From positions 34,844,001 through 34,908,000 of the forward strand of contig JANJGN010000026.1 of the NCBI GenBank assembly GCA_026770705.1: a DNA stretch of 64,000 nucleotides, in the 5' to 3' direction. The DNA is from Isurus oxyrinchus. Lineage: Eukaryota. Under the pieces are notes generated by a model. That model did no database searches and was not told where the DNA came from. It worked only from the letters and a program-made list of their open reading frames with translations. The translations under genes and the position numbers were made by a program. Below, piece by piece: positions 1 to 64,000 of this stretch; position 1 is the first letter of the stretch, and each line of letters starts with the position of its first letter.

Positions 1-900
1 TAGCCAAAAGATGTCATAGACAAAAGGACAAAGAGGTGTTGAAGGTGGTGATATTATCTAAGGAATGTGCTAATTAAGGGTAGAAAGCAGGACAAGCAAG
101 GTACAGTGGGGGTGGGGTGCGGTGAAGAGAAGGGATCGAAATAGTCTAAAAGATAGAGATAAAACAATGGATGGAAATACATTTTAAAATAATGGAAATG
201 GGTGGGAAAAGAAAAATCTATATAAATTATTGGAAAAAAATAGGGGGATCGGAAAGGGGGTGGGGATGGAGGAGAGAGTTCATGATCTAAAATTGTTGAA
301 CTCAATATTCAGTCCGGAAGGCTGTAAAGTGCCTAGCTGGAAGAATATTGAGTTCAACAATTTTAGATAACAAACTCTCTCCTCCATCATTATCCCCTTT
401 CTGATATGGCTTTTTTGCCAATAATTTATATAGATTTTTCTTCTCCCACCTATTTCCATTATTTTTAAATGTATTTCCATCCATTGTTTTATCTCTAGCT
501 TTTAGCCTATTTCGATCCCTTCCCTTCACCCCACCCCACCCCCACTAGAGCTATCTGTACCTTGCTTGTCCTGCTTTCTACCCTTAATTAGCACATTCCT
601 TCGATAATATCACCATCTTCAACACCAGTTTGTCCTTTTGTCTATTACATCTTTTGGCAATCTCTACCTATCACTGGCCCTCTATCCAGCTCTACCTGTA
701 CCACCACCAACCTCCCCCACCCCCGACCCCGCACCCTCCACCCCACCCTTAAACCAGCTTATATTTCACCTCTTTTCTATTTTGACTTCGTTCTGTTGAA
801 GCGTCATTCGGACTCGAAACATTAACTGTGTTCCTTTCCACAGATGCTGCCAGACCTGCTGAGATTTTGCATGTATTTTTATTTTTGTTTTGGATTTCCT
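1..900. mobile_element. Palindromic repeat element, probably Penelope-derived (arms ~1-310 and ~343-660), with shark repeat tail to ~900
   Basis: 1-310 is the reverse complement of ~343-660 (e.g. ATCTAAAATTGTTGAACTCAATATTC ~285-310 vs GAATATTGAGTTCAACAATTTTAGAT 343-368). The tail CAGATGCTGCCAGACCTGCTGAG recurs at ~12.3, ~14.2 and ~15.7 kb. The Penelope assignment is inferred. Confidence 0.6.
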
Positions 901-962
901 GCATCCACAGTTTTTTGCTTTTATTTTGGCTCCTAATAACCAATGTTCTTGTGAGTGAAAGA

Positions 963-1120
963 TGTGTGTGTGTCTGTGTGTGTGTGCATTTGTTTGTGCC
1001 ACTGTGTGTGTATCTGTGGGTCTCTGTGTGTGTGTGTGTCTGTGTGTCGCTGTTTGTGTGTCTGCGTGGCTCTGTCTGTGTGTGGCTGTGTGTGAATGTG
1101 TGCAGCTGTATGTGTGATTG
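963..1120. repeat. Imperfect (GT)n microsatellite
   Basis: Direct reading; explains the low-complexity VC/HT ORFs in the ORF track. Confidence 0.9.
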
Positions 1121-1725
1121 TGGATGCGGGTACGTCTAGAACATGTCATGCTTCATTGCTTGCAAAAGACATTATAATTATTTTCCAGCATGTTACCATA
1201 GTTTATTGAGAATATATCTATTTGCTGCCTATGCTGCCGTTAATATTTATCGGTAATGCATTGTCTTGAGTGTTCTGGAAAGTAATGCCAAGCTGGCCAT
1301 TCCGTTGTAAAGGAAAATGCATCTTTCAACTGACTCACTGAACTTCTTCCATCTCTTCCCTCTCTCAGACTTCACTTAACTCACACAGACGCACAACGGC
1401 CGGATCTGGCAGCTACGAGGAACCGATGTTTAAATCTTTTGCTTAAGGCACATTATCACTGAAAAGACCTCATCAGAGGAAAATTCAGTGCCATAAAGAC
1501 ACCAGCTCCCTCACTTAACCTCTCTCCTCTTTTTTTCCTCAGTCAGCACTTAAAACATTCCATTTCAGAATAACCCCCTGTGAGGGGTATTATTGTTTTA
1601 ATTTCCCCTCTTTTCTCTCAGTGATAACATTCAGTCCATCCCGCCTTCGGTTAATATGTTACAACCAAAACAATCTCATTTATTTAATTCTTTAAATTGG
1701 GAATGAAGGTGAATGTAATGCTGAG

Positions 1726-2000
1726 ACCGGAAGCAATCTGTGTGGCTGTTCTTGATGCTGTCAGAGTGAGTTCACCCTCACAGGCAGGAAGACTGTTCAC
1801 GGTGATAACATGAAACTGACGCCTGCTGTTTCATTCTCAGGTAACACAACTTCCTGTTTCTCTGCTGCCGGTTCCAAACCGCACATCTCACTTCTGAGCA
1901 GAAAATAAATCCAGGGGCCACAATCTGGTGAGAACATCTGTCAACGCGGCCTATATCTGGCAACAGAGTCAGGGCAGAGTCACACAGATCACATTGCGGT
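1726..2000. promoter_or_regulatory. Candidate lymphoid enhancer (ETS/RUNX/GATA/E-box/CRE cluster)
   Basis: ACCGGAAG 1726, CAGGAAG 1785, TGATAA 1803, TGACG 1817, ACTTCCTG 1849, AACCGCA 1877, CATCTG 1935, TGCGGT 1995. Motif content only. Confidence 0.3.
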
Positions 2001-4199
2001 GACATTTACAAATGAGCCTGCGTGATCCGTTTAGAGCTTCATTTCCAGGACATAATTGGATGGTCAGTCACTGAGCTCCCTGAGTCCCTGAAACAGGGAA
2101 ATGAGATCTTGCTACCTTTCAGTTTTCGTTGTCATGCTCCACCACCCGCCCCAACTCTAACTCCCCCTCCACACCCCACCAACACCGCCCCCCGCCATCC
2201 GCCACCCGCCACGCACACACCCTCCCTGCACGTACACTTTCCCTCCAAACTTGTTTCCTGTTTCTGTGCAACATTTCGTCTCCCTTGTTCATTTTAAGTC
2301 TCCTTCCCTAGTTTCATCTTTGATTATCTCTCTAGTGTATCTCCCTCCACCTCTCTGTGTGTCTATGAAATAGAAGCGTTCAAAATCATGGAAGTTTCAA
2401 TAATGTGAATAAAGAGAGACCATTTCAACTGGTAGGAGGGTCGGTAACCAGCTGACGCAAATTTACTTTTTTGAACAAGAAGGCAGGAGGATAATTGTTT
2501 ATTTTTTTTAACACGGCGAATTGTTCTGAACTGGAAGCACAGCTTGATAGGGTGATGGGATCAGATTAATAGTAACTTTGTAAAATGAATTCTATAAAGA
2601 CTTAAAAGGGTTAAAATTTGAAGGATTACAGGGAATGGGACCAATTGAAATGCTCATCTTTTTCATTGTCCCAGCATCTTTCCTGTATCTACCTCTGTCC
2701 TTCATTGAGCCCAAATAAAATGCAATAATTAGACAGCTTTTGTCTTCTGCTAATCCAGTCTTTTGACAGCGCTTGAGTGCGTGTATGTCGCTAATTGCCA
2801 GGAATCATTCAGAAGTTTACTACTGTTTACAAACCACTACTTTGAACAAAATAATAACACCGAATAGTGCTTGTTTAGTAGAAAGCACGATTATCTTTAA
2901 CATTTTCGGCTTTGATTCTTCCTCTGGTGAGGTTTTGGTGTTTAATCCTTTCAGTCATCATGTGCCTGAAGCTGACGGTTTAAACATTGGTTTCTACAAG
3001 CTGCCGGTTCCGGACCTTGCGTGTCTGTGTAAATGGAGAAATGTCGGTAACAATGAGAGGGAACAGGTTATTTTCTGTTCCTCTGACAGATGCAGCATTG
3101 ACCCCTCAGATATCAGAAATCTCTGGAGTCCGCCATGATTGTCCTCCCCTTGGGTATAACAGCTCTCAGTCAGGTGGAGTCAGTCACACGGGCCTCTGTC
3201 ATGATGTTTCCGCTCCGTTTTTACCACTCAAATCCCCGTGTCACTTACCATAACACAGAAGCCTGCGCTAAGGCCCTAAACATTATTGCTTCCTCGTTCT
3301 TTCACACCCTATTACAGTCAGATGCTTATTAGATCCTCTCTTTATGTCAGATTACCAGCAGCCTCTGTTACAGACACACTGGAGCCGGCCTCTGTGACTA
3401 TTATTGGACCAGGCCCCACTCTGGCCCGGGCCCGGCAGTCAGAATTCCCTTTGCAAATCCAAGGAGGCAGAGGTTGTTTGTAATTTTGGGGAGGGCGGGA
3501 AGGTGAAAGCAGCAACAATGTCCCAAGAACCCGTCCTTTGCTGGATGGAGAAACTGTCCAGAGTTTCTCTGTCTTTAATTCCTCCTCCTGAGTGTAAGAA
3601 AATAATGGATAAAAGAACAGAAAGGCTGACATATAAACTATCACCGTGAGCACTGGGAGTTATTAAATGGTCAACTCTCTGGATCGAGTCTTCAATCCAC
3701 AACCGTTTGACTCATGGGTAAAAGTGACGCTAATTCGTCAATGCTGACATGATGTATCCCCAGTTCCCATTGCATTAGTACAACATATGACCAATGCTAG
3801 AAACCAAAAAATCGAAAGTGCTGGAAATCCTCAACAGGTCAGACAGCAGGTGTCGAGCCTGTTTGTTTTCCGGTTCGTCATATACTTTGCAGCCTTGGGG
3901 AAAGGGTGGAGAGGAGGGAGGATTTTGGAGGCTGATTGCAAACCGGCGTTCTGTCACACCAACACACTTCCCGTGGTCAACGGAGCTGGGCGTGGAATCT
4001 GAACACAGATCTTACAGCTCAAAAGCAGGAGGACCGCCAACTGTACCACTCGGGAGTGCAGTGGCTGTGGAGAGAAGTGGAGTTAAAGTTTCTAATCGAT
4101 GACTCCGGTTCTGCTGAAAGGTCATCGCCATGAAACGTTCACTCTGTTTATCGCCACAGATTCTGTCTGACCTGCAGAGTGATTCCAGAATGTTATGTT

Positions 4200-5135
4200 G
4201 CATTTGCTATTACACTAGACTGTGTCAGTGTTATTGCACCAACTCCATCCCATTCATATTGCAGTGGTGCTTGACTCTGTTATTGGGCATTAGGCAAAAG
4301 ATTTGTTATTGTATCAATTGGCTCTGTCTCACACACACTATTATATCAGACCCAACTTCGATTTGGGTGGATCAGGTGCTGACTGTGTCATTATCACACT
4401 GGATCCAGTGATGTATTCAGTGATTCACTGCAACCCGCTATACTCTGTTATCATCAAACATTACACTAATTACACAGAGCTTTACTGTTCTTAATCTGTT
4501 CCCTATATCCATTGTATAAAACGCTGTCTCTGTAATAGTTGCATGAAGAGCCTACATGTCATTAAAATACTAATGCAAACCTCTTTCAATATTTCTGAAA
4601 ACCTTGTGCCGATCAGTTTTCAATAGTAACCTGATTCTGATATTGTTAATATTGACCCTGTTTCTGCTACTGTTTCGACATAACTTCTTTCTGTTGTTAT
4701 TTTGTACCAACTGTTTTTGTTATTATGATCACACAAATATCGGTTCACTTAATGTTATACCAAGTCCTCCCTCTCTCTTATTCCTGAACTAGCCAATTTC
4801 TCTGTTTATTTGACTCTTGGGCCAATTTGTGCTATCACCGCTCTAGCACATGCCTCTGTCTGTACTATACTAGGTATTGTGCCTGTTAGTACTTACACTA
4901 GCCGATACCTATGTTTATATTACACTATGTCCTGTCTCCGATATTAATGGATGGGCCCATATGCTTGGTTATATAACACCAGGTCTTGTCTCTGTTATTA
5001 CTTCATTAGTCGATATCTTTTTTTATATTAAACCAGATACTGTCTCTGTTATTAATGCAGTAACCCATATCTCTGCTTATGTTACACCAAGTTCGGTCTC
5101 TGTTTATACTCGACTAGGCCCTGGTTTATTTTCGT
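4200..5135 (-). repeat. Degenerate 27-bp minisatellite array (reverse orientation)
   Basis: Units are reverse complements of the AGTGTAATATAAACTGAGACAGGGTCT-type unit seen at 6.4-8.0 kb; boundaries approximate. Confidence 0.7.
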
Positions 5136-6399
5136 TAAGATTACATTGAATATACAACCTGCAGTTAAACCAATCCGTCCAAACATGATTTGAGTGGTTG
5201 TGGTGGGATTTGTCAAGGAAACAGTTGAAAAGGTGAAATAGAAATGGTGAAAGTTTCTGGAGAGCAGCAGGAGTTTCAATCCTTCCCATCAACAGGAATA
5301 ATAAATCGGAGAATTACAGGTGTATTAGTCTCATGTCAGGTGTAGGTAAAATTTGATTTTTGCCATCACTTGCACAAATCATCACACATTCGAGATTATC
5401 AGGAGCTTCTGAGAGATATTGAGGTGATCATTTGTTAAGAAACTGCTGGTTCTTCTGGATGTGACTACTCCACTTTCCAACTGATCACCGGAGACAGATA
5501 AAGCACCTTAGAAACAAAATCGTCACTCTGACATCACTTTGTAAACAAATGCGCACAACAGATTCGTTATCAATAAAAACTTACAGTATTAAACAACCTA
5601 CAATTTAAATAAATGCATAGTTTTGGATTTGAACCCAATCGCTGAAGGCAGGAGTGGACTGAAAGTTGTCACTGGGAGGAATGAAGAGAAATTGCGAAAA
5701 AAAAATTTCCAAAGAGTGTTATTAGATAACAAGAGATTCAAAATGAATAAGGGACTGTCTCAGAGAAAGAGAGAGAGAGCGGGTGTGTGTGTGTGTGTGT
5801 GGGTGGGAGGGGGGGGGGGGGTTGGTGGGGGGTGCGGGGGGTTGGGGGGAGTTAGATGGTGGGTGGAGAGAGAGCATGAGAGAAAAAGAAAGGTTGAGAG
5901 AGAGAGAGAGAGAAGAGGTTCAGTGAGTTAGACGCTGCCTCAGACAGAGAAAGAAGGGACATTCAATGAGTTTGGTGATAAACATGCTTGTCTTAGTGAC
6001 GACCGTGTCAGTATGACATCACTTTCTAAGCAAAAGTACACAACGAAACATGCTATCAATAAATGTTTACAGCACTAAATAATCCGCAGTGACAGTTTGA
6101 GTAAAAGAAAATTAAATATTGAAACAATCGGGTAAAGATCATCATTTATCTTTGAGAAACAGTGGTATAAGCAAGAAGCATGTTTTTTTTGTCTATACGG
6201 CACACATAACTGGCCATATCTGATCTATAATTTCTTTGACTAAAACGAAATGAAAATAACTGTCAGGCGCTGCAAAGAATGGGCCATCCAATACCTCCCG
6301 TTTTAGGCCAACGCCAGGGAACAATTCCCACCTCAACATCTTTGTGTATAATATTATCTCTCCAACTCACAGTTGCAGGAATCATAGAAACATGGCCAA

Positions 6400-8030
6400 G
6401 CGTAGAAATAACCGAGGCAGGGTTAGCGCACTAACACTGGGTCAATTGATATTAATCCTCTCTCGGGGCTAGAACAGTAATGATTGATTCGGCACATGGA
6501 TTAATAACACCCTGGACAGGGTCTGGTGCAATAATAACTCAGATTGCCTATAGTGTAAGATAAACAAAAACATGATCTAGTGGAATAAAAACAGAGACAG
6601 GGAAAGTGTAATAAAAAGAGATGTCTGGATTAGTGCTGCAGCTACTAAGACAGGGTTTAGCGTTGTATATACAGACGCTGGGCCCAGAGCAGTAATAACT
6701 GAGACTTTTCCACATGCAATACAACCAGAGCCACGGCCGAATTCAGGAGCAGCTGAGGCGAGGCCGAGCACTGAAATAACTGAGGCTGGAACTGGTGTAA
6801 TATTATCATGGACATACTCTATTTCAATATAAACAAAGTCAGGGTCTGGTGCAGTAATGCTGAGACAGGGCTGAGTGCACCAATTATTGATACAGCATCC
6901 ACGGTAATACAAACAAAGGCTGGGCCTAGTATCAGCAATTATTGAGCCAGGATCTAGTGCAGTAATAACAAACTTGGCCTTGTGTAGTATAAACAGAGAC
7001 ATGGCCTACACAGAAATAACATTGATAGGGCCTATTTTAATATAAACAGAGGAAATGTCTAGTGTAATATTAACTGAGACAGGGTCGAGTGTAATATAAA
7101 CTGAGAGAGGGTCTATTATAATGTAAACACAGATGTGCTCTGGTGTAATATAAACCGAGACGGGCTCCAGTATAATATTTTCTGAGACGGGGTCTAATGT
7201 AATATAAACTGAGACAGGGTCGAGTGTTATATAAACTGAGATAGGGTCTAACAGAATATGAGCAAAAAGGTGATCTAGTGTAATATAAACAGAGGCATGA
7301 TGTAGTGGAGTAAAATGTGAGGCAGTGCCGAGTGCAGTAATAATTGAGACAGTGTCTTGTGTAATATGAACACCGACATGGTCTAGTTCAGCAATGACTG
7401 GGGCAGGATCTAGTGAAAGGAAATTGACACGGGGTCTGTTGCAGTTTCATCTGATATAGGACCTTGTCTAATATAAACTGAGGCAGCGCCTAGTGCAATA
7501 ACTACCAACATAGGACCTGGATTAATATGAACAAAGATGTGGGCAAGTGCAGCAATAAGAAAGAGGCACGGTATTATACAATAATAACAATGACAGGGCA
7601 TCGTGTGATATAAACAGAGACATAGACTGGTGCAGCGTTCGCCAAGACATCCCCTAGTTTAGTATAAACTTGGCAGAGTCTAGTAGTGCAATAACTAAGA
7701 CAGAGCCTCGTGTCATGTAAACAGGAACATATTCTGGTTTCATATAAGTAGAGACAAGTACCAGTGCAGTAACAACTGAGACATGGACTATTGTCATATT
7801 AGCCAAGACATGGTTTAGTGCAGTGATAACTGAGAGAATGCATAGTGTAACATGGTCTTTGTCCTGTATATTGATTGAGATTGACCTATTATAGAAACAA
7901 CTGAGACACAACCTGCTGTAATATGATCAGAGACATCACTGAGTGTAATATATACAGTCAAAGGTCAAGTTTAATATGAACAGGGAAAGGGTTCAGTGCA
8001 GAAATGATTGAGACAGTGCTTGTTTCATAT
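6400..8030 (+). repeat. Degenerate 27-bp minisatellite array
   Basis: Clear 27-nt period at 7061-7300: AGTGTAATATTAACTGAGACAGGGTCG / AGTGTAATATAAACTGAGAGAGGGTCT etc. Confidence 0.85.
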
Positions 8031-8129
8031 AATGTCAGTATTCACTGTTTCACTGCCATCTACTGGACGGACCCTACTATTGCAGATGTTGTGAAAATGT
8101 CGATTTTCGTTGCTGCTTCCGACATTAAT

Positions 8130-9390
8130 GATAGAATCATGGAATTCTTACAGCGCAGGAGGATGCCATTCGGCCACTCCTGTCCGTGCTAACCCTCTGA
8201 AGGAGTAATTGACCTTGGGCCACAGCTTTCCCTGCAGTCCAGCATCTTTTTTCTTTTCAGATAAGGATCCAGTTTCGTTTTGAAAGCATCAATTGTCCCT
8301 CAATCCACCACACTGTCAGGCAGTGCATTCCAGATCCTAACCACTCACTGCGTGAAATGTTTTTCCTCTTGTCTCTATTGCTTCTTCTCCAGATTACTTT
8401 AAATCTGAGCCGTCTGGTTCTCAATCCTTCCACCAATGGGAACAATTTCTCCCTATCTACTCTGCCCCGGCCTTTCCTGATTTTTAATACCTGTATCAAA
8501 TCTCCTCTAAAACTTTTTCTCCTCAAACGAGATTGAAGCCAACCGCTCCACTCTTTATACATAACTGGAGTTCGTCACCCTTGAAACAATTTCCATGAAC
8601 CTTTGCTGTGCCCTTTCTCATGCCTTCAAATTCTTCCAAAAATGTAGTGCCCGCAATAAGATGCAATTCTCCAGTTGAGGCCTAACCAGTGTGCCACACA
8701 CGTTTAACATGACCTCTTTGCTTGTATACACTTTTCCTCTGTTAATAAAGCTCAGGATGTTGCATGATTTATTAATCGCGCTCTTTCAACTTGTCCTGCC
8801 ACCTTCAATGATTTATACACATTAACACCCAGGTCACTCGGCTCCTGCAGCCCCTTTGGAATCACACCCTTTCCTTTATACTGTCTGTCTGCGTTCTTCC
8901 CACCAAAATTTCATCAGTCACTTGTCCGCCCTTTCCCCCAACCTCTCGATGTCTTTTTGAATTTCTACACTATCCTCCTCATGGCCTGCAATGCTTCCAC
9001 ATTTCGCATCGTCCGTATGTTTTGACATTGTGCTCTGTACACCAAGGCCCAGGTTATGAATAAATATGATGAAAAGTAGGCGTTGTAACACTGACCCTTG
9101 GGGAACTTCATTATAACCCTTCCCCGAGTCCGAAAAACAAACGTTCAAAACTACTCTTTCTTTCCTGGCACTCAGCCAGTTCCCAATCCATGATGTTACT
9201 GTCCATTTTATTCCAGTGAGGTCCAACTTCGTTCACAAGTCTGTTGTGCGGCATTTTATCAAATGTCTTTTGGAGACCATGTAAACCACGTCAAAAGCAT
9301 TACCCTCATCAACCATCGCTGCTATGTCAACAAAAAACTCAAGCAAGTTAGTTAAATATGATTTTCCCTTAACAGATCCATGCTGGCTTA
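8130..9390 (-). mobile_element. CR1-type LINE, 3' RT fragment
   Basis: Minus-strand translations WIGNWLSARKERVVLN...VPQGSVL...DD and RGDLIQVLKIRKGRGRVDREKLFPL, typical of CR1 ORF2; frameshifted. Confidence 0.85.
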
Positions 9391-10665
9391 TTGTATCAAG
9401 AAACCACTACTACTGACGTATCGGCTCATTACCTCCTGAGCGAACTCCCAATACTTATGGTGAAACTGTGGCAGATTAACGTGGCTGATTTGCGCACTTT
9501 AAGGTCATGAGAAGAGCAAAGTGTCTCAATTCCTATTGATTAATTCTTGACGATCTTGTTTCAACCAAAGAATCTGGACCAAGGCGCATATTGTGGGAAT
9601 GATGGGAGCTTTAGTGACCAACTCAACCGGTGTGAAGTGGGGAGAGATTTTTTCTTCATGGAACCACCTGAAATGTGGTGGCGGTGATTTTCTCCGATTC
9701 TTCAGGTGCTACAGAACCTCCGAGGTAGGAAAGATGGGATCTTAAGTTGAAATATGTGTGTGTGAGTGAACGCATCAGATTTCCTGACAAGTGACGTCCA
9801 TAAAGATAAATGGCCAATTTTACCTGTTATGTGCCAGATTTTATTTTATTGAAAATGTATTTGCTGTTCGTTTAATGTCGTTAACATTGATTGAGAAGAC
9901 ACTGAGCATTCCCTTACCAAGGAACACATCTGTTCCTAGAATTCTGTTGGAAAATGGATTAAATTATTCCAAGGATGGTGAGCATAGACACACCAGTCTC
10001 TGCGGTTCAATGTTTAGTGCTTCGCTCAGCATTAAATAGAAGCTCCTGATATAAACGTTGAGAGTGTGATACGTTGTGCAAGTGATACTACATATATCTG
10101 ACATAAATTTGCTCAGTTTTAAAATCCCGATTTATTATTTCCCTCGCTTGGAAAGGAATGAAACACTTGCTGCTCTCCAGCAAGTTTCACACTATTTCTG
10201 TCGTCACGTTATTCCTTCTTACCCCACTACATTCATCATTTCCACCCAATGTCTTCCAACCCCTCGGGTTATGATGCAGTGAAATAAGAGTTTAAAAACA
10301 GCTTTACAAAATATAAAAGGCCCCATGCGCCAGAGCAATATAAGTGGGACAACTGGACAGAGTCTGATCCATTATCAACGAAGACATGGTCTCGAATGGG
10401 CATAAATTTCTGGGCTATGAGGAAACAGCGTGGGTGGTGGGGTGGGTGGGGTGTGGGGCGCGGCTGCGGGATGTGAGGTGGGGTTGGTGAGACAGCATGA
10501 GATAAATTCGATAGTTTTTTCTAAAAATGCTGGTACAATCCCGAGCAGCTGAATGACCTCCTTCCCAGCTGGGAGCACAGGTTCATTCTAGAAGCCTATG
10601 ACTTATTGGCTCAATCCAACACTTTTCATTTTGCACCTATAATTCATAAAAATGAAAAATATAAT

Positions 10666-10699
<34 letters not shown>

Positions 10700-11150
10700 T
10701 ACAGCGCCTTTCACGATCACCGGAAATCTCCGAGTGTTTAACAACCAAAAATGTTCTTATGATGTGTATTGACAGTTGTAATGTAGGAAACACCGCAGCC
10801 TGTTTGAGCACAGCAATCTCCCACAAACAGCAACATGACAATGACCAGGTAATCTGCGCCTCTGCGTATTTTAAAATGTTTATTAACCGATAAATGCTAA
10901 GGCACCGGGGATAACTCCCTGCACTTCCAGATGGAATAGTACCATGGAATCTTTCACATCGACCTGAGAGGGCAGACGGCTCCCAGTTTAATGTCAGAGG
11001 GGGAAGTGCTGCCAACTGAGCCACAGCTGACAACCAAAGTCCTTTGTGAATGAATATGACATAAATAAATATAAATCCAGGCATCCAATGGCTCAACTTT
11101 ATACATAGGTACATAGTTAAAACAGACTGAACCTGGCCCCAACGGTACCA
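10700..11150 (-). mobile_element. Deu-domain SINE (SacSINE1/AmnSINE-like) fragment
   Basis: CACAGCAATCTCCCACAAACAGC...GACCTGAGAGGGCAGACGG core; related copy at 41810-42150, opposite-strand pieces at ~53.0 and ~54.9 kb. Confidence 0.6.
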
Positions 11151-11617
11151 CAAAACCTATCATAGAGTTCCGCCGGTAGCACAGGCACTGACTGTGGGTG
11201 TGATCTAGAATCTGGCAACAGAATAGCTCCTTCATTGTGCGAGTTGTACTCTAAGATCCAACCAGTTTGTAGGTTAGCCAGAACTTCAAAGTAATTCAAA
11301 TGATTTGTGGACCAACTAGCTCATTTCCTTAAACAAACGAATATTCATTGGGCCTTGAATCGTTACAGAATTGGAGACCATTAATAGATTTCACCAATCG
11401 ATTAGGAGTGGTGAAAGGGTGGAGGATTATTGATAGAGTGAGAAACATCATTCAGTTGCAAGCCATCGATTGTATGGGAAAGTTGAAGATTTGGAACTAT
11501 CAATAGATCAAACTGTTAATATATTGAGGCACAGCTGATGTTTTTTAAACATAATCAATGACAAAAATACCAAGAAATATAAATTGCTTTGCAGTATGAC
11601 AGCCTGGGAACACCTAT

Positions 11618-12874
11618 TGTTATGAAAGTATAATAATTTAATAATATTCTTCTGGTTGATAGTAAGTTAGGTTTATTGGAGTGAGTATAGTTGGTTCTGT
11701 CTGGGTGATTTAAATACATTTGGAGTCAGATAGACTGCAAGCTTGGAATTATCAAAAGAAGCTAGCTGTAGAAATGTGTTTGAAATGCTAATTAATAAAC
11801 ATGGTGCTGGCTTAGCATCCAAGGTGGGAATGGAGTTTGCCTTTTTAGATAAATTAAAGGATTGTATGGATTTCGGTTTACAAGTAGCCAGCTAAGCAAG
11901 GCTAAGGAGTGTATTTATTTTTCCCAAAGGTTACTGATAATATTGGAGCATGAATTTTCCTTTATTATGGGAAAGGTACCGCTCCAAAGTCTATGGAACA
12001 ATAGAATTTACATATTAAGGAGAGATAAAAATACATAAAGGAGAATGAAAGACTATGTGAAACGAGGGCCATGTAAGATCTAACAGGAGTGAGTGAAACA
12101 GCCTTCAAGAAGCCTACAGCCTTTTGTGCATAAGCTGGCTCTGTCCAGTAACTGAAGCTGGAGCAAACCATTTGCAGTTCCACCTCCAAGTTAGAACTGG
12201 GATAACTTGCTGGTTTTCTTTTAAATATAAAATCACCCTGCCTGGGAACGTGGTGGAGGTGGGTTAAAAAACAAAAACAGAATTACCTCGAAAAACTCAG
12301 CAGGTCTGGCAGCATCAGCGGAGAAGAAAAGAGTTGACGTTTTGAGTCCTCATCACCCTTCAATAGAACTAGGTGAATCCAAGGAAGGTGTGAAATATAA
12401 GCTGGTTTAAGGTGTGTGTGTGTGTGTGTGTGTGTGTGGTGGGGGGGGGGGGGGGGTTGGTTGTTGGGTGGGGGGAGAGAAGTGTAGGGGGGGGTGGTGT
12501 GGGGTGTGGTTGTAGGGACAAGCAAGCTGCCTCTTCTGCACTGTGTGATTCTGAGATTCTGTGATTCTATGATTTTGGACTGCTGCCTTAAAAGGGGTAT
12601 GTAACTGAGAGTCAGGTTAATTCAGAATTTTAGGAATGCTACAGTATTGTGTAATAGCAGTATTATATATGTTTTTGAAATCTTTTATTTTGTCAATACA
12701 TATTTTAATTTAATTTTTACAATCTCTAGAAGTCTAAGTGGACTCGTTACCTCTGAAGGAAGTTCACTCATCTTCTCATCATAATTACAAATTGAAAACC
12801 TTTGTGATGGCGTGACCACATTTCCCTTGTGGATTTGGTCCGCCTGGCCACATATCATCTGCTACGCCATAACA
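11618..12874. mobile_element. Possible solo LTR with nested repeat insertion (~12240-12530)
   Basis: Termini TGTTATG (11618) ... CATAACA (12874) are inverted and TG..CA, but no matching TSD was found. Confidence 0.3.
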
Positions 12875-14284
12875 CATGGATCTGGAACTATCTCTCCATT
12901 TGTCTGTCACTGTTTCTGTTAGTTGGCACAGCGACAGTTACTCCTGATAGTGGGACATTGAACATGAATGGCAATGTGCACAGAGCAGATAGTTATCCTC
13001 GTTAAAGGTAGAGATCCTCTTCTGCAATGAGGGAGGATCAATTGTGTATTAAGGAACTCTGCTGGTTACCTAAAAACATCTACCCAATATAATATTAATG
13101 ACTATATTAATAACAATATTAATAATTCATTTTGCCGTAGTTTTGAACATTCGCAAAGGGTTTCAAGGTATACATTCAGAGCAGAAATTTGTGTGGAAAG
13201 GTGATTACTGAATATTCCCACATTGATTTCTCGTTGGAGGCTTCATTTCACAACACGACTTCTCTCCGATCCTAAAACATCTCACAATGCAACTGCAACT
13301 GTATGAAAACCATGAGCTTGGATTCATATCATCCTATAGAGCACTGACCCTGTATTCATGTTCAAAACTGTGATTCAAATCACTTCGCCGACTCAGTTCT
13401 GTCTATTTCATGCACCATGTCTGATCTAACCAGAATCTCCATCGCGGCAATCCTGAGCATATCTCATTGGAGTACTGACCTCACCCATCCAACTCGTGAA
13501 GAATTGATTCTTTGCACAAATGTACTGAATGGAAAGCTTCTCGGGAGTATGGTTAAAGGGGTTAAGGGCTTTTGAATTTTTGACAACAATCTGTAATACC
13601 CATCGGATATGTTTCATTTTCAAACAATATTTTGCCGGACTGAAAGTCACAGTTCATGAACGTTTTTCCTATGGTGTTCAGAATGGTATGACTGCACAGA
13701 ATCACAGAGCAGCAAGAAATTACAAGGGAAATTGGAAAAAAATGTATGTATTCAACCATCTGCTATGTTTCCGCTGCGATTGAAGTAATTTGGTTGAGGA
13801 TATGCTGAGTGTTTTGTTGTACGTGAAAAGGCTGCATGTTGCACATGTTTTAATCCTCGTTTCTCATCATAGTCATGAAACCGCTTTCTAACTTTGAGAT
13901 GAAGTTTCAGCATCACCAGAAAAAGATCATCAGGGATATCTCCAGGTTGCACTTGGTGACGTTCAGCTCGTCAGCTGTCAACAGCCAAGGAATTGGAATG
14001 ATCCAGAAAATCGTGAAGGACTGAAAGCACCAGACAGACGCAAATGGAATAAAGGACCTGCTGTAAGTTATGGAGCAGTCAATCGTAAAGGTGAAAATGT
14101 CAGGCACATCCACCCACATTCCACCGATCCATTCACCCATCTGAAGAAGAGTCTAAACCGTTAACACTCGTTCTCTTTACACAAATGTTGTCAGACCTGC
14201 TGAGCTTTTCCAGCATTTTCTGTTTTTCCGTCCGTCCATCCGTCCATCACGTTTCCATGGTTAACCGTGTAATAATTTCTGCAG

Positions 14285-14574
14285 GAGTGAGTTCTGGAGG
14301 TTCAGTCGGACAGTGGTCAACAGAAGCCCAATAACTAGAGGAATCTCGATGAGCATAAATTGCATCTATTCAACTTCAGATATAAATTATTTTTTGCTGC
14401 TTCATCGTCAAAACCAGAACCTGGCTCCAGCTTTCCTAATTCGGGCACATTCTTGTGAAAAAACATTAAAGTTCGCTTTCCAGTCATTCGAAAAATACCC
14501 AGGAATATAGTTGCTTTCACGTTGTTTGTGCTTCAGGTCGCTAACAATCCCGTGAATTACTGTGTGCTGAGACC
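14285..14574 (+). pseudogene. TCR alpha/delta V pseudogene
   Basis: AG acceptor 14283-84; GVSSGGSVGQ, SINCIYSTSDINYFLLLHRQNQNLAPAFLI and VNYCVLR lie in different frames with stops; degenerate heptamer CTCAGTG 14575-81. Confidence 0.8.
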
Positions 14575-15293
14575 CTCAGTGAGAAAGGTCTCGGGGCAAC
14601 TCGCACTGTTCCCGTGTTTTGTGAGATCAGTGAAAATAAGATTCATTAGTTTCGGCCACCAGGTGGCACATCAGGCCGTGGATTCCCACCTCCTGACATA
14701 CTTGCTTAAAAATACTTGAGGAGAAATGGTGTTTCATCTCGTATGTGTGCCCATTAGTGTGACGTTTCCTTAGAGACCTATAATTGGGAAGTTTTATTTC
14801 AGTATTAATCAACAGCCCAGCTCCAGTACATTGGGATGGGATGCCCAGTTGTTCTGTTCCTCACGACAGATTCAGCCCCTTGATTTAACTGACTTCAACA
14901 ATGAAAGTATCTGAAAGTATATGAAAGGATAATACAACAATTCCTTAATTCCAGTCGCCAGACTGTTTTCCCCAGATTCGTAATGACTATCAACGTAACG
15001 CAGTCCTTACAGACCGGCAGAATTATATAATTTCTGTTGAGTGCATTAGTTTTGAATTCCGCTCATTATAGTTAGATTTTACGACTGACAACAGTGCCCG
15101 CGGCCGCCTCCCCCATAGTTCTGTTCGTTTCTCTCGCTCTGACCATCCTTGCCTTTTCTGTGATTTGGAAAGTTGTTATCCATTTTTCCTGGTTTGACGT
15201 TGGTTGGATCAACAGTACAGTGCGCCGGGGATCTGCACTTCTGCCCTGACAGAGGATTTGGCGGACTGCAGAGTTACAGACTCAGGGAGCATC

Positions 15294-15906
15294 ATGGGGA
15301 ATTACATCACACCCGGTCCTCGTCATTATATCACTTCTTCGTAAGCATTTCCTTCCCAGAAAAAATCCGTTCTCCCCCTGACTGCTATAATCCACATGAT
15401 ATTAATTGTAAGGTGATGCTGCTGATGATGAAACTACTTGAAATAATGGTGATGATGATCCTGATAATGATGACATCTACCCGACTACTTTATGTTAGGA
15501 TGGAGCCATCCACGCACAGTGGTCGGGTCGGTTGCTGAAATGATGCCGAAGCTGAAATGATGCCGAAGACGGCAGTAATACCACGTGATCTGAATCTTGA
15601 AAACATATCTCCACAACCATACAAAGAGTCATACGGATTCGAAATGTTAACTTTCTTCCTCTCCGCAGATGCTGTCAGAAACTGCTGAGTTTTTCTAGCT
15701 ATTTTTATTTTTGCTCCATAACCATTTGTTCTGGTATAGTCAGCAGCCCGATCAACATCCACATCTCTCGAATAATCTGATCGATGTGAATGAAAACAAG
15801 AAGACAGACATCATTGGTCAATTCTCTTCTACATTTAAGTAACTACCAAGATAACGGAGCTGAGGCTTTGACTGCTACGCAGCCGAGTATTTCTGTGCAC
15901 AAGTCC
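15294..15906 (+). pseudogene. TCR V pseudogene of the 36.8-kb family, interrupted by a repeat insertion (~15620-15720)
   Basis: Frameshifted leader 15294-15340 then GTAAGC; exon from 15499 GWSH...; LFWYSQQP..., EYFCA; promoter and RSS-spacer remnant homologous to the 36.8-kb V. Confidence 0.8.
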
Positions 15907-17739
15907 CAGGACAAAGATACGGCGGATCCCGGTCAAAATGCCAGAACGAGCGACTCAGTTAATGCTCAGCAGAGGGCGCTCGAACACCGGGAAACAAGGG
16001 CAAATATTCAGCCTTAGTGTCAGATTCAGGCGGAGCTTCCTGAAAAGAGCAAGAAACCCGTAACATTTTGTTGGGCCATGACCTCCGAGCTCCAAGGCCG
16101 TGTAAGTGGGCGATACACCAAAGATGCGCCGGGGAACACCCCGCCCGGAGTTCCCAGGCCAGATTTACACGGCAATTCTCCGGGAAGTAGACACTTCCCA
16201 TGGGCAATTGCTCTATACTGGGAACAAACAGAAAATACAATTTACATTGCAAACCTCGAATGGTTCCGACTGTCCGACATCAAGAGTTGCACAGAAAAAG
16301 TTAGAATTAAAACCACTTCTAGCTTCTGGGTGACTTTGTACAGAGCCACACTGACACCCACGAGTTTCCTTCCGCAATCCCGAACTCCCAGGGACTACCC
16401 CCACTTCTCAGACTCCAACTACCCCCACGGGACACCCCTAACCCCCGAACCCCCAGGGGACTCCCCGCACCTCACGACTACTCTCAGCCGCCTAAACCCA
16501 GCTGCACATATAAAGAAAGTCCAGTGAATAGTGAAATAGACGGAGAATTTCTCACCGTCTGGCAGCGCGGGATCCTGTGGATTGTAAACGGAAGAGGGAG
16601 GCGGAGAGAGAGAAGCATAAGTAAAAGCAGAAATGATATAAATAAATAGAGTTAACAAATCCAGGCAGGAAGCAGAAAAGGAGACAGCGGGTTAAAATTA
16701 TTGAATCGTGCGATGGCAGTGATTGAAAGGAAGATCTGAACATTGTCCCTGTGCACGGAGTGCCGCCTGCTCCAAGGTGCATCAGCCCCACACTTTATAC
16801 CGAGTGTTTAAAACCTGAACAATGTTCGGTGACGGTGAGTGAAACCCCTTTCTTCCGCCGTCGCCTCCACCATCACCATCGTATATCAGCTCAGTGCCTG
16901 TCTGGCCTCAATGGTTAAAGACCTGAGATAGTTACCTGTGAAGATCAGCGGATGAGGTCCCCATGGTGAATAATTTCAGTGCCGTCTGCTCTCACTAGTT
17001 AAAGATTTGAAACATTGAGCTGTGACAGACGAATGTATACCTCGTTTACGGATTAGCCCTGTGTCTGTCTGCATGCTTTCAGACACCGACACAATGCCGA
17101 ATATAAAGTTGAGAGGAAGAACGATGGGCGATGCATAGGGAGTTTGATAAAAATGAGACTTAGTATGGTGATAATGCAGAGAAACACTAACAGAAGGACA
17201 TAAATGAAAGTGAGATTGATTACATTGAGTGGTAGAGAGACATATTAACAGAGAAAGATGTGTAATGCTGTGGTGAGGACTGAATAGTAGAAGGGTATTG
17301 ATGCAGAAATGCATTTATAAATATAAAGGGACAGAAAGTAAACAATTGATAATGGCTATTCTCCCATATGACATTGGTGCAGTGAACAGCCGGAAAGGGG
17401 TCATCAGTGCTCTGTACAATACAAATGGACAAGAGAGACTAACACTGACTGAAGTTCTGGGATGTATACACAGTCTGTAGACTCCTCAGTGACACCAGGA
17501 AACATGAAAATTGGAGATTTTAATCAGGAAAATGGGAATCACGCTAAAGGAAACAACGGGAAACAGGCAAACATTAGCACACAGCTAACAGAAGAAAACA
17601 GCAAGTAAAAAAAAAAAACAAACTTGTGGTATAGGAATCTGAGAGCCTTTAATGTGACTTGAGTGACGGCCACCTCAGTGCATAAACCCAGTGCCTGGTC
17701 GTACACAGTTACTCAAGGATTAAGCAATACTCATTTATT

Positions 17740-18210
17740 AGTGCACAGTAAAATACCTCTGTTTACATTAAACCAGAGGTCACCTCATTTATTACTGCAC
17801 TGCACTGTTACACTATTACTGCATTAGATATGCCTCCGCTTATGTTAGACGAGGCCCTATTTTTGTTATTACTGACTACAACATTTTAATGCTTATGTTT
17901 ATATTACACTAGACACTGCCCCAATTGAACTACACTAGACCACATCCCACTTTATATTGCATTTGTTCCTTTTTTCAGTTATTTGCAATAGATTGCATCT
18001 TTGTCTCTGTGATCCTAGGTCATATCTCAGTTATTATTGCAAAAGGTCATCTCCATTTGTGTTAGGCAACATCCTGTCCCAGTATTACACAAGATAATGT
18101 CACTTTTAAATTACAGTAGCCCATGTCTCTATTTACGGTACATGAGACCCAATCTCATTTATTGCGGCATTACTCATGTCTGCTTGCATTACACTCGGCC
18201 TTGCCTGAAT
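17740..18210 (-). repeat. Degenerate 27-bp minisatellite array
   Basis: Same unit family as 4.2-5.1 kb; boundaries approximate. Confidence 0.6.
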
Positions 18211-18920
18211 TACTACTGCTTAAAAAGGCTTTGAAATGTTCGATCAGCCATGATTGTATTGAATGGCGGAGCAGCCTTGACGGGCTGAATGGCCTTCTCC
18301 TGTTCGTATGTTCCTTTGCTTCCAAATCCCGTACTATTGGCATTAATCTGAAGCAGACACTAGCCACCTAGCCAAGTAAGGTAACGAGCTTCCACTTACT
18401 CATTGTGTATGTTGTGTACATCTGCCAGGATATTGGTAATGTCACTGGACTCCCTCATATTGTAAACTGGCCCTCAGTTGCTGGGCCAGGAAAGATGCCA
18501 AGTCTGAGACGCTGGCCTTCAGGTCAGAAGTTTAATTGAGGTCCCGCCAGTCCGCTCAGGGCGATGTTAAACAATCTCCGGAATATTGGAGTAAGAGCGG
18601 GGAGGGGGGATTCTGCTGGTGTCCTGGGCCCACATTCCACCTTTAACAAACACCACCCAATACAAACACATGCACTGACCTCCCAGTTCATTGCTGTGGG
18701 GAAAGGAAGGAGGCAGCACAACTGGCAGAAAGAAAAGCTCCCCTCCCCCACTCATGTACACCAGAGTATTATGGGAGGGGCTTTCATATCCGGATCACAA
18801 TCCAAATGTGGAGTCAGAAAATTGCAGCCTCCTTTTATAAACCTGCCTCTTATTCACACAGCACTTAGCCAGCGACCCGGGAACCGTGCTGCCCATCAAT
18901 GATCTCAGCTAAACTGCCCT

Positions 18921-19022
18921 GTGCAAATCAACTCGGCCCCGTGAAAATATTTCAGTCCAGCTCTGAGGTCCGGTCTCCCAGTGCAGTCCAGGGCTGCGGT
19001 CTCTAGCTTCCCGTCATATAAA
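18921..19022 (+). promoter_or_regulatory. NAR-TCR V promoter
   Basis: Octamer-like GTGCAAAT 18921-28, CGTCA 19012-16, TATAAA 19017-22 ending 24 nt before the leader ATG at 19047. Confidence 0.55.
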
Positions 19023-19046
19023 CCCTCAGCTCCAGGCAGCAGAATA

Positions 19047-19520
19047 ATGGGAATCCTCCTTGTTTTCACCCTGTGTGTCTGTTTACCCCGTGAGTACCGA
19101 TCAAACAAACCGACATTGTGTGGGTTTAATATAAAGCTGCCCGAGTCCATCCCAATTACAAACACTGTCTGGGGTTTTGACCTAGTTCTCTGGTTCGGCT
19201 TTGATGGTCCATTGAACTCTCTCTGTTTAATTTCCAGGCTCTTTCAGTCAGTCAGTGACACAGACCCCGGCAGCGGTGACCAGGAAGGAGTGCCAGTCTC
19301 TCACCATCACCTGTGTTTTCTCCGGTGCTTCGTGGTATGATTTCCAAACGGGACATTTCTTCAAACAAACCCAGACCGGGACAGAGCGGGAGCGGATCTC
19401 CAGCGGGGGGAGATTTGTTGTGTCGGTGAATAAAGCACAAAATACATTTTCGCTGGAAATTGAGGAATTGAGAGTTGAGGACACCGCCACCTATTACTGT
19501 AAAGCTCATTACTACAGATA
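19047..19520 (+). CDS. NARTCR: NAR-TCR V gene segment (leader exon 19047-19089, V exon 19238-19520)
   Basis: MGILLVFTLCVCLP(R)SFSQSVTQTPAAVTRKECQSLTITCVFSGASWYDFQTGHFFKQTQTGTERERISSGGRFVVSVNKAQNTFSLEIEELRVEDTATYYCKAHYYRY. Open frame, GT/AG phase-1 intron, IgNAR-like CDR2 deletion (ERISSGGRF), YYCKA, extra FR1 Cys. Confidence 0.95.
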
Positions 19521-19558
19521 CACAGTGATGGGCCTCGGCTTCCTGCGATACAAAATCT
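19521..19558 (+). other. RSS of NAR-TCR V (22-nt spacer)
   Basis: CACAGTG 19521-27, 22 nt, ACAAAATCT 19550-58. Confidence 0.9.
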
Positions 19559-19884
19559 CACTGCAGGTTATCAGAGAAACAAATGAAAAAGTGGTGTTAA
19601 TTCTGCAGTTAAACCCCCACAGTTCCACCTCACACCGTCTGCCCCACATTCTAGTTTATAATGGAATTGGATTATTGCCGTTAACATCTTGAGTTTTATA
19701 AATGCCGAGTGCGGGCGGATGGTGATGTCTTTCCCGGGATTGGTGTCAGTGAATCGGGATTGGGAATGATTGATCCCAGTTACAAACCCCTACCACCAGA
19801 TGTGATCCTGGTCTAACAGCTGGAACCAGGAACCACAGTCCCCGGTGTTTAACTAATGTCCCCACATCTCACCAAGTACCCGGG

Positions 19885-19957
19885 GGGTTTTATACTGACT
19901 TGTAACACTGTGTGGGAGTATGGGGAAGTCACAGTGGGAAAGACCTGAGCAAATACC
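19885..19957 (+). other. NARTCR: NAR-TCR D segment (19913-19929, TGGGAGTATGGGGAAGT) flanked by 12-RSS on both sides
   Basis: GGGTTTTAT-12-CACTGTG (19885-19912) and CACAGTG-12-GCAAATACC (19930-19957); open in all three forward frames (WEYGE, GSMGK, GVWGS). Confidence 0.92.
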
Positions 19958-20265
19958 TCTGTACGGTCACAATATAAATTCTCCTGGTCTGGATAGTGAA
20001 TTGTTGTGTTATTATCGCTGGAATCTAGCTACATTTCATCGTAATTTCCATCATTCAGTTATCTTTTTTAATATTTTTCTCGCTTTATATGAAGCGAAAA
20101 TCTCGTCCCCGGGACCATTTCCTGAGAGCTCAGGGCCTCACAAAGAACAGTTTGAACCGACAGAGACTTTAGAACATGGAATATTGTTTGTTTATTTCAA
20201 TCCGTTGAATAGTTGGGCAGTTTCTACTGTCTGATGATGATTTCCAGGCAGGTTGAGGTGTCGGT

Positions 20266-20354
20266 GGTTGTTGCACCGGGGACACTGAGAGTGGAGTCAC
20301 TGTGGAAATATTATTATGCGGATGGATCCGGGACGGTGGTGACTGTCACAGCCG
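20266..20354 (+). other. NARTCR: NAR-TCR J segment (20305-20354) with 23-RSS
   Basis: GGTTGTTGC-23-CACTGTG (20266-20304); KYYYADGSGTVVTVTA; phase-1 donor G|GTAAGT at 20355. Confidence 0.93.
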
Positions 20355-21229
20355 GTAAGTGACTCCAAACCCCGCCGGGTTACAGCCTGTCCTCTGTCAG
20401 TTTATTACTGATGTCAGTGGGGTCTGGGGGGATGTGAGAGTTGACAGAATCTGGGGCGTTATCGGTTTAACGGGAACATTGGGGACATGATCAACATCAC
20501 AGACTCTCACAGTCTGAATCGCTTTTAATGAGCACAGGTTGTTGACACTCAGGACTCCACACCCGGTGTTAACTGTGACCGAGGGAGCTCTGTCTGTCCC
20601 TGAGAGCCCAGGAGCGGGGTAACAGAGCTCTCTCCTGGGCAGCAGATTGCAGTTCAAGCCGCGCAATGTGAATGAGGTACCGGGTGAATAAATTCAACAC
20701 AACTGAGGCCAGTTCAGATACCTTCCAGACCTGACCCGGGAGAAAAATGGGAGAGTGACACAAGGGGCCTCAGATATATGAGATCCTGATGTGAGTCCAG
20801 GTTGAATTCTATATTTGACAATCAGTGACTAAAATTAGTGACATTGTCCCCGCCATTTCTTTCAATTGCCTTTATAGAACCAATCACTTTCCTCCTTTTC
20901 CGTCCTCAGAACGAAATGTGGAAGTTTGGAACTGCAGACACTTCTCTATATTGAATGTAGATGTTTGAGAGATGTGATTGCTGTAATTTATCTGTATCCC
21001 TGATTACTGTGAACTGAAACAGCACAGTGCAGTGAGACAGTGAGGATGATGTATTAATCGTATAAAGGAGAGGAGGGTCATAAGGAAACAATTATAAGCT
21101 AGGAGAATGATCATTTAGAATCGGCAAGAAAGAAATAATCGAAAGGGAGAGAACGATTGGATGATTTCTGGGCGATTTTCAAAGTAACATTCGACTCGGT
21201 GGTGGGTGAGGTTTATGGAGGGAAGGACT

Positions 21230-21790
21230 GAAATAGACTCCAGTCCGGAATGCTGTGTAAAGTTTTGGTCCCCTTTTAGAAGGGAGATCAATCTGCATTG
21301 GAAGGAGTGCAACAAAGGTTCATCAGACTGATTCCTGAGATGAAGGAATTGTCTAATGGGAAGAGATTTAGTCGTCTCGGTCTGTATTTCCTAGAGTTTA
21401 GAAGAATGAGATGTGATCTCATGAAAACATATAATATTCTGAAGGGACTTGACAGGGCAGATTCTGGGTCGGTGTCTCCTCAGACTGAGGAGTATATAAC
21501 TTGGGGTCACAGCTTCAGTATAAAGAGTCATCCATTAGAACTGAGAAGGAAAATAATTCTTCAATAGAATCACTGTTGTTAATCTGTGGCATTCCGTAAC
21601 TCAGAGAGCGGTGGGTGTTCATAATCTATGTGCATTCAAGACAATATTTGATAGGTTTTCAGACATTAAAGGGATCAGCGATATGGGGAGAGTGCGGGAA
21701 TGTGACGTAGCGGTTGTAAATCAGCCAGGATATTACTGAATGGCTGAGCAAGTTTGAAAGGTGATATGGGGGCTCCTGCTTCTATTGATT
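21230..21790 (+). mobile_element. CR1 LINE 3' fragment
   Basis: EGVQQRFIRLIPEMK...RRMRCDLMKTYNILKGLDR followed by a CR1-type 3' UTR. Confidence 0.8.
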
Positions 21791-23265
21791 GGATGCTCTG
21801 CTTTGATTTCTTACACTCCTGAGGGAAGAAACAATCAGCAACAATCCACATCTCTCTGGGAAGATTGAACAGGCTGGGTCTCTTTTTTCTGGAAAACAGA
21901 ACCACAAGGAGAATCCATGGAAATCTTTCAATATTGAACGGGTTTAATCTGGACAAATTGAATGTAAAGCAATAGGCGTCAACATATGAAACTAAATAAC
22001 AGAACAGATAAAACATTTAAAACAAATGAATTTAAAGAAAGGCAGGTCAGAATGTGGAACTTGCTGCCTCAGGGAGAGGTTGGAGATTGTATTGATATCG
22101 TAATTGGAACACTTGAAAATACAGGAGGGAGAACGGAACAGACCAACACAGGGAGCTGGATGTAAATGGTCAATTAGATTTCTGGTGGGGTCAAGCGGGA
22201 ATTGATTATATACACAGGCTGAATGGCCCATTCCTCTTCCTCATTCTTCTTCCTCAATAATGTAAAATTGAGAGAAAACTCCATCCAGTAATCCCCGGAG
22301 AGATCAGTCAGTGGGCGGGAAGAATTGAAATCGTCAGAGAGCCGGAAGAGGCAGTTCCCAGTGAGTAACAGTAAAACCACTGCGGAAACTGAATAACTAA
22401 ACCCAGCCGACAACTCAGAGAGATTGGGACAAGTTCCCACGGTTGCAAAAAAACGCAAACAGCACAAAATAAATGTGAAATAAAGGGAATGTGAAATTGA
22501 AGAAATAAAATAAAATTAATTGCACCTATTTGATATTAAGCTGAACTGGAGAAAATAGGACCCTATTGTTAGAACATAAAGAAATAGAGCAAAAGGCAGA
22601 TAGAAATTCCTGAACAGTTTTAAACCGCAGTAAATGATTGACCTTTCACCACGAGAGTTGCTCACTCTCGGTTTGGCCCAATCGGTGCGGATGAATCCCA
22701 TCAGTTTGTGTTGGATCTTGCTGTGCACGGTCATGCCACACAGCTGTGTTTCTCTTCGACAAACATGCTTTTTTTGGAAACTGGTTGCCTCGCTGAACAT
22801 GAAATGCTCTCTCGTGTTTGTGTCTCACCAAGGGAAATAGAAACGGGAATGTAATATAATTCATAGAATTATCCAGCACGGAATGATGACATTCGGCCCC
22901 TCGTGTAGGTGCTGACCCTTTAAAAGTGCAATCCAATTGTTCCCACTGCCCATGAATTTTCTCCATAGCTTTATATTTTTATTTACATTTCCAGCACAGA
23001 CCTATTACCCGTTTGAAAGTCACTATTGAATCTATCCCCAACACCAATTCAGACAGTCCAGTCCTGATCGGAAGAACTCGCGATGTAAAATAAAGCATCA
23101 CATCATTCCCCATTTGGTCATATTTTCAAAACAGTGAACACGGTTCAAGTAGGCTTCCAGCAAATAAAATTACAGCAAAAAGCAGAGCTATTCACGTGAT
23201 TGACAGATTCTCCTGGACAAACAGTGGCTGAACAAAACGATAGTGTTCATTTTTTTATCCTACAG

Positions 23266-23565
23266 ATTCCAGTTCCATAATTTCCCGGATTTCGCCTCTA
23301 CAAACGTCTGCTGTCGGTGACACCGTTACTTTAAACTGGGAATATTCAGGGTTCTGCGCAGTACACTGGTACCGTCAGTCCTTAGGACAGGCTCCGGAAT
23401 ATCTGCTTCAGGGACAAACTTCAGGAGAGGCGACTAAAGAAAACGCTGCCGGGGGGAGAATTTCTGCTTCCATCGATTCTACCGAGAAAATCAGCCGGTT
23501 AAAGATCTCCAAACTGCAACTGAGCGACTCCGCTGTTTATTACTGTGAACTGAGTCAGCGCACAG
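23266..23565 (+). CDS. Leaderless supporting TCR-delta V of the NAR-TCR cassette (open frame, Cys23->Trp)
   Basis: Acceptor CCTACAG| at 23265; (D)SSSIISRISPLQTSAVGDTVTLNWEYSGFCAVHWYRQSLGQAPEYLLQGQTSGEATKENAAGGRISASIDSTEKISRLKISKLQLSDSAVYYCELSQRT. No leader exon seen upstream; phase matches the NAR J donor (G+AT=Asp); CDR1 Cys at 23355-57. Confidence 0.9.
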
Positions 23566-23780
23566 CACAGTGATACAGAGCACGAAGAGAGCTGTACAAA
23601 AACCTCAACATGGTGCACAGTGATACAGAAACCGGAGGGCGCTGTACAAAAACTTAAAACATGCTTGGAGAACATACACACAGTGATAGACAGCACAGAG
23701 AGAGCTGTACAAAAACCTGAACATGGTGGGGATTACAGACACACTGTGACACAAGGCACGGAGAGAGTTCAAATAATTGT
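23566..23780 (+). repeat. Tandem array of 23-RSSs (3 intact + 1 degenerate)
   Basis: CACAGTG-23-ACAAAAACC 23566-23604; CACAGTG-23-ACAAAAACT 23616-23654; CACAGTG-23-ACAAAAACC 23679-23717; CACTGTG 23742 with a homologous spacer but no nonamer. Confidence 0.95.
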
Positions 23781-23793
23781 CAATTTTCGGGTT

Positions 23794-23959
23794 NNNNNNN
23801 NNNNNNNNNNNNNNNNNNNNNNNNNNNNNNNNNNNNNNNNNNNNNNNNNNNNNNNNNNNNNNNNNNNNNNNNNNNNNNNNNNNNNNNNNNNNNNNNNNNN
23901 NNNNNNNNNNNNNNNNNNNNNNNNNNNNNNNNNNNNNNNNNNNNNNNNNNNNNNNNNNN
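23794..23959. other. Assembly gap
   Basis: Run of N. Confidence 1.
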
Positions 23960-24179
23960 GGAGGGAATCACTCCACGAATGCACTTTCAATTGACCTTAC
24001 AATTTTATGTCACAGAATAAAACCGTTAAACACATCAAGTTCACACGTTCTTTCTGGCTCCGCAGAGCCTTTAATATTTTTATACTTCGAGCCGCCAAAA
24101 TAATTCATTCAATTATCCATTCTTCAACAAGCGATATGCACTTTTTGGGCATAAATGGTTGAAGGTGGCCTGACAGCCT

Positions 24180-24560
24180 GAGAATGTGGTCCTAAAACAA
24201 CAGGGATTATCGACATCATAACAGCGGCATAGAGTCTAAAAGCAAGGGAATACTACTGTTCCCCTGGAAAGCACTGGTTCCCCCTCAACTGGAACATTGT
24301 GTCCACTTCCGGGCATCGCACTTTAGGAGAGATGTGAATGGTTTAGAAAGGGCGCAGAGAAGTTTACCAGAATCATCCCAGGGATGCAGGACTTCAGTTA
24401 ATTGGAGAGATTGGGGAAATTGAGCTTGTTCTCCATGGAGAGTGGAAAGTTGAGGATAGATCTGATAGAGGTGCTCAAAATCATGTGGGCCTGGGCTGAG
24501 TAAATCAAAATAAACAATTTCTATAGGTGGAAGGGTAGAGAAGAAGAACAGGAGGTTAGT
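24180..24560 (+). mobile_element. Degenerate CR1 LINE fragment
   Basis: LEHCVHFRASHFRRDVNGLERAQRSLP-like CR1 ORF2 C-terminal sequence. Confidence 0.7.
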
Positions 24561-26029
24561 TTTCGATTCTCTTCCTTGGTGAATGGGCCGTAGAAGGAAG
24601 CAGCTCCGACAATTCTGTGCGGCTGGGAAAGCTCCCTCTCTGTGGCACAGGGAGTGCAGGCGGCACTCTACGAGAATCGTCCGCACATTCGCGGCTGTAC
24701 AAACCATCACTTTTGTTTTTTACGACAGAATGTTTATATTGAAGTCACTTTTCGTATAAATCGAGCTTTTTTACCCGCACACACGCCAGATTTGCACAGC
24801 CTGCTGTATCACACAAACACACACACACGCACACACACAGGGCCGACTGTGTCTCACAGAAACCTACCCTCCGGTTTTCAATGGCTCAGGGCAAAATATT
24901 GTCAGCAGGATAACAGCACGGTGATTGGCTCTTTCTTCCATTGATGCGGGGTCAGGAGGTCACGGCGTATTTTCAGGCTCCGCCCAGCGTTAAAACACCT
25001 TTTACAGCTTGTAAATCGTGCAACGTTTGACTTGGACCTTGGAAGAAGGGTAAAACAGCAAGTTCTTAAAGGGGCTCTGAACTGCTCGAGCTGTTTGGCT
25101 AAGTTTTAGTATTTACGACGGATGATTAGTGGTTGAAATATGGATCGGAAGTAAGTGACATCTTTACTGCAATGATTCAGTGAGGTGGCTGAACATAAAT
25201 TGCTTATTTTTAATAACTAAAAACGATTTCGTACAGTCAAGACTTAACGTAGAAACAATAGTTTTCAAGGAGTACATGCCATCAATTCAATGCAATGTTG
25301 TTATAAAAAACACCATCTGGATCGTGTTTATCACTGTATCCTCTTAAAGCACAGCATATGGACTTGGGAATACAACAATAATTAGGGCCTGGTGAATGCT
25401 AACAGAGAAAGCGCCTAGTGTAACAACCAAAGAGGAAGTGGAAAATAAGGGGGATCCATTAAAACATTCACAGAGAAAGAGCCTAGCATCATAATCAAGG
25501 AGCCTTGGACTGGTACAAAAATGTCCTACTATTTCCTTACGTGACTTAATCCCAATTTTGTTTTATTGTCCCCGTGTGAGGCGATTTGTAACATTTAAAA
25601 TGTTTTAAAATGACATAATATATGTTAAACGTGTGTAAATGCGTGTTGTTGTTGTGAGATTACGCTTTATGTTGTTCTAATGCTGCCATAGCTTGCGTTG
25701 TGTGGATATCATTATACTGACTGAGTAAGTTAACATAAGTAGTTATGTTTCAGTTCTTTGTCGCTTTCATGAGAAAACCAGATGAATATTTACTTTTTGA
25801 GGTGCCGCTGCTTTGTTCTAATGGTTTTGCTACTCAGTGTTCTGAAACATTTTCCTCTGGCCAGAGCTGGTTGAGTGAGGAAGCAAATGCTGTTGTTTTG
25901 TTTCATACATGACAAAATCCCCAGTATATAACCAACATCAGACGTATTTGCAGAAAAATCGTTGAGGCTGAGCAAAGGAATTTACAATTTAGCAGAGACC
26001 TTTCATGGGAATCACGTCATGTTTCGGGA

Positions 26030-26415
26030 ACGGGAGCTCATGGTTACGTCACTGGATTAATGATCCAGAGGCCTGAGCCAATGACACGAGTTCCAATTCT
26101 AATTCTACTAATTAATTTCAATGGAGATAATAAATAACTCTGGAATAAAGTTGCAGTACCAGAAACAGTGATCAGGTAACTACCAGATCATCGCAATAAA
26201 CTCTACCCAGTTCAGTAACGTCCTTCAGGGAAGGAAATCTGCTCTGGCCCAGATATGATTCCAGATCCACAACAATGTGGTTGAACGTTAACGGCCTTCT
26301 TAAATGACTCAGAAAACCACTGAATCGGCAAGTGGCGGCTCGCCACCCTCTGAAAGGCAATCAGTGATGGACAATAATGCTGTTGCTCCAATGTCGCCCA
26401 AATCGAATAAATGAA
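26030..26415 (+). mobile_element. Shark tRNA-derived SINE (HE1-like); reverse copies at ~37800-38180 and ~44960-45180
   Basis: Shared core CCTTCAGGGAAGGAAATCTG...CCAGATCCACAACAATGTGGTTGA among the three copies. Confidence 0.6.
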
Positions 26416-29000
26416 TGAATAAAAAGGGCCTGGGCGCAGGAGGGGCTAGAGCGCTAACCCTACACTCGGAAAGATGGAAGGTAAGTCGAAACCGCTGTTA
26501 ACTTGAGAATCAGGCATTGTGCCGAGCCGTGCAGCACTGGAACAGACAGACACCTGAACACATCAGCAGCTACCTGCGTGTAAATGAACAATGGGCAAGT
26601 TCCATGTTTCTGCCTTTATGTGCAGCTCTAACTGAGCATGATAAGGTTATAGTGATAGGCAACGCTTAGATATGTACCAAAAAGCTGCAAAATTTGCATT
26701 CTGCTCAGTGCGAGATGAAACGTGGTGAATGGGAAATTCAAATAGAACCAAGCGTTCCTGACATTGGAGAGGCATAAAATCGGGGACCTGCGTTGGAGTA
26801 TCCATTTGAAGCCCTGGGGATCGCCAGACTGGTGTCAATACGAAAGATTTTTCTATTCGATCCGGCCCAAAAACGGTTCCTGCCTCATGGGAGTCAAAGG
26901 ATATCGGGGGCAGGAGGGAATGTGGCGCTGAGGCCGTAATGAGATCGGCCATGATCTTATCAAATGGCGAAGAAGGCTAGATGGGCCGAATGGCTTGTCT
27001 CTGCTCCTGATTCGTTTGTTTGTATGTCCCTGAAACATTCGCCCAAGGCTACTGAATTAATAGTTTAGTGGCATAGCCACTATGGTTACCTTCTATTCAT
27101 TGCTGTTACAGGGCACAGATCGGCACGCTCCATACTTCAGCCGCCCAAACGTCAGAATTCACCTGGGAGTGAAGATAAATGTCAGGGTAAAATTGTTTTT
27201 TCCTGTTGCTCAGAGAGAGAGAGATTCCAAGCAAAATTCAAACCATGCCGGATGTTTTCTTCAATCATTGTGCACTGTCCCAAAGAAGAATTTCAGCGCC
27301 AATATTTGGTTTGACTCCCTTGGGGATTGAATTGCCTTTTGGCCAATGGGGGGTGAAGAGTGGGAAAAGAACTACGGACATGATTCTGGTTACATCTAGC
27401 GGTCCAGACTAACGGCTTTTAATTATTTTAAACAACGATTGCTCTGGGTCCGAACTGCAGCCCCGCCTCTTCATTAGGGTCACAGGGCCTGAAAATTATC
27501 GCTCCCATTTTGAGGCCCTCTAAAGGCAAGTGGTATTCATGAAAATCGCCTCATCTTTATTTTATTGATCCAAATTATATCACCTTGGACACCAGCAATT
27601 TGCTGATTTAATTAATGCCATCAGAATGTTAAAGAATGTCATGCATCCACACTTACAGGTAGCATCGCCACCGGGATCTGAGATACATGATCCACTCCAG
27701 GGGGCTGCTCAGCACTGAGTACCAAAAAATTACTGAAAGTTTTCTTGTTTACATATCCAGCTGGACGATGTGTGATGACCTGGGAGGTGATCATTGTCAT
27801 GCTATATATACGTGGTCATTTGCTCTTACAGCTGCAGATTTACATATGGCACCAGGTGTGCTCCATTCACGCTGCGGTGTGATTGATGTCTTTCGGGAAG
27901 ATCAGATAGGTTTGTGTACAAGAACACCAGAGATAGAAGCAGCAGAAGACCATGCAGCACGCCGAGCCAGCTCCTCCGTTAAATGAAATCATGGCTGATC
28001 CAGGGCTTCTATCCGCTTTCCGCCGGGTCCACATGTCATTTGACTCTCTGAGACGTCAGAAATCTGTCTATTCAAATCTGAAATTTTCTCAACAATGAAA
28101 CATCCACAGACATCTGGGTATAGAAATGCAAAAATGCACAAAATGTCTGCTGATCTCCATCCGAAATGATCGCTCTCTTATCCCGAGTCTGTTCCTGGAT
28201 GCTTTAGATTTTCCAGCCAGCGGGAAAACCCTCCGCATGTCTATCCCGTCAAGCCCCTTGAGAATAGTGTTTGTTTCCATGAGATTACCTCTCATTCTTC
28301 TAAATTCCTGAAAATATAAGACGAAGTTATTTCGCCTTTCATCGTCGGGCAATAAACATCATACTTCAGCAAGAAATGAAACGTAGACATATGGCCTCCA
28401 AACTAGCATTTGGTTCTCCTCCAATTGCATACACCCGACACGTCCTGCTTCCTAAACATCCTCCAGTGGAATCCTAACGAGCCAGTTTAAACAATGTCAC
28501 AGAGTACATTTCAACAACAGAAAGATAATTAGTATGTCTACTGTATTTAGAGGAAATGCCCTGTAACATGACGGAATATCCAAAAGTTGAGTGCCAAATA
28601 TTACAAGTAACCTCGAGGCCTTCAGCTATTATGTCCTAAGCCCTCTTAAATTCACTCCCTAAAACTCTCCGCCTCTCTACTGCACTCTCTTCCTTAAAAC
28701 ATCCCTTAAACCTATCTCATTCTCATTCTTTTTCGTCATTTGGCATAATTTCTCCTTATGTGGTTGGATGTCAAATTTTGATGTATCACTCCCCTGTCAT
28801 GCGTTTGGGCTACTTTTTTACGTTAAAGGCGCTACATAAATGCAGCCTATCCGTGTTGTTTATGTTGAAATAGAGGTGACATTGAAAAGATATTAATCAT
28901 TGACTTGGTTGTCTTCTACAAACGAGGATGAAGTATCAAAAGCCTGTAACATTCACGTCCCTGCTTGAACATTACAATGTTAATTTTGTTTTTCTCTCAG

Positions 29001-29893
29001 TTAACGTGGTGACGATTGTGATCTATCCTGAGGAAGGTGTGGCCTCTCCAAATGTATCACTCAGTACCTGGTGTCCATGGCAGTGATGGATCTCCTAGTT
29101 GTTGTGAGCGCTGTGATATTCAATCGGACCATTGGCATTTATGTTCCCGTTAGTTTTATGGCCATGCCTCCAGCCTGCGCTAATCTACTCAGCCATGAAG
29201 AGTTCTGTCCGGTTAACCGTCGCTTTCACCTTTGAACGATACATTGCCATTTGCTTCCAAAAGCTGAAAACAAATTATTGCACCGAGAGAGTGGCGGCTG
29301 TGGTTATAGAAACTGTCGGTCTGTTAAGCTGTTTAAAAAGTGTTCCCTGGTACTTTATGTATGAGCCACTCTATATAATGAACAATGTACCGTGGTTTTG
29401 TAATGTAATATCAAGCTTCTACACTTCACTCGCATGGACAGCCTATGATTGGTTTGCAGGTGTTTTAAATCCAGGTCTGCCATTCCTCCTGATCCTGTTG
29501 TTCAATGCTCTGACCGTCAGGCACATCCCTGCGACCAATGCAGCCCACAGGAGACTCCGGGCTCACAGCAGCGGAGAGAAGCAGAGTGATCCAGAGATGG
29601 AGAACCGGAGAAAATCAATTGTTTTACTCTTTACCACCTTGGGAAGCTTCATCCTGTTGTGGATGACGTATGTTGTAGATTTCCTGTCTGTGAAAATTAC
29701 AAACGAACCTTATTTCACAGGTTCCAATTTCGATGACCCCAAATTCATTCGCCAAGAATTTGGAAACATGCTTCAGCTCCTGAGCTGCTGCACCAACATG
29801 TGTATTTATGCAGTGACCCAGAGAAAATTCAGAGAAGAGCTGAAAAATGCAGCAAAGTATCCTTAGAATCTAATTGTGAAGTTAGTAAACTAG
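29001..29893 (+). pseudogene. GPR139/GPR142-like class A GPCR pseudogene (main exon)
   Basis: After acceptor 28999-29000: VNVVTIVI / S*GRCGLSKCITQYLVSMAVMDLLVV, LTVAFTFERYIAIC, LPFLLILLFNALTVRHI, SDPEMENRRKSIVLL, NMCIYAVTQRKFREEL. Frameshifts, a CGA->TGA stop, and a probably premature TAG at 29864. Confidence 0.85.
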
Positions 29894-30829
29894 GAAAGTC
29901 ACAGGCTTGAGTTTCGGACACTCGTCAAAATGTATACTTTTATCTATGCGTTTTTCTCCCTGACATGTGGGGTGAAAATGGTCTTGTACAGCCGTGTAAA
30001 ACGGGCTCTAAACAACCTGCCACCAGTTTGCATCCTGTTTCACTGACATGTCAAGTGAAGAAAATCGGACTGGATGTAAAATCCACAGCCGGTTTGTGAT
30101 CGCCAGGCTTGTGTGACTAGCCCCTCCAATCCTGTTGCGTCCTCCTTTAGAGGTTTCTCCATAAGAAGATAAGAAATGGGAATAGGGAGGGCCATGTAAT
30201 TCCTCCAGCCTGCACTTCATTTAATACAATCGTGACCGAACTTCAATATCAAAGCCACGATTCTGCTCTGTCCCTTCATCCACTGATTCCCTTAGTGCCC
30301 CAAACTCCATCAGCTTCAAACTTGAATATGCTCAGTAACTCAATGCCCACAGTCCGCTCTCATAGAGAATCCAAACATTGGCAACTCTTAAATTTCTCAT
30401 CATTCAAGTCCCACATTCCTTATGCTGAAACTATGACCGTATCTAGATGAAGAAACACCTTCTCGGTGTCTGCTTGTCAAGTTCCCAAAGAAATTGAAAC
30501 ATTTCAATGAGATCACTTCTCATGCTCCGAAACTCTGAGACTAGAGGCCCATTCTACTCAATCTTCACCCTGTCTCCCTGGCACAAAACAGCTCTGTCCC
30601 AGTTCCTTCCTCCAGATCCTGAAGGATAGTGTAACCTGGTGGATTTTCAGGTCAGTAAAGTTCACAAATGAACTCCTGAAATTGCAGTACATTACTTGGT
30701 GATGCATATTTACATGGGCCATTAAAGTATTTCAAACGAATGTGTTAACAGCTGTAAGGAATCATTTACACACTAATCTCAAGCCTTCAAGAAGGAAATT
30801 TACCATCGGCAGATATGTCTTCCTATGAA

Positions 30830-31800
30830 TATTCCAAGTTCTCTTTAAGGAAACATATTTGCCCTGTACTCCCGCTATTCCCTCCTTGGATGTCGCCCAC
30901 TGCTCTGACACAGTTTTCCCTGCTCGTAGCTGCTTCCAGTCCAGTTGGGCGAAATCGTATCTCATCTTTGTAAAGTCAGCCTTTCTCCAGTTTAGAACTT
31001 TTATTCCCGGCCCAACCTTATACATTTCCACATATATCCTAAATCTAACTGAGCAATGATCATTATCCACAAAATGCTCCCCTACTTTCCGCCTGCCCGA
31101 GCTCATTTCCAAACATTAGGTCCAGAACTGCCCCGTTTCCTTGTTAGGTTTTTTACATACTGGCCAAAAAATGTTCTCCTGGATGCAGCTTAAGAATTTT
31201 GCTCCCTCCCTAACTTGCATACCTAGACTCTCCCAGTTAAAATTTGGGTAGTATAAATCCTCTACTATTGCTGCCTTATTGTTCTTACACTGCTCCGAAA
31301 TTTGATTGAATATTCAATTCTTTATCTCTCCCTAACTATTTGGGGGTGTAAACTCCACAACCAGCAGCGAGTTTGCCCCTTTTACCTAATTTGATGATCC
31401 CTCCAGGATATTATCCCTCCTCACTGCTAAAATTGATTTCTAGATCAGTATTGGGACCCGCCACCTTCTTTTATCCCTCTCTCGATCTCGTCTGAATACC
31501 TGAGAACCAAAAATGTTGAGCTGCTAATCCTGCCCTTCTTTTAGCCAAGTCTAATTCATAACTATGATATCGTACTCCCACGTACCTATCTGTGCCCTCA
31601 GCTCGTCTGTCTTATTCCTCAGACTCCATGCATTAAAATATATTCAATTTAGCCTTGCTAAACTCACTTCTTTCTTATCTAGCCTATGATCTCTCTGCCT
31701 TCCAGATCACTTACTATCGTTTTAACTTCTAATTCCATCTCAGCTTGTCTCCCCATTGAACTACGTTTCAGGATCCCATCACCCTGCCAATTTAGTTTAA
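30830..31800 (-). mobile_element. CR1 LINE ORF2 5' (endonuclease-linker) fragment
   Basis: GEHFVDNDHCSVRFRI...KVLNWRKADFTKMRYD on the minus strand. Confidence 0.75.
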
Positions 31801-32089
31801 ATCCAATTCAATTTAAATCCATTCATCGCTACATTGAGGGACTTCCTGAAAGATCACAACAAAGCACAACACTCAATAAGAGGAGGTCAGGAACATTTGC
31901 AGAATTAGATTAGATGATTTCAATTCGTATTTATAATATAACCGAACTTTATAAGTTTATTTACTTCAATTTACATGATGTATTTTACTGCAGTATCTGT
32001 GCCTGACTGTCATATTTAGCAACCCTTCCCCACCTCCCCTGTCAGTGTCCTCCATCCTTTGGCCACGGCCTGTTCACGGACTTCATTCA

Positions 32090-32846
32090 GAACCATAGAA
32101 CCATAGGAAAGTTACAGCACAGAAGGAGGACATTCGGCCCATCTTGTCCATTCCAGCCCGAGGACACCCAGGTGCCCTATCTAATCCCAACTTTCTGCAC
32201 CTGGCCCATAGGCCGGCAGCTTACAGCACTAAAGGCGCAGATCCAGGTACTTTTAAAAAGAGTTTAGAGTTTCTGCCTGGACCACTAACTTGGGCAGCGA
32301 ATTCCAGACACCCAGTACCATCTGCATAAAAAAGTTCTTCCTTATGTCCCCCCTACATCTTCTGCCATTTATCCTGAATCTATCTTCCCTGGTTCTCGAA
32401 GTCTCCATCAAGGGAAACAACTTTATCCTGTCCACTGTATCTATTCCCCTCATTATTTTGTACACCTCAATCAACTCACCTCTTAGCTTTCTTGGTTCTA
32501 AGGAAAGTAACCCCCAATCTATCCAATCTCTCCTCGTAACTACACTTTTCTAACCCTGGCAACATTCTTGTAAACCTCCTCTGCACTCTCTCCAGAGCTA
32601 TTACGTCCTTCCTGTAATGTGGTGATCAAAACGGCACACAATACTCCAGTTGTGGCCTCACCAGTGTTTTCTATAATTCCAACATTATATCTTTACTTTT
32701 ATATTCTATACCTCTGCCAATGAAGGAGAACATTCCATATGCCTTATTTACAACCTTGTCTGCTTGAACTGCTGCCTTCAGGGAACTGTGTGCTTGTACA
32801 CCAATATCTCTCACTTCATCTACCCCTCTCAGTATATTCCAATTTA
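32090..32846 (-). mobile_element. CR1 LINE 3' end, inserted after the block duplication
   Basis: IEVYKIMRGIDTVDRIKLFPL...WNSLP; absent from the paralogous block near 58.7 kb. Confidence 0.85.
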
Positions 32847-33481
32847 AGCAGGGTGTGTTGCTGAGTCAGAGAGTATTTATACAAAATGAACAGATTTCAC
32901 AAGGTAGTGCCTGTGATCTTTAAAGCAAACCCCACATGTAGATGATCCTTAGAATATTTCCTTAATGCTGGAATGTTTTCTGTCACCATTAACAATCCAG
33001 AGTTTGCTGGCGACAACAAACAGACCAGGATTAACAGGCCCGCTCCCCACGCCCTCCCCCCCAGCCCCATCTCCACAAGTGCAGCCATTCTCCTATTAGG
33101 CCAATGACTGTAGTCCAGCTCGCGGTGTTTCCAGTCAGTGTCAGTCAGCTCACGACCGATGGATCTCCCAGGCCCATGGAGACACAAGGAAGTGAAGAGA
33201 GAGCATCCTGAGACACGACAGCAAATTATTGGGGATGGGGATTAGAATGCGTGTCTTCGAATCTGATTCTGTGATCGTCTCTAGGTCGAACTGGATTCTA
33301 CAGTTTGCTTTCCGGGCACTTCTGGAAACAATTGATGACAGTTAGATCCGAGGTTAATTTGGCTTCCTCTTGGTGTGTGTTTGAGCGGCTGACAGCGTCG
33401 GTGCGCCTTGCAGACTGGAACTCCTTTCCACAGCCTGAACGCAGTTTTTGTACAGGGGTGAGATTGCTTTCCATCACTGTG

Positions 33482-33947
33482 AGTCTAAGAGCGCAGTAAT
33501 ATACGGCAGCTTCAGTCAGCCACAGACTCCAGATGGTCAAGCTGGTGAATTTGCTCGCGGTTTGGAGCTTGACTGAGAAACGGCTTTTGGCAAAATCAGC
33601 TTTATCTTCAGCACCGGCCGAGTGTTTCCACAATATAAACTCGGGCTGCGAATCTGGGTGTTTCCGGTGCCAGTATAAGTAATAGCCGCTCGTTGTAGTG
33701 TCATAGGTACAGCTTAAAGTCACCGCATCACCTTCTGTCTTTAGACCTGAGGACAGCAGCTGAGTGACAGAATCTCCATGACTCAGATCTGAAAAACATG
33801 TTCAAGCTGAAAAATATCAGGTCGAGGACTGGTTAAAATTCACGTTTAAATAATTCTTGAAAAATGAGAGAAAATATAAAATACGTGTGGTCCACAATTA
33901 TCTGTCAGAAATGCTCCCCAAACAACCCAGATGCGGAGTAGCCGCAT
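33482..33947 (-). CDS. TCR alpha/delta V, open V exon (33788-33482) but leader donor mutated GT->AT
   Basis: Leader MRLLRIWVVWGAFLT 33947-33902 followed by ATAATT; DLSHGDSVTQ...TLSCTYDTTTSGYYLYWHRKHPDSQPEFIL...AVYYCALR; RSS CACAGTG-23-ACAAAAACT (33481-33443). Confidence 0.85.
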
Positions 33948-35443
33948 TGTCGCTGTCCGCTCTGTGAAAGGGGAGTTGGTTATTTGAAGATACCCGTTCT
34001 AAACCCCAGCCTTAATAACCTGCTGTCCTGTCTCAGGATGTTCTCATCTCAGTACCTGTGCCCCCAGTGGTGATGTCTGGACGCCAGTTGGTGAGCTGGC
34101 TCCCAATGCATTGAAACATCCCGAACTGGGCTACAGTCAGTGTTCTTATAGGTGAAATGGTTTCACAGTTAGACACGTGAGGCAGGAGACTGAAACCCTT
34201 GTTTAGTTACTGTAACCGGGAACATAAAGTTGCTGATAGTGTTTGTTATTCTGGTGTGAATCCTTCAGCTCCAGTTCCAGTAGTCTTAACAACAGGACAC
34301 AGGTAACCGTGACTCCAGTGAGGTTTCCCTCCTCAATCAATAAAATAGTGAACTAACAGTCATTTCGCATTTTTCCAGAGTGGTTTTTAGATTCGTTATG
34401 TTGAAAGATGAAATCTGCTGTTACTGAACATACAACTGAGTAAAATAAATAATAAACTCTGGCTGTAATTTAATCAATGTTACCAGAACTGCCCTCTTTT
34501 TTAAAGTTTGCATTTAAAATTCTGTTTCAGTTTGTTCTATTGAATTCTGACATCAGTTGTGTCCGTGATGATTAATCTAAGCATCCATAATCTACAAAAT
34601 TAGAGGATTAGAATTTGTGACGAGAGAGAATTTGGGGTCCGGCGCATCTGTGCATTTTTTTTGCAATTTGCCTCTCATCAGTCTAAAGTGCTTGGGAACA
34701 GAGCGCAGCGAGCGGGTTCAAAGCCTCCAGAGTGAAGTGTCGAGCGCGTTTTCATGAACAGGAACACAACACCAGCAGGACTGTTTTTACAACTTTAGCA
34801 GGGTTAGGAAAAAGCAGTGGAGCTGAAAAAGAAATAAACCACATAAGTTTTTAGTTTGTCTTGCGTTCCTTTAACACCCATTTCCACCATTGGTGCAGTT
34901 AGAATTATTGCGATCGGACGCCCTCTTTTGGGCGCTCTGAGAAATTTTCGGGCGCCGTTCGTCAGGTGACAAGAGATTCTATGTTTCAGCACTGACCTGA
35001 TGTGACAATTCATTGTCGTATTGTTCGTTTGAGCGGTCCCGACTTAATATTCTGAGGAGAAGCAAAGGTTTTATATAATTAAACTAAAGGCTGCAACAAG
35101 GATGGGGGAAGTGTTCTGAGTAAAAAGTGAAGACAAGCCATGAAAGGCAAGGGAAAGGCAAAATACATTAAAAGGCAAAAGGCCAGTTCAGGTTCGACAG
35201 GTGTATCTGTAAATTTTATTTTTATTATAGATGTGAGCTTTTGAAATAATTTTACAAGTGGAACTCGCCTGTTCTTGTTCAGTGTTGTGCTTCATTTCAG
35301 TTTTTAAAAATCCCTGTGAATCTCACGTGGTGGCTGATTTAGTGCATTCGTTTTATTGGTGCGGCAGCGCCCTCTAGTGACTCTAACCGGAACTCCCAGT
35401 GTGGGTTTTTGTACAGTATCCGCTGTACCTCTGCAGCACTGTG

Positions 35444-35902
35444 GGGCTCATGGCACAGAAATACATGGCGGTGTCCGAGAACAGGGCATTGCTAGTCGTT
35501 AACTCAGTAGCTTTGGCAGCTTTACTAAACGTAGAAGAGAATTGGTCTGTAAAGTTTGGCTTCCGCTTTGCTATCCCCCCCACAGAGGTAAATCACAAAC
35601 TGTGGGGGCTACCCGGGCTGCTGACTGTAACACTGGGCGAGGATCACTTGTTTTCAAGGTGCAGTTTATGACGTCATTCCCTTCCACTTTAACTGTCATT
35701 TCAGGTACCGACTGCTCCACTGAATCGTCATGACTCCATTCTGACATAGACAATGACGATATTTAACGTTGCATCATCAGGACAAGCATTTTGCCATAAA
35801 TAATGCTTGCGATACGGCAGCCAGGGGGAGAATTACTTTGTACTGGGAAATATACTTACTGAGAAGTGACATAATAACGAATGGTCTGAGATAGTCCCAC
35901 AT
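35444..35902 (-). pseudogene. TCR alpha/delta V pseudogene
   Basis: Leader MWDYLRPFVIMSLL 35902-35860; exon 35740-35444 with a frameshifting deletion at CDR1/FR2 and a TAG; ends DTAMYFCAMS; RSS CACAGTG-24-ACAAAAACC (35443-35404). Confidence 0.9.
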
Positions 35903-36754
35903 GATGCTCCCTGCATCTGTTACTCTGTTGACCACAAATCCTCTGTCAGGGTAGAAATAGAGGTCTCCTCCCCACTGGACTCCTGATCCAACCAATGTCA
36001 AACAGGGAAAAGCGGCAACAATCTCTCCAATGAAACAGGGCAGCCAAGGCAGGTCAGAGCGAGAACAGCAGAAGGAAGCTGTGCGCGGGGCTACTGCAGG
36101 CAGCGTTGTCACATGTAGGATTTATCTACAAGGAACTGAACTCAATAATAATCACAGCATCGAAAATTATATAACTATTCCTCTCTGTAAGAACTGTAGC
36201 TTAATCTTCATTCCATATTGATGGCCAGCAGGCTCGCAAAAGCAGAGTCAGAGTTAGTAAATTATTCAATAATAAGCGTCATCTTCATCAGCGATGCGGA
36301 TTGAAACCAGGACCGCATACATGAGCAACAGGTTTCGGAGTGGTTCTGAATTAATGTATAAGATAGTAGAAAAAGCTTTAAACGTTTATATTAGTGAGGG
36401 AAAACGGAAATGTATGCAGTTTTCAGAAAAGACTGAAGACACGAATGATAAGAAACATTTAGGAAGGGAAAGGTGTCGAAAACCAAAAAGGGGAAATAAG
36501 GCAGCGCAGACCGATTTTTCAATCTCATATCTAATAAAAATACAACGTGCAATCACAAACCAATATGACTGTGCAAGTGGACCTCACCTGCTGCTGCTAT
36601 TGAGTCCTGTGTTTTGTTGCAATTTTCAGAATCTCCCTGTTACTCTCACTGTGGAAACTGAATTACCGGTGTGTGCGCGCCCTCTGGTGAACACATGGTG
36701 GTACTGCCAGTGAGGGTTTTTGTACGGGATCCGCTATATCTCTGCAGCAGTGTG

Positions 36755-37259
36755 GGCTCCATGGCACAGAAATACACGGCGCTGTCGGGTGTCAATGTGT
36801 TACTGATCGTTAGCTCGGTAATCTTGTTATTTTTATTCAACGTGGAAGAAAACCGATCATTGAGGTGGGTGTCCCTTTGCACACTCTGGCCAATAAGACG
36901 AAACATGTACATTGGAGGTTTCCCGGGGCGCTGACTGTACCAGTGTGCATAAGGGTTAGAATCACTTGTTTTGAAGGTGCAAGTTAGTGTGACATTACTT
37001 TCCTCTTCAGCAGTTATTTCGTCAACCGGCTGCTCCACTGTGTCTTGATGACTCCATTCTAACAGAAATAATAATAAAAACGACAATCAGTATCAGCCCC
37101 ATACTAATCAACATAATCATCATCAACACCATCATTATTATTTGACCAACAATAACATCTGGGTAGTAGCAGCTAGGAGGAGAATGGAGTTTTACTGGGA
37201 AGGAAACACTTACTGACAAGTGACATAATGATGAGGATAGGAGCTAGACTGTTCCCCAT
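36755..37259 (-). CDS. TCR alpha/delta V, apparently functional (leader 37259-37214, V 37058-36755)
   Basis: MGNSLAPILIIMSLV(K)WSHQDTVEQPVDEITAEEESNVTLTCTFKTSDSNPYAHWYSQRPGKPPMYMF...DSAVYFCAME; RSS CACACTG-24-ACAAAAACC (36754-36715). Confidence 0.92.
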
Positions 37260-38548
37260 GATACTTCCTGAGTCAGTAACTCTGCAGAGCGAGAGGTCCT
37301 CTGTCGGAGCAGAAATACATATCCCCGTTCCACTGCACTGCTGATCCAGCCAATGACAGGAATGGACCAGCAGCAACAACCTCTCCAATAACACAATCAG
37401 GTCAGAGCGACAGCAGCAACCGGAAGCTGTGGGTGGTGATACTGTACACTCAAAACTGAGTGAAATGTGCCGTGACTCTCAGCTGCACTCGGAACTCATG
37501 GAGCAGAAATAGTGACGGTTGAGTCCGCATAAGTCCCTGACCATCCTGCACCTGCTCACTGTTCAAGTGACTGAGAAAAATAGTGGGAGGGACAGGAAAG
37601 GACTCGAATCATGGAATTTTAGAGCAAGCAACGGCTGATAGGAACAAGCGTCCTAGGATGTGGAGGATGTTGTGTGAGTTGGACCTGCTTTCGGCTAGAC
37701 AGCTGAAGAAGAGGATTTACGGAGAACAATCCCAGTTTCTCTGAGGCCCTTATCCATGGTACCATTCTGATGTATCGCTTTCACACTTCCTCCAAAGGCC
37801 TTACATTCATTTCTAATTCGTGATGCCCAGGATTGGACACTGTAATGGGGCGCCCCCTGGCAAAGCCAATATTTGCTGTCCAAGCCTAACTGTCCGAAAA
37901 CTGCATATTTCTGAGTCAACCGCATTGCTATGGGTCTGGAGTCATATGTAGGCCAGATCAGATAAGGATCACAAATTTCCTTCCCTACATTCCTTACAAC
38001 AACGGATGATAGTTTCATTGTCACTATTACTGAGATTGTTTTTATATTCCAGATTAATGAATTGAATTTAAATTCCTGCAGCTGCCATGGTGGGACTAGA
38101 ACCCATGCTCCCAGAACACTTTCCTGGGCCTCTGAATTGTTAGACCAGTGATATTATTAATACTCCACTATGTCCCCACATTTGTCATCACTTTCTGGCA
38201 TTAGCATGAGAAACAATACTGACAGTGTTTAATCAGGTCCAAGTTAGACTTCTGAGAGATATTGTCTGACATTCGCGCTTTAACATGTAAATCAAGAAAT
38301 CTAGTCAATGACCCCATTCTAAACCGGACTGAACAGAATTCATCAGCAGAGGGCGCCAAGGGCATCGCAAATTCACGTGTCACCAACGGTAAAGCCAATA
38401 GGGACGGTTTCCAGAGTGAGGTCACAATGGGCCTGGCCCCCTGCAGTATGTGTGTGGAACAATGAGCTGAATAGATTGCGGGTGAGGGAACTCCTTCTCA
38501 ACCTCTGACTCAGTCCATTCACATTCACTGACAGAGATTCAATCAGAC

Positions 38549-39072
38549 ATGTTTCTGATAATACTAGCCGCTCTCTGGGACAGTAAACACTCGATTTTGG
38601 TAATCAAGACACGTTAGCAGATTGATGCAATTGCAGCTTGTACAGGAATTTAATGTTGTTTGCGATCCTATATTATGGATATTATGGATAGTTGAGAGGT
38701 GGGAATTAATACAAATTCACACAGCTAGACACAGAATTAGATTGATCCTGTTTAATCTGCTGCTCTTTTGTTCCTCTTTCTATCACAGACGGACAATGTG
38801 CAGATCCAGTAACACAATATCCAACGGCAATAACCGTGTCAGAAGGGGTTTGGTGAAGTTATATTGCAAATACAAAACCATGGATATACACCATAGCATC
38901 GGCAAAAAAAAAAAAGCCTCCAAGCTGGATCATTAGCAAAGCAACAACACTAAAGTGATTCGAAATCTCAGGACGATATCTGGTGGCTGCTGACAAGTCT
39001 AAACAGTCCAGTTACCTCAATATTAACTGCCTGAGTGTGGTGGGTGGGCCGGTCAATTACTATGCAGTGAGG
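38549..39072 (+). pseudogene. TCR V pseudogene, paralog of the 49.8-kb V
   Basis: Leader MFLIILAALWD 38549-82; exon from 38789 GQCADPVTQYPTAITVSEG, frameshifts, YYC->NYY; RSS CATAGCG-23-ACAAAAACC 39073-39111. Confidence 0.88.
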
Positions 39073-40439
39073 CATAGCGTCAGTTAAGAGCCAAGATTCC
39101 GTACAAAAACCTGAGTGAGTGTTCCAGGCTTTATTCAGTGCTCTTTGGCTCTTTTACGCGTGGGAATCCTGACCCCAAGCCAACTGAGATCAAATATTGG
39201 CAGATTGGCTTTTCAAACAGTTTTATTGTTGTTGTTGCCCTTGTGCACATCAAAGGGAACCGGTCTGGGAAATCTTGAGCCATTTGTTTATGTCCACAGC
39301 TCTCTCTCCTCGGTAAGGGTCTCCAAGTTCATCCGGAATATTGATATGTGAACAGAGGCAGAGAAAGCTTTTCGGAGGAACAGCAACTAAAGCCTAACAT
39401 TACGAACCTCTCTTCCAGACCTCTAACTCAGACAAACTCGGGGAGATTCTGCGCCATTCGTTCCTGTAACAAAATACAGAATTTGACAAAGTCGGGGACT
39501 GGGTGTAACACATGAAATATGCAATGACTATTTGAACATACACTCGCCATATAACATCACCAGAAAGGAACGTGGGGTGTATCAGGTTTCGATTTTGACA
39601 GAAAATAACTGAATTTTAAAGGTTTTTTGATAGTTTTCTTCTGATGTTAAAGAATAAACATGAACTAGGGGCAGGCTTCACATATTGGGATGCCGAGGGG
39701 GAGTATAATATGTAAGAAAGCTCTCTGATACTGGCACAGGTTACAAACGGTCATATGAACAAACATAAGAGGTGCCTTTTTTGCCAGTCGCTTGAAAGTA
39801 AATTTCTCGGGTCTTCCCCGGATACTGGATGTACCAGAACAATGTTGAATCAGTTTTCAATTAACTGTGCAGCTCAAAGTAAAGATCTGCCTTTCCTGAA
39901 GCATTACTAAAGACGGATTCTGGGGCACCCATTCAGCCCTGTTTATCTTCAGAATGAGTGAATCGTCTGGGTATAAATATAACCCTTGAAACACATACAT
40001 GCATTGATCATTTGAACATAGACTCTCTGAGCAACACGAAAAATAGAAAGAATAATATGAACAAGAAGAATGTGACAGAATAATGCAACCAAATCCTTCA
40101 GTAATTTAAGGCATTATTGAATTTCCAGGCAATTGCCATTTACCTCACAGCGACACGAGAGGGCGCTGCATCATCGTTTTTGGATGTTGCCTGCAGCAGA
40201 TCAGTCAAAAGACCACAGGGGCCTGGGGAATGAGGAAGGCCTTTCGTCCCATCTTATTTCGTCCGTCTAGAAATGCCCCGCACTCCGACAGTTTCCTCTG
40301 GTAAATACAAAACTAATTCCTCGGTTTTGAATTCTGTTACTCGGGAATGCTCAAGAGGGCAGAATGGGAATAACACAGAGATCTTGGAGGATTGTGGAGC
40401 TCAAGGAGATGATAGAAATCGGGCGGGGCGCGGCCATGG

Positions 40440-41200
40440 GGAGAGAGATTTGAAATCAAGAATGAGAATTTTAAAATCAGTATGTTGCTCGGGTAGGAAC
40501 TAATGTAGGTCAGGGAGCATAGGCTCTATTAACGAAACAGGACATGTTGATAGTCAAGTCACTGACAGCCGATGTTTTAATGAGACCAAGTTTACCGAGA
40601 ATGGAATGTTGGAGACCAGGCAGGACCATCTTGCAGTTGCTGAGTCGAAAGGTAACTAAGTTATAGTTGAGGGTTTCACCAGCAGATGGGCTGAGACGGG
40701 GCAAAGTGCGGCGCCTATATGGAGGTGGAAAAAGGCGGTCTCAGAAATGGCACAAAGATAAAGTTGGAAACTCATCTCAGGATTAAATGTGACAGCAAAG
40801 TTGCAAATAAACTGGCTTAATATCAGAACGTTGCCATGGAGAAGGATGGCGTCGTTAACTAGGAAATGGAGATTGAATCGGGGACTGTAAACAGTGGCTT
40901 CAGTCTTCCCAACATTTGTTTGGAGAAATTTCTGCTCGTTGGGACTGGAAGTTGGATAAGCATTGTGATAATTTAGCAGCAGGGAAGAGGTCGACAGTGC
41001 TGGCGGTGGTGAGGTAGAGTTTCGTGTTGTCAGCGTACATGTAAAAACTGAGGTTGTATTTTTAGATGACACCGCCAAGGGGCAGCATGTAGATTCGAAA
41101 TAGAAGGACACCAAGCAGAGATCCTTGGGGGACAACAGATGAGCAGGAGAAAAAACCATTACAAGTGAATCTCTGGCAACTGTTTGAGTGACGATCCATC
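40440..41200 (-). mobile_element. L2-type LINE fragment
   Basis: FLQTNVGKTEA...NFAVTFNPEMSFQ...AFFHLHI on the minus strand, typical of the L2 ORF2 C-terminus. Confidence 0.7.
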
Positions 41201-42887
41201 TCTTGATCTTAGATCTAAACTTACATTTCACTGGATTGAATCTGTATCAACTTGCAATAAATTTCAAGGGAAACTCTTGCCAGATGACGTGCTGTTTTAA
41301 CTCCCTATGTTACTGATTTAATTCCCTTTCCTCGTATTCATGCTTTCATTTTAATCACTGTCTTCCACATTGTCTCTTCCTCTGTTTCTCCCGCTGACTC
41401 TTCATTCGTTTCTTTACATTTATCAGATTCTATGTGTTCCTCCCTTCCTGTATCTGCATCTAGTTCCCTCCTTGCTCTGTCGTTTCTCTCAATATCTCTC
41501 CCTCTTTGTAACTCGTTGTCTCTCCCACATTTTCAATCTTCCTTCATTTCTCTTTTATTCTTTCTCTGTCTCTGCCTCGGCCGATCTCCCTGTACTTCCA
41601 CCACTTTACTCTCCTGCATGTCCCTCTATACTTGTTGTTCTCTCTGTTTTTCTCAATTTCTCTCCTTCATTTCCTCCTCTTATCTCTGTTTCCCTTTCTG
41701 CCTCTCCCTCAGTCTTTCTCCTAGTATCTCTTTCTGTGTTGCTGTCTCCATCTCTCCATCAGTCATTTCCCCTATGTCGCTCCCTGTTTCGTGAGCAATG
41801 GATCTCTCAAAGTGCTTTACAGCCACTGAAGCAGTTTTGAACTGTAGCTGCTGTTGCCGTATAAGAAACTTTGTAGCCAGAATGTGCACAGCAAGATTCC
41901 ACCAGCAGTAATGTGATAATGACCAGCTAATTTCTAATTATGGTGTTGAGTGAGGAATAAACCTTGTCCAGGACATTGGGGATAATTTCCCTTCTTCAGA
42001 ATGCTGCCAGGAGTTCAATTATATCCACCAGAAATGACAGCTGGGACCTCTATTTGAAGCTTTGCCCGAAAGATGGCATCTCAGATAGTGAAGGAATCTC
42101 TCAGTAATATACAGGATTTGCAGCCTTGACTTTGTATTCAAGTCCTGCAGTGACCATGGCTTCCTTTAAAAACAAGTATTAACCCGTTTGGTGCGTCGGT
42201 GGCTTGTGTTGCGTTGAAAATATTTCCATTGCATATCATTGCCGGGAGATTAAACTGGATTGGGTGACCATTCATCCTGTGCCTTTGTAGCCACATGGGT
42301 GCAGGGCTCTACTACAACAACAAGCCCCAAAACCACAGTGTAAAAGTTAAAACAGTCTGCACCCAAGGCCATATGCTGCTTTACTCGATTCATTGCTTCA
42401 ATTTGAATGCAGGAACATACCAGTTAGCAGAACTGATGAGCCCATTCTCCGTCAGAAAATATATGCCCCTAATTTGTGTCTCCATTGGGTTTCGAACCAA
42501 ATCGGTGCTGGTGAAAGGCCATTGTCTGTGCCGTTGACCTAATCGGTTCCCATCAAAGGTCACTATTGCACTCAGTCTAGGGTGATTTCACTCCAGGCCC
42601 AATATTGTCAAAGGACAAGCGTCTGACTCACCATGTCAAAATGTTCTGCTTGTTCTCAGAGGGCACCGTTGTTTGGTGTCAAGTAATGAGAAACAAGGCC
42701 CCCAGAGGGCGTGTCAGGGAAAATCTCATCGTTGGATGGTTCCCCTTCCCTCGGTGAGTATATAAGAGGCACTTGCCTTCATACCAAGCAGGAAATAACA
42801 TAATCGATTGCATATCAGAATCATTCCAAACTAAATCGATTTTCCTGTAATATTCCAATTCCCCCGCCCAAAATCCAGGAAAACACA

Positions 42888-43291
42888 ATGAGTGAAATAG
42901 TGACTTTCAATTTATTGATTTTAGGTGAGTGTTTTGTGCTGAAAATCGGTGTTACAACTTTTTTTTGCTATTTCTTTGTTTCTCTTTTCCCTGTCCTTCA
43001 TTCTCAACAGTGATCGGCGGAGAGGCTGCGATTCACCAACCACAGCAGATGTTTGCACAAGAGGGACAATCGACTGAAATCCGGTGCAATGCAACGACAA
43101 GAGGTACGGAGAGCACCCACTGGTACAGATAACTGGAAGGCCGTGGCCCAAAATTTATTCTATCTGCTATCAGCAGCAACTCCAGTGACGGGCGGTTCAC
43201 TCTCTTTATTGACCCAACAAGAAGTTATAACATTCTCGGTATTGGCAGAACCATGGTGTCAGACGCTGGAGTGTATCACTGTGCAACGAAG
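42888..43291 (+). pseudogene. TCR V pseudogene (single in-frame stop)
   Basis: Leader MSEIVTFNLLIL 42888-42924; exon from 43011 IGGEAAIHQPQQMFAQEGQSTEIRCNATTRGTESTHWYR*LEGRGPKFIL...DAGVYHCATK; TAA 43130-32; RSS CACTGTG-23-ACAATATCT 43292-43330. Confidence 0.9.
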
Positions 43292-43914
43292 CACTGTGAG
43301 ACAAAGACTGAGTGCTTCAATACAATATCTACTGCAGGCTCCTATCAGACAATCTCAACGCGTCTACCTGCTCTCCGAAATGTTTTGACTCACATATTGT
43401 TGCACATCTATCCTCAACATGTTGTTCAGACTGTCCTGAATATACATACTCTTTTATGGCATGTGGTTGTACATCTCAATTCATCCTAGAACAAAGCAGT
43501 TATTCAGGCTGAGCTGAGTATTTTTACTCCTCTGCGCGGTAGAGTTAAACATGCTCCACCTATTCTGTCAGAAATAATTTTTACTGTATTCGAACTTACG
43601 GCGCCATAAAAATCCCTTTCAATGGTCACCATCCCAAAGAGATTCTGTTCCCCTCACTACCCTCCACAAGTATAAGAGGCACGTGCTGATCTTTAGACAA
43701 CTAACCGCGGGTGAAGGAAGCAGACAATCAAAAATATTACGTCGTGAGTGAAGAATGCCCATTTCCAACCAATCTAAAAGCAGAAAGCCCACCTGACTGA
43801 AAATTTAACAGGGTGGCTCTGATATTAATTAGACTATTCAATGTGTTTCCCTCAGTTCTTGTTCTCCTGATGTGAGTTATGTGTCGTTTTCCTATTGCTA
43901 TCTGAACTGCAGGG

Positions 43915-44326
43915 ATGCAGTGACTGTACCACTCGTCATTCTGGTGCTGCTAACTTGTAGATACGAGATCTGTACTCAATAACTCGCAGTGTTTATTTTC
44001 TGCAATCACCTTGCTCCCGTGTCTCATTGTTTGGATGTTTGTACAGGTCGATGTCACTCGACCGAGTGCTGCAGTCTCCTGCTTCGAGAATAGTCCTCAG
44101 GGGGGATTCGGTGCAGATAAACTGCAACTATGATGTGTCCGATATTTGCGCTCCTGCATTGGTACAAGTGGAAATCCGGCCTCAGACTGGACTGGTAATA
44201 AAGCAAGCATTCGCTGGCAGGGAGAAAAGCGGCGATGTGAATTGGGCCTTTCCACTGTGGAGAAACAGGGTGATTGAGAGCATGGAGAGTGTGGATCCCT
44301 CTCCGTATTACTGTGCGTTAGATCCC
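43915..44326 (+). pseudogene. TCR V pseudogene, paralog of the 47.5-kb V
   Basis: Broken leader from 43915; exon from 44047 ...GDSVQINCNYDVS, frameshifts, YYCALDP; heptamer CACACTG 44327-33 with a spacer homologous to the 47.9-kb RSS. Confidence 0.88.
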
Positions 44327-47300
44327 CACACTGAGAGGAAAGGCGGCAGTCACTCATAAAAATCTGCTCCTGTTTGCAGTTACGGAACAGCTGCAGCAAT
44401 GTCTCCAATAGCATAGGGCAGGCAAGATGGTACAGAACGGGAGCAACAAAGAGAGGCAGTGAGGGGGCCTGCCATGGGTAATGATAGCTCAAAGTGTGTA
44501 TTTAACTCCTAGTTGAGTACTGTTTTGATCAAGAATCTTGGTCACATCATAAAGTATCGGACTGAGAAGGCAGTCACTCAGTGAGTGCAGTCTTTAGTGT
44601 GAGGAAAGCTTTCCCATTACATTAATGTGGGGTTATATTGAACGGTGACTTTAATGGGTGTTGGTCTATTTCAAGGCGATGTTTGGAAGCTCATTGAAAG
44701 CGTCAACATAATCCTATTGGAATATTTGCATTTACACGAAAGTATTCACACTGCGCTACAGTTACCCTCTGCACCTTAAACAAAGAAAAAAAAAACTGTC
44801 TGAAAGAATGACATTGTGATAACGCTAGAACAACTTTTGAGTTTTGCCCAGAGAGGCGAAAGGGAACATTCCCCTTGTTTATCGCAGCATATTGTTAATG
44901 AAACTCCACTCTGTGTTAATCATCTCAGTCTGTTGAGTTATAGTGATTGAAACGTTTCTAGAGACACATGTAAGCCAGACCAGATAAGGACGCCATATTT
45001 CCTTTCCTCAGGGGCTTTAATGAAACAGGTAGGTTTTTACAACAATCGGTGATAGTGGTCGTGGTCAGCATTACTGATTTATAACCCAGAGTTGCTCTTT
45101 GAACGCGTGTCCCCAGAGCATTTCCCTGGGCCCCTGGATTTCCAGTCCAGTGATACCAATTTGCCACCATCTCTCCCGAACATGGGTCACCTACGTTCAA
45201 TGCTACATTTTGTCAGCTTTGATATCATCTCTTACCAGTAACATTCAAATGGGTAGGTAATTCCTCGGAGGGGGATTACAGCCCCTTCTCCAAATATCTG
45301 TGAAATTAGAGCTGGATGCCCATGTTCATTGTTTGTACAGGGCTCCAGTCTGTCATTGTGTTTTCCTCTCATATTCCCCTGTTTCAAGTGATTCCTTTCT
45401 CAGCCTCAGTGAAAATTAATCCCGGGTGACGGAACTCCTTCTTTCAGAGGGAGCAATGACTGAGGCTCCGAGAGGCCGCTGCCCCTCTGCCTGACACTCA
45501 TCAGCTTGATCACCTCTACAAAAGATTTTCACTGACCTACACACTATATATTCATTGTCAAAAGTGTACAGATATCTTAGAATTCCCACCCCAACAGCCA
45601 AGGTTCATGACATCCCGGAAAAAGATAATGCCTTTTTAGTGCCCAGATTGAAATACTGGTAATTATGTTCAGGTCCTGAATTTGAGGTGGAATCCACAAT
45701 CTACTGATTCTGAAATCAGAGTCAAGTTGCTTCAGCTACTAAACTGCTGCAAGGTTTAAGATAGTCCATTATGACTACAATTGTGCCATAGCATTCATTA
45801 ACGCAGTTGCTGTTAAGCTTTCCTTTGCTAATTTCACGAATAAAAACGTCAAAAGCATAATTATAGAACGTTTGATTAATAAAAAATCAGTTCAAATAAT
45901 TAGGAAATGTCACAGCAAAGATGGAAAATATTCTTATCACCAGAACCATGTCCTCACTCTGAATAAAACTATCCAATTAGCTCCCCTCTCCACTTTCTCC
46001 AAAGGCCCACACATCTTTCACTTTCATGTATAAGTACAATTTCCTTTTGAAAGTGAAGCTGATTATGCTTCCTTCTCCATACCAGGAAAGGTACTTCAGC
46101 TCATTACAACTCGCTGCATAAAAAAAATCTAATTTACCTCTTTAGTATTTACGAATTGTCCGAACTCCGAGTACTCTACCTATTATTCCTTCTGCCAGAA
46201 ATATCAATATCTCACTAACAACTCTGTTAAAAGCCTTCATAAATTTAAACACGTCCATTACATCATTCTTTCCCATTCTCTACTCTAGGCAAACCAGTCA
46301 CAGTTTCTCTAATCTCTTAACATAACCGAGGCCTATCATCCATGGTATAATTCTCGTAAACCTATTCTCGACCCACTCCAAGGCTAGGACATGCTTCTGA
46401 AAGTGTGGATTCAAATAAACTCAATCATTCTTCTCCTTCAGATAATTTCGAATGATAAATGTTCTCTTAGAATTAAGCTGAGCAGTAATCTATGTAATAC
46501 CAATATTGGTAACAATGTGATGTTGCTTTCTCCAAAGTGCTCAGCAAAATTGGTTTCTCTATCATTCAGGTGTCAGTAGATCACTGTCGCCACCTGCTGA
46601 CGTACAGCTTCTTCTCTAGGCCCCGGAGTTTATCGGAGATGGTTCAGAATTCTTTCCGCAACCACGTCCTCTTATTGATTGAAGTTCATGCACAGGAGTT
46701 TCTTAGAGCAAATCACGAGGGGCAAGAGATCAAGAGGAATTATATGCAGACAGACCAAAATCGTTATCATAAATTATGAGAAATATTCCATGGGAAAGTG
46801 AGCAGAAATGGAAAATGATAAACTGACACTGTCCTGAATTTGGTTTCTTTTCCCGCATCACATCCTTTGCTCATTTGTGTTAAAGCTGCGAGGGCAGACT
46901 TTCATGCCCAGCTTTCGTTCACTCCCTGTTATCTATAGCCCACCCTATCCCTCGCCCTAGGGGGGTTTGAACCAGCTCCACGGTCAAAGCTCCCAGGAAC
47001 TGTGCACAGCTGTATGATGAATTACCGAAAAGCGCCAATGCGTTTCTCCTTCAATTCTGTCCCGACACAAATTCAAAAATCTTACAGTTATGGGAATTTG
47101 AATATACAATTCCAGCACGAGAACTGATATGATAGGATTTCATTCCTTAAGACAATCTTTGTCCAGAGTTTCAAATGTTTGCAAAAGCCCGGGAGCCACG
47201 TTTGTCCCTTTGGAGAATCAGTGCCGCAGAGTTATTGCGTTCCGCTCACTTCCCACCACAAGGAGTAAAGGAAATTCCTGGCGTTTCGACAATTGACATG

Positions 47301-47504
47301 ATGCGATGGGAACCGATGGCGAAAGGAGCAGGGGATCAGAAACAACATCCTTACGTCACGATAACAAAGTCTATTTCCCACCTACCCAAGAGCAGCAAAA
47401 CCACGTGGCTGTTATATTAACCGGCTATTGACCCCATTCAGGCGCTCTGTTCTCTGCTGATGTGAGCTCTGCTTCCTTTTCTTACTGATACTTGAATTGC
47501 AAGG

Positions 47505-47939
47505 ATGCATTACCCGGTACAAATGAATCTACTCCCTGTCATTTTATTGCTGATAACTTGTAAGTATAGGGGATAAGTCTGTAACCTGTAGAGAGTGTCT
47601 ATTTATACTCACGTTGCTCCAATGTCTCATTGTCTGAATGTTTTTACAGGTCGATGTCGGTCGGAACAAAATTCCCAGTTTCCCGCTGCGAGAACAGTCC
47701 AGAGCGGGGATTCGGTGCAAATAAACTGCAGCTATGACATGTCCAGCACTTACGGAATGCACTGGTACAAACAGAAACCCGGTCAGGGACTGGAGTGGAT
47801 AATGAAGCGAATATTGGATGGCGAAGAGAGAAAAGACCGATTCGATTTGGAACTTTCCACTGCAGACAAACGGGGCCAGTTGGTTATTGAGAAGACGGAG
47901 AGCGCGGATACTGCTGTGTATTACTGTGCCATAGAGCCC
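47505..47939 (+). CDS. TCR alpha/delta V, apparently functional (leader 47505-47559, V 47650-47939)
   Basis: MHYPVQMNLLPVILLLIT(C)RCRSEQNSQFPAARTVQSGDSVQINCSYDMSSTYGMHWYKQKPGQGLEWIM...DTAVYYCAIEP; RSS CACACCG-23-ACAAAAACC 47940-47978. Confidence 0.92.
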
Positions 47940-48369
47940 CACACCGAGAGGAGAGGCGGCAGTTACTGAACAAAAACCTCCCTCCTGTTTACAGCCCCGG
48001 AACAGCTGCAGCGATCTCTCCAATCACAGGCAAGGCAGGTCGGAACGAGAGAAGCAAAAGGGAGGCTTTGAGCAGGGCTGCGGTGGGCTTCATAATATCC
48101 TTCAGATAGCGGCTTTGATGAGAGATTGTTCCAGTCACAGCATAAAGGATCCGAAAGCAGAAACAGACACTCACTGTACGCGGTCTCGTTGTGAGAAAAT
48201 CTTCAGCATTGCTTAATTGTAGGATTATAATCAGTTGAGTCGATTCGGACATTTTACTAAATATGTGTGCATGTGATTCTGCTGTGTGACGGCTGATCCG
48301 AAATTTTAACAGTGATAATTCTTGACTCTGTCGCTCTTCAGTTTGGGAAATTATCTGTCAGGTAATACA

Positions 48370-48630
48370 AGCATAAGAACAAATAGCAGGAGTAGGCCAT
48401 TCAGCCCCTCAAGCCTGCTCCGCCATTTAATAAGATCATGGATGATCTAATTTTAACCTGAAATCTGCACCCCATCTACCCTGATAAACTATCACCCCCT
48501 CCCTTACGAAGAATATATCCATATCTGTCTTAACATATTCAAGGTCTCTGCCTCCACCGCCTTTTCCGGAAGAGAGTTCCAAAGACTCACGATCCTCTGA
48601 GTGAAAAAAAATCCCCCTCATCTCTGTTTC
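48370..48630 (-). mobile_element. CR1 LINE 3' terminus
   Basis: CATAAGAACAAATAGCAGGAGTAGGCCATTCAGCCCCTCAAGCCTGCTCCGCCATT, the CR1 3' end motif. Confidence 0.75.
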
Positions 48631-49672
48631 AGATCAGGTCCCTGGTTCACTGTACTGCTGATCTATCCAATGGCAAGAACAGACCAACGGAAGCAATACC
48701 CCAACAGCAAAATCGGGTCAGAGGACAGGTACAAACGGAAGCTGTGGCCGGGGATGCCGCAGATTGAAAACTGAAAAAAGTGCGCCACGGTGATCAGCTG
48801 CAGCCGGAACTGATGGAGCGGAAATAGCGACGGTTGAATTTCCAGGAGACTGTGAGCATCCTGCACCTGTTCACACATCAGGTGACTGAGAACAAATAAT
48901 GCGGGAGGGGCAGGTGGGGGCCAGAATTAGAGGAAGATACAGGGCAGAATAAAGACTCCGCTTATCGTATCTGCGTCTATTCGAAAGAGCCATACCAATC
49001 GTCTTTCGCAAGCCACATTTTCTACGTTCTTTTCCTTTTTCTACTAATAAACAACTCCATATTGAAATTTACATTTGGATCCTCTTCCCGCATCATTTCA
49101 GGCACCGTATTCCAGACGGTAAAACACACAATGTAATATATAAAACAGATCTTTCCCTCAGTTTTTTCATGAAATCGAAATGATTTGGTTATTCAATCTT
49201 CTGATAATGGGAACAATTGCGATCTAATATGTCAAAAGGGCATAATTTTTAGCACATCAATTGAGTCTCTCTTCTACCTTCTTTGCTACGAGGACAAGAA
49301 ACCAAATTTCCGTATCCTGTTCGCATAAACTTTCTTCGTCTCTGGTACCATTCTGATGTGCAGCGTCCGCACTTGCTCCAAAATCTAGACATTCCTTCTA
49401 CTTAGTCACACCCATGATTTGGGCAGAGAACTCCAGCAACGATTTCTCCAGATTTAACATCACGTTCCCACATGAACATCAGCAGCAAAAAAGACTTTGT
49501 CTGAACAGCTCCAATTTAGAGTTTTGGGATCATTCGTGCCTTGATGTGCATTTCAATAAACCTTGGGTCCAATCAACGGCCGCACCCGAACACGGATTGA
49601 GCCGAATTCACCAGTGGACGGCACCAAATTCAAGCATGGGCGTCACCAAGCCACGTGGTAGAAACGAAAAAG

Positions 49673-49702
49673 CCAATAGGGATGATTTCCTGAGTGATGT
49701 CA
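49673..49702 (+). promoter_or_regulatory. TCR V promoter: CCAAT box plus CRE-like decamer AGTGATGTCA
   Basis: CCAAT 49673, AGTGATGTCA 49693-49702, ~125 nt before the ATG; paralog AGTGAGGTCA at 38415-24. Confidence 0.6.
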
Positions 49703-49826
49703 CAATGAGCCTGGCCACCTGCAGTGTGTGGGTGGAACAATGAGCTGAACAGACTCCGGGTTCCGTCCCTCCTTCTCAATCTCTGGCTCATTCCATTCAC
49801 ATTCATCAGGAGGGATTCATTCGGAC

Positions 49827-50354
49827 ATGTTTCTGATAATACTGGCGGCACTGTTGGACAGTAAGTACTGGATTAAGTTAATCAAGGCAGATTAGTAGAT
49901 TAAGGTACAGCGATTGCGGTAGTATTTAAAACAATTAACGATTAGAAATATCCACATGATGGACAGCTGGGTAGATAGTAAGTTCCACAAAGTCACGGAG
50001 CTACAAACACTTTAGATCAACACTGTTTAACCGCTTGATATTTCATTCCTCTGCCTCACAGACGGATTCTGCGCTGATCCAGTAACTCAGTCCCCAGGCT
50101 CAATAACGGTGTCAGAAGGGGTTTCGGTGCAGTTAGACTGTGAATATACAGATCGGAATATGTACGACATGCAATGGTATCGGCAGCAGACGGCACAGCC
50201 ACCAAGTTGGATTATTACCAATGCCTTAGCACAGAAGAAAAATGAAATTTCAGGACGATATCTGGCGGCTGCTGACAAGTCTCAAAAGAACGGTTACCTC
50301 AATATAAGCGAATTGAGTGTGGAGGACGGGGCAGTGTATTACTGTGCAATGAGG
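49827..50354 (+). CDS. TCR alpha/delta V, apparently functional (leader 49827-49860, V 50062-50354)
   Basis: MFLIILAALLD(N)GFCADPVTQSPGSITVSEGVSVQLDCEYTDRNMYDMQWYRQQTAQPPSWII...DGAVYYCAMR; RSS CACAGCG-23-ACAAAAACC 50355-50393. Confidence 0.93.
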
Positions 50355-50739
50355 CACAGCGTTTGATCGCAGCTAGAAGCCCGTACAAAAACCTCAGCGG
50401 TTTTTGCTCCCGGGTTCCAGAGAAGGGAAACAGACAGGTCTATTCACCGCAGGTTTATTGCCCTGTTTGTCCTTGTCCAAATCCACAGAGAAGCAGTTTT
50501 GGGAAATATGTAAAATTATCTCCATGCCACCATTTATAGTGGAAATAGTTCCGAACTTATCCTGAATGTGGGTTTTCCAACAGAGGTAATGGTGGGTGGA
50601 TTGATCATCTTATTCTACTTATTTAGACAAGCACTTTATTTAATTTACATTGTATATATCATTATGTTAACTTTATTCTTGCTTTGGAAGCTGTTCCTTT
50701 TCGCTGGGAAAAAATTCAGAAATTGGTTTCTCGAGAACG

Positions 50740-50969
50740 CAAGATCAACGATTTTGCGTCAACATAACTCTACGTTCTCTGCACATGAACTTATATTCTT
50801 GAACCGGCAACTCTCCAGTAGAGCTCCCGAGTATTTCTTCCTCATATTCAGTGATGAAAGAGTTGACGGAAGATTTGAAGTATCTGTGGACCGTGGGAAA
50901 GGCTCTGCTACTCTCACTGTTCACTCAGTTCAGTTCTCCGATGCTGCCGTTTAGTACAGTTCGGTGAAG
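50740..50969 (+). pseudogene. Degenerate TCR V remnant
   Basis: NRQLSSRAPEYFFLIFSDERVDGRFEVSVDRGKGSATLTVHSVQFSDAAV*Y; decayed RSS CAGGGGG-23-ACCAGAACT 50970-51008. 5' boundary uncertain. Confidence 0.75.
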
Positions 50970-51354
50970 CAGGGGGAGGCAAAGAGTTGAGGAAACTGTA
51001 CCAGAACTACTCGACATGGGGACTGGGGACACAGTCAGGACATGGGCTTTAAAAACGAGATCGATAAAATTCAATTCTGCAAAGAAAAAGCAGCTCATCA
51101 TCCGAGTGATTTAATGGAATGAAAATATTTTTATTTGTAATAACATAATATTCAGATTATCTCTTTGTACAAAATAAATCTCACATGGAAAGGATCTTTC
51201 CTCTTGTAGGCGAATCTAGAACTTGGGGTCACTTAAAATACTGACAGAGATTAAGACAGAGATGAGAAGATTTTTATCTGTCAAAAAAGTAGTGAGTCTT
51301 TGGAACTCCCTTCCTCAAAGGGCAGGTGTAGCAGTGGCTTTGATTGCTTTCAAG

Positions 51355-54300
51355 GCAGAGGTAGATCAGTTTTTGATAAACAAGGGAGTGGAAGGTAGCC
51401 GGGGTTAGGTGGGAGGTTACAGTCAGATCAGCCTTCACCTTATTTAATAGCGGAGTAGGCTCTAAGGGCAAATTACTCCTGCTCCTATTTCCTATGTTTG
51501 CAGATGCTTGCCATCCTGAAATTTGATTGATTTTCTACTTTGATAATTAAGGTGCTCGCAAGCCTTATATTCTTCCACAATGAACAATCACAACCTCATC
51601 AGTTGCGGATTTAAGAATTCATGAACCAGAATTTCATCTACTTATGCAAATGAACATGTACTTTCTTAATGACGTCGGCAAGTCAGAAAACGGAGGTAAA
51701 TAATCTCGGGCTGAATATTAAATAGTAAAAGTAGCAGAAGCAAAAGAATGGAAAGAGAGAAGTAATAATAAAATCAGAGCCATAAAAACCATAATAACGT
51801 GGCAGAATAATCATGCAGCAATATTCGAGAATAAATTGAGAGTCGTTGTTTTACAGGCAAGATTCCACGAGTTGGCACTCCAAGATCTTATCTTTGGAGA
51901 AAACTTAGCAAGCCGTCAGTTCACTACTCTGACAGGTGACAGCTGGGGATTACAGGAAATATTTAGGTGCCGTGACATGTTACTGTAAACAATAGTGCAT
52001 ATAGGGCAAGAATCAATAGATTAAGTCCCGACTTAGAGTTGGAGCCATATAAGTCATTATATTTCATGGTCCAATTTCACTGCACAGTCTGAAATAAAAT
52101 GTTACCAAAATGAGAGACAGAGAGAGAGGCAGGCAGAGAGATACAGAGAGAGAGAGAGAGAGAGAAAGAGATAGACCGAGAGAGAGAGATCAGTCCACCT
52201 TTCCGTGACCGAATATTTTGGTCACTATTGGCCACAGCTTCAAAGTATCTGGAAAATACTTGGACACTCAAATCCCTTCAATCCACTACAAAGGTCAGAG
52301 AGTTAAACATTCCCACTGCCCTCTGTGTAAACAATATTACTAACATCACAACAGCGACTAGACTGGAAAGGTACTTCCTTAGGTTGGAAAGTGCTTACTG
52401 ACACCCTGAGTCTGTGAAAGGCGATTTCTCTTTTCGAGTGATGTTTGATTCCAGGTGTAAAAATTTAATGCCCCCATGTTTCTATGGTGTCCAGTAAAGT
52501 TTAATTTTCCGAATTCCCTTCTCTTTAATTCAATCCTTTTCCCTGGATTGTGTTGATGAAGGGTCAAGACGTCCTGGGATTATCAGGATTCTGTCTCCGG
52601 TATTTTCACAGATTCTGTCCACTCGACGGGACATTGTTAATGTGTCGGAAACGACAATCTGGGAATTTACTAAGGAACCCCTGACGGAAACTGCCTTCCT
52701 GTTCAGAGACCCCCAGTGATCGAGGCGCCTAGAGGCCACTGCGACCCGTATGTCAACCAACAACCTGATCACCACTATGAAAGTCTTATACTCATGTACC
52801 TGATCGTGTATATATAAATTATGCATTCACTTTCAGGAAGCTGCGCATGCATAACAACACAAAGGCCATTCTGCAAACACTACATCTCAGCCGCAGATTC
52901 AGATATTCGCCCTATCGCCTCTGAACAAGACGTTTCAGGCTTCCGTCCATTTCTCGAGGCAGAGTCTATACTGATACTTCAGTTCAGTCCTCAGGGAATG
53001 GTACACCATTAGAGGGGCCGGCTTTCGGATGAAATGTTAAATCGAGGACACCGTCTATCCTTTCAGGTGGACATAATTGATCACATGAGCGCTATTTTGG
53101 AGGAAGAAAGGGAAATTGGCCCGGACAATATTTCTCCAACAATCACCGTAACCGAAATGGTTGTAGTTGTTGAATGTCAGCCATCTCAGCTCCAGGACAA
53201 GCAGTGGTAGATCGATTTTTGATAAGCAAGAGAGTGGAAGGTAACAGGGGATAGCTGGGACGTTACAGTCAGATCAGCCATGAACTTATTGAATGGCGGA
53301 GCAGGCCTGAAGGGCCGACAGGCCTACTCCTTCTCCTATTTCCCATGTTCGTATATATTTGGCATCCTGAATTTTGGATGATACGGGTACTCTCAAGCCT
53401 TACTTTCTTCCGAACTGAACAATCATAACCTCATCAGTTGCGGATTTAAGAATTCATGAACAAGAAATTCATCTATGCAAGTGAACACGGACTGTCTTAA
53501 TGACGTAGGCACGTCGGAAAATTGAGGTAATTAATCGAGGACTGAAAATTAAATAGTAAAAGTAGCAGAAGCAAAAGAATGGAAAGGCAGAAGCTACAGT
53601 GATAATACAACTAAAGCCATAAAAAAATAATGTGGCAGAATAATCATGCAGCAATTTTCGAGAATAAATTAAGAGCCGTTCTTTTACAGACAGATTTCCA
53701 CTAGATGGCGCTCCGTAACCTTATTTTCGGAGAAAACTTACCAAGCGCTCAGTTCACCGCTCTGACAGGTGACAGCTGGGGATTATAGGAAACGTTTTGG
53801 CGTCGTGACACGTTACTGTAAACAATAGTGTAAATAGGGCAAGAATCAATAAATTAGTTACACAAGATACTGAGAGATGGAGCCCTATAAATCATTGTAT
53901 TTCATGGTCCAAATTCACTGCGTAGTCCGAAGNNNNNNNNNNNNNNNNNNNNNNNNNNNNNNNNNNNNNNNNNNNNNNNNNNNNNNNNNNNNNNNNNNNN
54001 NNNNNNNNNNNNNNNNNNNNNNNNNNNNNNNNNNNNNNNNNNNNNNNNNNNNNNNNNNNNNNNNNNNNNNNNNNNNNNNNNNCTGACCGAATATTTTGGT
54101 TACTATTGGCCACAGCTTCAAAGTATCCGGAAAACACCTGGACACTCAAATCCCTTCACTCCACTACAAGGGCCAGAGTGACTTTCTGGCAGAGAATTAA
54201 ACATTACCACTGCCGTCTGTGTGAACAAAATTTCTCACATCACAGCAGCGACTACACTGAAAAGGTACCTCATTGGGTTGGAAAGTGCTTACCGACACCA

Positions 54301-55062
54301 TGACTCCATGAAAGGCGATTTCTCTTTCTGAGTGATCTTTGATTCCAGGGGTAAAATTTAATGGCCACCTGCTAACAGGGGGACCAGTAAAGTTTATTTA
54401 TTTACATTTCCTTCTCTTTATTTCGATCTTTTTTCCTAACTTGTGTTATTGAGGGATCACCACGTCATGGGATTACCAGGATACTGTTTCCTTTCTGTTC
54501 ACAGACTCTCCGCTCAACGGGACATCCTACTCTGTCGGAAGCAACAGTCTGGCAATTTACTGAGGAGCCCCTGATGGAAACTGGCTTCCTGTTCTCGGAA
54601 GGCCAGTGATTGAGGCACCGAGAGGCGACTGCACCCCGTATGGAAGATTTGTACTCATTTACCTGACCGTGTATATATAAACTATATATTCATTTGCAGG
54701 AAGGTGCAATTGCATAACAATACAAAGGCCATTCTGCAAACACTAATGTCAGCCGGGGCTCAGTTATTCACCCTATCGCCTCGAAACAAGGCGTTTCAGG
54801 ATCCTGTCCCTCTCCGGAAACTTGACCCCCAGGATCTATGCCGATATTTCAGTCCTCTGGGAAATAGGCATCGCCAGAGAGACTGGCTTTCAGATGAGAT
54901 GTTAAATCGAGGGCACCGCCTAACCTCCCAGGTGGACATGATAGATCACATGAGCATTATTTTGAAGAAGAGAATGGGAATTGTCCTGAACAATATTTCT
55001 CCACCAATGATCGTCACTGGATCTATTGTGGTTGTTGAAGGTCAATCACCTCAGCTCCAGGA
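51355..55062. repeat. Tandem duplication of a ~1.85-kb unit (~51355-53199 and ~53201-55062)
   Basis: Collinear similarity from GCAGAGGTAGATC / GCAGTGGTAGATC through CTCAGCTCCAGGA in both copies. Confidence 0.85.
53933..54082. other. Assembly gap (matches the position of the (GA)n tract in copy 1 at ~52.1 kb)
   Basis: Run of N. Confidence 1.
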
Positions 55063-55612
55063 TATCACTGCAGGAGTTCCTCAGAATAATGTCCTCGGCC
55101 CAACCACCTTCAGCTGCTTCATATCCACCTTCCTTCCATCATAAGGTCAGAAGTGGGGATATTTTGTGGATAATTGCACAATGTTCAACACATTTCGCGA
55201 CTCCTCAGATACTAAAGCAGTTCATGCCCATATGCAGCAAGATCTGGACAACATCAGGCTTGAGCTGACAAGGGGCAGATAGCATTCAAGCCGCACAAGT
55301 GCCAGGCAATGAACATCTCCAACAAAACAGAATCTAACCATCGTCCCTTGACATTCAATGGCATTACCATCACTGAATCCCAAACTGTCACCACACTGGG
55401 GGTTATCATTGACAAGAAACTGAACTGGCCTAGGCATATAAATACTGTGGCTACAAGATCAGTTTGGAGGTTAGGAATCCTGTGGCGAGCAACTCACCTC
55501 CTCACTTCCCAAAGCCTGTCCACCGTCTACAAGGCACAAGTCAGGGGTTTGATGGAATATTCTCTACTTTCCCGGATGAGTGCAGTTCTCACGGCACTCA
55601 AGAAGCTTGACA
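55025..55612 (+). mobile_element. Non-LTR retrotransposon RT fragment
   Basis: ITAGVPQNNVLGPTTFSCFI and LGVIIDKKLNW...YKAQVRGLMEYS. Confidence 0.8.
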
Positions 55613-58066
55613 CACACCGACGTCCACGAGACCGCCCCCACACCTCGCCTGCACCAAAGTGGGTCCGCCCCGCACTTTATCCTGAATGTTTAAAACATGA
55701 ACAATATTCCAGTGAGAATGCATGAAATTCCCTCCTTCCAGCGCCGCCTCCACCATCACCGTCGTACATCGGCTCAGTACCTGTTTGGCCTCAATGGTTA
55801 AAAACCTGAGATATTTCCCTGTGAAGATCAACGAATGAGGCCCCCATGCCGTCTTCTCTCACTAGTTAAAGATTTCAATCATTGAGCTGTGACAGGCGAA
55901 TAGCACCTGGTCTATGGAGTAGCTCTGTGTCTGTCTGCATGCTTTGAGACACGTACAGAATGAGGAACATGAAACTGAGACTAGGAACGATGGGTGATGC
56001 AGAGAGAGTTTGAATAAAATGAGACCCAGTACGGTGCATGTGCAGAGAAACAGCAACAGAGGGACATAGGTGAAGGTGAGATTGAACACATTGAGTGGTA
56101 AAGAGACACATCAACAGAGAGAGATGCAAAATGCTGAGGTGAGGACAGTTAGTGATATAAAGAGCGAACAGCAGAATGATATCGATGTGGAGATGTGTTG
56201 ATAAATATAAATGCACAGAAAGTAATTGGTTGATAATTACTGTTCTCCCACATGACCCTTGGTGCCATGAACTGCGGTAAAGCGATCATCACAGCTCTGT
56301 GTAATAATAATAGATGAAAGAGACAAACACTGACTGAAGTTCTAGGGCACACGCACAATCTGTAGTGACACCAGGAAACATGAGAATTCGTGAAACCTGC
56401 TGGTTTTAATAAGGAAAATAGGAATGACGCTGGAGGAAACAATGGGAAACAAAGGCAAAAAATAACAAACAGCAACGTAGGTGGAGGTTTATTATTCCAT
56501 ATATTATACTGTTTCAGGCCGTGGCAGAGCAGAGCTCAGCTCTTTAATAGAACCTGACTTGTGAGTGTAACAGCCCATAGCATGAGCGAAACTAGCCAGG
56601 GTTTCCTGTCCACTCTGCGCTCATTCTGCCTCTGAGGTTTGCCAGAAAAGGACAAAGGTAAAGGGCTCTTTATTCTGATGTGACAATGAATGACGCAATG
56701 GCTCCTTCACTGAGGGGCCTTGAGTTCAAACACAAACGACCCAGGACTGCCAAAGAAACCCTGTCAGGGAAAGGGGAAAAATCATGTTATTGGGAAAATG
56801 CAGCGGTGTGGAGGAGCCTTGGAGAAAATCATTCATCAAAGTCCAAATTAATTCATCATCATTCAACATTTGTTCGCAATTTCACAAAGAATATTTTAGA
56901 GTATTTTTCTAATAATTGACAGAAAGTGTTTATAACAACTGGACATCACCTTGAGAAAAAAAGTACACGGGAACAGAGAAAAGTGGGGTTTAGTGTAGAG
57001 AGAAGAGAACAATTGAGTGCAAAACAAGGAACACTTTAATGCTAGACATCTGGAATATTCAAACAACTGTGAAAATCTAAGATATATTTCTATTACAGCC
57101 AGAATCACCTCACACACTTCAAATCGCATTTATCTGTTTCCTCTGTTAACTGAAGACATTTTACTTTGAGAATTGTCAAGAGGACATATTTTATATTCAT
57201 ACCATAGTGATCTTAATAAACGGATGTGGAAAATCCACGGCGTTGGCCATTCAACGGGTCATATGATAAAGGGCTGAACCAAAGTTTTATGACGTGAGGA
57301 ATTTATCTAGGCCTTACTGTCCACGAGACGTTTGTCGATGTTTCCAACCGCTTCAGCCAGATTTAAATGTGAATGGATTGAAATCTTCTCACTTTCACCA
57401 GAGTGACGGCAGCGCTGTGGAAAATAGTGAAGAGGAACGGGATGATAAATTTAGAAACGGTTATTCAGGTGTTGTTGCTCTCTTCTTCGTTGTCTTCAAT
57501 CCAGATGTAGTCTGAGAAATCTACGAGAGTGTAGAGGAGAAAAGCTAGTCAGATGGGTTAATAACCCGGGCACAATATTAGTGTAGATTCTCTTTTCTCC
57601 TCCTGAAGGTACATGTTTCCTCTCCACTTTACTTTTCAATGTGCATCATGTGGTATGTTAATCACTCTGAACAATTTCTCTGTTTCTATCTCCACTGCTG
57701 CTCTTCCTGAATGATCCTCTAAGTCACACTGAAATATTGAATTCTGATACTAATCACTGGCAAGGCGCGTGAGTGAAAGGTTTGGGAGATTGTGAAATAG
57801 ATACTAAACTGTGGAGGAAAGATGCGCTCCGAGATGGGTGCTGCCAGTTTCGGATCTGGGTTTAATATACGACTAGAAGGATGAAAATATTTAGAATAAT
57901 CTGTTATTTCCTGTCGAATTCTAAACCAGACACTATGAATTCACCCATGTTCCTTCCTGATGAAACTGGCCTTACTGCCTGGTGAATCTATGTTTAATTA
58001 GTCAGTGTGTTATCCAGGCGTTGTATTGACCCTCTGAGTTTGAAGCATTCTGGATTTGTGCTGCAG

Positions 58067-58358
58067 CAACAATTAGCGATGATCCAGTGTTCCAGGATCC
58101 TTCTGAGTTAACGCTTCGGGAAAGGCAGACTTTAGGTACTCGACAAACTAACTTGACCCCACTCTGTTCCGGTATATTCAGTGTCCCGGGGAAGTTCTAA
58201 GATATTACTGAAGATATATAACTTGGGGAATGAAGCGAGGTCTCCAAACTTACCAAACAGGTTATTTGCTGATTTCCACAATGGAAACAAAACGTTTCCT
58301 CTAACGATCACAAGGGTGATTCTCGCCGAGAGCGCGGTGTATTTCTATGCTATGAACC
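58067..58358 (+). pseudogene. TCR V pseudogene
   Basis: ISDDPVFQDPSELTLRE..., PTLFRYIQCPG, NRLFADFHNGNKTFPLTITRVILAESAVYFYAMN; RSS GACATTG-24-GCTGAAACC 58359-58398. Confidence 0.82.
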
Positions 58359-59363
58359 GACATTGTTGCAGAGATATAGCGGATCCCGTGCTGAAACCCT
58401 CACTGGGAGTTCAACTGTGATCTCGCACCGATAAAGAGAAACAATAATTCAATCACCGCAAAAAGAGTCAAAGGGACATTCCTGAAAGATCATAACAAAA
58501 CACAACACTCAACAAGAAGAGGTCAGGAACACTTGCAGAATTATATTAGATTATTTAAATTCGCTTTTGTATTATAACTGACCCTCATAGGTTTATTTAC
58601 TTTAATTTACACAATGTATTTTACTGCAGTTTCAGTGCCTGTCTGTAATATTGAACAACCATTTTTTAATCTCCCTTGTCAGTTTCCTGGAGCCTTTTTG
58701 CTAGAGCTGTTCACAGGGTTTATTTGATCAGAGTGTGTTGCTGGGTCAGAAAATGTTTATGCACAATGATCAGATTTCACAAGGGTGCGTTCTTTAAAAC
58801 AAACCCCAAGTACAGATTGAGCTTCAGAATGTTTCCTTAATGCTGGAATGTTTTCTGTCACCAATAACAATGCCGAGTTTGCTTGTGACAATGAACAGAC
58901 CGGGATTTCATTCCCCCAACCTCCGTCTCTACAAGTGCAGCCATTCCCCTATCAGGGAACTGACTGCAGTCCAGCTCGGGGTACTTCCCTTCAGTGTCAG
59001 ACAGCTCACCACCGACGGACCCCCAGGCCAACGGAGACAGAAGGAAGTGAAGTGAGAGCATCTTGAGACGCGACAGCAAATTATTGAGGGTGGGGATTAG
59101 AATGGATGTCTTCAAATCAGATTCTGTGATAGCTCTCTCGGTCGGTTAGAGTTCTGCAGTTTATCCTGTCGGTCGCTCCTGGAAACGGTTAGTAACAGTT
59201 TGATCCGAGGTCAATGTAGTTTTCTCTCGGTTTGTGTTTGAGAGGCCGACAAGCTGACACTGCATCTGCCCGAGATTCTCTACAAACCCCAACAGACAGG
59301 AGCCCTTATTCACAGTGCCAAGGCAGTTTTTGCACAGGGGTGAGACAGCTTTCCATCACTGTG

Positions 59364-59830
59364 AGTCTGAGAGCGCAGTAATACACGGCAGCGTCAGTCA
59401 GCTACAGATCAGAGATGGTTAAACTGGTGAATTTATTCGAGGTCTGGAGCTCTGCAGAGAAACGGCTTTTAGCAAAATCTGCTTTATCTTCACCACTACT
59501 CGAGTGTTTCCACAATATAAACTCAGGCTGTGAATTTGGGTGGTGCCGGCACCAGAACAAATAATAGTTGCTCATTGTCGTCTCATAGGTACAGTTTAAA
59601 GTCACCGCTTCTCCTTCTGCCTTTCCCTCTGAGGACAGCGGCTGAATGACATAATCTCCATGACTCAGATCTGTACAACATGCTCAAACAGAAAATGGTC
59701 GGACCGAGATCATTTTAAAATTCACGTTTACGGCATTTTTTGACAAATAGGGGAAAATAGTAAATGTGTCTGGCTCATATTTACCTGTCAGAAATGCTTC
59801 CCACACAACCCAGATGCTGAGGAGCCGCAT
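59364..59830 (-). pseudogene. TCR V pseudogene (single stop), paralog of the 33.5-kb V
   Basis: Leader MRLLSIWVVWEAFLT 59830-59785 with intact GT; exon 59670-59364; TAG at 59404-02 (ISDL*LTDAAVYYCALR); RSS CACAGTG-23-GCAAAAACT (59363-59325). Confidence 0.92.
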
Positions 59831-61322
59831 TGTCGCTGTCCGTTCTGTAAAACGGGGAGTTGGATATCTGAAGATACCCGTTCTAAACCCCACCCTGAAC
59901 AATCTGCTGTCGCGTCTCGTGATGTTCTCACCTCACTCCCTTCTGTCCCCAGCGGTGATGTGAGGACGTCAGCTGTGAGCTGGCTCCCAATGAGTTGAAA
60001 AATCCCGAGCTGGGGTACAGTCAGTGTTCTAATAGGTGAAATGGTTTCGCAGTTAGACTAAAACCCTTATTTAGTTGTTGTAACCGGAGGCATGGGTTTG
60101 CTGATTTAGTTTGTTTATTCTGGCGTCAATTCTTCAGCTGAAGTTCTAGTAGCCTTAACAACAGGATACAGGAAACAGTGACTCCAGTGAGATTTCCCTC
60201 CTCAATCAGTGAAGTAGTGAACTAACAATAATTTCGCCATTTTGCCAGAGTGTTTTTTGGATCCGTCATATTGAAAGGATGATATTTGCTGACACTGAAC
60301 ATACCCTGAGTAAAAATTAATAATAAACTCGCGTGTAATTTAATCAGCGTTGCCAGCACTGACTTTTTCTGTGATTTGCATTTAAATTTCTGTTTCAATT
60401 TGTTCTGTGAATTCTGACATTCTTCGTGTTTGTGATAATTAAGCTAACCATCCATTAGATACAGGTTTGGAATTTGTGATGAGAGAGAATTTGGGGTCCG
60501 GCGCTTTTTAAGCAACTTGTCTCCTATCGCTTTAAAGTGGTCGGGAACAGAGAGCGAGAGCGGGTTCAAAGCTTCCAGGATGAGCTGCAGAGCGGGTTTT
60601 TATTAACAAGAATTGAGTACCAGCAGGACTGTTTTAATAACCTTAGCTGGGGTTAGAAAATGGCTGTGGAGCAGAAAAAGAAATAAACCAGAGACATTTT
60701 TAGTTTGTCTTTCGCTCCTTTAATATCCATTTTCACCACCGATGCAGTTAGAATTACTGCGACCTCACGCCCTCTAGTGAATATTCTGAGAAATGTTCAG
60801 ACGCCGCTGGTCAGATTGTGAGAGATTCTTTACTTAATCACTGATTTGATGTGACAGTTCATATTTGTAGGATGTTCAGTTTCAGCGGTCCTGACTTAAT
60901 ATTCTGAGCAAAAAAAACAAACGTTTTATATTACTGAACTAAAGACTGTAAGAAGAAATAAAAAGGGCAATGATTAAATAATAAAGCCAGGCGATGAGAG
61001 GAAACAGACTGGGAAAATATCGGGAAAGGCAGATCTTTAAGATTCCACAGGTGTATGTGTAAATTTAATTTTTATATAAATGTGAGTTGTTGGTATGATT
61101 TTACAAGTGGACGTCCACTGTTCTTGTTGAATGTTGTGTTTCATTGCAATTTTAAACGCCTATGTAAATCTCATTGTGGTGGCTGAATTATTGCTTCCGT
61201 TTTTATTAAATTTATTGAATCATTTCTTTCCGTTTTATTGTTGCCTCAGCACCCTCTAGGGACGCAAGTTGGAGCCGGCGTGGGTTTTTGTCCGTGATCC
61301 TGCATATCTCTGCAGCATTGTG

Positions 61323-61789
61323 GGGCTCCAAGGCACAGAAATACACGGCAGAGAGCAGGGTTTTGCTAATCATTACCTCAGCAGTTCAGATAGTCTTGCT
61401 AAAGCGTTGAAAGAATTGTTGTGTAAAGTCTGGGTTCCGCTTTATTATCCCTCTGCAGAGATAAAACACAAACTGTGGAGTCTGCCTGGGCTGCTGACTG
61501 TACCGGAACACGTAAGGGCTGGGGTGGCTTGTTTTCAAAATGCAGGGCATGGTGACATTCCCTTCCTCTTTGACAGTCATTTCAGTTACATACTGCTCCA
61601 CTGAATCCTGATTGCTCTGTTCCGACACAGATAATGACAATATTTATCGTTACTTCATCATTACAAGCAATTTGCTATAAAGAATATTTGGCATACGGCA
61701 GCCGGGGGGGTGGGGGGAAGAGAATTTTTTTTTTACATATACTTACTGAGATGCGATATAATACTGAGTGGCCTGACATATTTCCACGT
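61323..61789 (-). pseudogene. TCR V pseudogene, paralog of the 35.4-kb V
   Basis: Start ATG->ACG, acceptor AG->GG, frameshift/stop in FR3; RSS CACAATG-24-ACAAAAACC (61322-61283). Confidence 0.88.
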
Positions 61790-62634
61790 TGTCCCCCGAG
61801 TCTGTTATTCTGTTGTCCTGGAATCCTCTGTCAGCTTAGAAACAGAGATTGCCTCCCCACTGCGCTGCTGATCCAACCAATGTCAAACAAGGCAAAGCGG
61901 CGACAAGCTCTCCAATAAAACAGGACAGACAAGGCAGGTCAGAGCGACAACAGCAAATGGAAGCTGTGGGCGTGGCTACCGCAGGCAGTGTTGTCACACG
62001 TAGGATTTATCTACAAGGAACTGAAATGAATAATAATCACACCTTCGAAAATTATACAACTTTGCTTCTCTCTCACAACTCAGTTTATACTTCTTTCCAT
62101 ATTCCGAGCCTCATAGATAGCAACAGAAGTGTCAGAGTTAGTATATAATTCAGTGGTAAGCGAAATCTTCTTCAGCGCTGCGGATTGAAACCAGGACCGA
62201 ATACATGAGCAACCGGATTGGAGTGGTCCTGAATGAATGTAAAAGGAAGTCGATAAACCTTAAACGTTTATATTAAACACGGGAAAAGGAAATGTGTGCA
62301 ATTTTCAGAAAAGTCTGAAGACGAGTGGTCAGGAAAACTCAGGAAGGGAAAGGTGTCGAAAACCAAAAAGGAGAAATTAGGCATGGCAGGCCGATTTGTC
62401 AATCTCATATCTATTAGAAATACAAATTGCAATCACAAACTAATGAGACAGTACAAGTGGACCTCACTAGTTGCTGTTATCAAGTGTTGTGTTTTATTGC
62501 TATTTTCAGAATCTTCATGTCACTCTCACAGTGGAAACTGAATTACCGGTGTGTATGCGCCCTCTGGTGAGCACTGGCTGGAACTGCCAGTGAGGGTTTT
62601 TGTAAGGAACCCGCTATATCACTGCAGCAGTTTG

Positions 62635-63172
62635 GGGTCCATGGTACAGAAGTGCACGGCGGTATCGGGGATCAGTACGTTTGATAAAAATAACAAGATT
62701 ACCGAGCAAACGATTAACGGATCGTTAGCTCGGTAATCTTGTTATTTTTATCAAACGTGGAAGGAAACCAATCATTGAGGTCGGTGTTCGTTTGCACATT
62801 CCGACTAGTAAGACAAAACATGTACATTGGAGGATTCCCGGGGCGCTGACGGTACCAGTACACATTAGGGCTTAAATCACTTGTTTTCAAGGTGCAGGTC
62901 ACTGTGACATTACTTTCTGCTTTTGCCGTTATTTTAGGAACCCGTTGTTCCACAGTGTGTTGGTAGCTCCATTCAAACAGAAATAATAATAACAGACAAT
63001 CAGCGCCAGCCTCCTATTGATCAACATAATCAGCAACACCGCCATCACTATTATTTTAACAACAATAACATCTAGGTTACAGCAGTCAGGAGGAGAATAG
63101 AGTTTTACTGGGAAGGGAATACTTACTGAGAAGAGATATGAAGATCAGGAGAGGAGCGAGATGGTTCCCCAC
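62635..63172 (-). pseudogene. TCR V pseudogene, paralog of the 36.8-kb V, with an internal inverted duplication
   Basis: Start ATG->GTG, acceptor AG->TG; VTVTCTLKTSDLSPNVYWYRQRPGNPPMYMF...; 38-bp fold-back in FR3; broken heptamer CAAACTG-24-ACAAAAACC. Confidence 0.9.
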
Positions 63173-63569
63173 AATACTTCCTGAGTCTGTAACGCTGCAG
63201 TGCAAGAAATCCTCTGTCGGAGCAGAAATACAGACCCCGTCCCAATGCATTGCTGATCCAACCAATGAGAGGAATGGACCAGCGGCAGCAATCCCTCCAA
63301 TAACACAATCAGGTCAGTGCGGCAGCAGCAAACGGAAGCTGTGGGCAGGGATAAGCAGGCTCAATTTTGAGGGAAATGCGCGGTGACTCTCAGCTGCACC
63401 TGGAACTGGTGGAGCGGAAATAGCGACGGTTGGATTTCAGAAGTCTCTGACTACCCTCCGCCTGCTCACGGTCCAAGTGTCTGAGGTTATGACGAGAAGG
63501 AAAAGAGACTTTTAGTAGGTACCAGGGAAGCAAATCAGCAGAGGCATTACTGGAGGACAGACAGTGCAG

Positions 63570-63940
63570 GGTGGAGCTGAAGAAAGCAACTAGGAGAGCA
63601 AAGAGGGGATATGAGAAAGCATTGGCTGGTAAAAGTAGGGAAAATCCTAAGATATTCTACAAGTGTGTCAATGGGAAGAGGATAACCAGGGAAAGAGTAG
63701 GGCCCATAAGGGACGAAGGTGGCAATCAATGGGTGGAGCCAGAGGACATCGCTGAGAGTGTTGAATGAACACTTCACATCTGTCTTCACCCAAGAGAATG
63801 AGGATGAAGGTATGGAACTCAGGGAGTGAGACTGCGAGGTTCTTAAGAGCAAATTGATATAGGGAGTGACAAGGAATTGGAGGTGTTGGCGTGCTTAAAA
63901 GGGGACAAATCTCTAGGTCCGGATGATTTGTGAACAGAGG
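63570..63940 (+). mobile_element. CR1 LINE ORF2 fragment
   Basis: ELKKATRRAKRGYEKALAGKSRENPKIFYKCVNGKRITRERVGPIRDEGGN. Confidence 0.85.
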
Positions 63941-64000
63941 TAGAGAAATCTCTCGAATGAACAATAACTAAAGCTTAATATGACGGACTGTTCTTCCAGA

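Follow-up and report, generated by a model that had tools for sequence, protein, structure and literature searches.

A clade of V genes in the TCR alpha/delta array of the shark Isurus oxyrinchus carries a CTCF-like site at a fixed position behind the recombination signal sequence (RSS). The site is restricted to this clade, has been duplicated together with its V genes, and is constrained at its high-information positions even in copies whose genes are dead. These predicted sites, 20-22 nt behind the RSS, would probably act as cohesin-stalling anchors that fold the multi-megabase V array. Because the key letters are conserved after gene decay, a role in folding the whole array appears likely, rather than service to the adjacent gene alone.

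The V array and its site-bearing clade

The window, a stretch of 64,000 nt to which all position numbers refer, is part of the shark TCR alpha/delta V array, as judged from homologs among named shark gene models. NAR-TCR cassettes lie within this array, followed by D-delta, J-delta and C-delta, the J-alpha array and C-alpha in the order read on scaffold C242; the names C-delta and C-alpha are presumptive, being assigned by position. C242 and the window scaffold, C26, are not joined, and directions of V genes and sites relative to D-J-C are those read on C242. The earlier note had placed the motifs in one V family; a restricted group is indeed involved, and its exact extent is one clade of two subfamilies, TCR alpha/delta V-like. 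On C26 the clade ranges from 23.9 to 40.2 Mb, at least 16 Mb, with 13 members on the plus and 13 on the minus strand. The RSS spacer is 24 nt long in 23 of 27 clade V genes. RSS spacers of 23+1 recombine less well. No paper on 24-nt spacers was found in the literature searched, and the available part of PMC10536018 contains nothing on them. One possible RNA run gave a single partial contig, without a V-J joint.

Within the window, an apparently intact clade V gene occupies 36755..37259 on the minus strand (leader exon 37259-37214, V exon 37058-36755). Its frame is open, its leader and GT/AG splice sites can be read from the sequence, and its identity to models from Heterodontus and Scyliorhinus is 63-73%. 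Its RSS (36715..36754, minus strand) has a 24-nt spacer, CACACTG-24-ACAAAAACC, and is followed by a CTCF-like site at 36675..36693 (minus; 17.2 bits, all scores being for 19-mers) with the nonamer 21 nt before it. A frameshifted pseudogene at 35404..35750 (minus) retains an intact RSS with a 24-nt spacer (35443-35404) and a 17.2-bit site at 35365..35383 (minus), 20 nt past the nonamer. The pseudogene at 62595..62980 (minus) has an exon insertion and the heptamer CAAACTG (RSS 62634-62595), with a 14.6-bit site at 62555..62573 (minus), while that at 61283..61631 (minus; RSS 61322-61283) is followed by a weakened site of 8.8 bits at 61247..61265 (minus), 17 nt past its nonamer. On the plus strand, a badly decayed relic with a decayed RSS at 15485..15941 was recognized by tblastn, and a clade HMM built without the site matches it at 15836-15941; the 17.5-bit site behind it (15963..15981, plus) has a 19-mer unchanged in a paralog 82% alike overall. 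The second-subfamily pseudogene at 58157..58398 (plus) lacks the site, which has been deleted. Five of the six clade members in the window therefore carry one, a single one of these (at 15.9 kb) being on the plus strand.

All six 14-mers and five further matches given in the earlier note are present exactly as quoted. The distance of 20-25 bp beyond the nonamer holds for 35380 (23 nt), 36690 (24), 61262 (20), 62570 (24) and 15966 (~24). The further matches (38343, 40153, 51865, 53698 and 60767) mostly prove to be upstream or intergenic rather than RSS-adjacent. The site at 38340..38358 (plus, 18.9 bits) is on the promoter side of a different V family; the heptamer at 39073 follows it by about 730 nt, and nine of ten members of that family have a site of at least 12 bits at -670 to -750. 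Intergenic sites lie at 53695..53713 (plus, 20.4 bits; paralog 51862-51880, 10.8 bits) and 40150..40168 (plus, 15.7 bits), and a second, weaker site at 60765..60783 (minus, 11.6 bits; paralog 34916-34934, 12.6 bits) lies about 0.5 kb behind a clade RSS. The site at 14653..14671 (plus, 21.3 bits) does follow the 14.3-kb V relic at a greater distance, about 39 nt behind its RSS, but that RSS is dead (as in 5/5 full-length copies seen) and the site is also upstream of the leader region of the next V, at 15.9 kb, making it a candidate for either gene.

Sites were scored with a matrix based on the JASPAR MA0139.1 counts, which is mammalian; it prefers C at position 4, where most clade sites have T. 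By this measure the window contains 8 matches of at least 15 bits, whereas 30 dinucleotide shuffles gave 0.7 on average and 3 at most. Across 1.26 Mb of sampled blocks, an RSS-side site accompanies 18 of 27 clade V genes and none of 71 others. All 18 RSS-side sites of at least 12 bits within 60 nt face forward, in the orientation of V transcription, with one copy adding an overlapping reverse match. The 19-mer begins 20-22 nt from the nonamer in most copies. A genome-wide search for the exact RSS-plus-motif pattern gave 33 matches, all showing the clade spacer by eye, and 0 in the control. Treatment of the enrichment counts as independent events was dropped, because the RSS-side sites all descend from one cassette. 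The flipping of the motif with V orientation, which had been read as a functional sign, is uninformative, since whatever flanks a duplicated cassette turns round with it.

The claim that motifs persist behind decayed pseudogenes is borne out: a site of at least 12 bits is present in 41 of 52 non-intact copies, as in 9 of 11 intact ones. Of 63 copies, 6 have had the site core deleted (RSS-side windows: 0-2), and these include one intact-frame lineage (L009, L011, L013); therefore, no single site is essential. In Heterodontus francisci, a gene model reads through the RSS and its flank, giving a peptide that fits a 24-nt spacer plus the site at the same offset, with 36 of 48 residues equal to the read-through of a clade copy. 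The P0061 read-through was dropped as support, since its motif looks altered. Contigs of three other organisms also span the site region and were kept out of the counts because paralogs are mixed in them. No report of such sites in shark was found in the literature searched.

Constraint on motif letters in dead copies

Constraint was measured in 26 independent pairs of non-intact extant copies, with gap positions excluded. Six high-information motif positions differ in 5/135 comparisons, against 304/1788 in the flank of the same pairs. Some of the differences separating two dead copies may have arisen while an ancestor was still functional. The comparison of motif with adjacent flank among paralogs, which the earlier note had proposed, thus finds the motif better conserved, also among pseudogenes. 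The six-position set omits position 4, a choice made after T had been seen there; with that position included, 9 changes are observed against 26.2 expected (p 1e-4). Positions 5, 10 and 13 are unchanged in 57-58 copies, whereas 0 of 79 near-flank columns are unchanged.

The motif might merely be a passenger that rides one ancestral cassette through segmental duplication, its seeming conservation reflecting mutation-rate bias, alignment anchoring or ascertainment. One cassette is indeed ancestral to all RSS-side sites, intact genes tolerate deletion of the site, the flank too is conserved to Heterodontus, and some loci were retrieved with site-containing queries. The constraint nevertheless follows matrix information within the motif, parsimony changes per column dropping as information rises (Spearman -0.72, p 0.0005), and degenerate positions (33/180 in the dead pairs) behave like unconstrained flank, with 33 changes observed against 31.0 expected. 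The signal also survives trinucleotide-context matching (5 key-position changes against 23.7 expected) and restriction to copies sampled by block, for which the search HMM did not include the site (4/68 at key positions against 260/1022 in the flank). Of 157 six-position combs slid along the sequence, none is as low as the motif. Such a passenger is very unlikely.

A second explanation is that the site, like that of VH81X, serves solely to promote rearrangement of the V it accompanies, conservation in pseudogenes being left over from a functional past. Position, strand and fixed spacing match those of mouse RSS-associated sites as described in PMC6746451, and a non-standard RSS, with its 24-nt spacer, might need help. 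Constraint is also seen in the RSS-side class only. In the same pair test, the upstream class, in which 4 of 22 rows were non-homologous repeats, gives 13/77 against 198/1178, and for the intergenic class the figures are 5/35 against 83/530; neither shows constraint. These null results count against a general model in which every site is an anchor, which would not predict them. Leftover conservation should, however, spare RSS and site alike, and in the dead pairs the RSS (59/391) diverges at a flank-like rate, as does the exon (1043/6481), while the site does not. Where frame and RSS are both broken, key positions still differ in 4/44 comparisons against 164/674 in the flank (p 0.017). Furthermore, non-functional mouse 7183 and Q52 genes typically lack the site, according to PMC6746451, whereas most shark pseudogenes of the clade keep it. 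An exclusive own-gene role is therefore considered unlikely, and folding of the array is the preferred reading.

CTCF sites can have a U motif, a segment conserved 5-6 nt upstream of the core. The U-like segment of the shark sites (offsets 8-15) differs in 43/194 comparisons of dead pairs, not below flank, and in 3/40 of intact pairs, which is not significant.

CTCF-like sites across the locus and comparison with mouse and human

Across the locus, 93 matches of at least 15 bits occur in 664 kb of V blocks, whereas 80 kb of control DNA contains none. The C-delta to J-alpha interval contains 5 V-facing matches of at least 14.5 bits, where 200 shuffles gave 0.55 on average and at most 3. On C242, a V-facing motif of 24.1 bits lies about 760 nt ahead of the first J-alpha RSS, and behind C-alpha a large tandem array of about 290 CTCF-like units of 43 bp points into the locus. 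Uniform site direction towards D-J was found neither among the clade members on C26 nor in the first 360 kb of the gap-free C242, which has 20 plus and 20 minus sites and where clade sites point both ways.

The sites could also be bound and selected for V promoter insulation, an unmethylated state or germ-line binding of CTCF or CTCFL, and not for V(D)J folding. Constraint independent of V function fits this equally well, CTCFL is testis-biased in sharks according to PMC7471279, and the motif CpG is protected (changed in 3/18 pairs, against 91/142 for flank CpGs). The fixed RSS offset and the V-facing clusters at the J/C end nevertheless resemble regulatory elements of mouse antigen-receptor loci (PMC5859386, PMC7515734), and V blocks are much richer in matches than control DNA. 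This alternative seems improbable.

RSS-associated CTCF sites are described in mouse and human IGH VH clans II/III (mVH-CTCF; Ciccone 2019, PMC6746451), and further in Bolland 2016 (PMC4914699, 'A state') and for VH81X-CBE (bioRxiv 2020.01.01.891473). The shark sites share with these a fixed short distance behind the nonamer, the V strand, confinement to a V clade and better conservation than the linker. The layout like that of mouse VH, which the earlier note had suggested, thus holds for strand and near-equal spacing. The printed mouse consensus starts 17-19 nt past the nonamer in VH genes, according to PMC6746451, against mostly 21-23 nt in shark (35 of 41 copies with at most 4 mismatches), and most shark copies depart from it at 3-4 of its 14 letters. 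Unlike the VH sites, those of shark belong to TCR alpha/delta V genes, are known here from sequence alone, have T at position 4 and extend across at least 16 Mb instead of being D-proximal. They also face both ways, as do the V genes relative to D-J-C, whereas more than 98% of IGH VH sites face one way; the shark array therefore does not fit the one-way RAG scanning of mouse Igh.

The mouse Tcra/Tcrd locus has V promoter sites, a V-facing TEA site and EACBE behind C-alpha (PMC5859386, PMC7515734). Similarly, shark has upstream sites on particular V families, a motif facing the V genes immediately ahead of the first J-alpha, and motifs behind C-alpha. Those papers describe the mouse sites as upstream or intergenic, unlike the RSS-adjacent shark clade sites; 129 of 144 face J-C, and the E-alpha site faces away, the opposite of the shark 3' array, which points into the locus. 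Mouse Igk, which joins by diffusion and has Cer/Sis (Zhang 2024, PMC11153149), resembles the shark array: in both, V genes and CTCF sites point either way and inversional joining is required. In Igk, unlike the shark clade, most sites are intergenic and show no correlation with V direction (PMC5859386); Igk also relies on strong RSSs, whereas the shark clade RSSs are non-standard.

Proposed folding of the array and its significance

In this proposal, CTCF would bind these sites in thymocytes, and loop extrusion starting from V-facing J/C-end sites, namely the cluster before J-alpha and the tandem array behind C-alpha, would pause at clade sites. Given the two orientations of V genes and sites, the RSS would finally be captured by short-range diffusion as in mouse Igk, not by one-way RAG scanning as in Igh. 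In intact members, the site may also, more speculatively, raise use of its own non-standard 24-nt-spacer RSS. A broader and more doubtful possibility is that a complete CTCF layout folds shark TCR alpha/delta and is older than the split from bony vertebrates. It would comprise V-linked sites maintained by selection even where the V gene is dead, V-facing sites clustered at the TEA position, and the tandem units behind C-alpha as a super-anchor, with dead cassettes serving as spaced loop anchors that let a mixed-orientation array of more than 16 Mb recombine.

Nearly all that is known of how CTCF controls V(D)J recombination comes from mouse and human. In sharks, maps of CTCF binding exist for two species, according to PMC7471279, which cites Hara 2018. 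Persistence on pseudogenes separates two roles of the site that are confounded in mouse, aiding the adjacent V and folding the locus, and such questions can be put to a direct test thanks to the deletions that occur naturally in intact V genes, the mixed orientation of the array and the sites mapped at the J/C end. Constraint on an RSS-side site in a shark TCR locus would date this design to the root of jawed vertebrates, or mean that it had two origins.

Predicted CTCF sites in the window and the layout of the locus

Both strands of the window (C26:34,844,001-34,908,000, in a genome of 4.98 Gb) bear V genes or their relics, about 16 in all, whose homologs are shark TCR models. Relatives of its 36.8-kb V extend from 23.9 to 40.2 Mb of scaffold C26 and onto unplaced scaffolds. 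At 19246-23717 lies an NAR-TCR V-D-J cassette with its supporting V-delta; behind them stand three 23-RSSs in tandem (23566, 23616, 23679). The D-J-C end is on a separate scaffold, C242, which contains no N across 800 kb. There D lies at 590 kb and J at 595-608 kb. From their positions, the constant region at 617 kb is taken as C-delta, the long 12-RSS J array at 657-735 kb as J-alpha, and the other constant region, whose end is at 752 kb, as C-alpha. A second, inverted D-delta/J-delta/C-delta unit sits mid V array at C26:29,899,682-29,934,131. On scaffold C16, 24 identical-type 12-RSS matches in both orientations, spaced about 100 kb apart (85.8-88.5 Mb), are probably immunoglobulin light-chain clusters.

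Every motif quoted in the earlier note is present at its position. Scored with the CTCF matrix MA0139.1, used throughout, the window has 8 matches of at least 15 bits, where 30 shuffles average 0.7. The site that the note had placed behind the RSS of one V family is found in five of six clade members in the window but is lost in the member ending at 58398. The five further matches listed in the note belong to other classes: 38343 is an upstream site of another V family, 40153, 51865 and 53698 are intergenic, and 60767 is a second site 0.5 kb behind a clade RSS. Flipping of the motif with V orientation is not evidence, since any flank would flip with its V. In the 39.0/50.3-kb V family, the upstream site (38340-38400 and paralogs) is followed some 15-25 nt further on by a recurrent GTCACGTG box and stands head-to-head with a clade V; in a third V family, all 3 members have a site near -1135. 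The 62.6-kb V pseudogene contains an inverted-repeat insertion scar (62677-62758).

A clade-restricted RSS-site module

Restriction of the site to one clade is shown in nine blocks (1.26 Mb), a non-random sample picked around known matches and C regions, in which V identity was confirmed for 98 of the 111 candidates flanked by an RSS. Of the genes in three related clusters, 18/27 have an RSS-side site (forward, at least 12 bits, no more than 60 nt from the nonamer), against 0/71 other V genes. Clade genes, intact ones included, also carry a 24-nt RSS spacer (23/27 versus 1/71 others), as is apparently the case in Heterodontus too; spacers of NAR-TCR V genes are 22 nt. An exact-pattern genome search returned 33 matches, all with the clade spacer as judged by eye, and the control none. 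Between the two clade subfamilies, identity is 42-50% in the bulk of the exon but 86-90% at its end and in the RSS; it is 75% for the linker, 83% for the site and 69% just past the site. This pattern suggests that the RSS-plus-site module was passed from one V family to another. As the sites share descent from a single module, their counts represent one origin, not repeated selection. One relative, at C26:32,266,116, lacks the site, and its RSS is a 23-nt one.

Constraint on the site in dead copies

Copies were sampled with an HMM of the V end and RSS that left the site out. Its 176 matches gave 156 with full flanks and 70 after removal of near-identical copies; seven were dropped (4 from other families, 3 insertion-cut), leaving 63. 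Judged on exon and RSS, eleven are intact, with an open exon and usable RSS, and 52 are non-intact. The site does persist behind pseudogenes, as the note had claimed, reaching at least 12 bits in 41/52 non-intact versus 9/11 intact copies (median scores 16.1 and 15.2 bits). Changes per motif column drop as matrix information rises (rho -0.72, p 0.0005), with none at positions 5, 10 and 13 among clade copies.

Constraint in dead copies is established by paralog comparison, where the motif proved better conserved than its flank: across 26 independent non-intact pairs, positions 5, 9, 10, 13, 14 and 15 differ in 5/135 comparisons versus 304/1788 in flank, gaps being uncounted in this pair test. 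The same pairs differ at 59/391 RSS, 1043/6481 exon and 33/180 degenerate motif positions. The constraint recurs with block-sampled copies only (4/68 versus 260/1022), where frame and RSS are both broken (4/44 versus 164/674, p 0.017), and once trinucleotide context is matched (5 observed versus 23.7 expected for the six-position set; 9 versus 26.2 with position 4, mostly T in the clade and excluded after inspection). The motif CpG changed in 3/18 pairs versus 91/142 flank CpGs (22-pair set). In a Heterodontus francisci model, a read-through peptide across the RSS and flank fits the clade spacer length and site offset, although the flank is conserved too. The RSS decays while the site holds, which argues that selection on the site serves something else than use of the adjacent V.

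Some results run contrary to this reading. The site core is deleted in 6/63 copies, including one open-frame lineage in which the deletion spans between short repeats. In the pair test, neither the upstream class (13/77 versus 198/1178, with 4/22 rows non-homologous) nor the intergenic class (5/35 versus 83/530) is constrained over flank, and pair comparison found the upstream U-like segment of the clade site unconstrained.

Direction, the J/C end and other antigen-receptor loci

Mixed direction, a further contrary result, is likewise established: clade genes on C26 number 13 plus and 13 minus, V-like matches on C242 40 plus and 67 minus (a hit-level count, one family being over-counted), and sites in the first 360 kb of C242 20 plus and 20 minus. 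By D-delta (C242:380,000-545,000), nearly every NAR-TCR V or supporting V-delta cassette is oriented opposite to D-J-C, so that inversional joining is implied; no CTCF-like site of at least 12 bits was found near them.

V blocks hold 93 matches of at least 15 bits in 664 kb versus 0 in 80 kb of control DNA (8 stretches). The stretch from C-delta to the first J-alpha contains five matches of at least 14.5 bits that face the V genes (C242:636,990-659,287), the best scoring 24.1 bits at C242:656,314; shuffles of this interval, which was picked post hoc, average 0.55 with a maximum of 3 (200 shuffles). The cluster sits where the TEA site lies in mouse. In a tandem array 12 kb behind C-alpha (C242:764,107-776,665), a 43-bp unit repeats about 290 times over 12.6 kb. 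Each unit carries a CTCF-like motif, mostly at 17.0 bits, and the 285 locus-facing matches of at least 13 bits are non-independent, counting as one event. The array could be an ordinary satellite; its unit is confined to it (202/202 exact genome-wide matches), and 5/20,000 shuffled units score 17 bits or more. In position and direction it resembles the Igh 3' super-anchor, and past it stands an outward-facing 19.0-bit site (C242:778,220).

CTCF is predicted to bind these sites, where cohesin would stall; loops might link V sites to J/C-end sites, and V capture may proceed by diffusion, as at Igk. According to PMC6746451, mouse VH RSS-side sites lie at a 17-19 bp offset, more than 98% share one direction, and non-functional 7183/Q52 genes typically lack a site. 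Other sources served for comparison (PMC4914699, PMC5859386, bioRxiv 2020.01.01.891473, PMC7515734, PMC7471279, PMC10536018, PMC11153149), and CTCF does not occur in the searched passages of PMC12227049. Literature searches, covering the main texts of largely non-subscription papers, found no report of CTCF sites beside V genes of a shark TCR locus; supplement tables could still name sites in non-mammals. The CTCF-like motifs directly behind the clade RSS of these shark TCR V genes are a real observation. As a kind, RSS-side CTCF sites were already known; what is new is the position-specific constraint on pseudogene-linked predicted sites, together with the layout of the J/C end.

Follow-up and report, generated by a model that had tools for sequence, protein, structure and literature searches.

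The 64,000-nt stretch of Isurus oxyrinchus DNA analysed here (the window; C26:34,844,001-34,908,000 of a 4.98-Gb assembly) very probably holds a germline NAR-TCR cassette in the TCR alpha/delta locus of this shark, from which two RAG rearrangements would likely build one TCR-delta chain carrying an antibody-like domain at its tip, above a supporting V. NAR-TCR was reportedly described by Criscitiello in 2006 as a doubly rearranging TCR-delta of cartilaginous fish, and the window cassette taken alone is one more copy of this system, which numbers about 54 cassettes on the contig. Wider interest attaches to the Trp that replaces the first canonical Cys of its supporting V, and to germline-joined exons in sister arrays outside the window.

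The cassette and its locus

All parts of the cassette lie on the plus strand. The promoter proposed in an earlier note on this DNA would consist of TGCAAAT at 18922-18928, which matches seven of the eight letters of the octamer and is kept upstream of many paralogues, and of a TATA-like box, TATAAA, at 19017-19022; both motifs are present, and their function is presumed. They are followed by a 43-nt leader exon (19047-19089; 14 codons plus 1 nt) with a phase-1 GT donor, near-identical to the leaders of paralogues, and by an IgNAR-like NAR-TCR V exon of 283 nt (19238-19520; Pfam V-set, E = 1.4e-10), also recognized by PDB matches and by the tree described below. An RSS scan placed an RSS with a 22-nt spacer behind this V (19521-19558) and one with a 23-nt spacer (20266-20304) before the 50-nt J segment (20305-20354), which ends in a phase-1 GTAAGT donor; between them, the 17-nt D segment (19913-19929; 19885-19957 including its signals) is open in all three frames and has 12-spacer RSS on both sides. 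Leader, V, D and J thus lie where they had been reported. As had also been claimed, the J donor is in frame with a TCR V about 2.9 kb downstream: it faces a phase-1 acceptor at 23266 across a gap of 2,911 nt, and the joint would read G+AT (Asp). This acceptor opens the supporting TCR V exon (23266-23565; Pfam V-set, E = 7.9e-12), whose frame is open. The exon was said to lack a leader, and none of the 14 ATG...GT candidates in the intron between J and supporting V pairs a hydrophobic core with a consensus donor; its own RSS, at 23566, is the first of three stacked RSS-23 (23566, 23616 and 23679; 23566-23717). By the customary RSS consensus, seven perfect-heptamer RSS fall within 18901-23790 (~4.9 kb), whereas 300 Markov simulations gave 0.01 on average and never more than one. 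The description of the cassette as complete holds for its parts, all of which are present, but does not extend to its functional status, as canonical Cys23 is absent from the supporting V.

The match with NAR-TCR, already drawn in the earlier note, is borne out by both hallmarks and phylogeny. According to passages of PMC1845163, the tip V of NAR-TCR has a leader and a Cys in the A-B loop and lacks the Trp of WYRK, and the associated V has no leader and a Cys in CDR1; parts of PMC5931798 and PMC6795676 also give NAR-TCR features. All four published sequence hallmarks are present in the window cassette, whose NAR V carries an A-B loop Cys (TGC, 19291-19293) besides its canonical Cys codons (19312-19314 and 19498-19500) and has Phe where the WYRK Trp would stand, and whose supporting V carries the CDR1 Cys (TGC, 23355-23357). 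In a tree of NAR V sequences (68 rows, 85 columns, with many inner forks open), the window V is placed with the NAR-TCR V of sharks and rays (support 96/89), and four IgNAR-type V of the same genome form a separate clade (97/94). The phylogeny proposed in the earlier note thus sets the V with NAR-TCR and apart from IgNAR, and of the findings that it held would speak against its reading, the two that can be looked for in DNA, a V grouping with true IgNAR and a downstream V with a leader, were both absent. The nearest named proteins to a paralogous exon come from white shark and basking shark, and gene models of other sharks and rays have the same layout of leader, V, J and supporting V, some of them joined to a TCR C.

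On contig C26, between 23.1 and 40.2 Mb and on both strands, we found at least 67 NAR-V and at least 54 supporting-V matches (lower bounds; 150 candidates were scored for each). More copies lie on unplaced contigs, some of which may represent the other haplotype. The minus strand of C26 (29.95-29.90 Mb), 4.94 Mb from the plus-strand supporting V of the window, carries a group of IgH-like V genes together with a single D (12/23), at least 11 J and a single C1 exon, the stretch from D to C lying at 29.93-29.90 Mb; none of 47 candidate frames between D and C is a second C exon, and a second such D-J-C unit lies on contig C242. With its D and the IgH-like V genes upstream, the layout of the C26 unit suggests TCR-delta, although name and structure searches with the C exon did not settle between delta and alpha, and in table S1 of PMC12227049 a white-shark model that may be equivalent bears the label TCRa. 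The signals for two V(D)J events are present (RSS in the order 22/12/12/23, plus 23), and the contig also carries the D (12/23), J and C needed for the second.

What the sequence itself provides for such rearrangement is the segments, the 12/23-compatible signals, the open frames and the matching splice phase; the steps are modelled on the known system. V, D and J would be joined by deletion inside the cassette to form an unpaired antigen-binding NAR domain, and the supporting V would join a D-J-C unit through its first RSS-23. Joining to the unit on C26 would be an inversion, because that unit lies on the opposite strand, 4.94 Mb away. Splicing would then connect leader, NAR-VDJ, supporting VDJ and C in this order, an interdomain disulfide would bond the Cys in the A-B loop of the tip to that in the CDR1 of the support, and the chain would pair with a gamma chain while its tip stays unpaired, a hypothesis stated in passages of PMC6795676.

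The supporting V

Three features of the supporting V had been overlooked in the earlier note: a Trp at position 23, a shorter CDR1, and the two further RSS-23 at 23616 and 23679, past the end it had set at 23604. Stacking of RSS is a family trait, as among 53 paralogous supporting V whose 3' end is readable, 39 have two to five RSS within 260 nt, 12 have one and two have none; in the window, each of the eight conventional V for which an RSS was detected has a single one. Only the first RSS-23 (23566) adjoins the coding end of the window supporting V, and it contains an in-frame stop, so joins at the second or third RSS would be non-productive. The extra RSS may help to load RAG.

The disulfide between Cys23 and Cys104 is regarded as near-invariant in antigen-receptor V domains, and both residues are expected of a conventional functional V-set gene. 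The window supporting V keeps the second (23544-23546) and has TGG (Trp) at the first (23337-23339), one TGT-to-TGG substitution away from the codon of most paralogues, and is therefore unable to form the canonical intradomain disulfide; its CDR1 is also two codons shorter than in most paralogues. The Trp weighs against function but not against membership in NAR-TCR. The change is real and recurrent. An assembly error was rejected as its source, given that the same TGG occurs in four other fetched loci and that Trp was found in all seven Scyliorhinus (catshark) models. The fetched loci of this genome gave 75 distinct supporting-V stretches, of which 67 have a Cys codon, three have TGG (four loci) and five are other or unreadable; of 51 sequences from other species, counts that rest on gene models, 42 have Cys23, seven Trp (the seven catshark models) and two Tyr. 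A supporting-V tree with site 23 masked needs two gains of Trp, and its starred branches force only one Trp origin.

These observations bear on whether the copy in the window is functional. We lean slightly towards a copy that still yields a usable chain, with Trp at position 23 perhaps tolerated. It could instead be a NAR-TCR pseudogene, in which the change of Cys23 to Trp removed the core disulfide and T cells using the copy were lost, a possibility that we take seriously but rather doubt. Decay of this kind would accord with the single step from the common codon, the partnerless Cys104, the shortened CDR1 and the Cys23 kept by most supporting V here and in other species; moreover, there are many broken V genes and cassettes nearby, and a stop interrupts the 3' end of the NAR-V in several of the paralogous cassettes closest to this one, suggesting that the copy may be decaying. 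However, its leader, splice sites, all its RSS and both frames are intact, and the Trp of all catshark models, three of which have also changed Cys104 to Ala, resembles tolerance more than decay. The domain is still predicted to take a V-type fold (pLDDT 78), although such models are insensitive to point changes.

Germline-joined exons in sister arrays

In a survey in which 80 fetched loci were annotated, we identified 14 fully germline-joined NAR-V-D-J exons on C26, each of which has a supporting V on its downstream side; 13 of them also follow a promoter-bearing head unit. The count leaves out four further joined units that are truncated or deleted, and the window cassette contains no joined exon. 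Tandem NAR-V units on C242, many of them broken and most with promoter matches, were rejected as joined arrays, being split or V-D-joined rather than fully joined. Aligned to the window, an array is seen to repeat the promoter-leader-V-D-J unit in tandem, and in the tree the nearest relatives of the window V include several array heads.

Eleven of the 14 joined exons are open, all of them phase 1 to phase 1, and these lie between head cassette and supporting V in seven arrays, five with one such exon and two with three. Their dN/dS is 0.48 across 10 distinct exons (0.33-0.76 in 60 codon bootstraps), and 0.79 for three joined exons of a second junction type. A Cys stands eight residues after Cys104 in all 14, as well as in white- and basking-shark models. 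A readable leader precedes only one of the 11 open joined exons, as opposed to 34 of the 37 open non-joined NAR-V of the contig, where it is intact and near-identical; the losses, of at least four kinds (the start codon changed in two different ways, a stop combined with a weakened donor, and a donor destroyed), affect related copies and are not independent trials.

Because the joined exons stay open, have lost their leaders and all carry the fixed CDR3 Cys, they likely act as internal spacers beneath a rearranged head, and the chains of these arrays would likely stack three to five V domains. On the simplest reading of the sequences, the CDR3 Cys of a spacer would take the role of the CDR1 Cys of the supporting V. 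The full picture, to which we give an even chance, is that of a stackable TCR of lamniform sharks. In it, germline joining of tandem promoter-leader-V-D-J units, with loss of their leaders, would have turned these units into invariant internal domains; a rearranged head V would stand on one or three fixed NAR spacers followed by the supporting V (three or five V domains), held by disulfides that run from the A-B loop Cys of one domain to the fixed CDR3 Cys of the following one; and supports with Trp23, here and in catsharks, would be in use as scaffold after repeated loss of the canonical disulfide. A single-sequence fold of a white-shark model with three V reached a pLDDT of 38.

The joined exons could instead be fixed, ready-made antigen-binding tips, to which the leader of the head is spliced past the head V. 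The white- and basking-shark models P0005, P0007 and P0008, which consist of a leader, a joined V and a supporting V, fit this idea, as does the one open joined exon that has a readable leader, and germline-joined tips are known from shark Ig clusters, as passages of PMC3149040 describe. We nevertheless regard it as unlikely. Leaders are dead in 10 of the 11 open joined exons, by at least four lesions, versus three of the 37 open non-joined V; the heads at 30.06, 31.16 and 38.77 Mb retain all four RSS; and the fixed CDR3 Cys would lack a partner on a tip. Furthermore, the model for P0007 extends over 8.8 kb, a length roughly double that of a plain cassette, suggesting that its leader is borrowed.

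Four sequencing runs of another organism (presumed RNA), compared with one array, contained neither a J-to-joined nor a joined-to-supporting joint among the matches listed, in which repeats dominate. At exact borders, one contig (depth 2) spans the fixed CDR3 and ends exactly at the donor; another (depth 2.5, one difference in 121) ends exactly at the acceptor, with 111 further letters unaligned; and one extends 6 nt into the J intron and is thus unspliced or DNA. As the contigs were seen up to these borders, we draw no evidence from them.

Relation to known receptors

The cassette resembles NAR-TCR in its leader-bearing NAR-type V with A-B loop Cys, without the WYRK Trp and with its own D and J, in its leaderless supporting V with CDR1 Cys, and in its place among TCR alpha/delta V genes. 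It differs in the Trp for Cys23 and the stacked RSS-23 of the supporting V, in being one of about 54 cassettes that occupy 17 Mb in either orientation, and in the sister arrays with joined exons. Apart from the table label given below, the passages on NAR-TCR consulted mention none of these differences. Neither Trp23 nor stacked RSS nor spacer exons are described in the parts of the literature searched, and a search of the PMC3964593 supplement gave no match; cassette numbers, stacked RSS or joined exons may already be on record in Criscitiello 2006 and 2010, in Ott 2021 or in their supplements. Tandem joined NAR-V exons have already been noticed, as table S1 of PMC12227049 (2025) gives the white-shark model LOC121270133 the label 'NARTCR V(gj)V(gi)V', for two joined V and a further V. 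Like our arrays, this model has tandem germline-joined NAR-V exons before a supporting V, and it matches P0004, with the same fixed CDR3; unlike our account, that table entry is a bare label, silent on a head cassette, on leader decay and on a CDR3 Cys or spacer role, and the two passages on 'germline' in the main text concern other genes.

In the TCR-mu of marsupials and monotremes, an unpaired N-terminal V likewise stands on a structural second V, which in marsupials is germline-joined, invariant and ascribed to retrotransposition (passages of PMC3457774 and PMC7615758). TCR-mu differs in its independent origin, its VH-like domains and its two V domains, compared with three to five here, and the shark joined exons retain the leader intron, in contrast to a joined V made by retrotransposition.

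The window V shares with IgNAR V a short form without conventional CDR2 and cluster-type V-D-J, its V-D-J signals obey IgH logic, and its best single-domain matches in the PDB were VNARs, but an IgNAR cluster fragment lying by chance upstream of an unrelated TCR V is highly improbable and is contradicted on DNA, because the IgNAR-type V of this genome (43-46% identical to the window V) form their own clade, keep the Trp and lack the A-B Cys, and because the pairing of J and leaderless V is found again in about 50 cassettes; the window J is, moreover, followed by a TCR V, and no C exon was seen among the open frames of the window.

The ligands of NAR-TCR and TCR-mu are stated to be unknown in passages of PMC7615758, and a role of joined exons as spacers would bear on what these receptors bind. 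If domains with Trp23 are used, an antigen-receptor V would work without its near-invariant disulfide, a state to which sharks would have come repeatedly. A spacer role of the leader-dead joined exons would mean that in some shark gamma-delta T cells the single-domain binder is lifted away from the membrane by one to three extra domains.

Conventional V genes and other sequence in the window

Conventional TCR alpha/delta-type V genes lie on the minus strand of the window at 33443-33801, 35404-35760, 36715-37086, 59325-59700, 61283-61650 and 62650-63020, and on the plus strand at 43014-43400, 43961-44364, 47592-47978, 50031-50393 and 50700-51050. Those at 33.4, 36.7, 47.6 and 50.0 kb are open and most of the others are broken; for some minus-strand members a 24-nt RSS spacer scores best, and a duplication appears to link the block at 33-37 kb with that at 59-63 kb. 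A partial rhodopsin-family GPCR frame (29117-29866, plus strand; Pfam 7tm_1, E = 3e-15) sits amid the V genes, and a run of N masks 23794-23959, starting 77 nt past the third RSS of the supporting V.

Related V genes and units

Four IgNAR-type V exons (loci L121, L122, L141 and L142, on contigs C38, C42 and C100 and at 0.67 Mb of C26, the last sharing its contig with the TCR locus) are 43-46% identical to the window's NAR-TCR V. Two similar units of IgH-like V, D, J cluster and C, at C26:29.90-29.95 Mb and C242:580-620 kb, are possibly duplicated TCR-delta units; their C exons differ at many residues. Among Scyliorhinus protein models, Trp replaces Cys23 in all seven supporting V domains (P0033-P0035, P0038, P0039, P0043, P0044), three of which also have Ala for Cys104, thus losing both canonical cysteines while keeping the CDR1 Cys.

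Germline-joined cassettes and arrays

V and D are apparently pre-joined in cassettes L011, L013, L030, L041 and L054, as in many units at C242:370-550 kb, and probably also in L014, L015, L019, L022-L026 and L028; such cassettes appear to have one V-to-J step left.

Joining extends through J in arrays on C26 at 29.97-30.06, 31.15-31.17, 35.94, 37.89-37.92 and 38.75-38.77 Mb (array loci L010, L018, L027, L029, L034-L036, L056-L064), with copies on C140, C151, C152 and C210. On C26, a head NAR-V-(D)-J is followed by one to three germline-joined, leader-dead NAR-V exons, which carry a fixed CDR3 Cys, and then by a supporting V. The Heterodontus model P0006, in which one CDR3-J string occurs twice ahead of the supporting V and the CDR3 Cys is absent, possibly represents an independent joined-exon array. 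The expected product of the C26-type arrays would be chains of three or five V domains.
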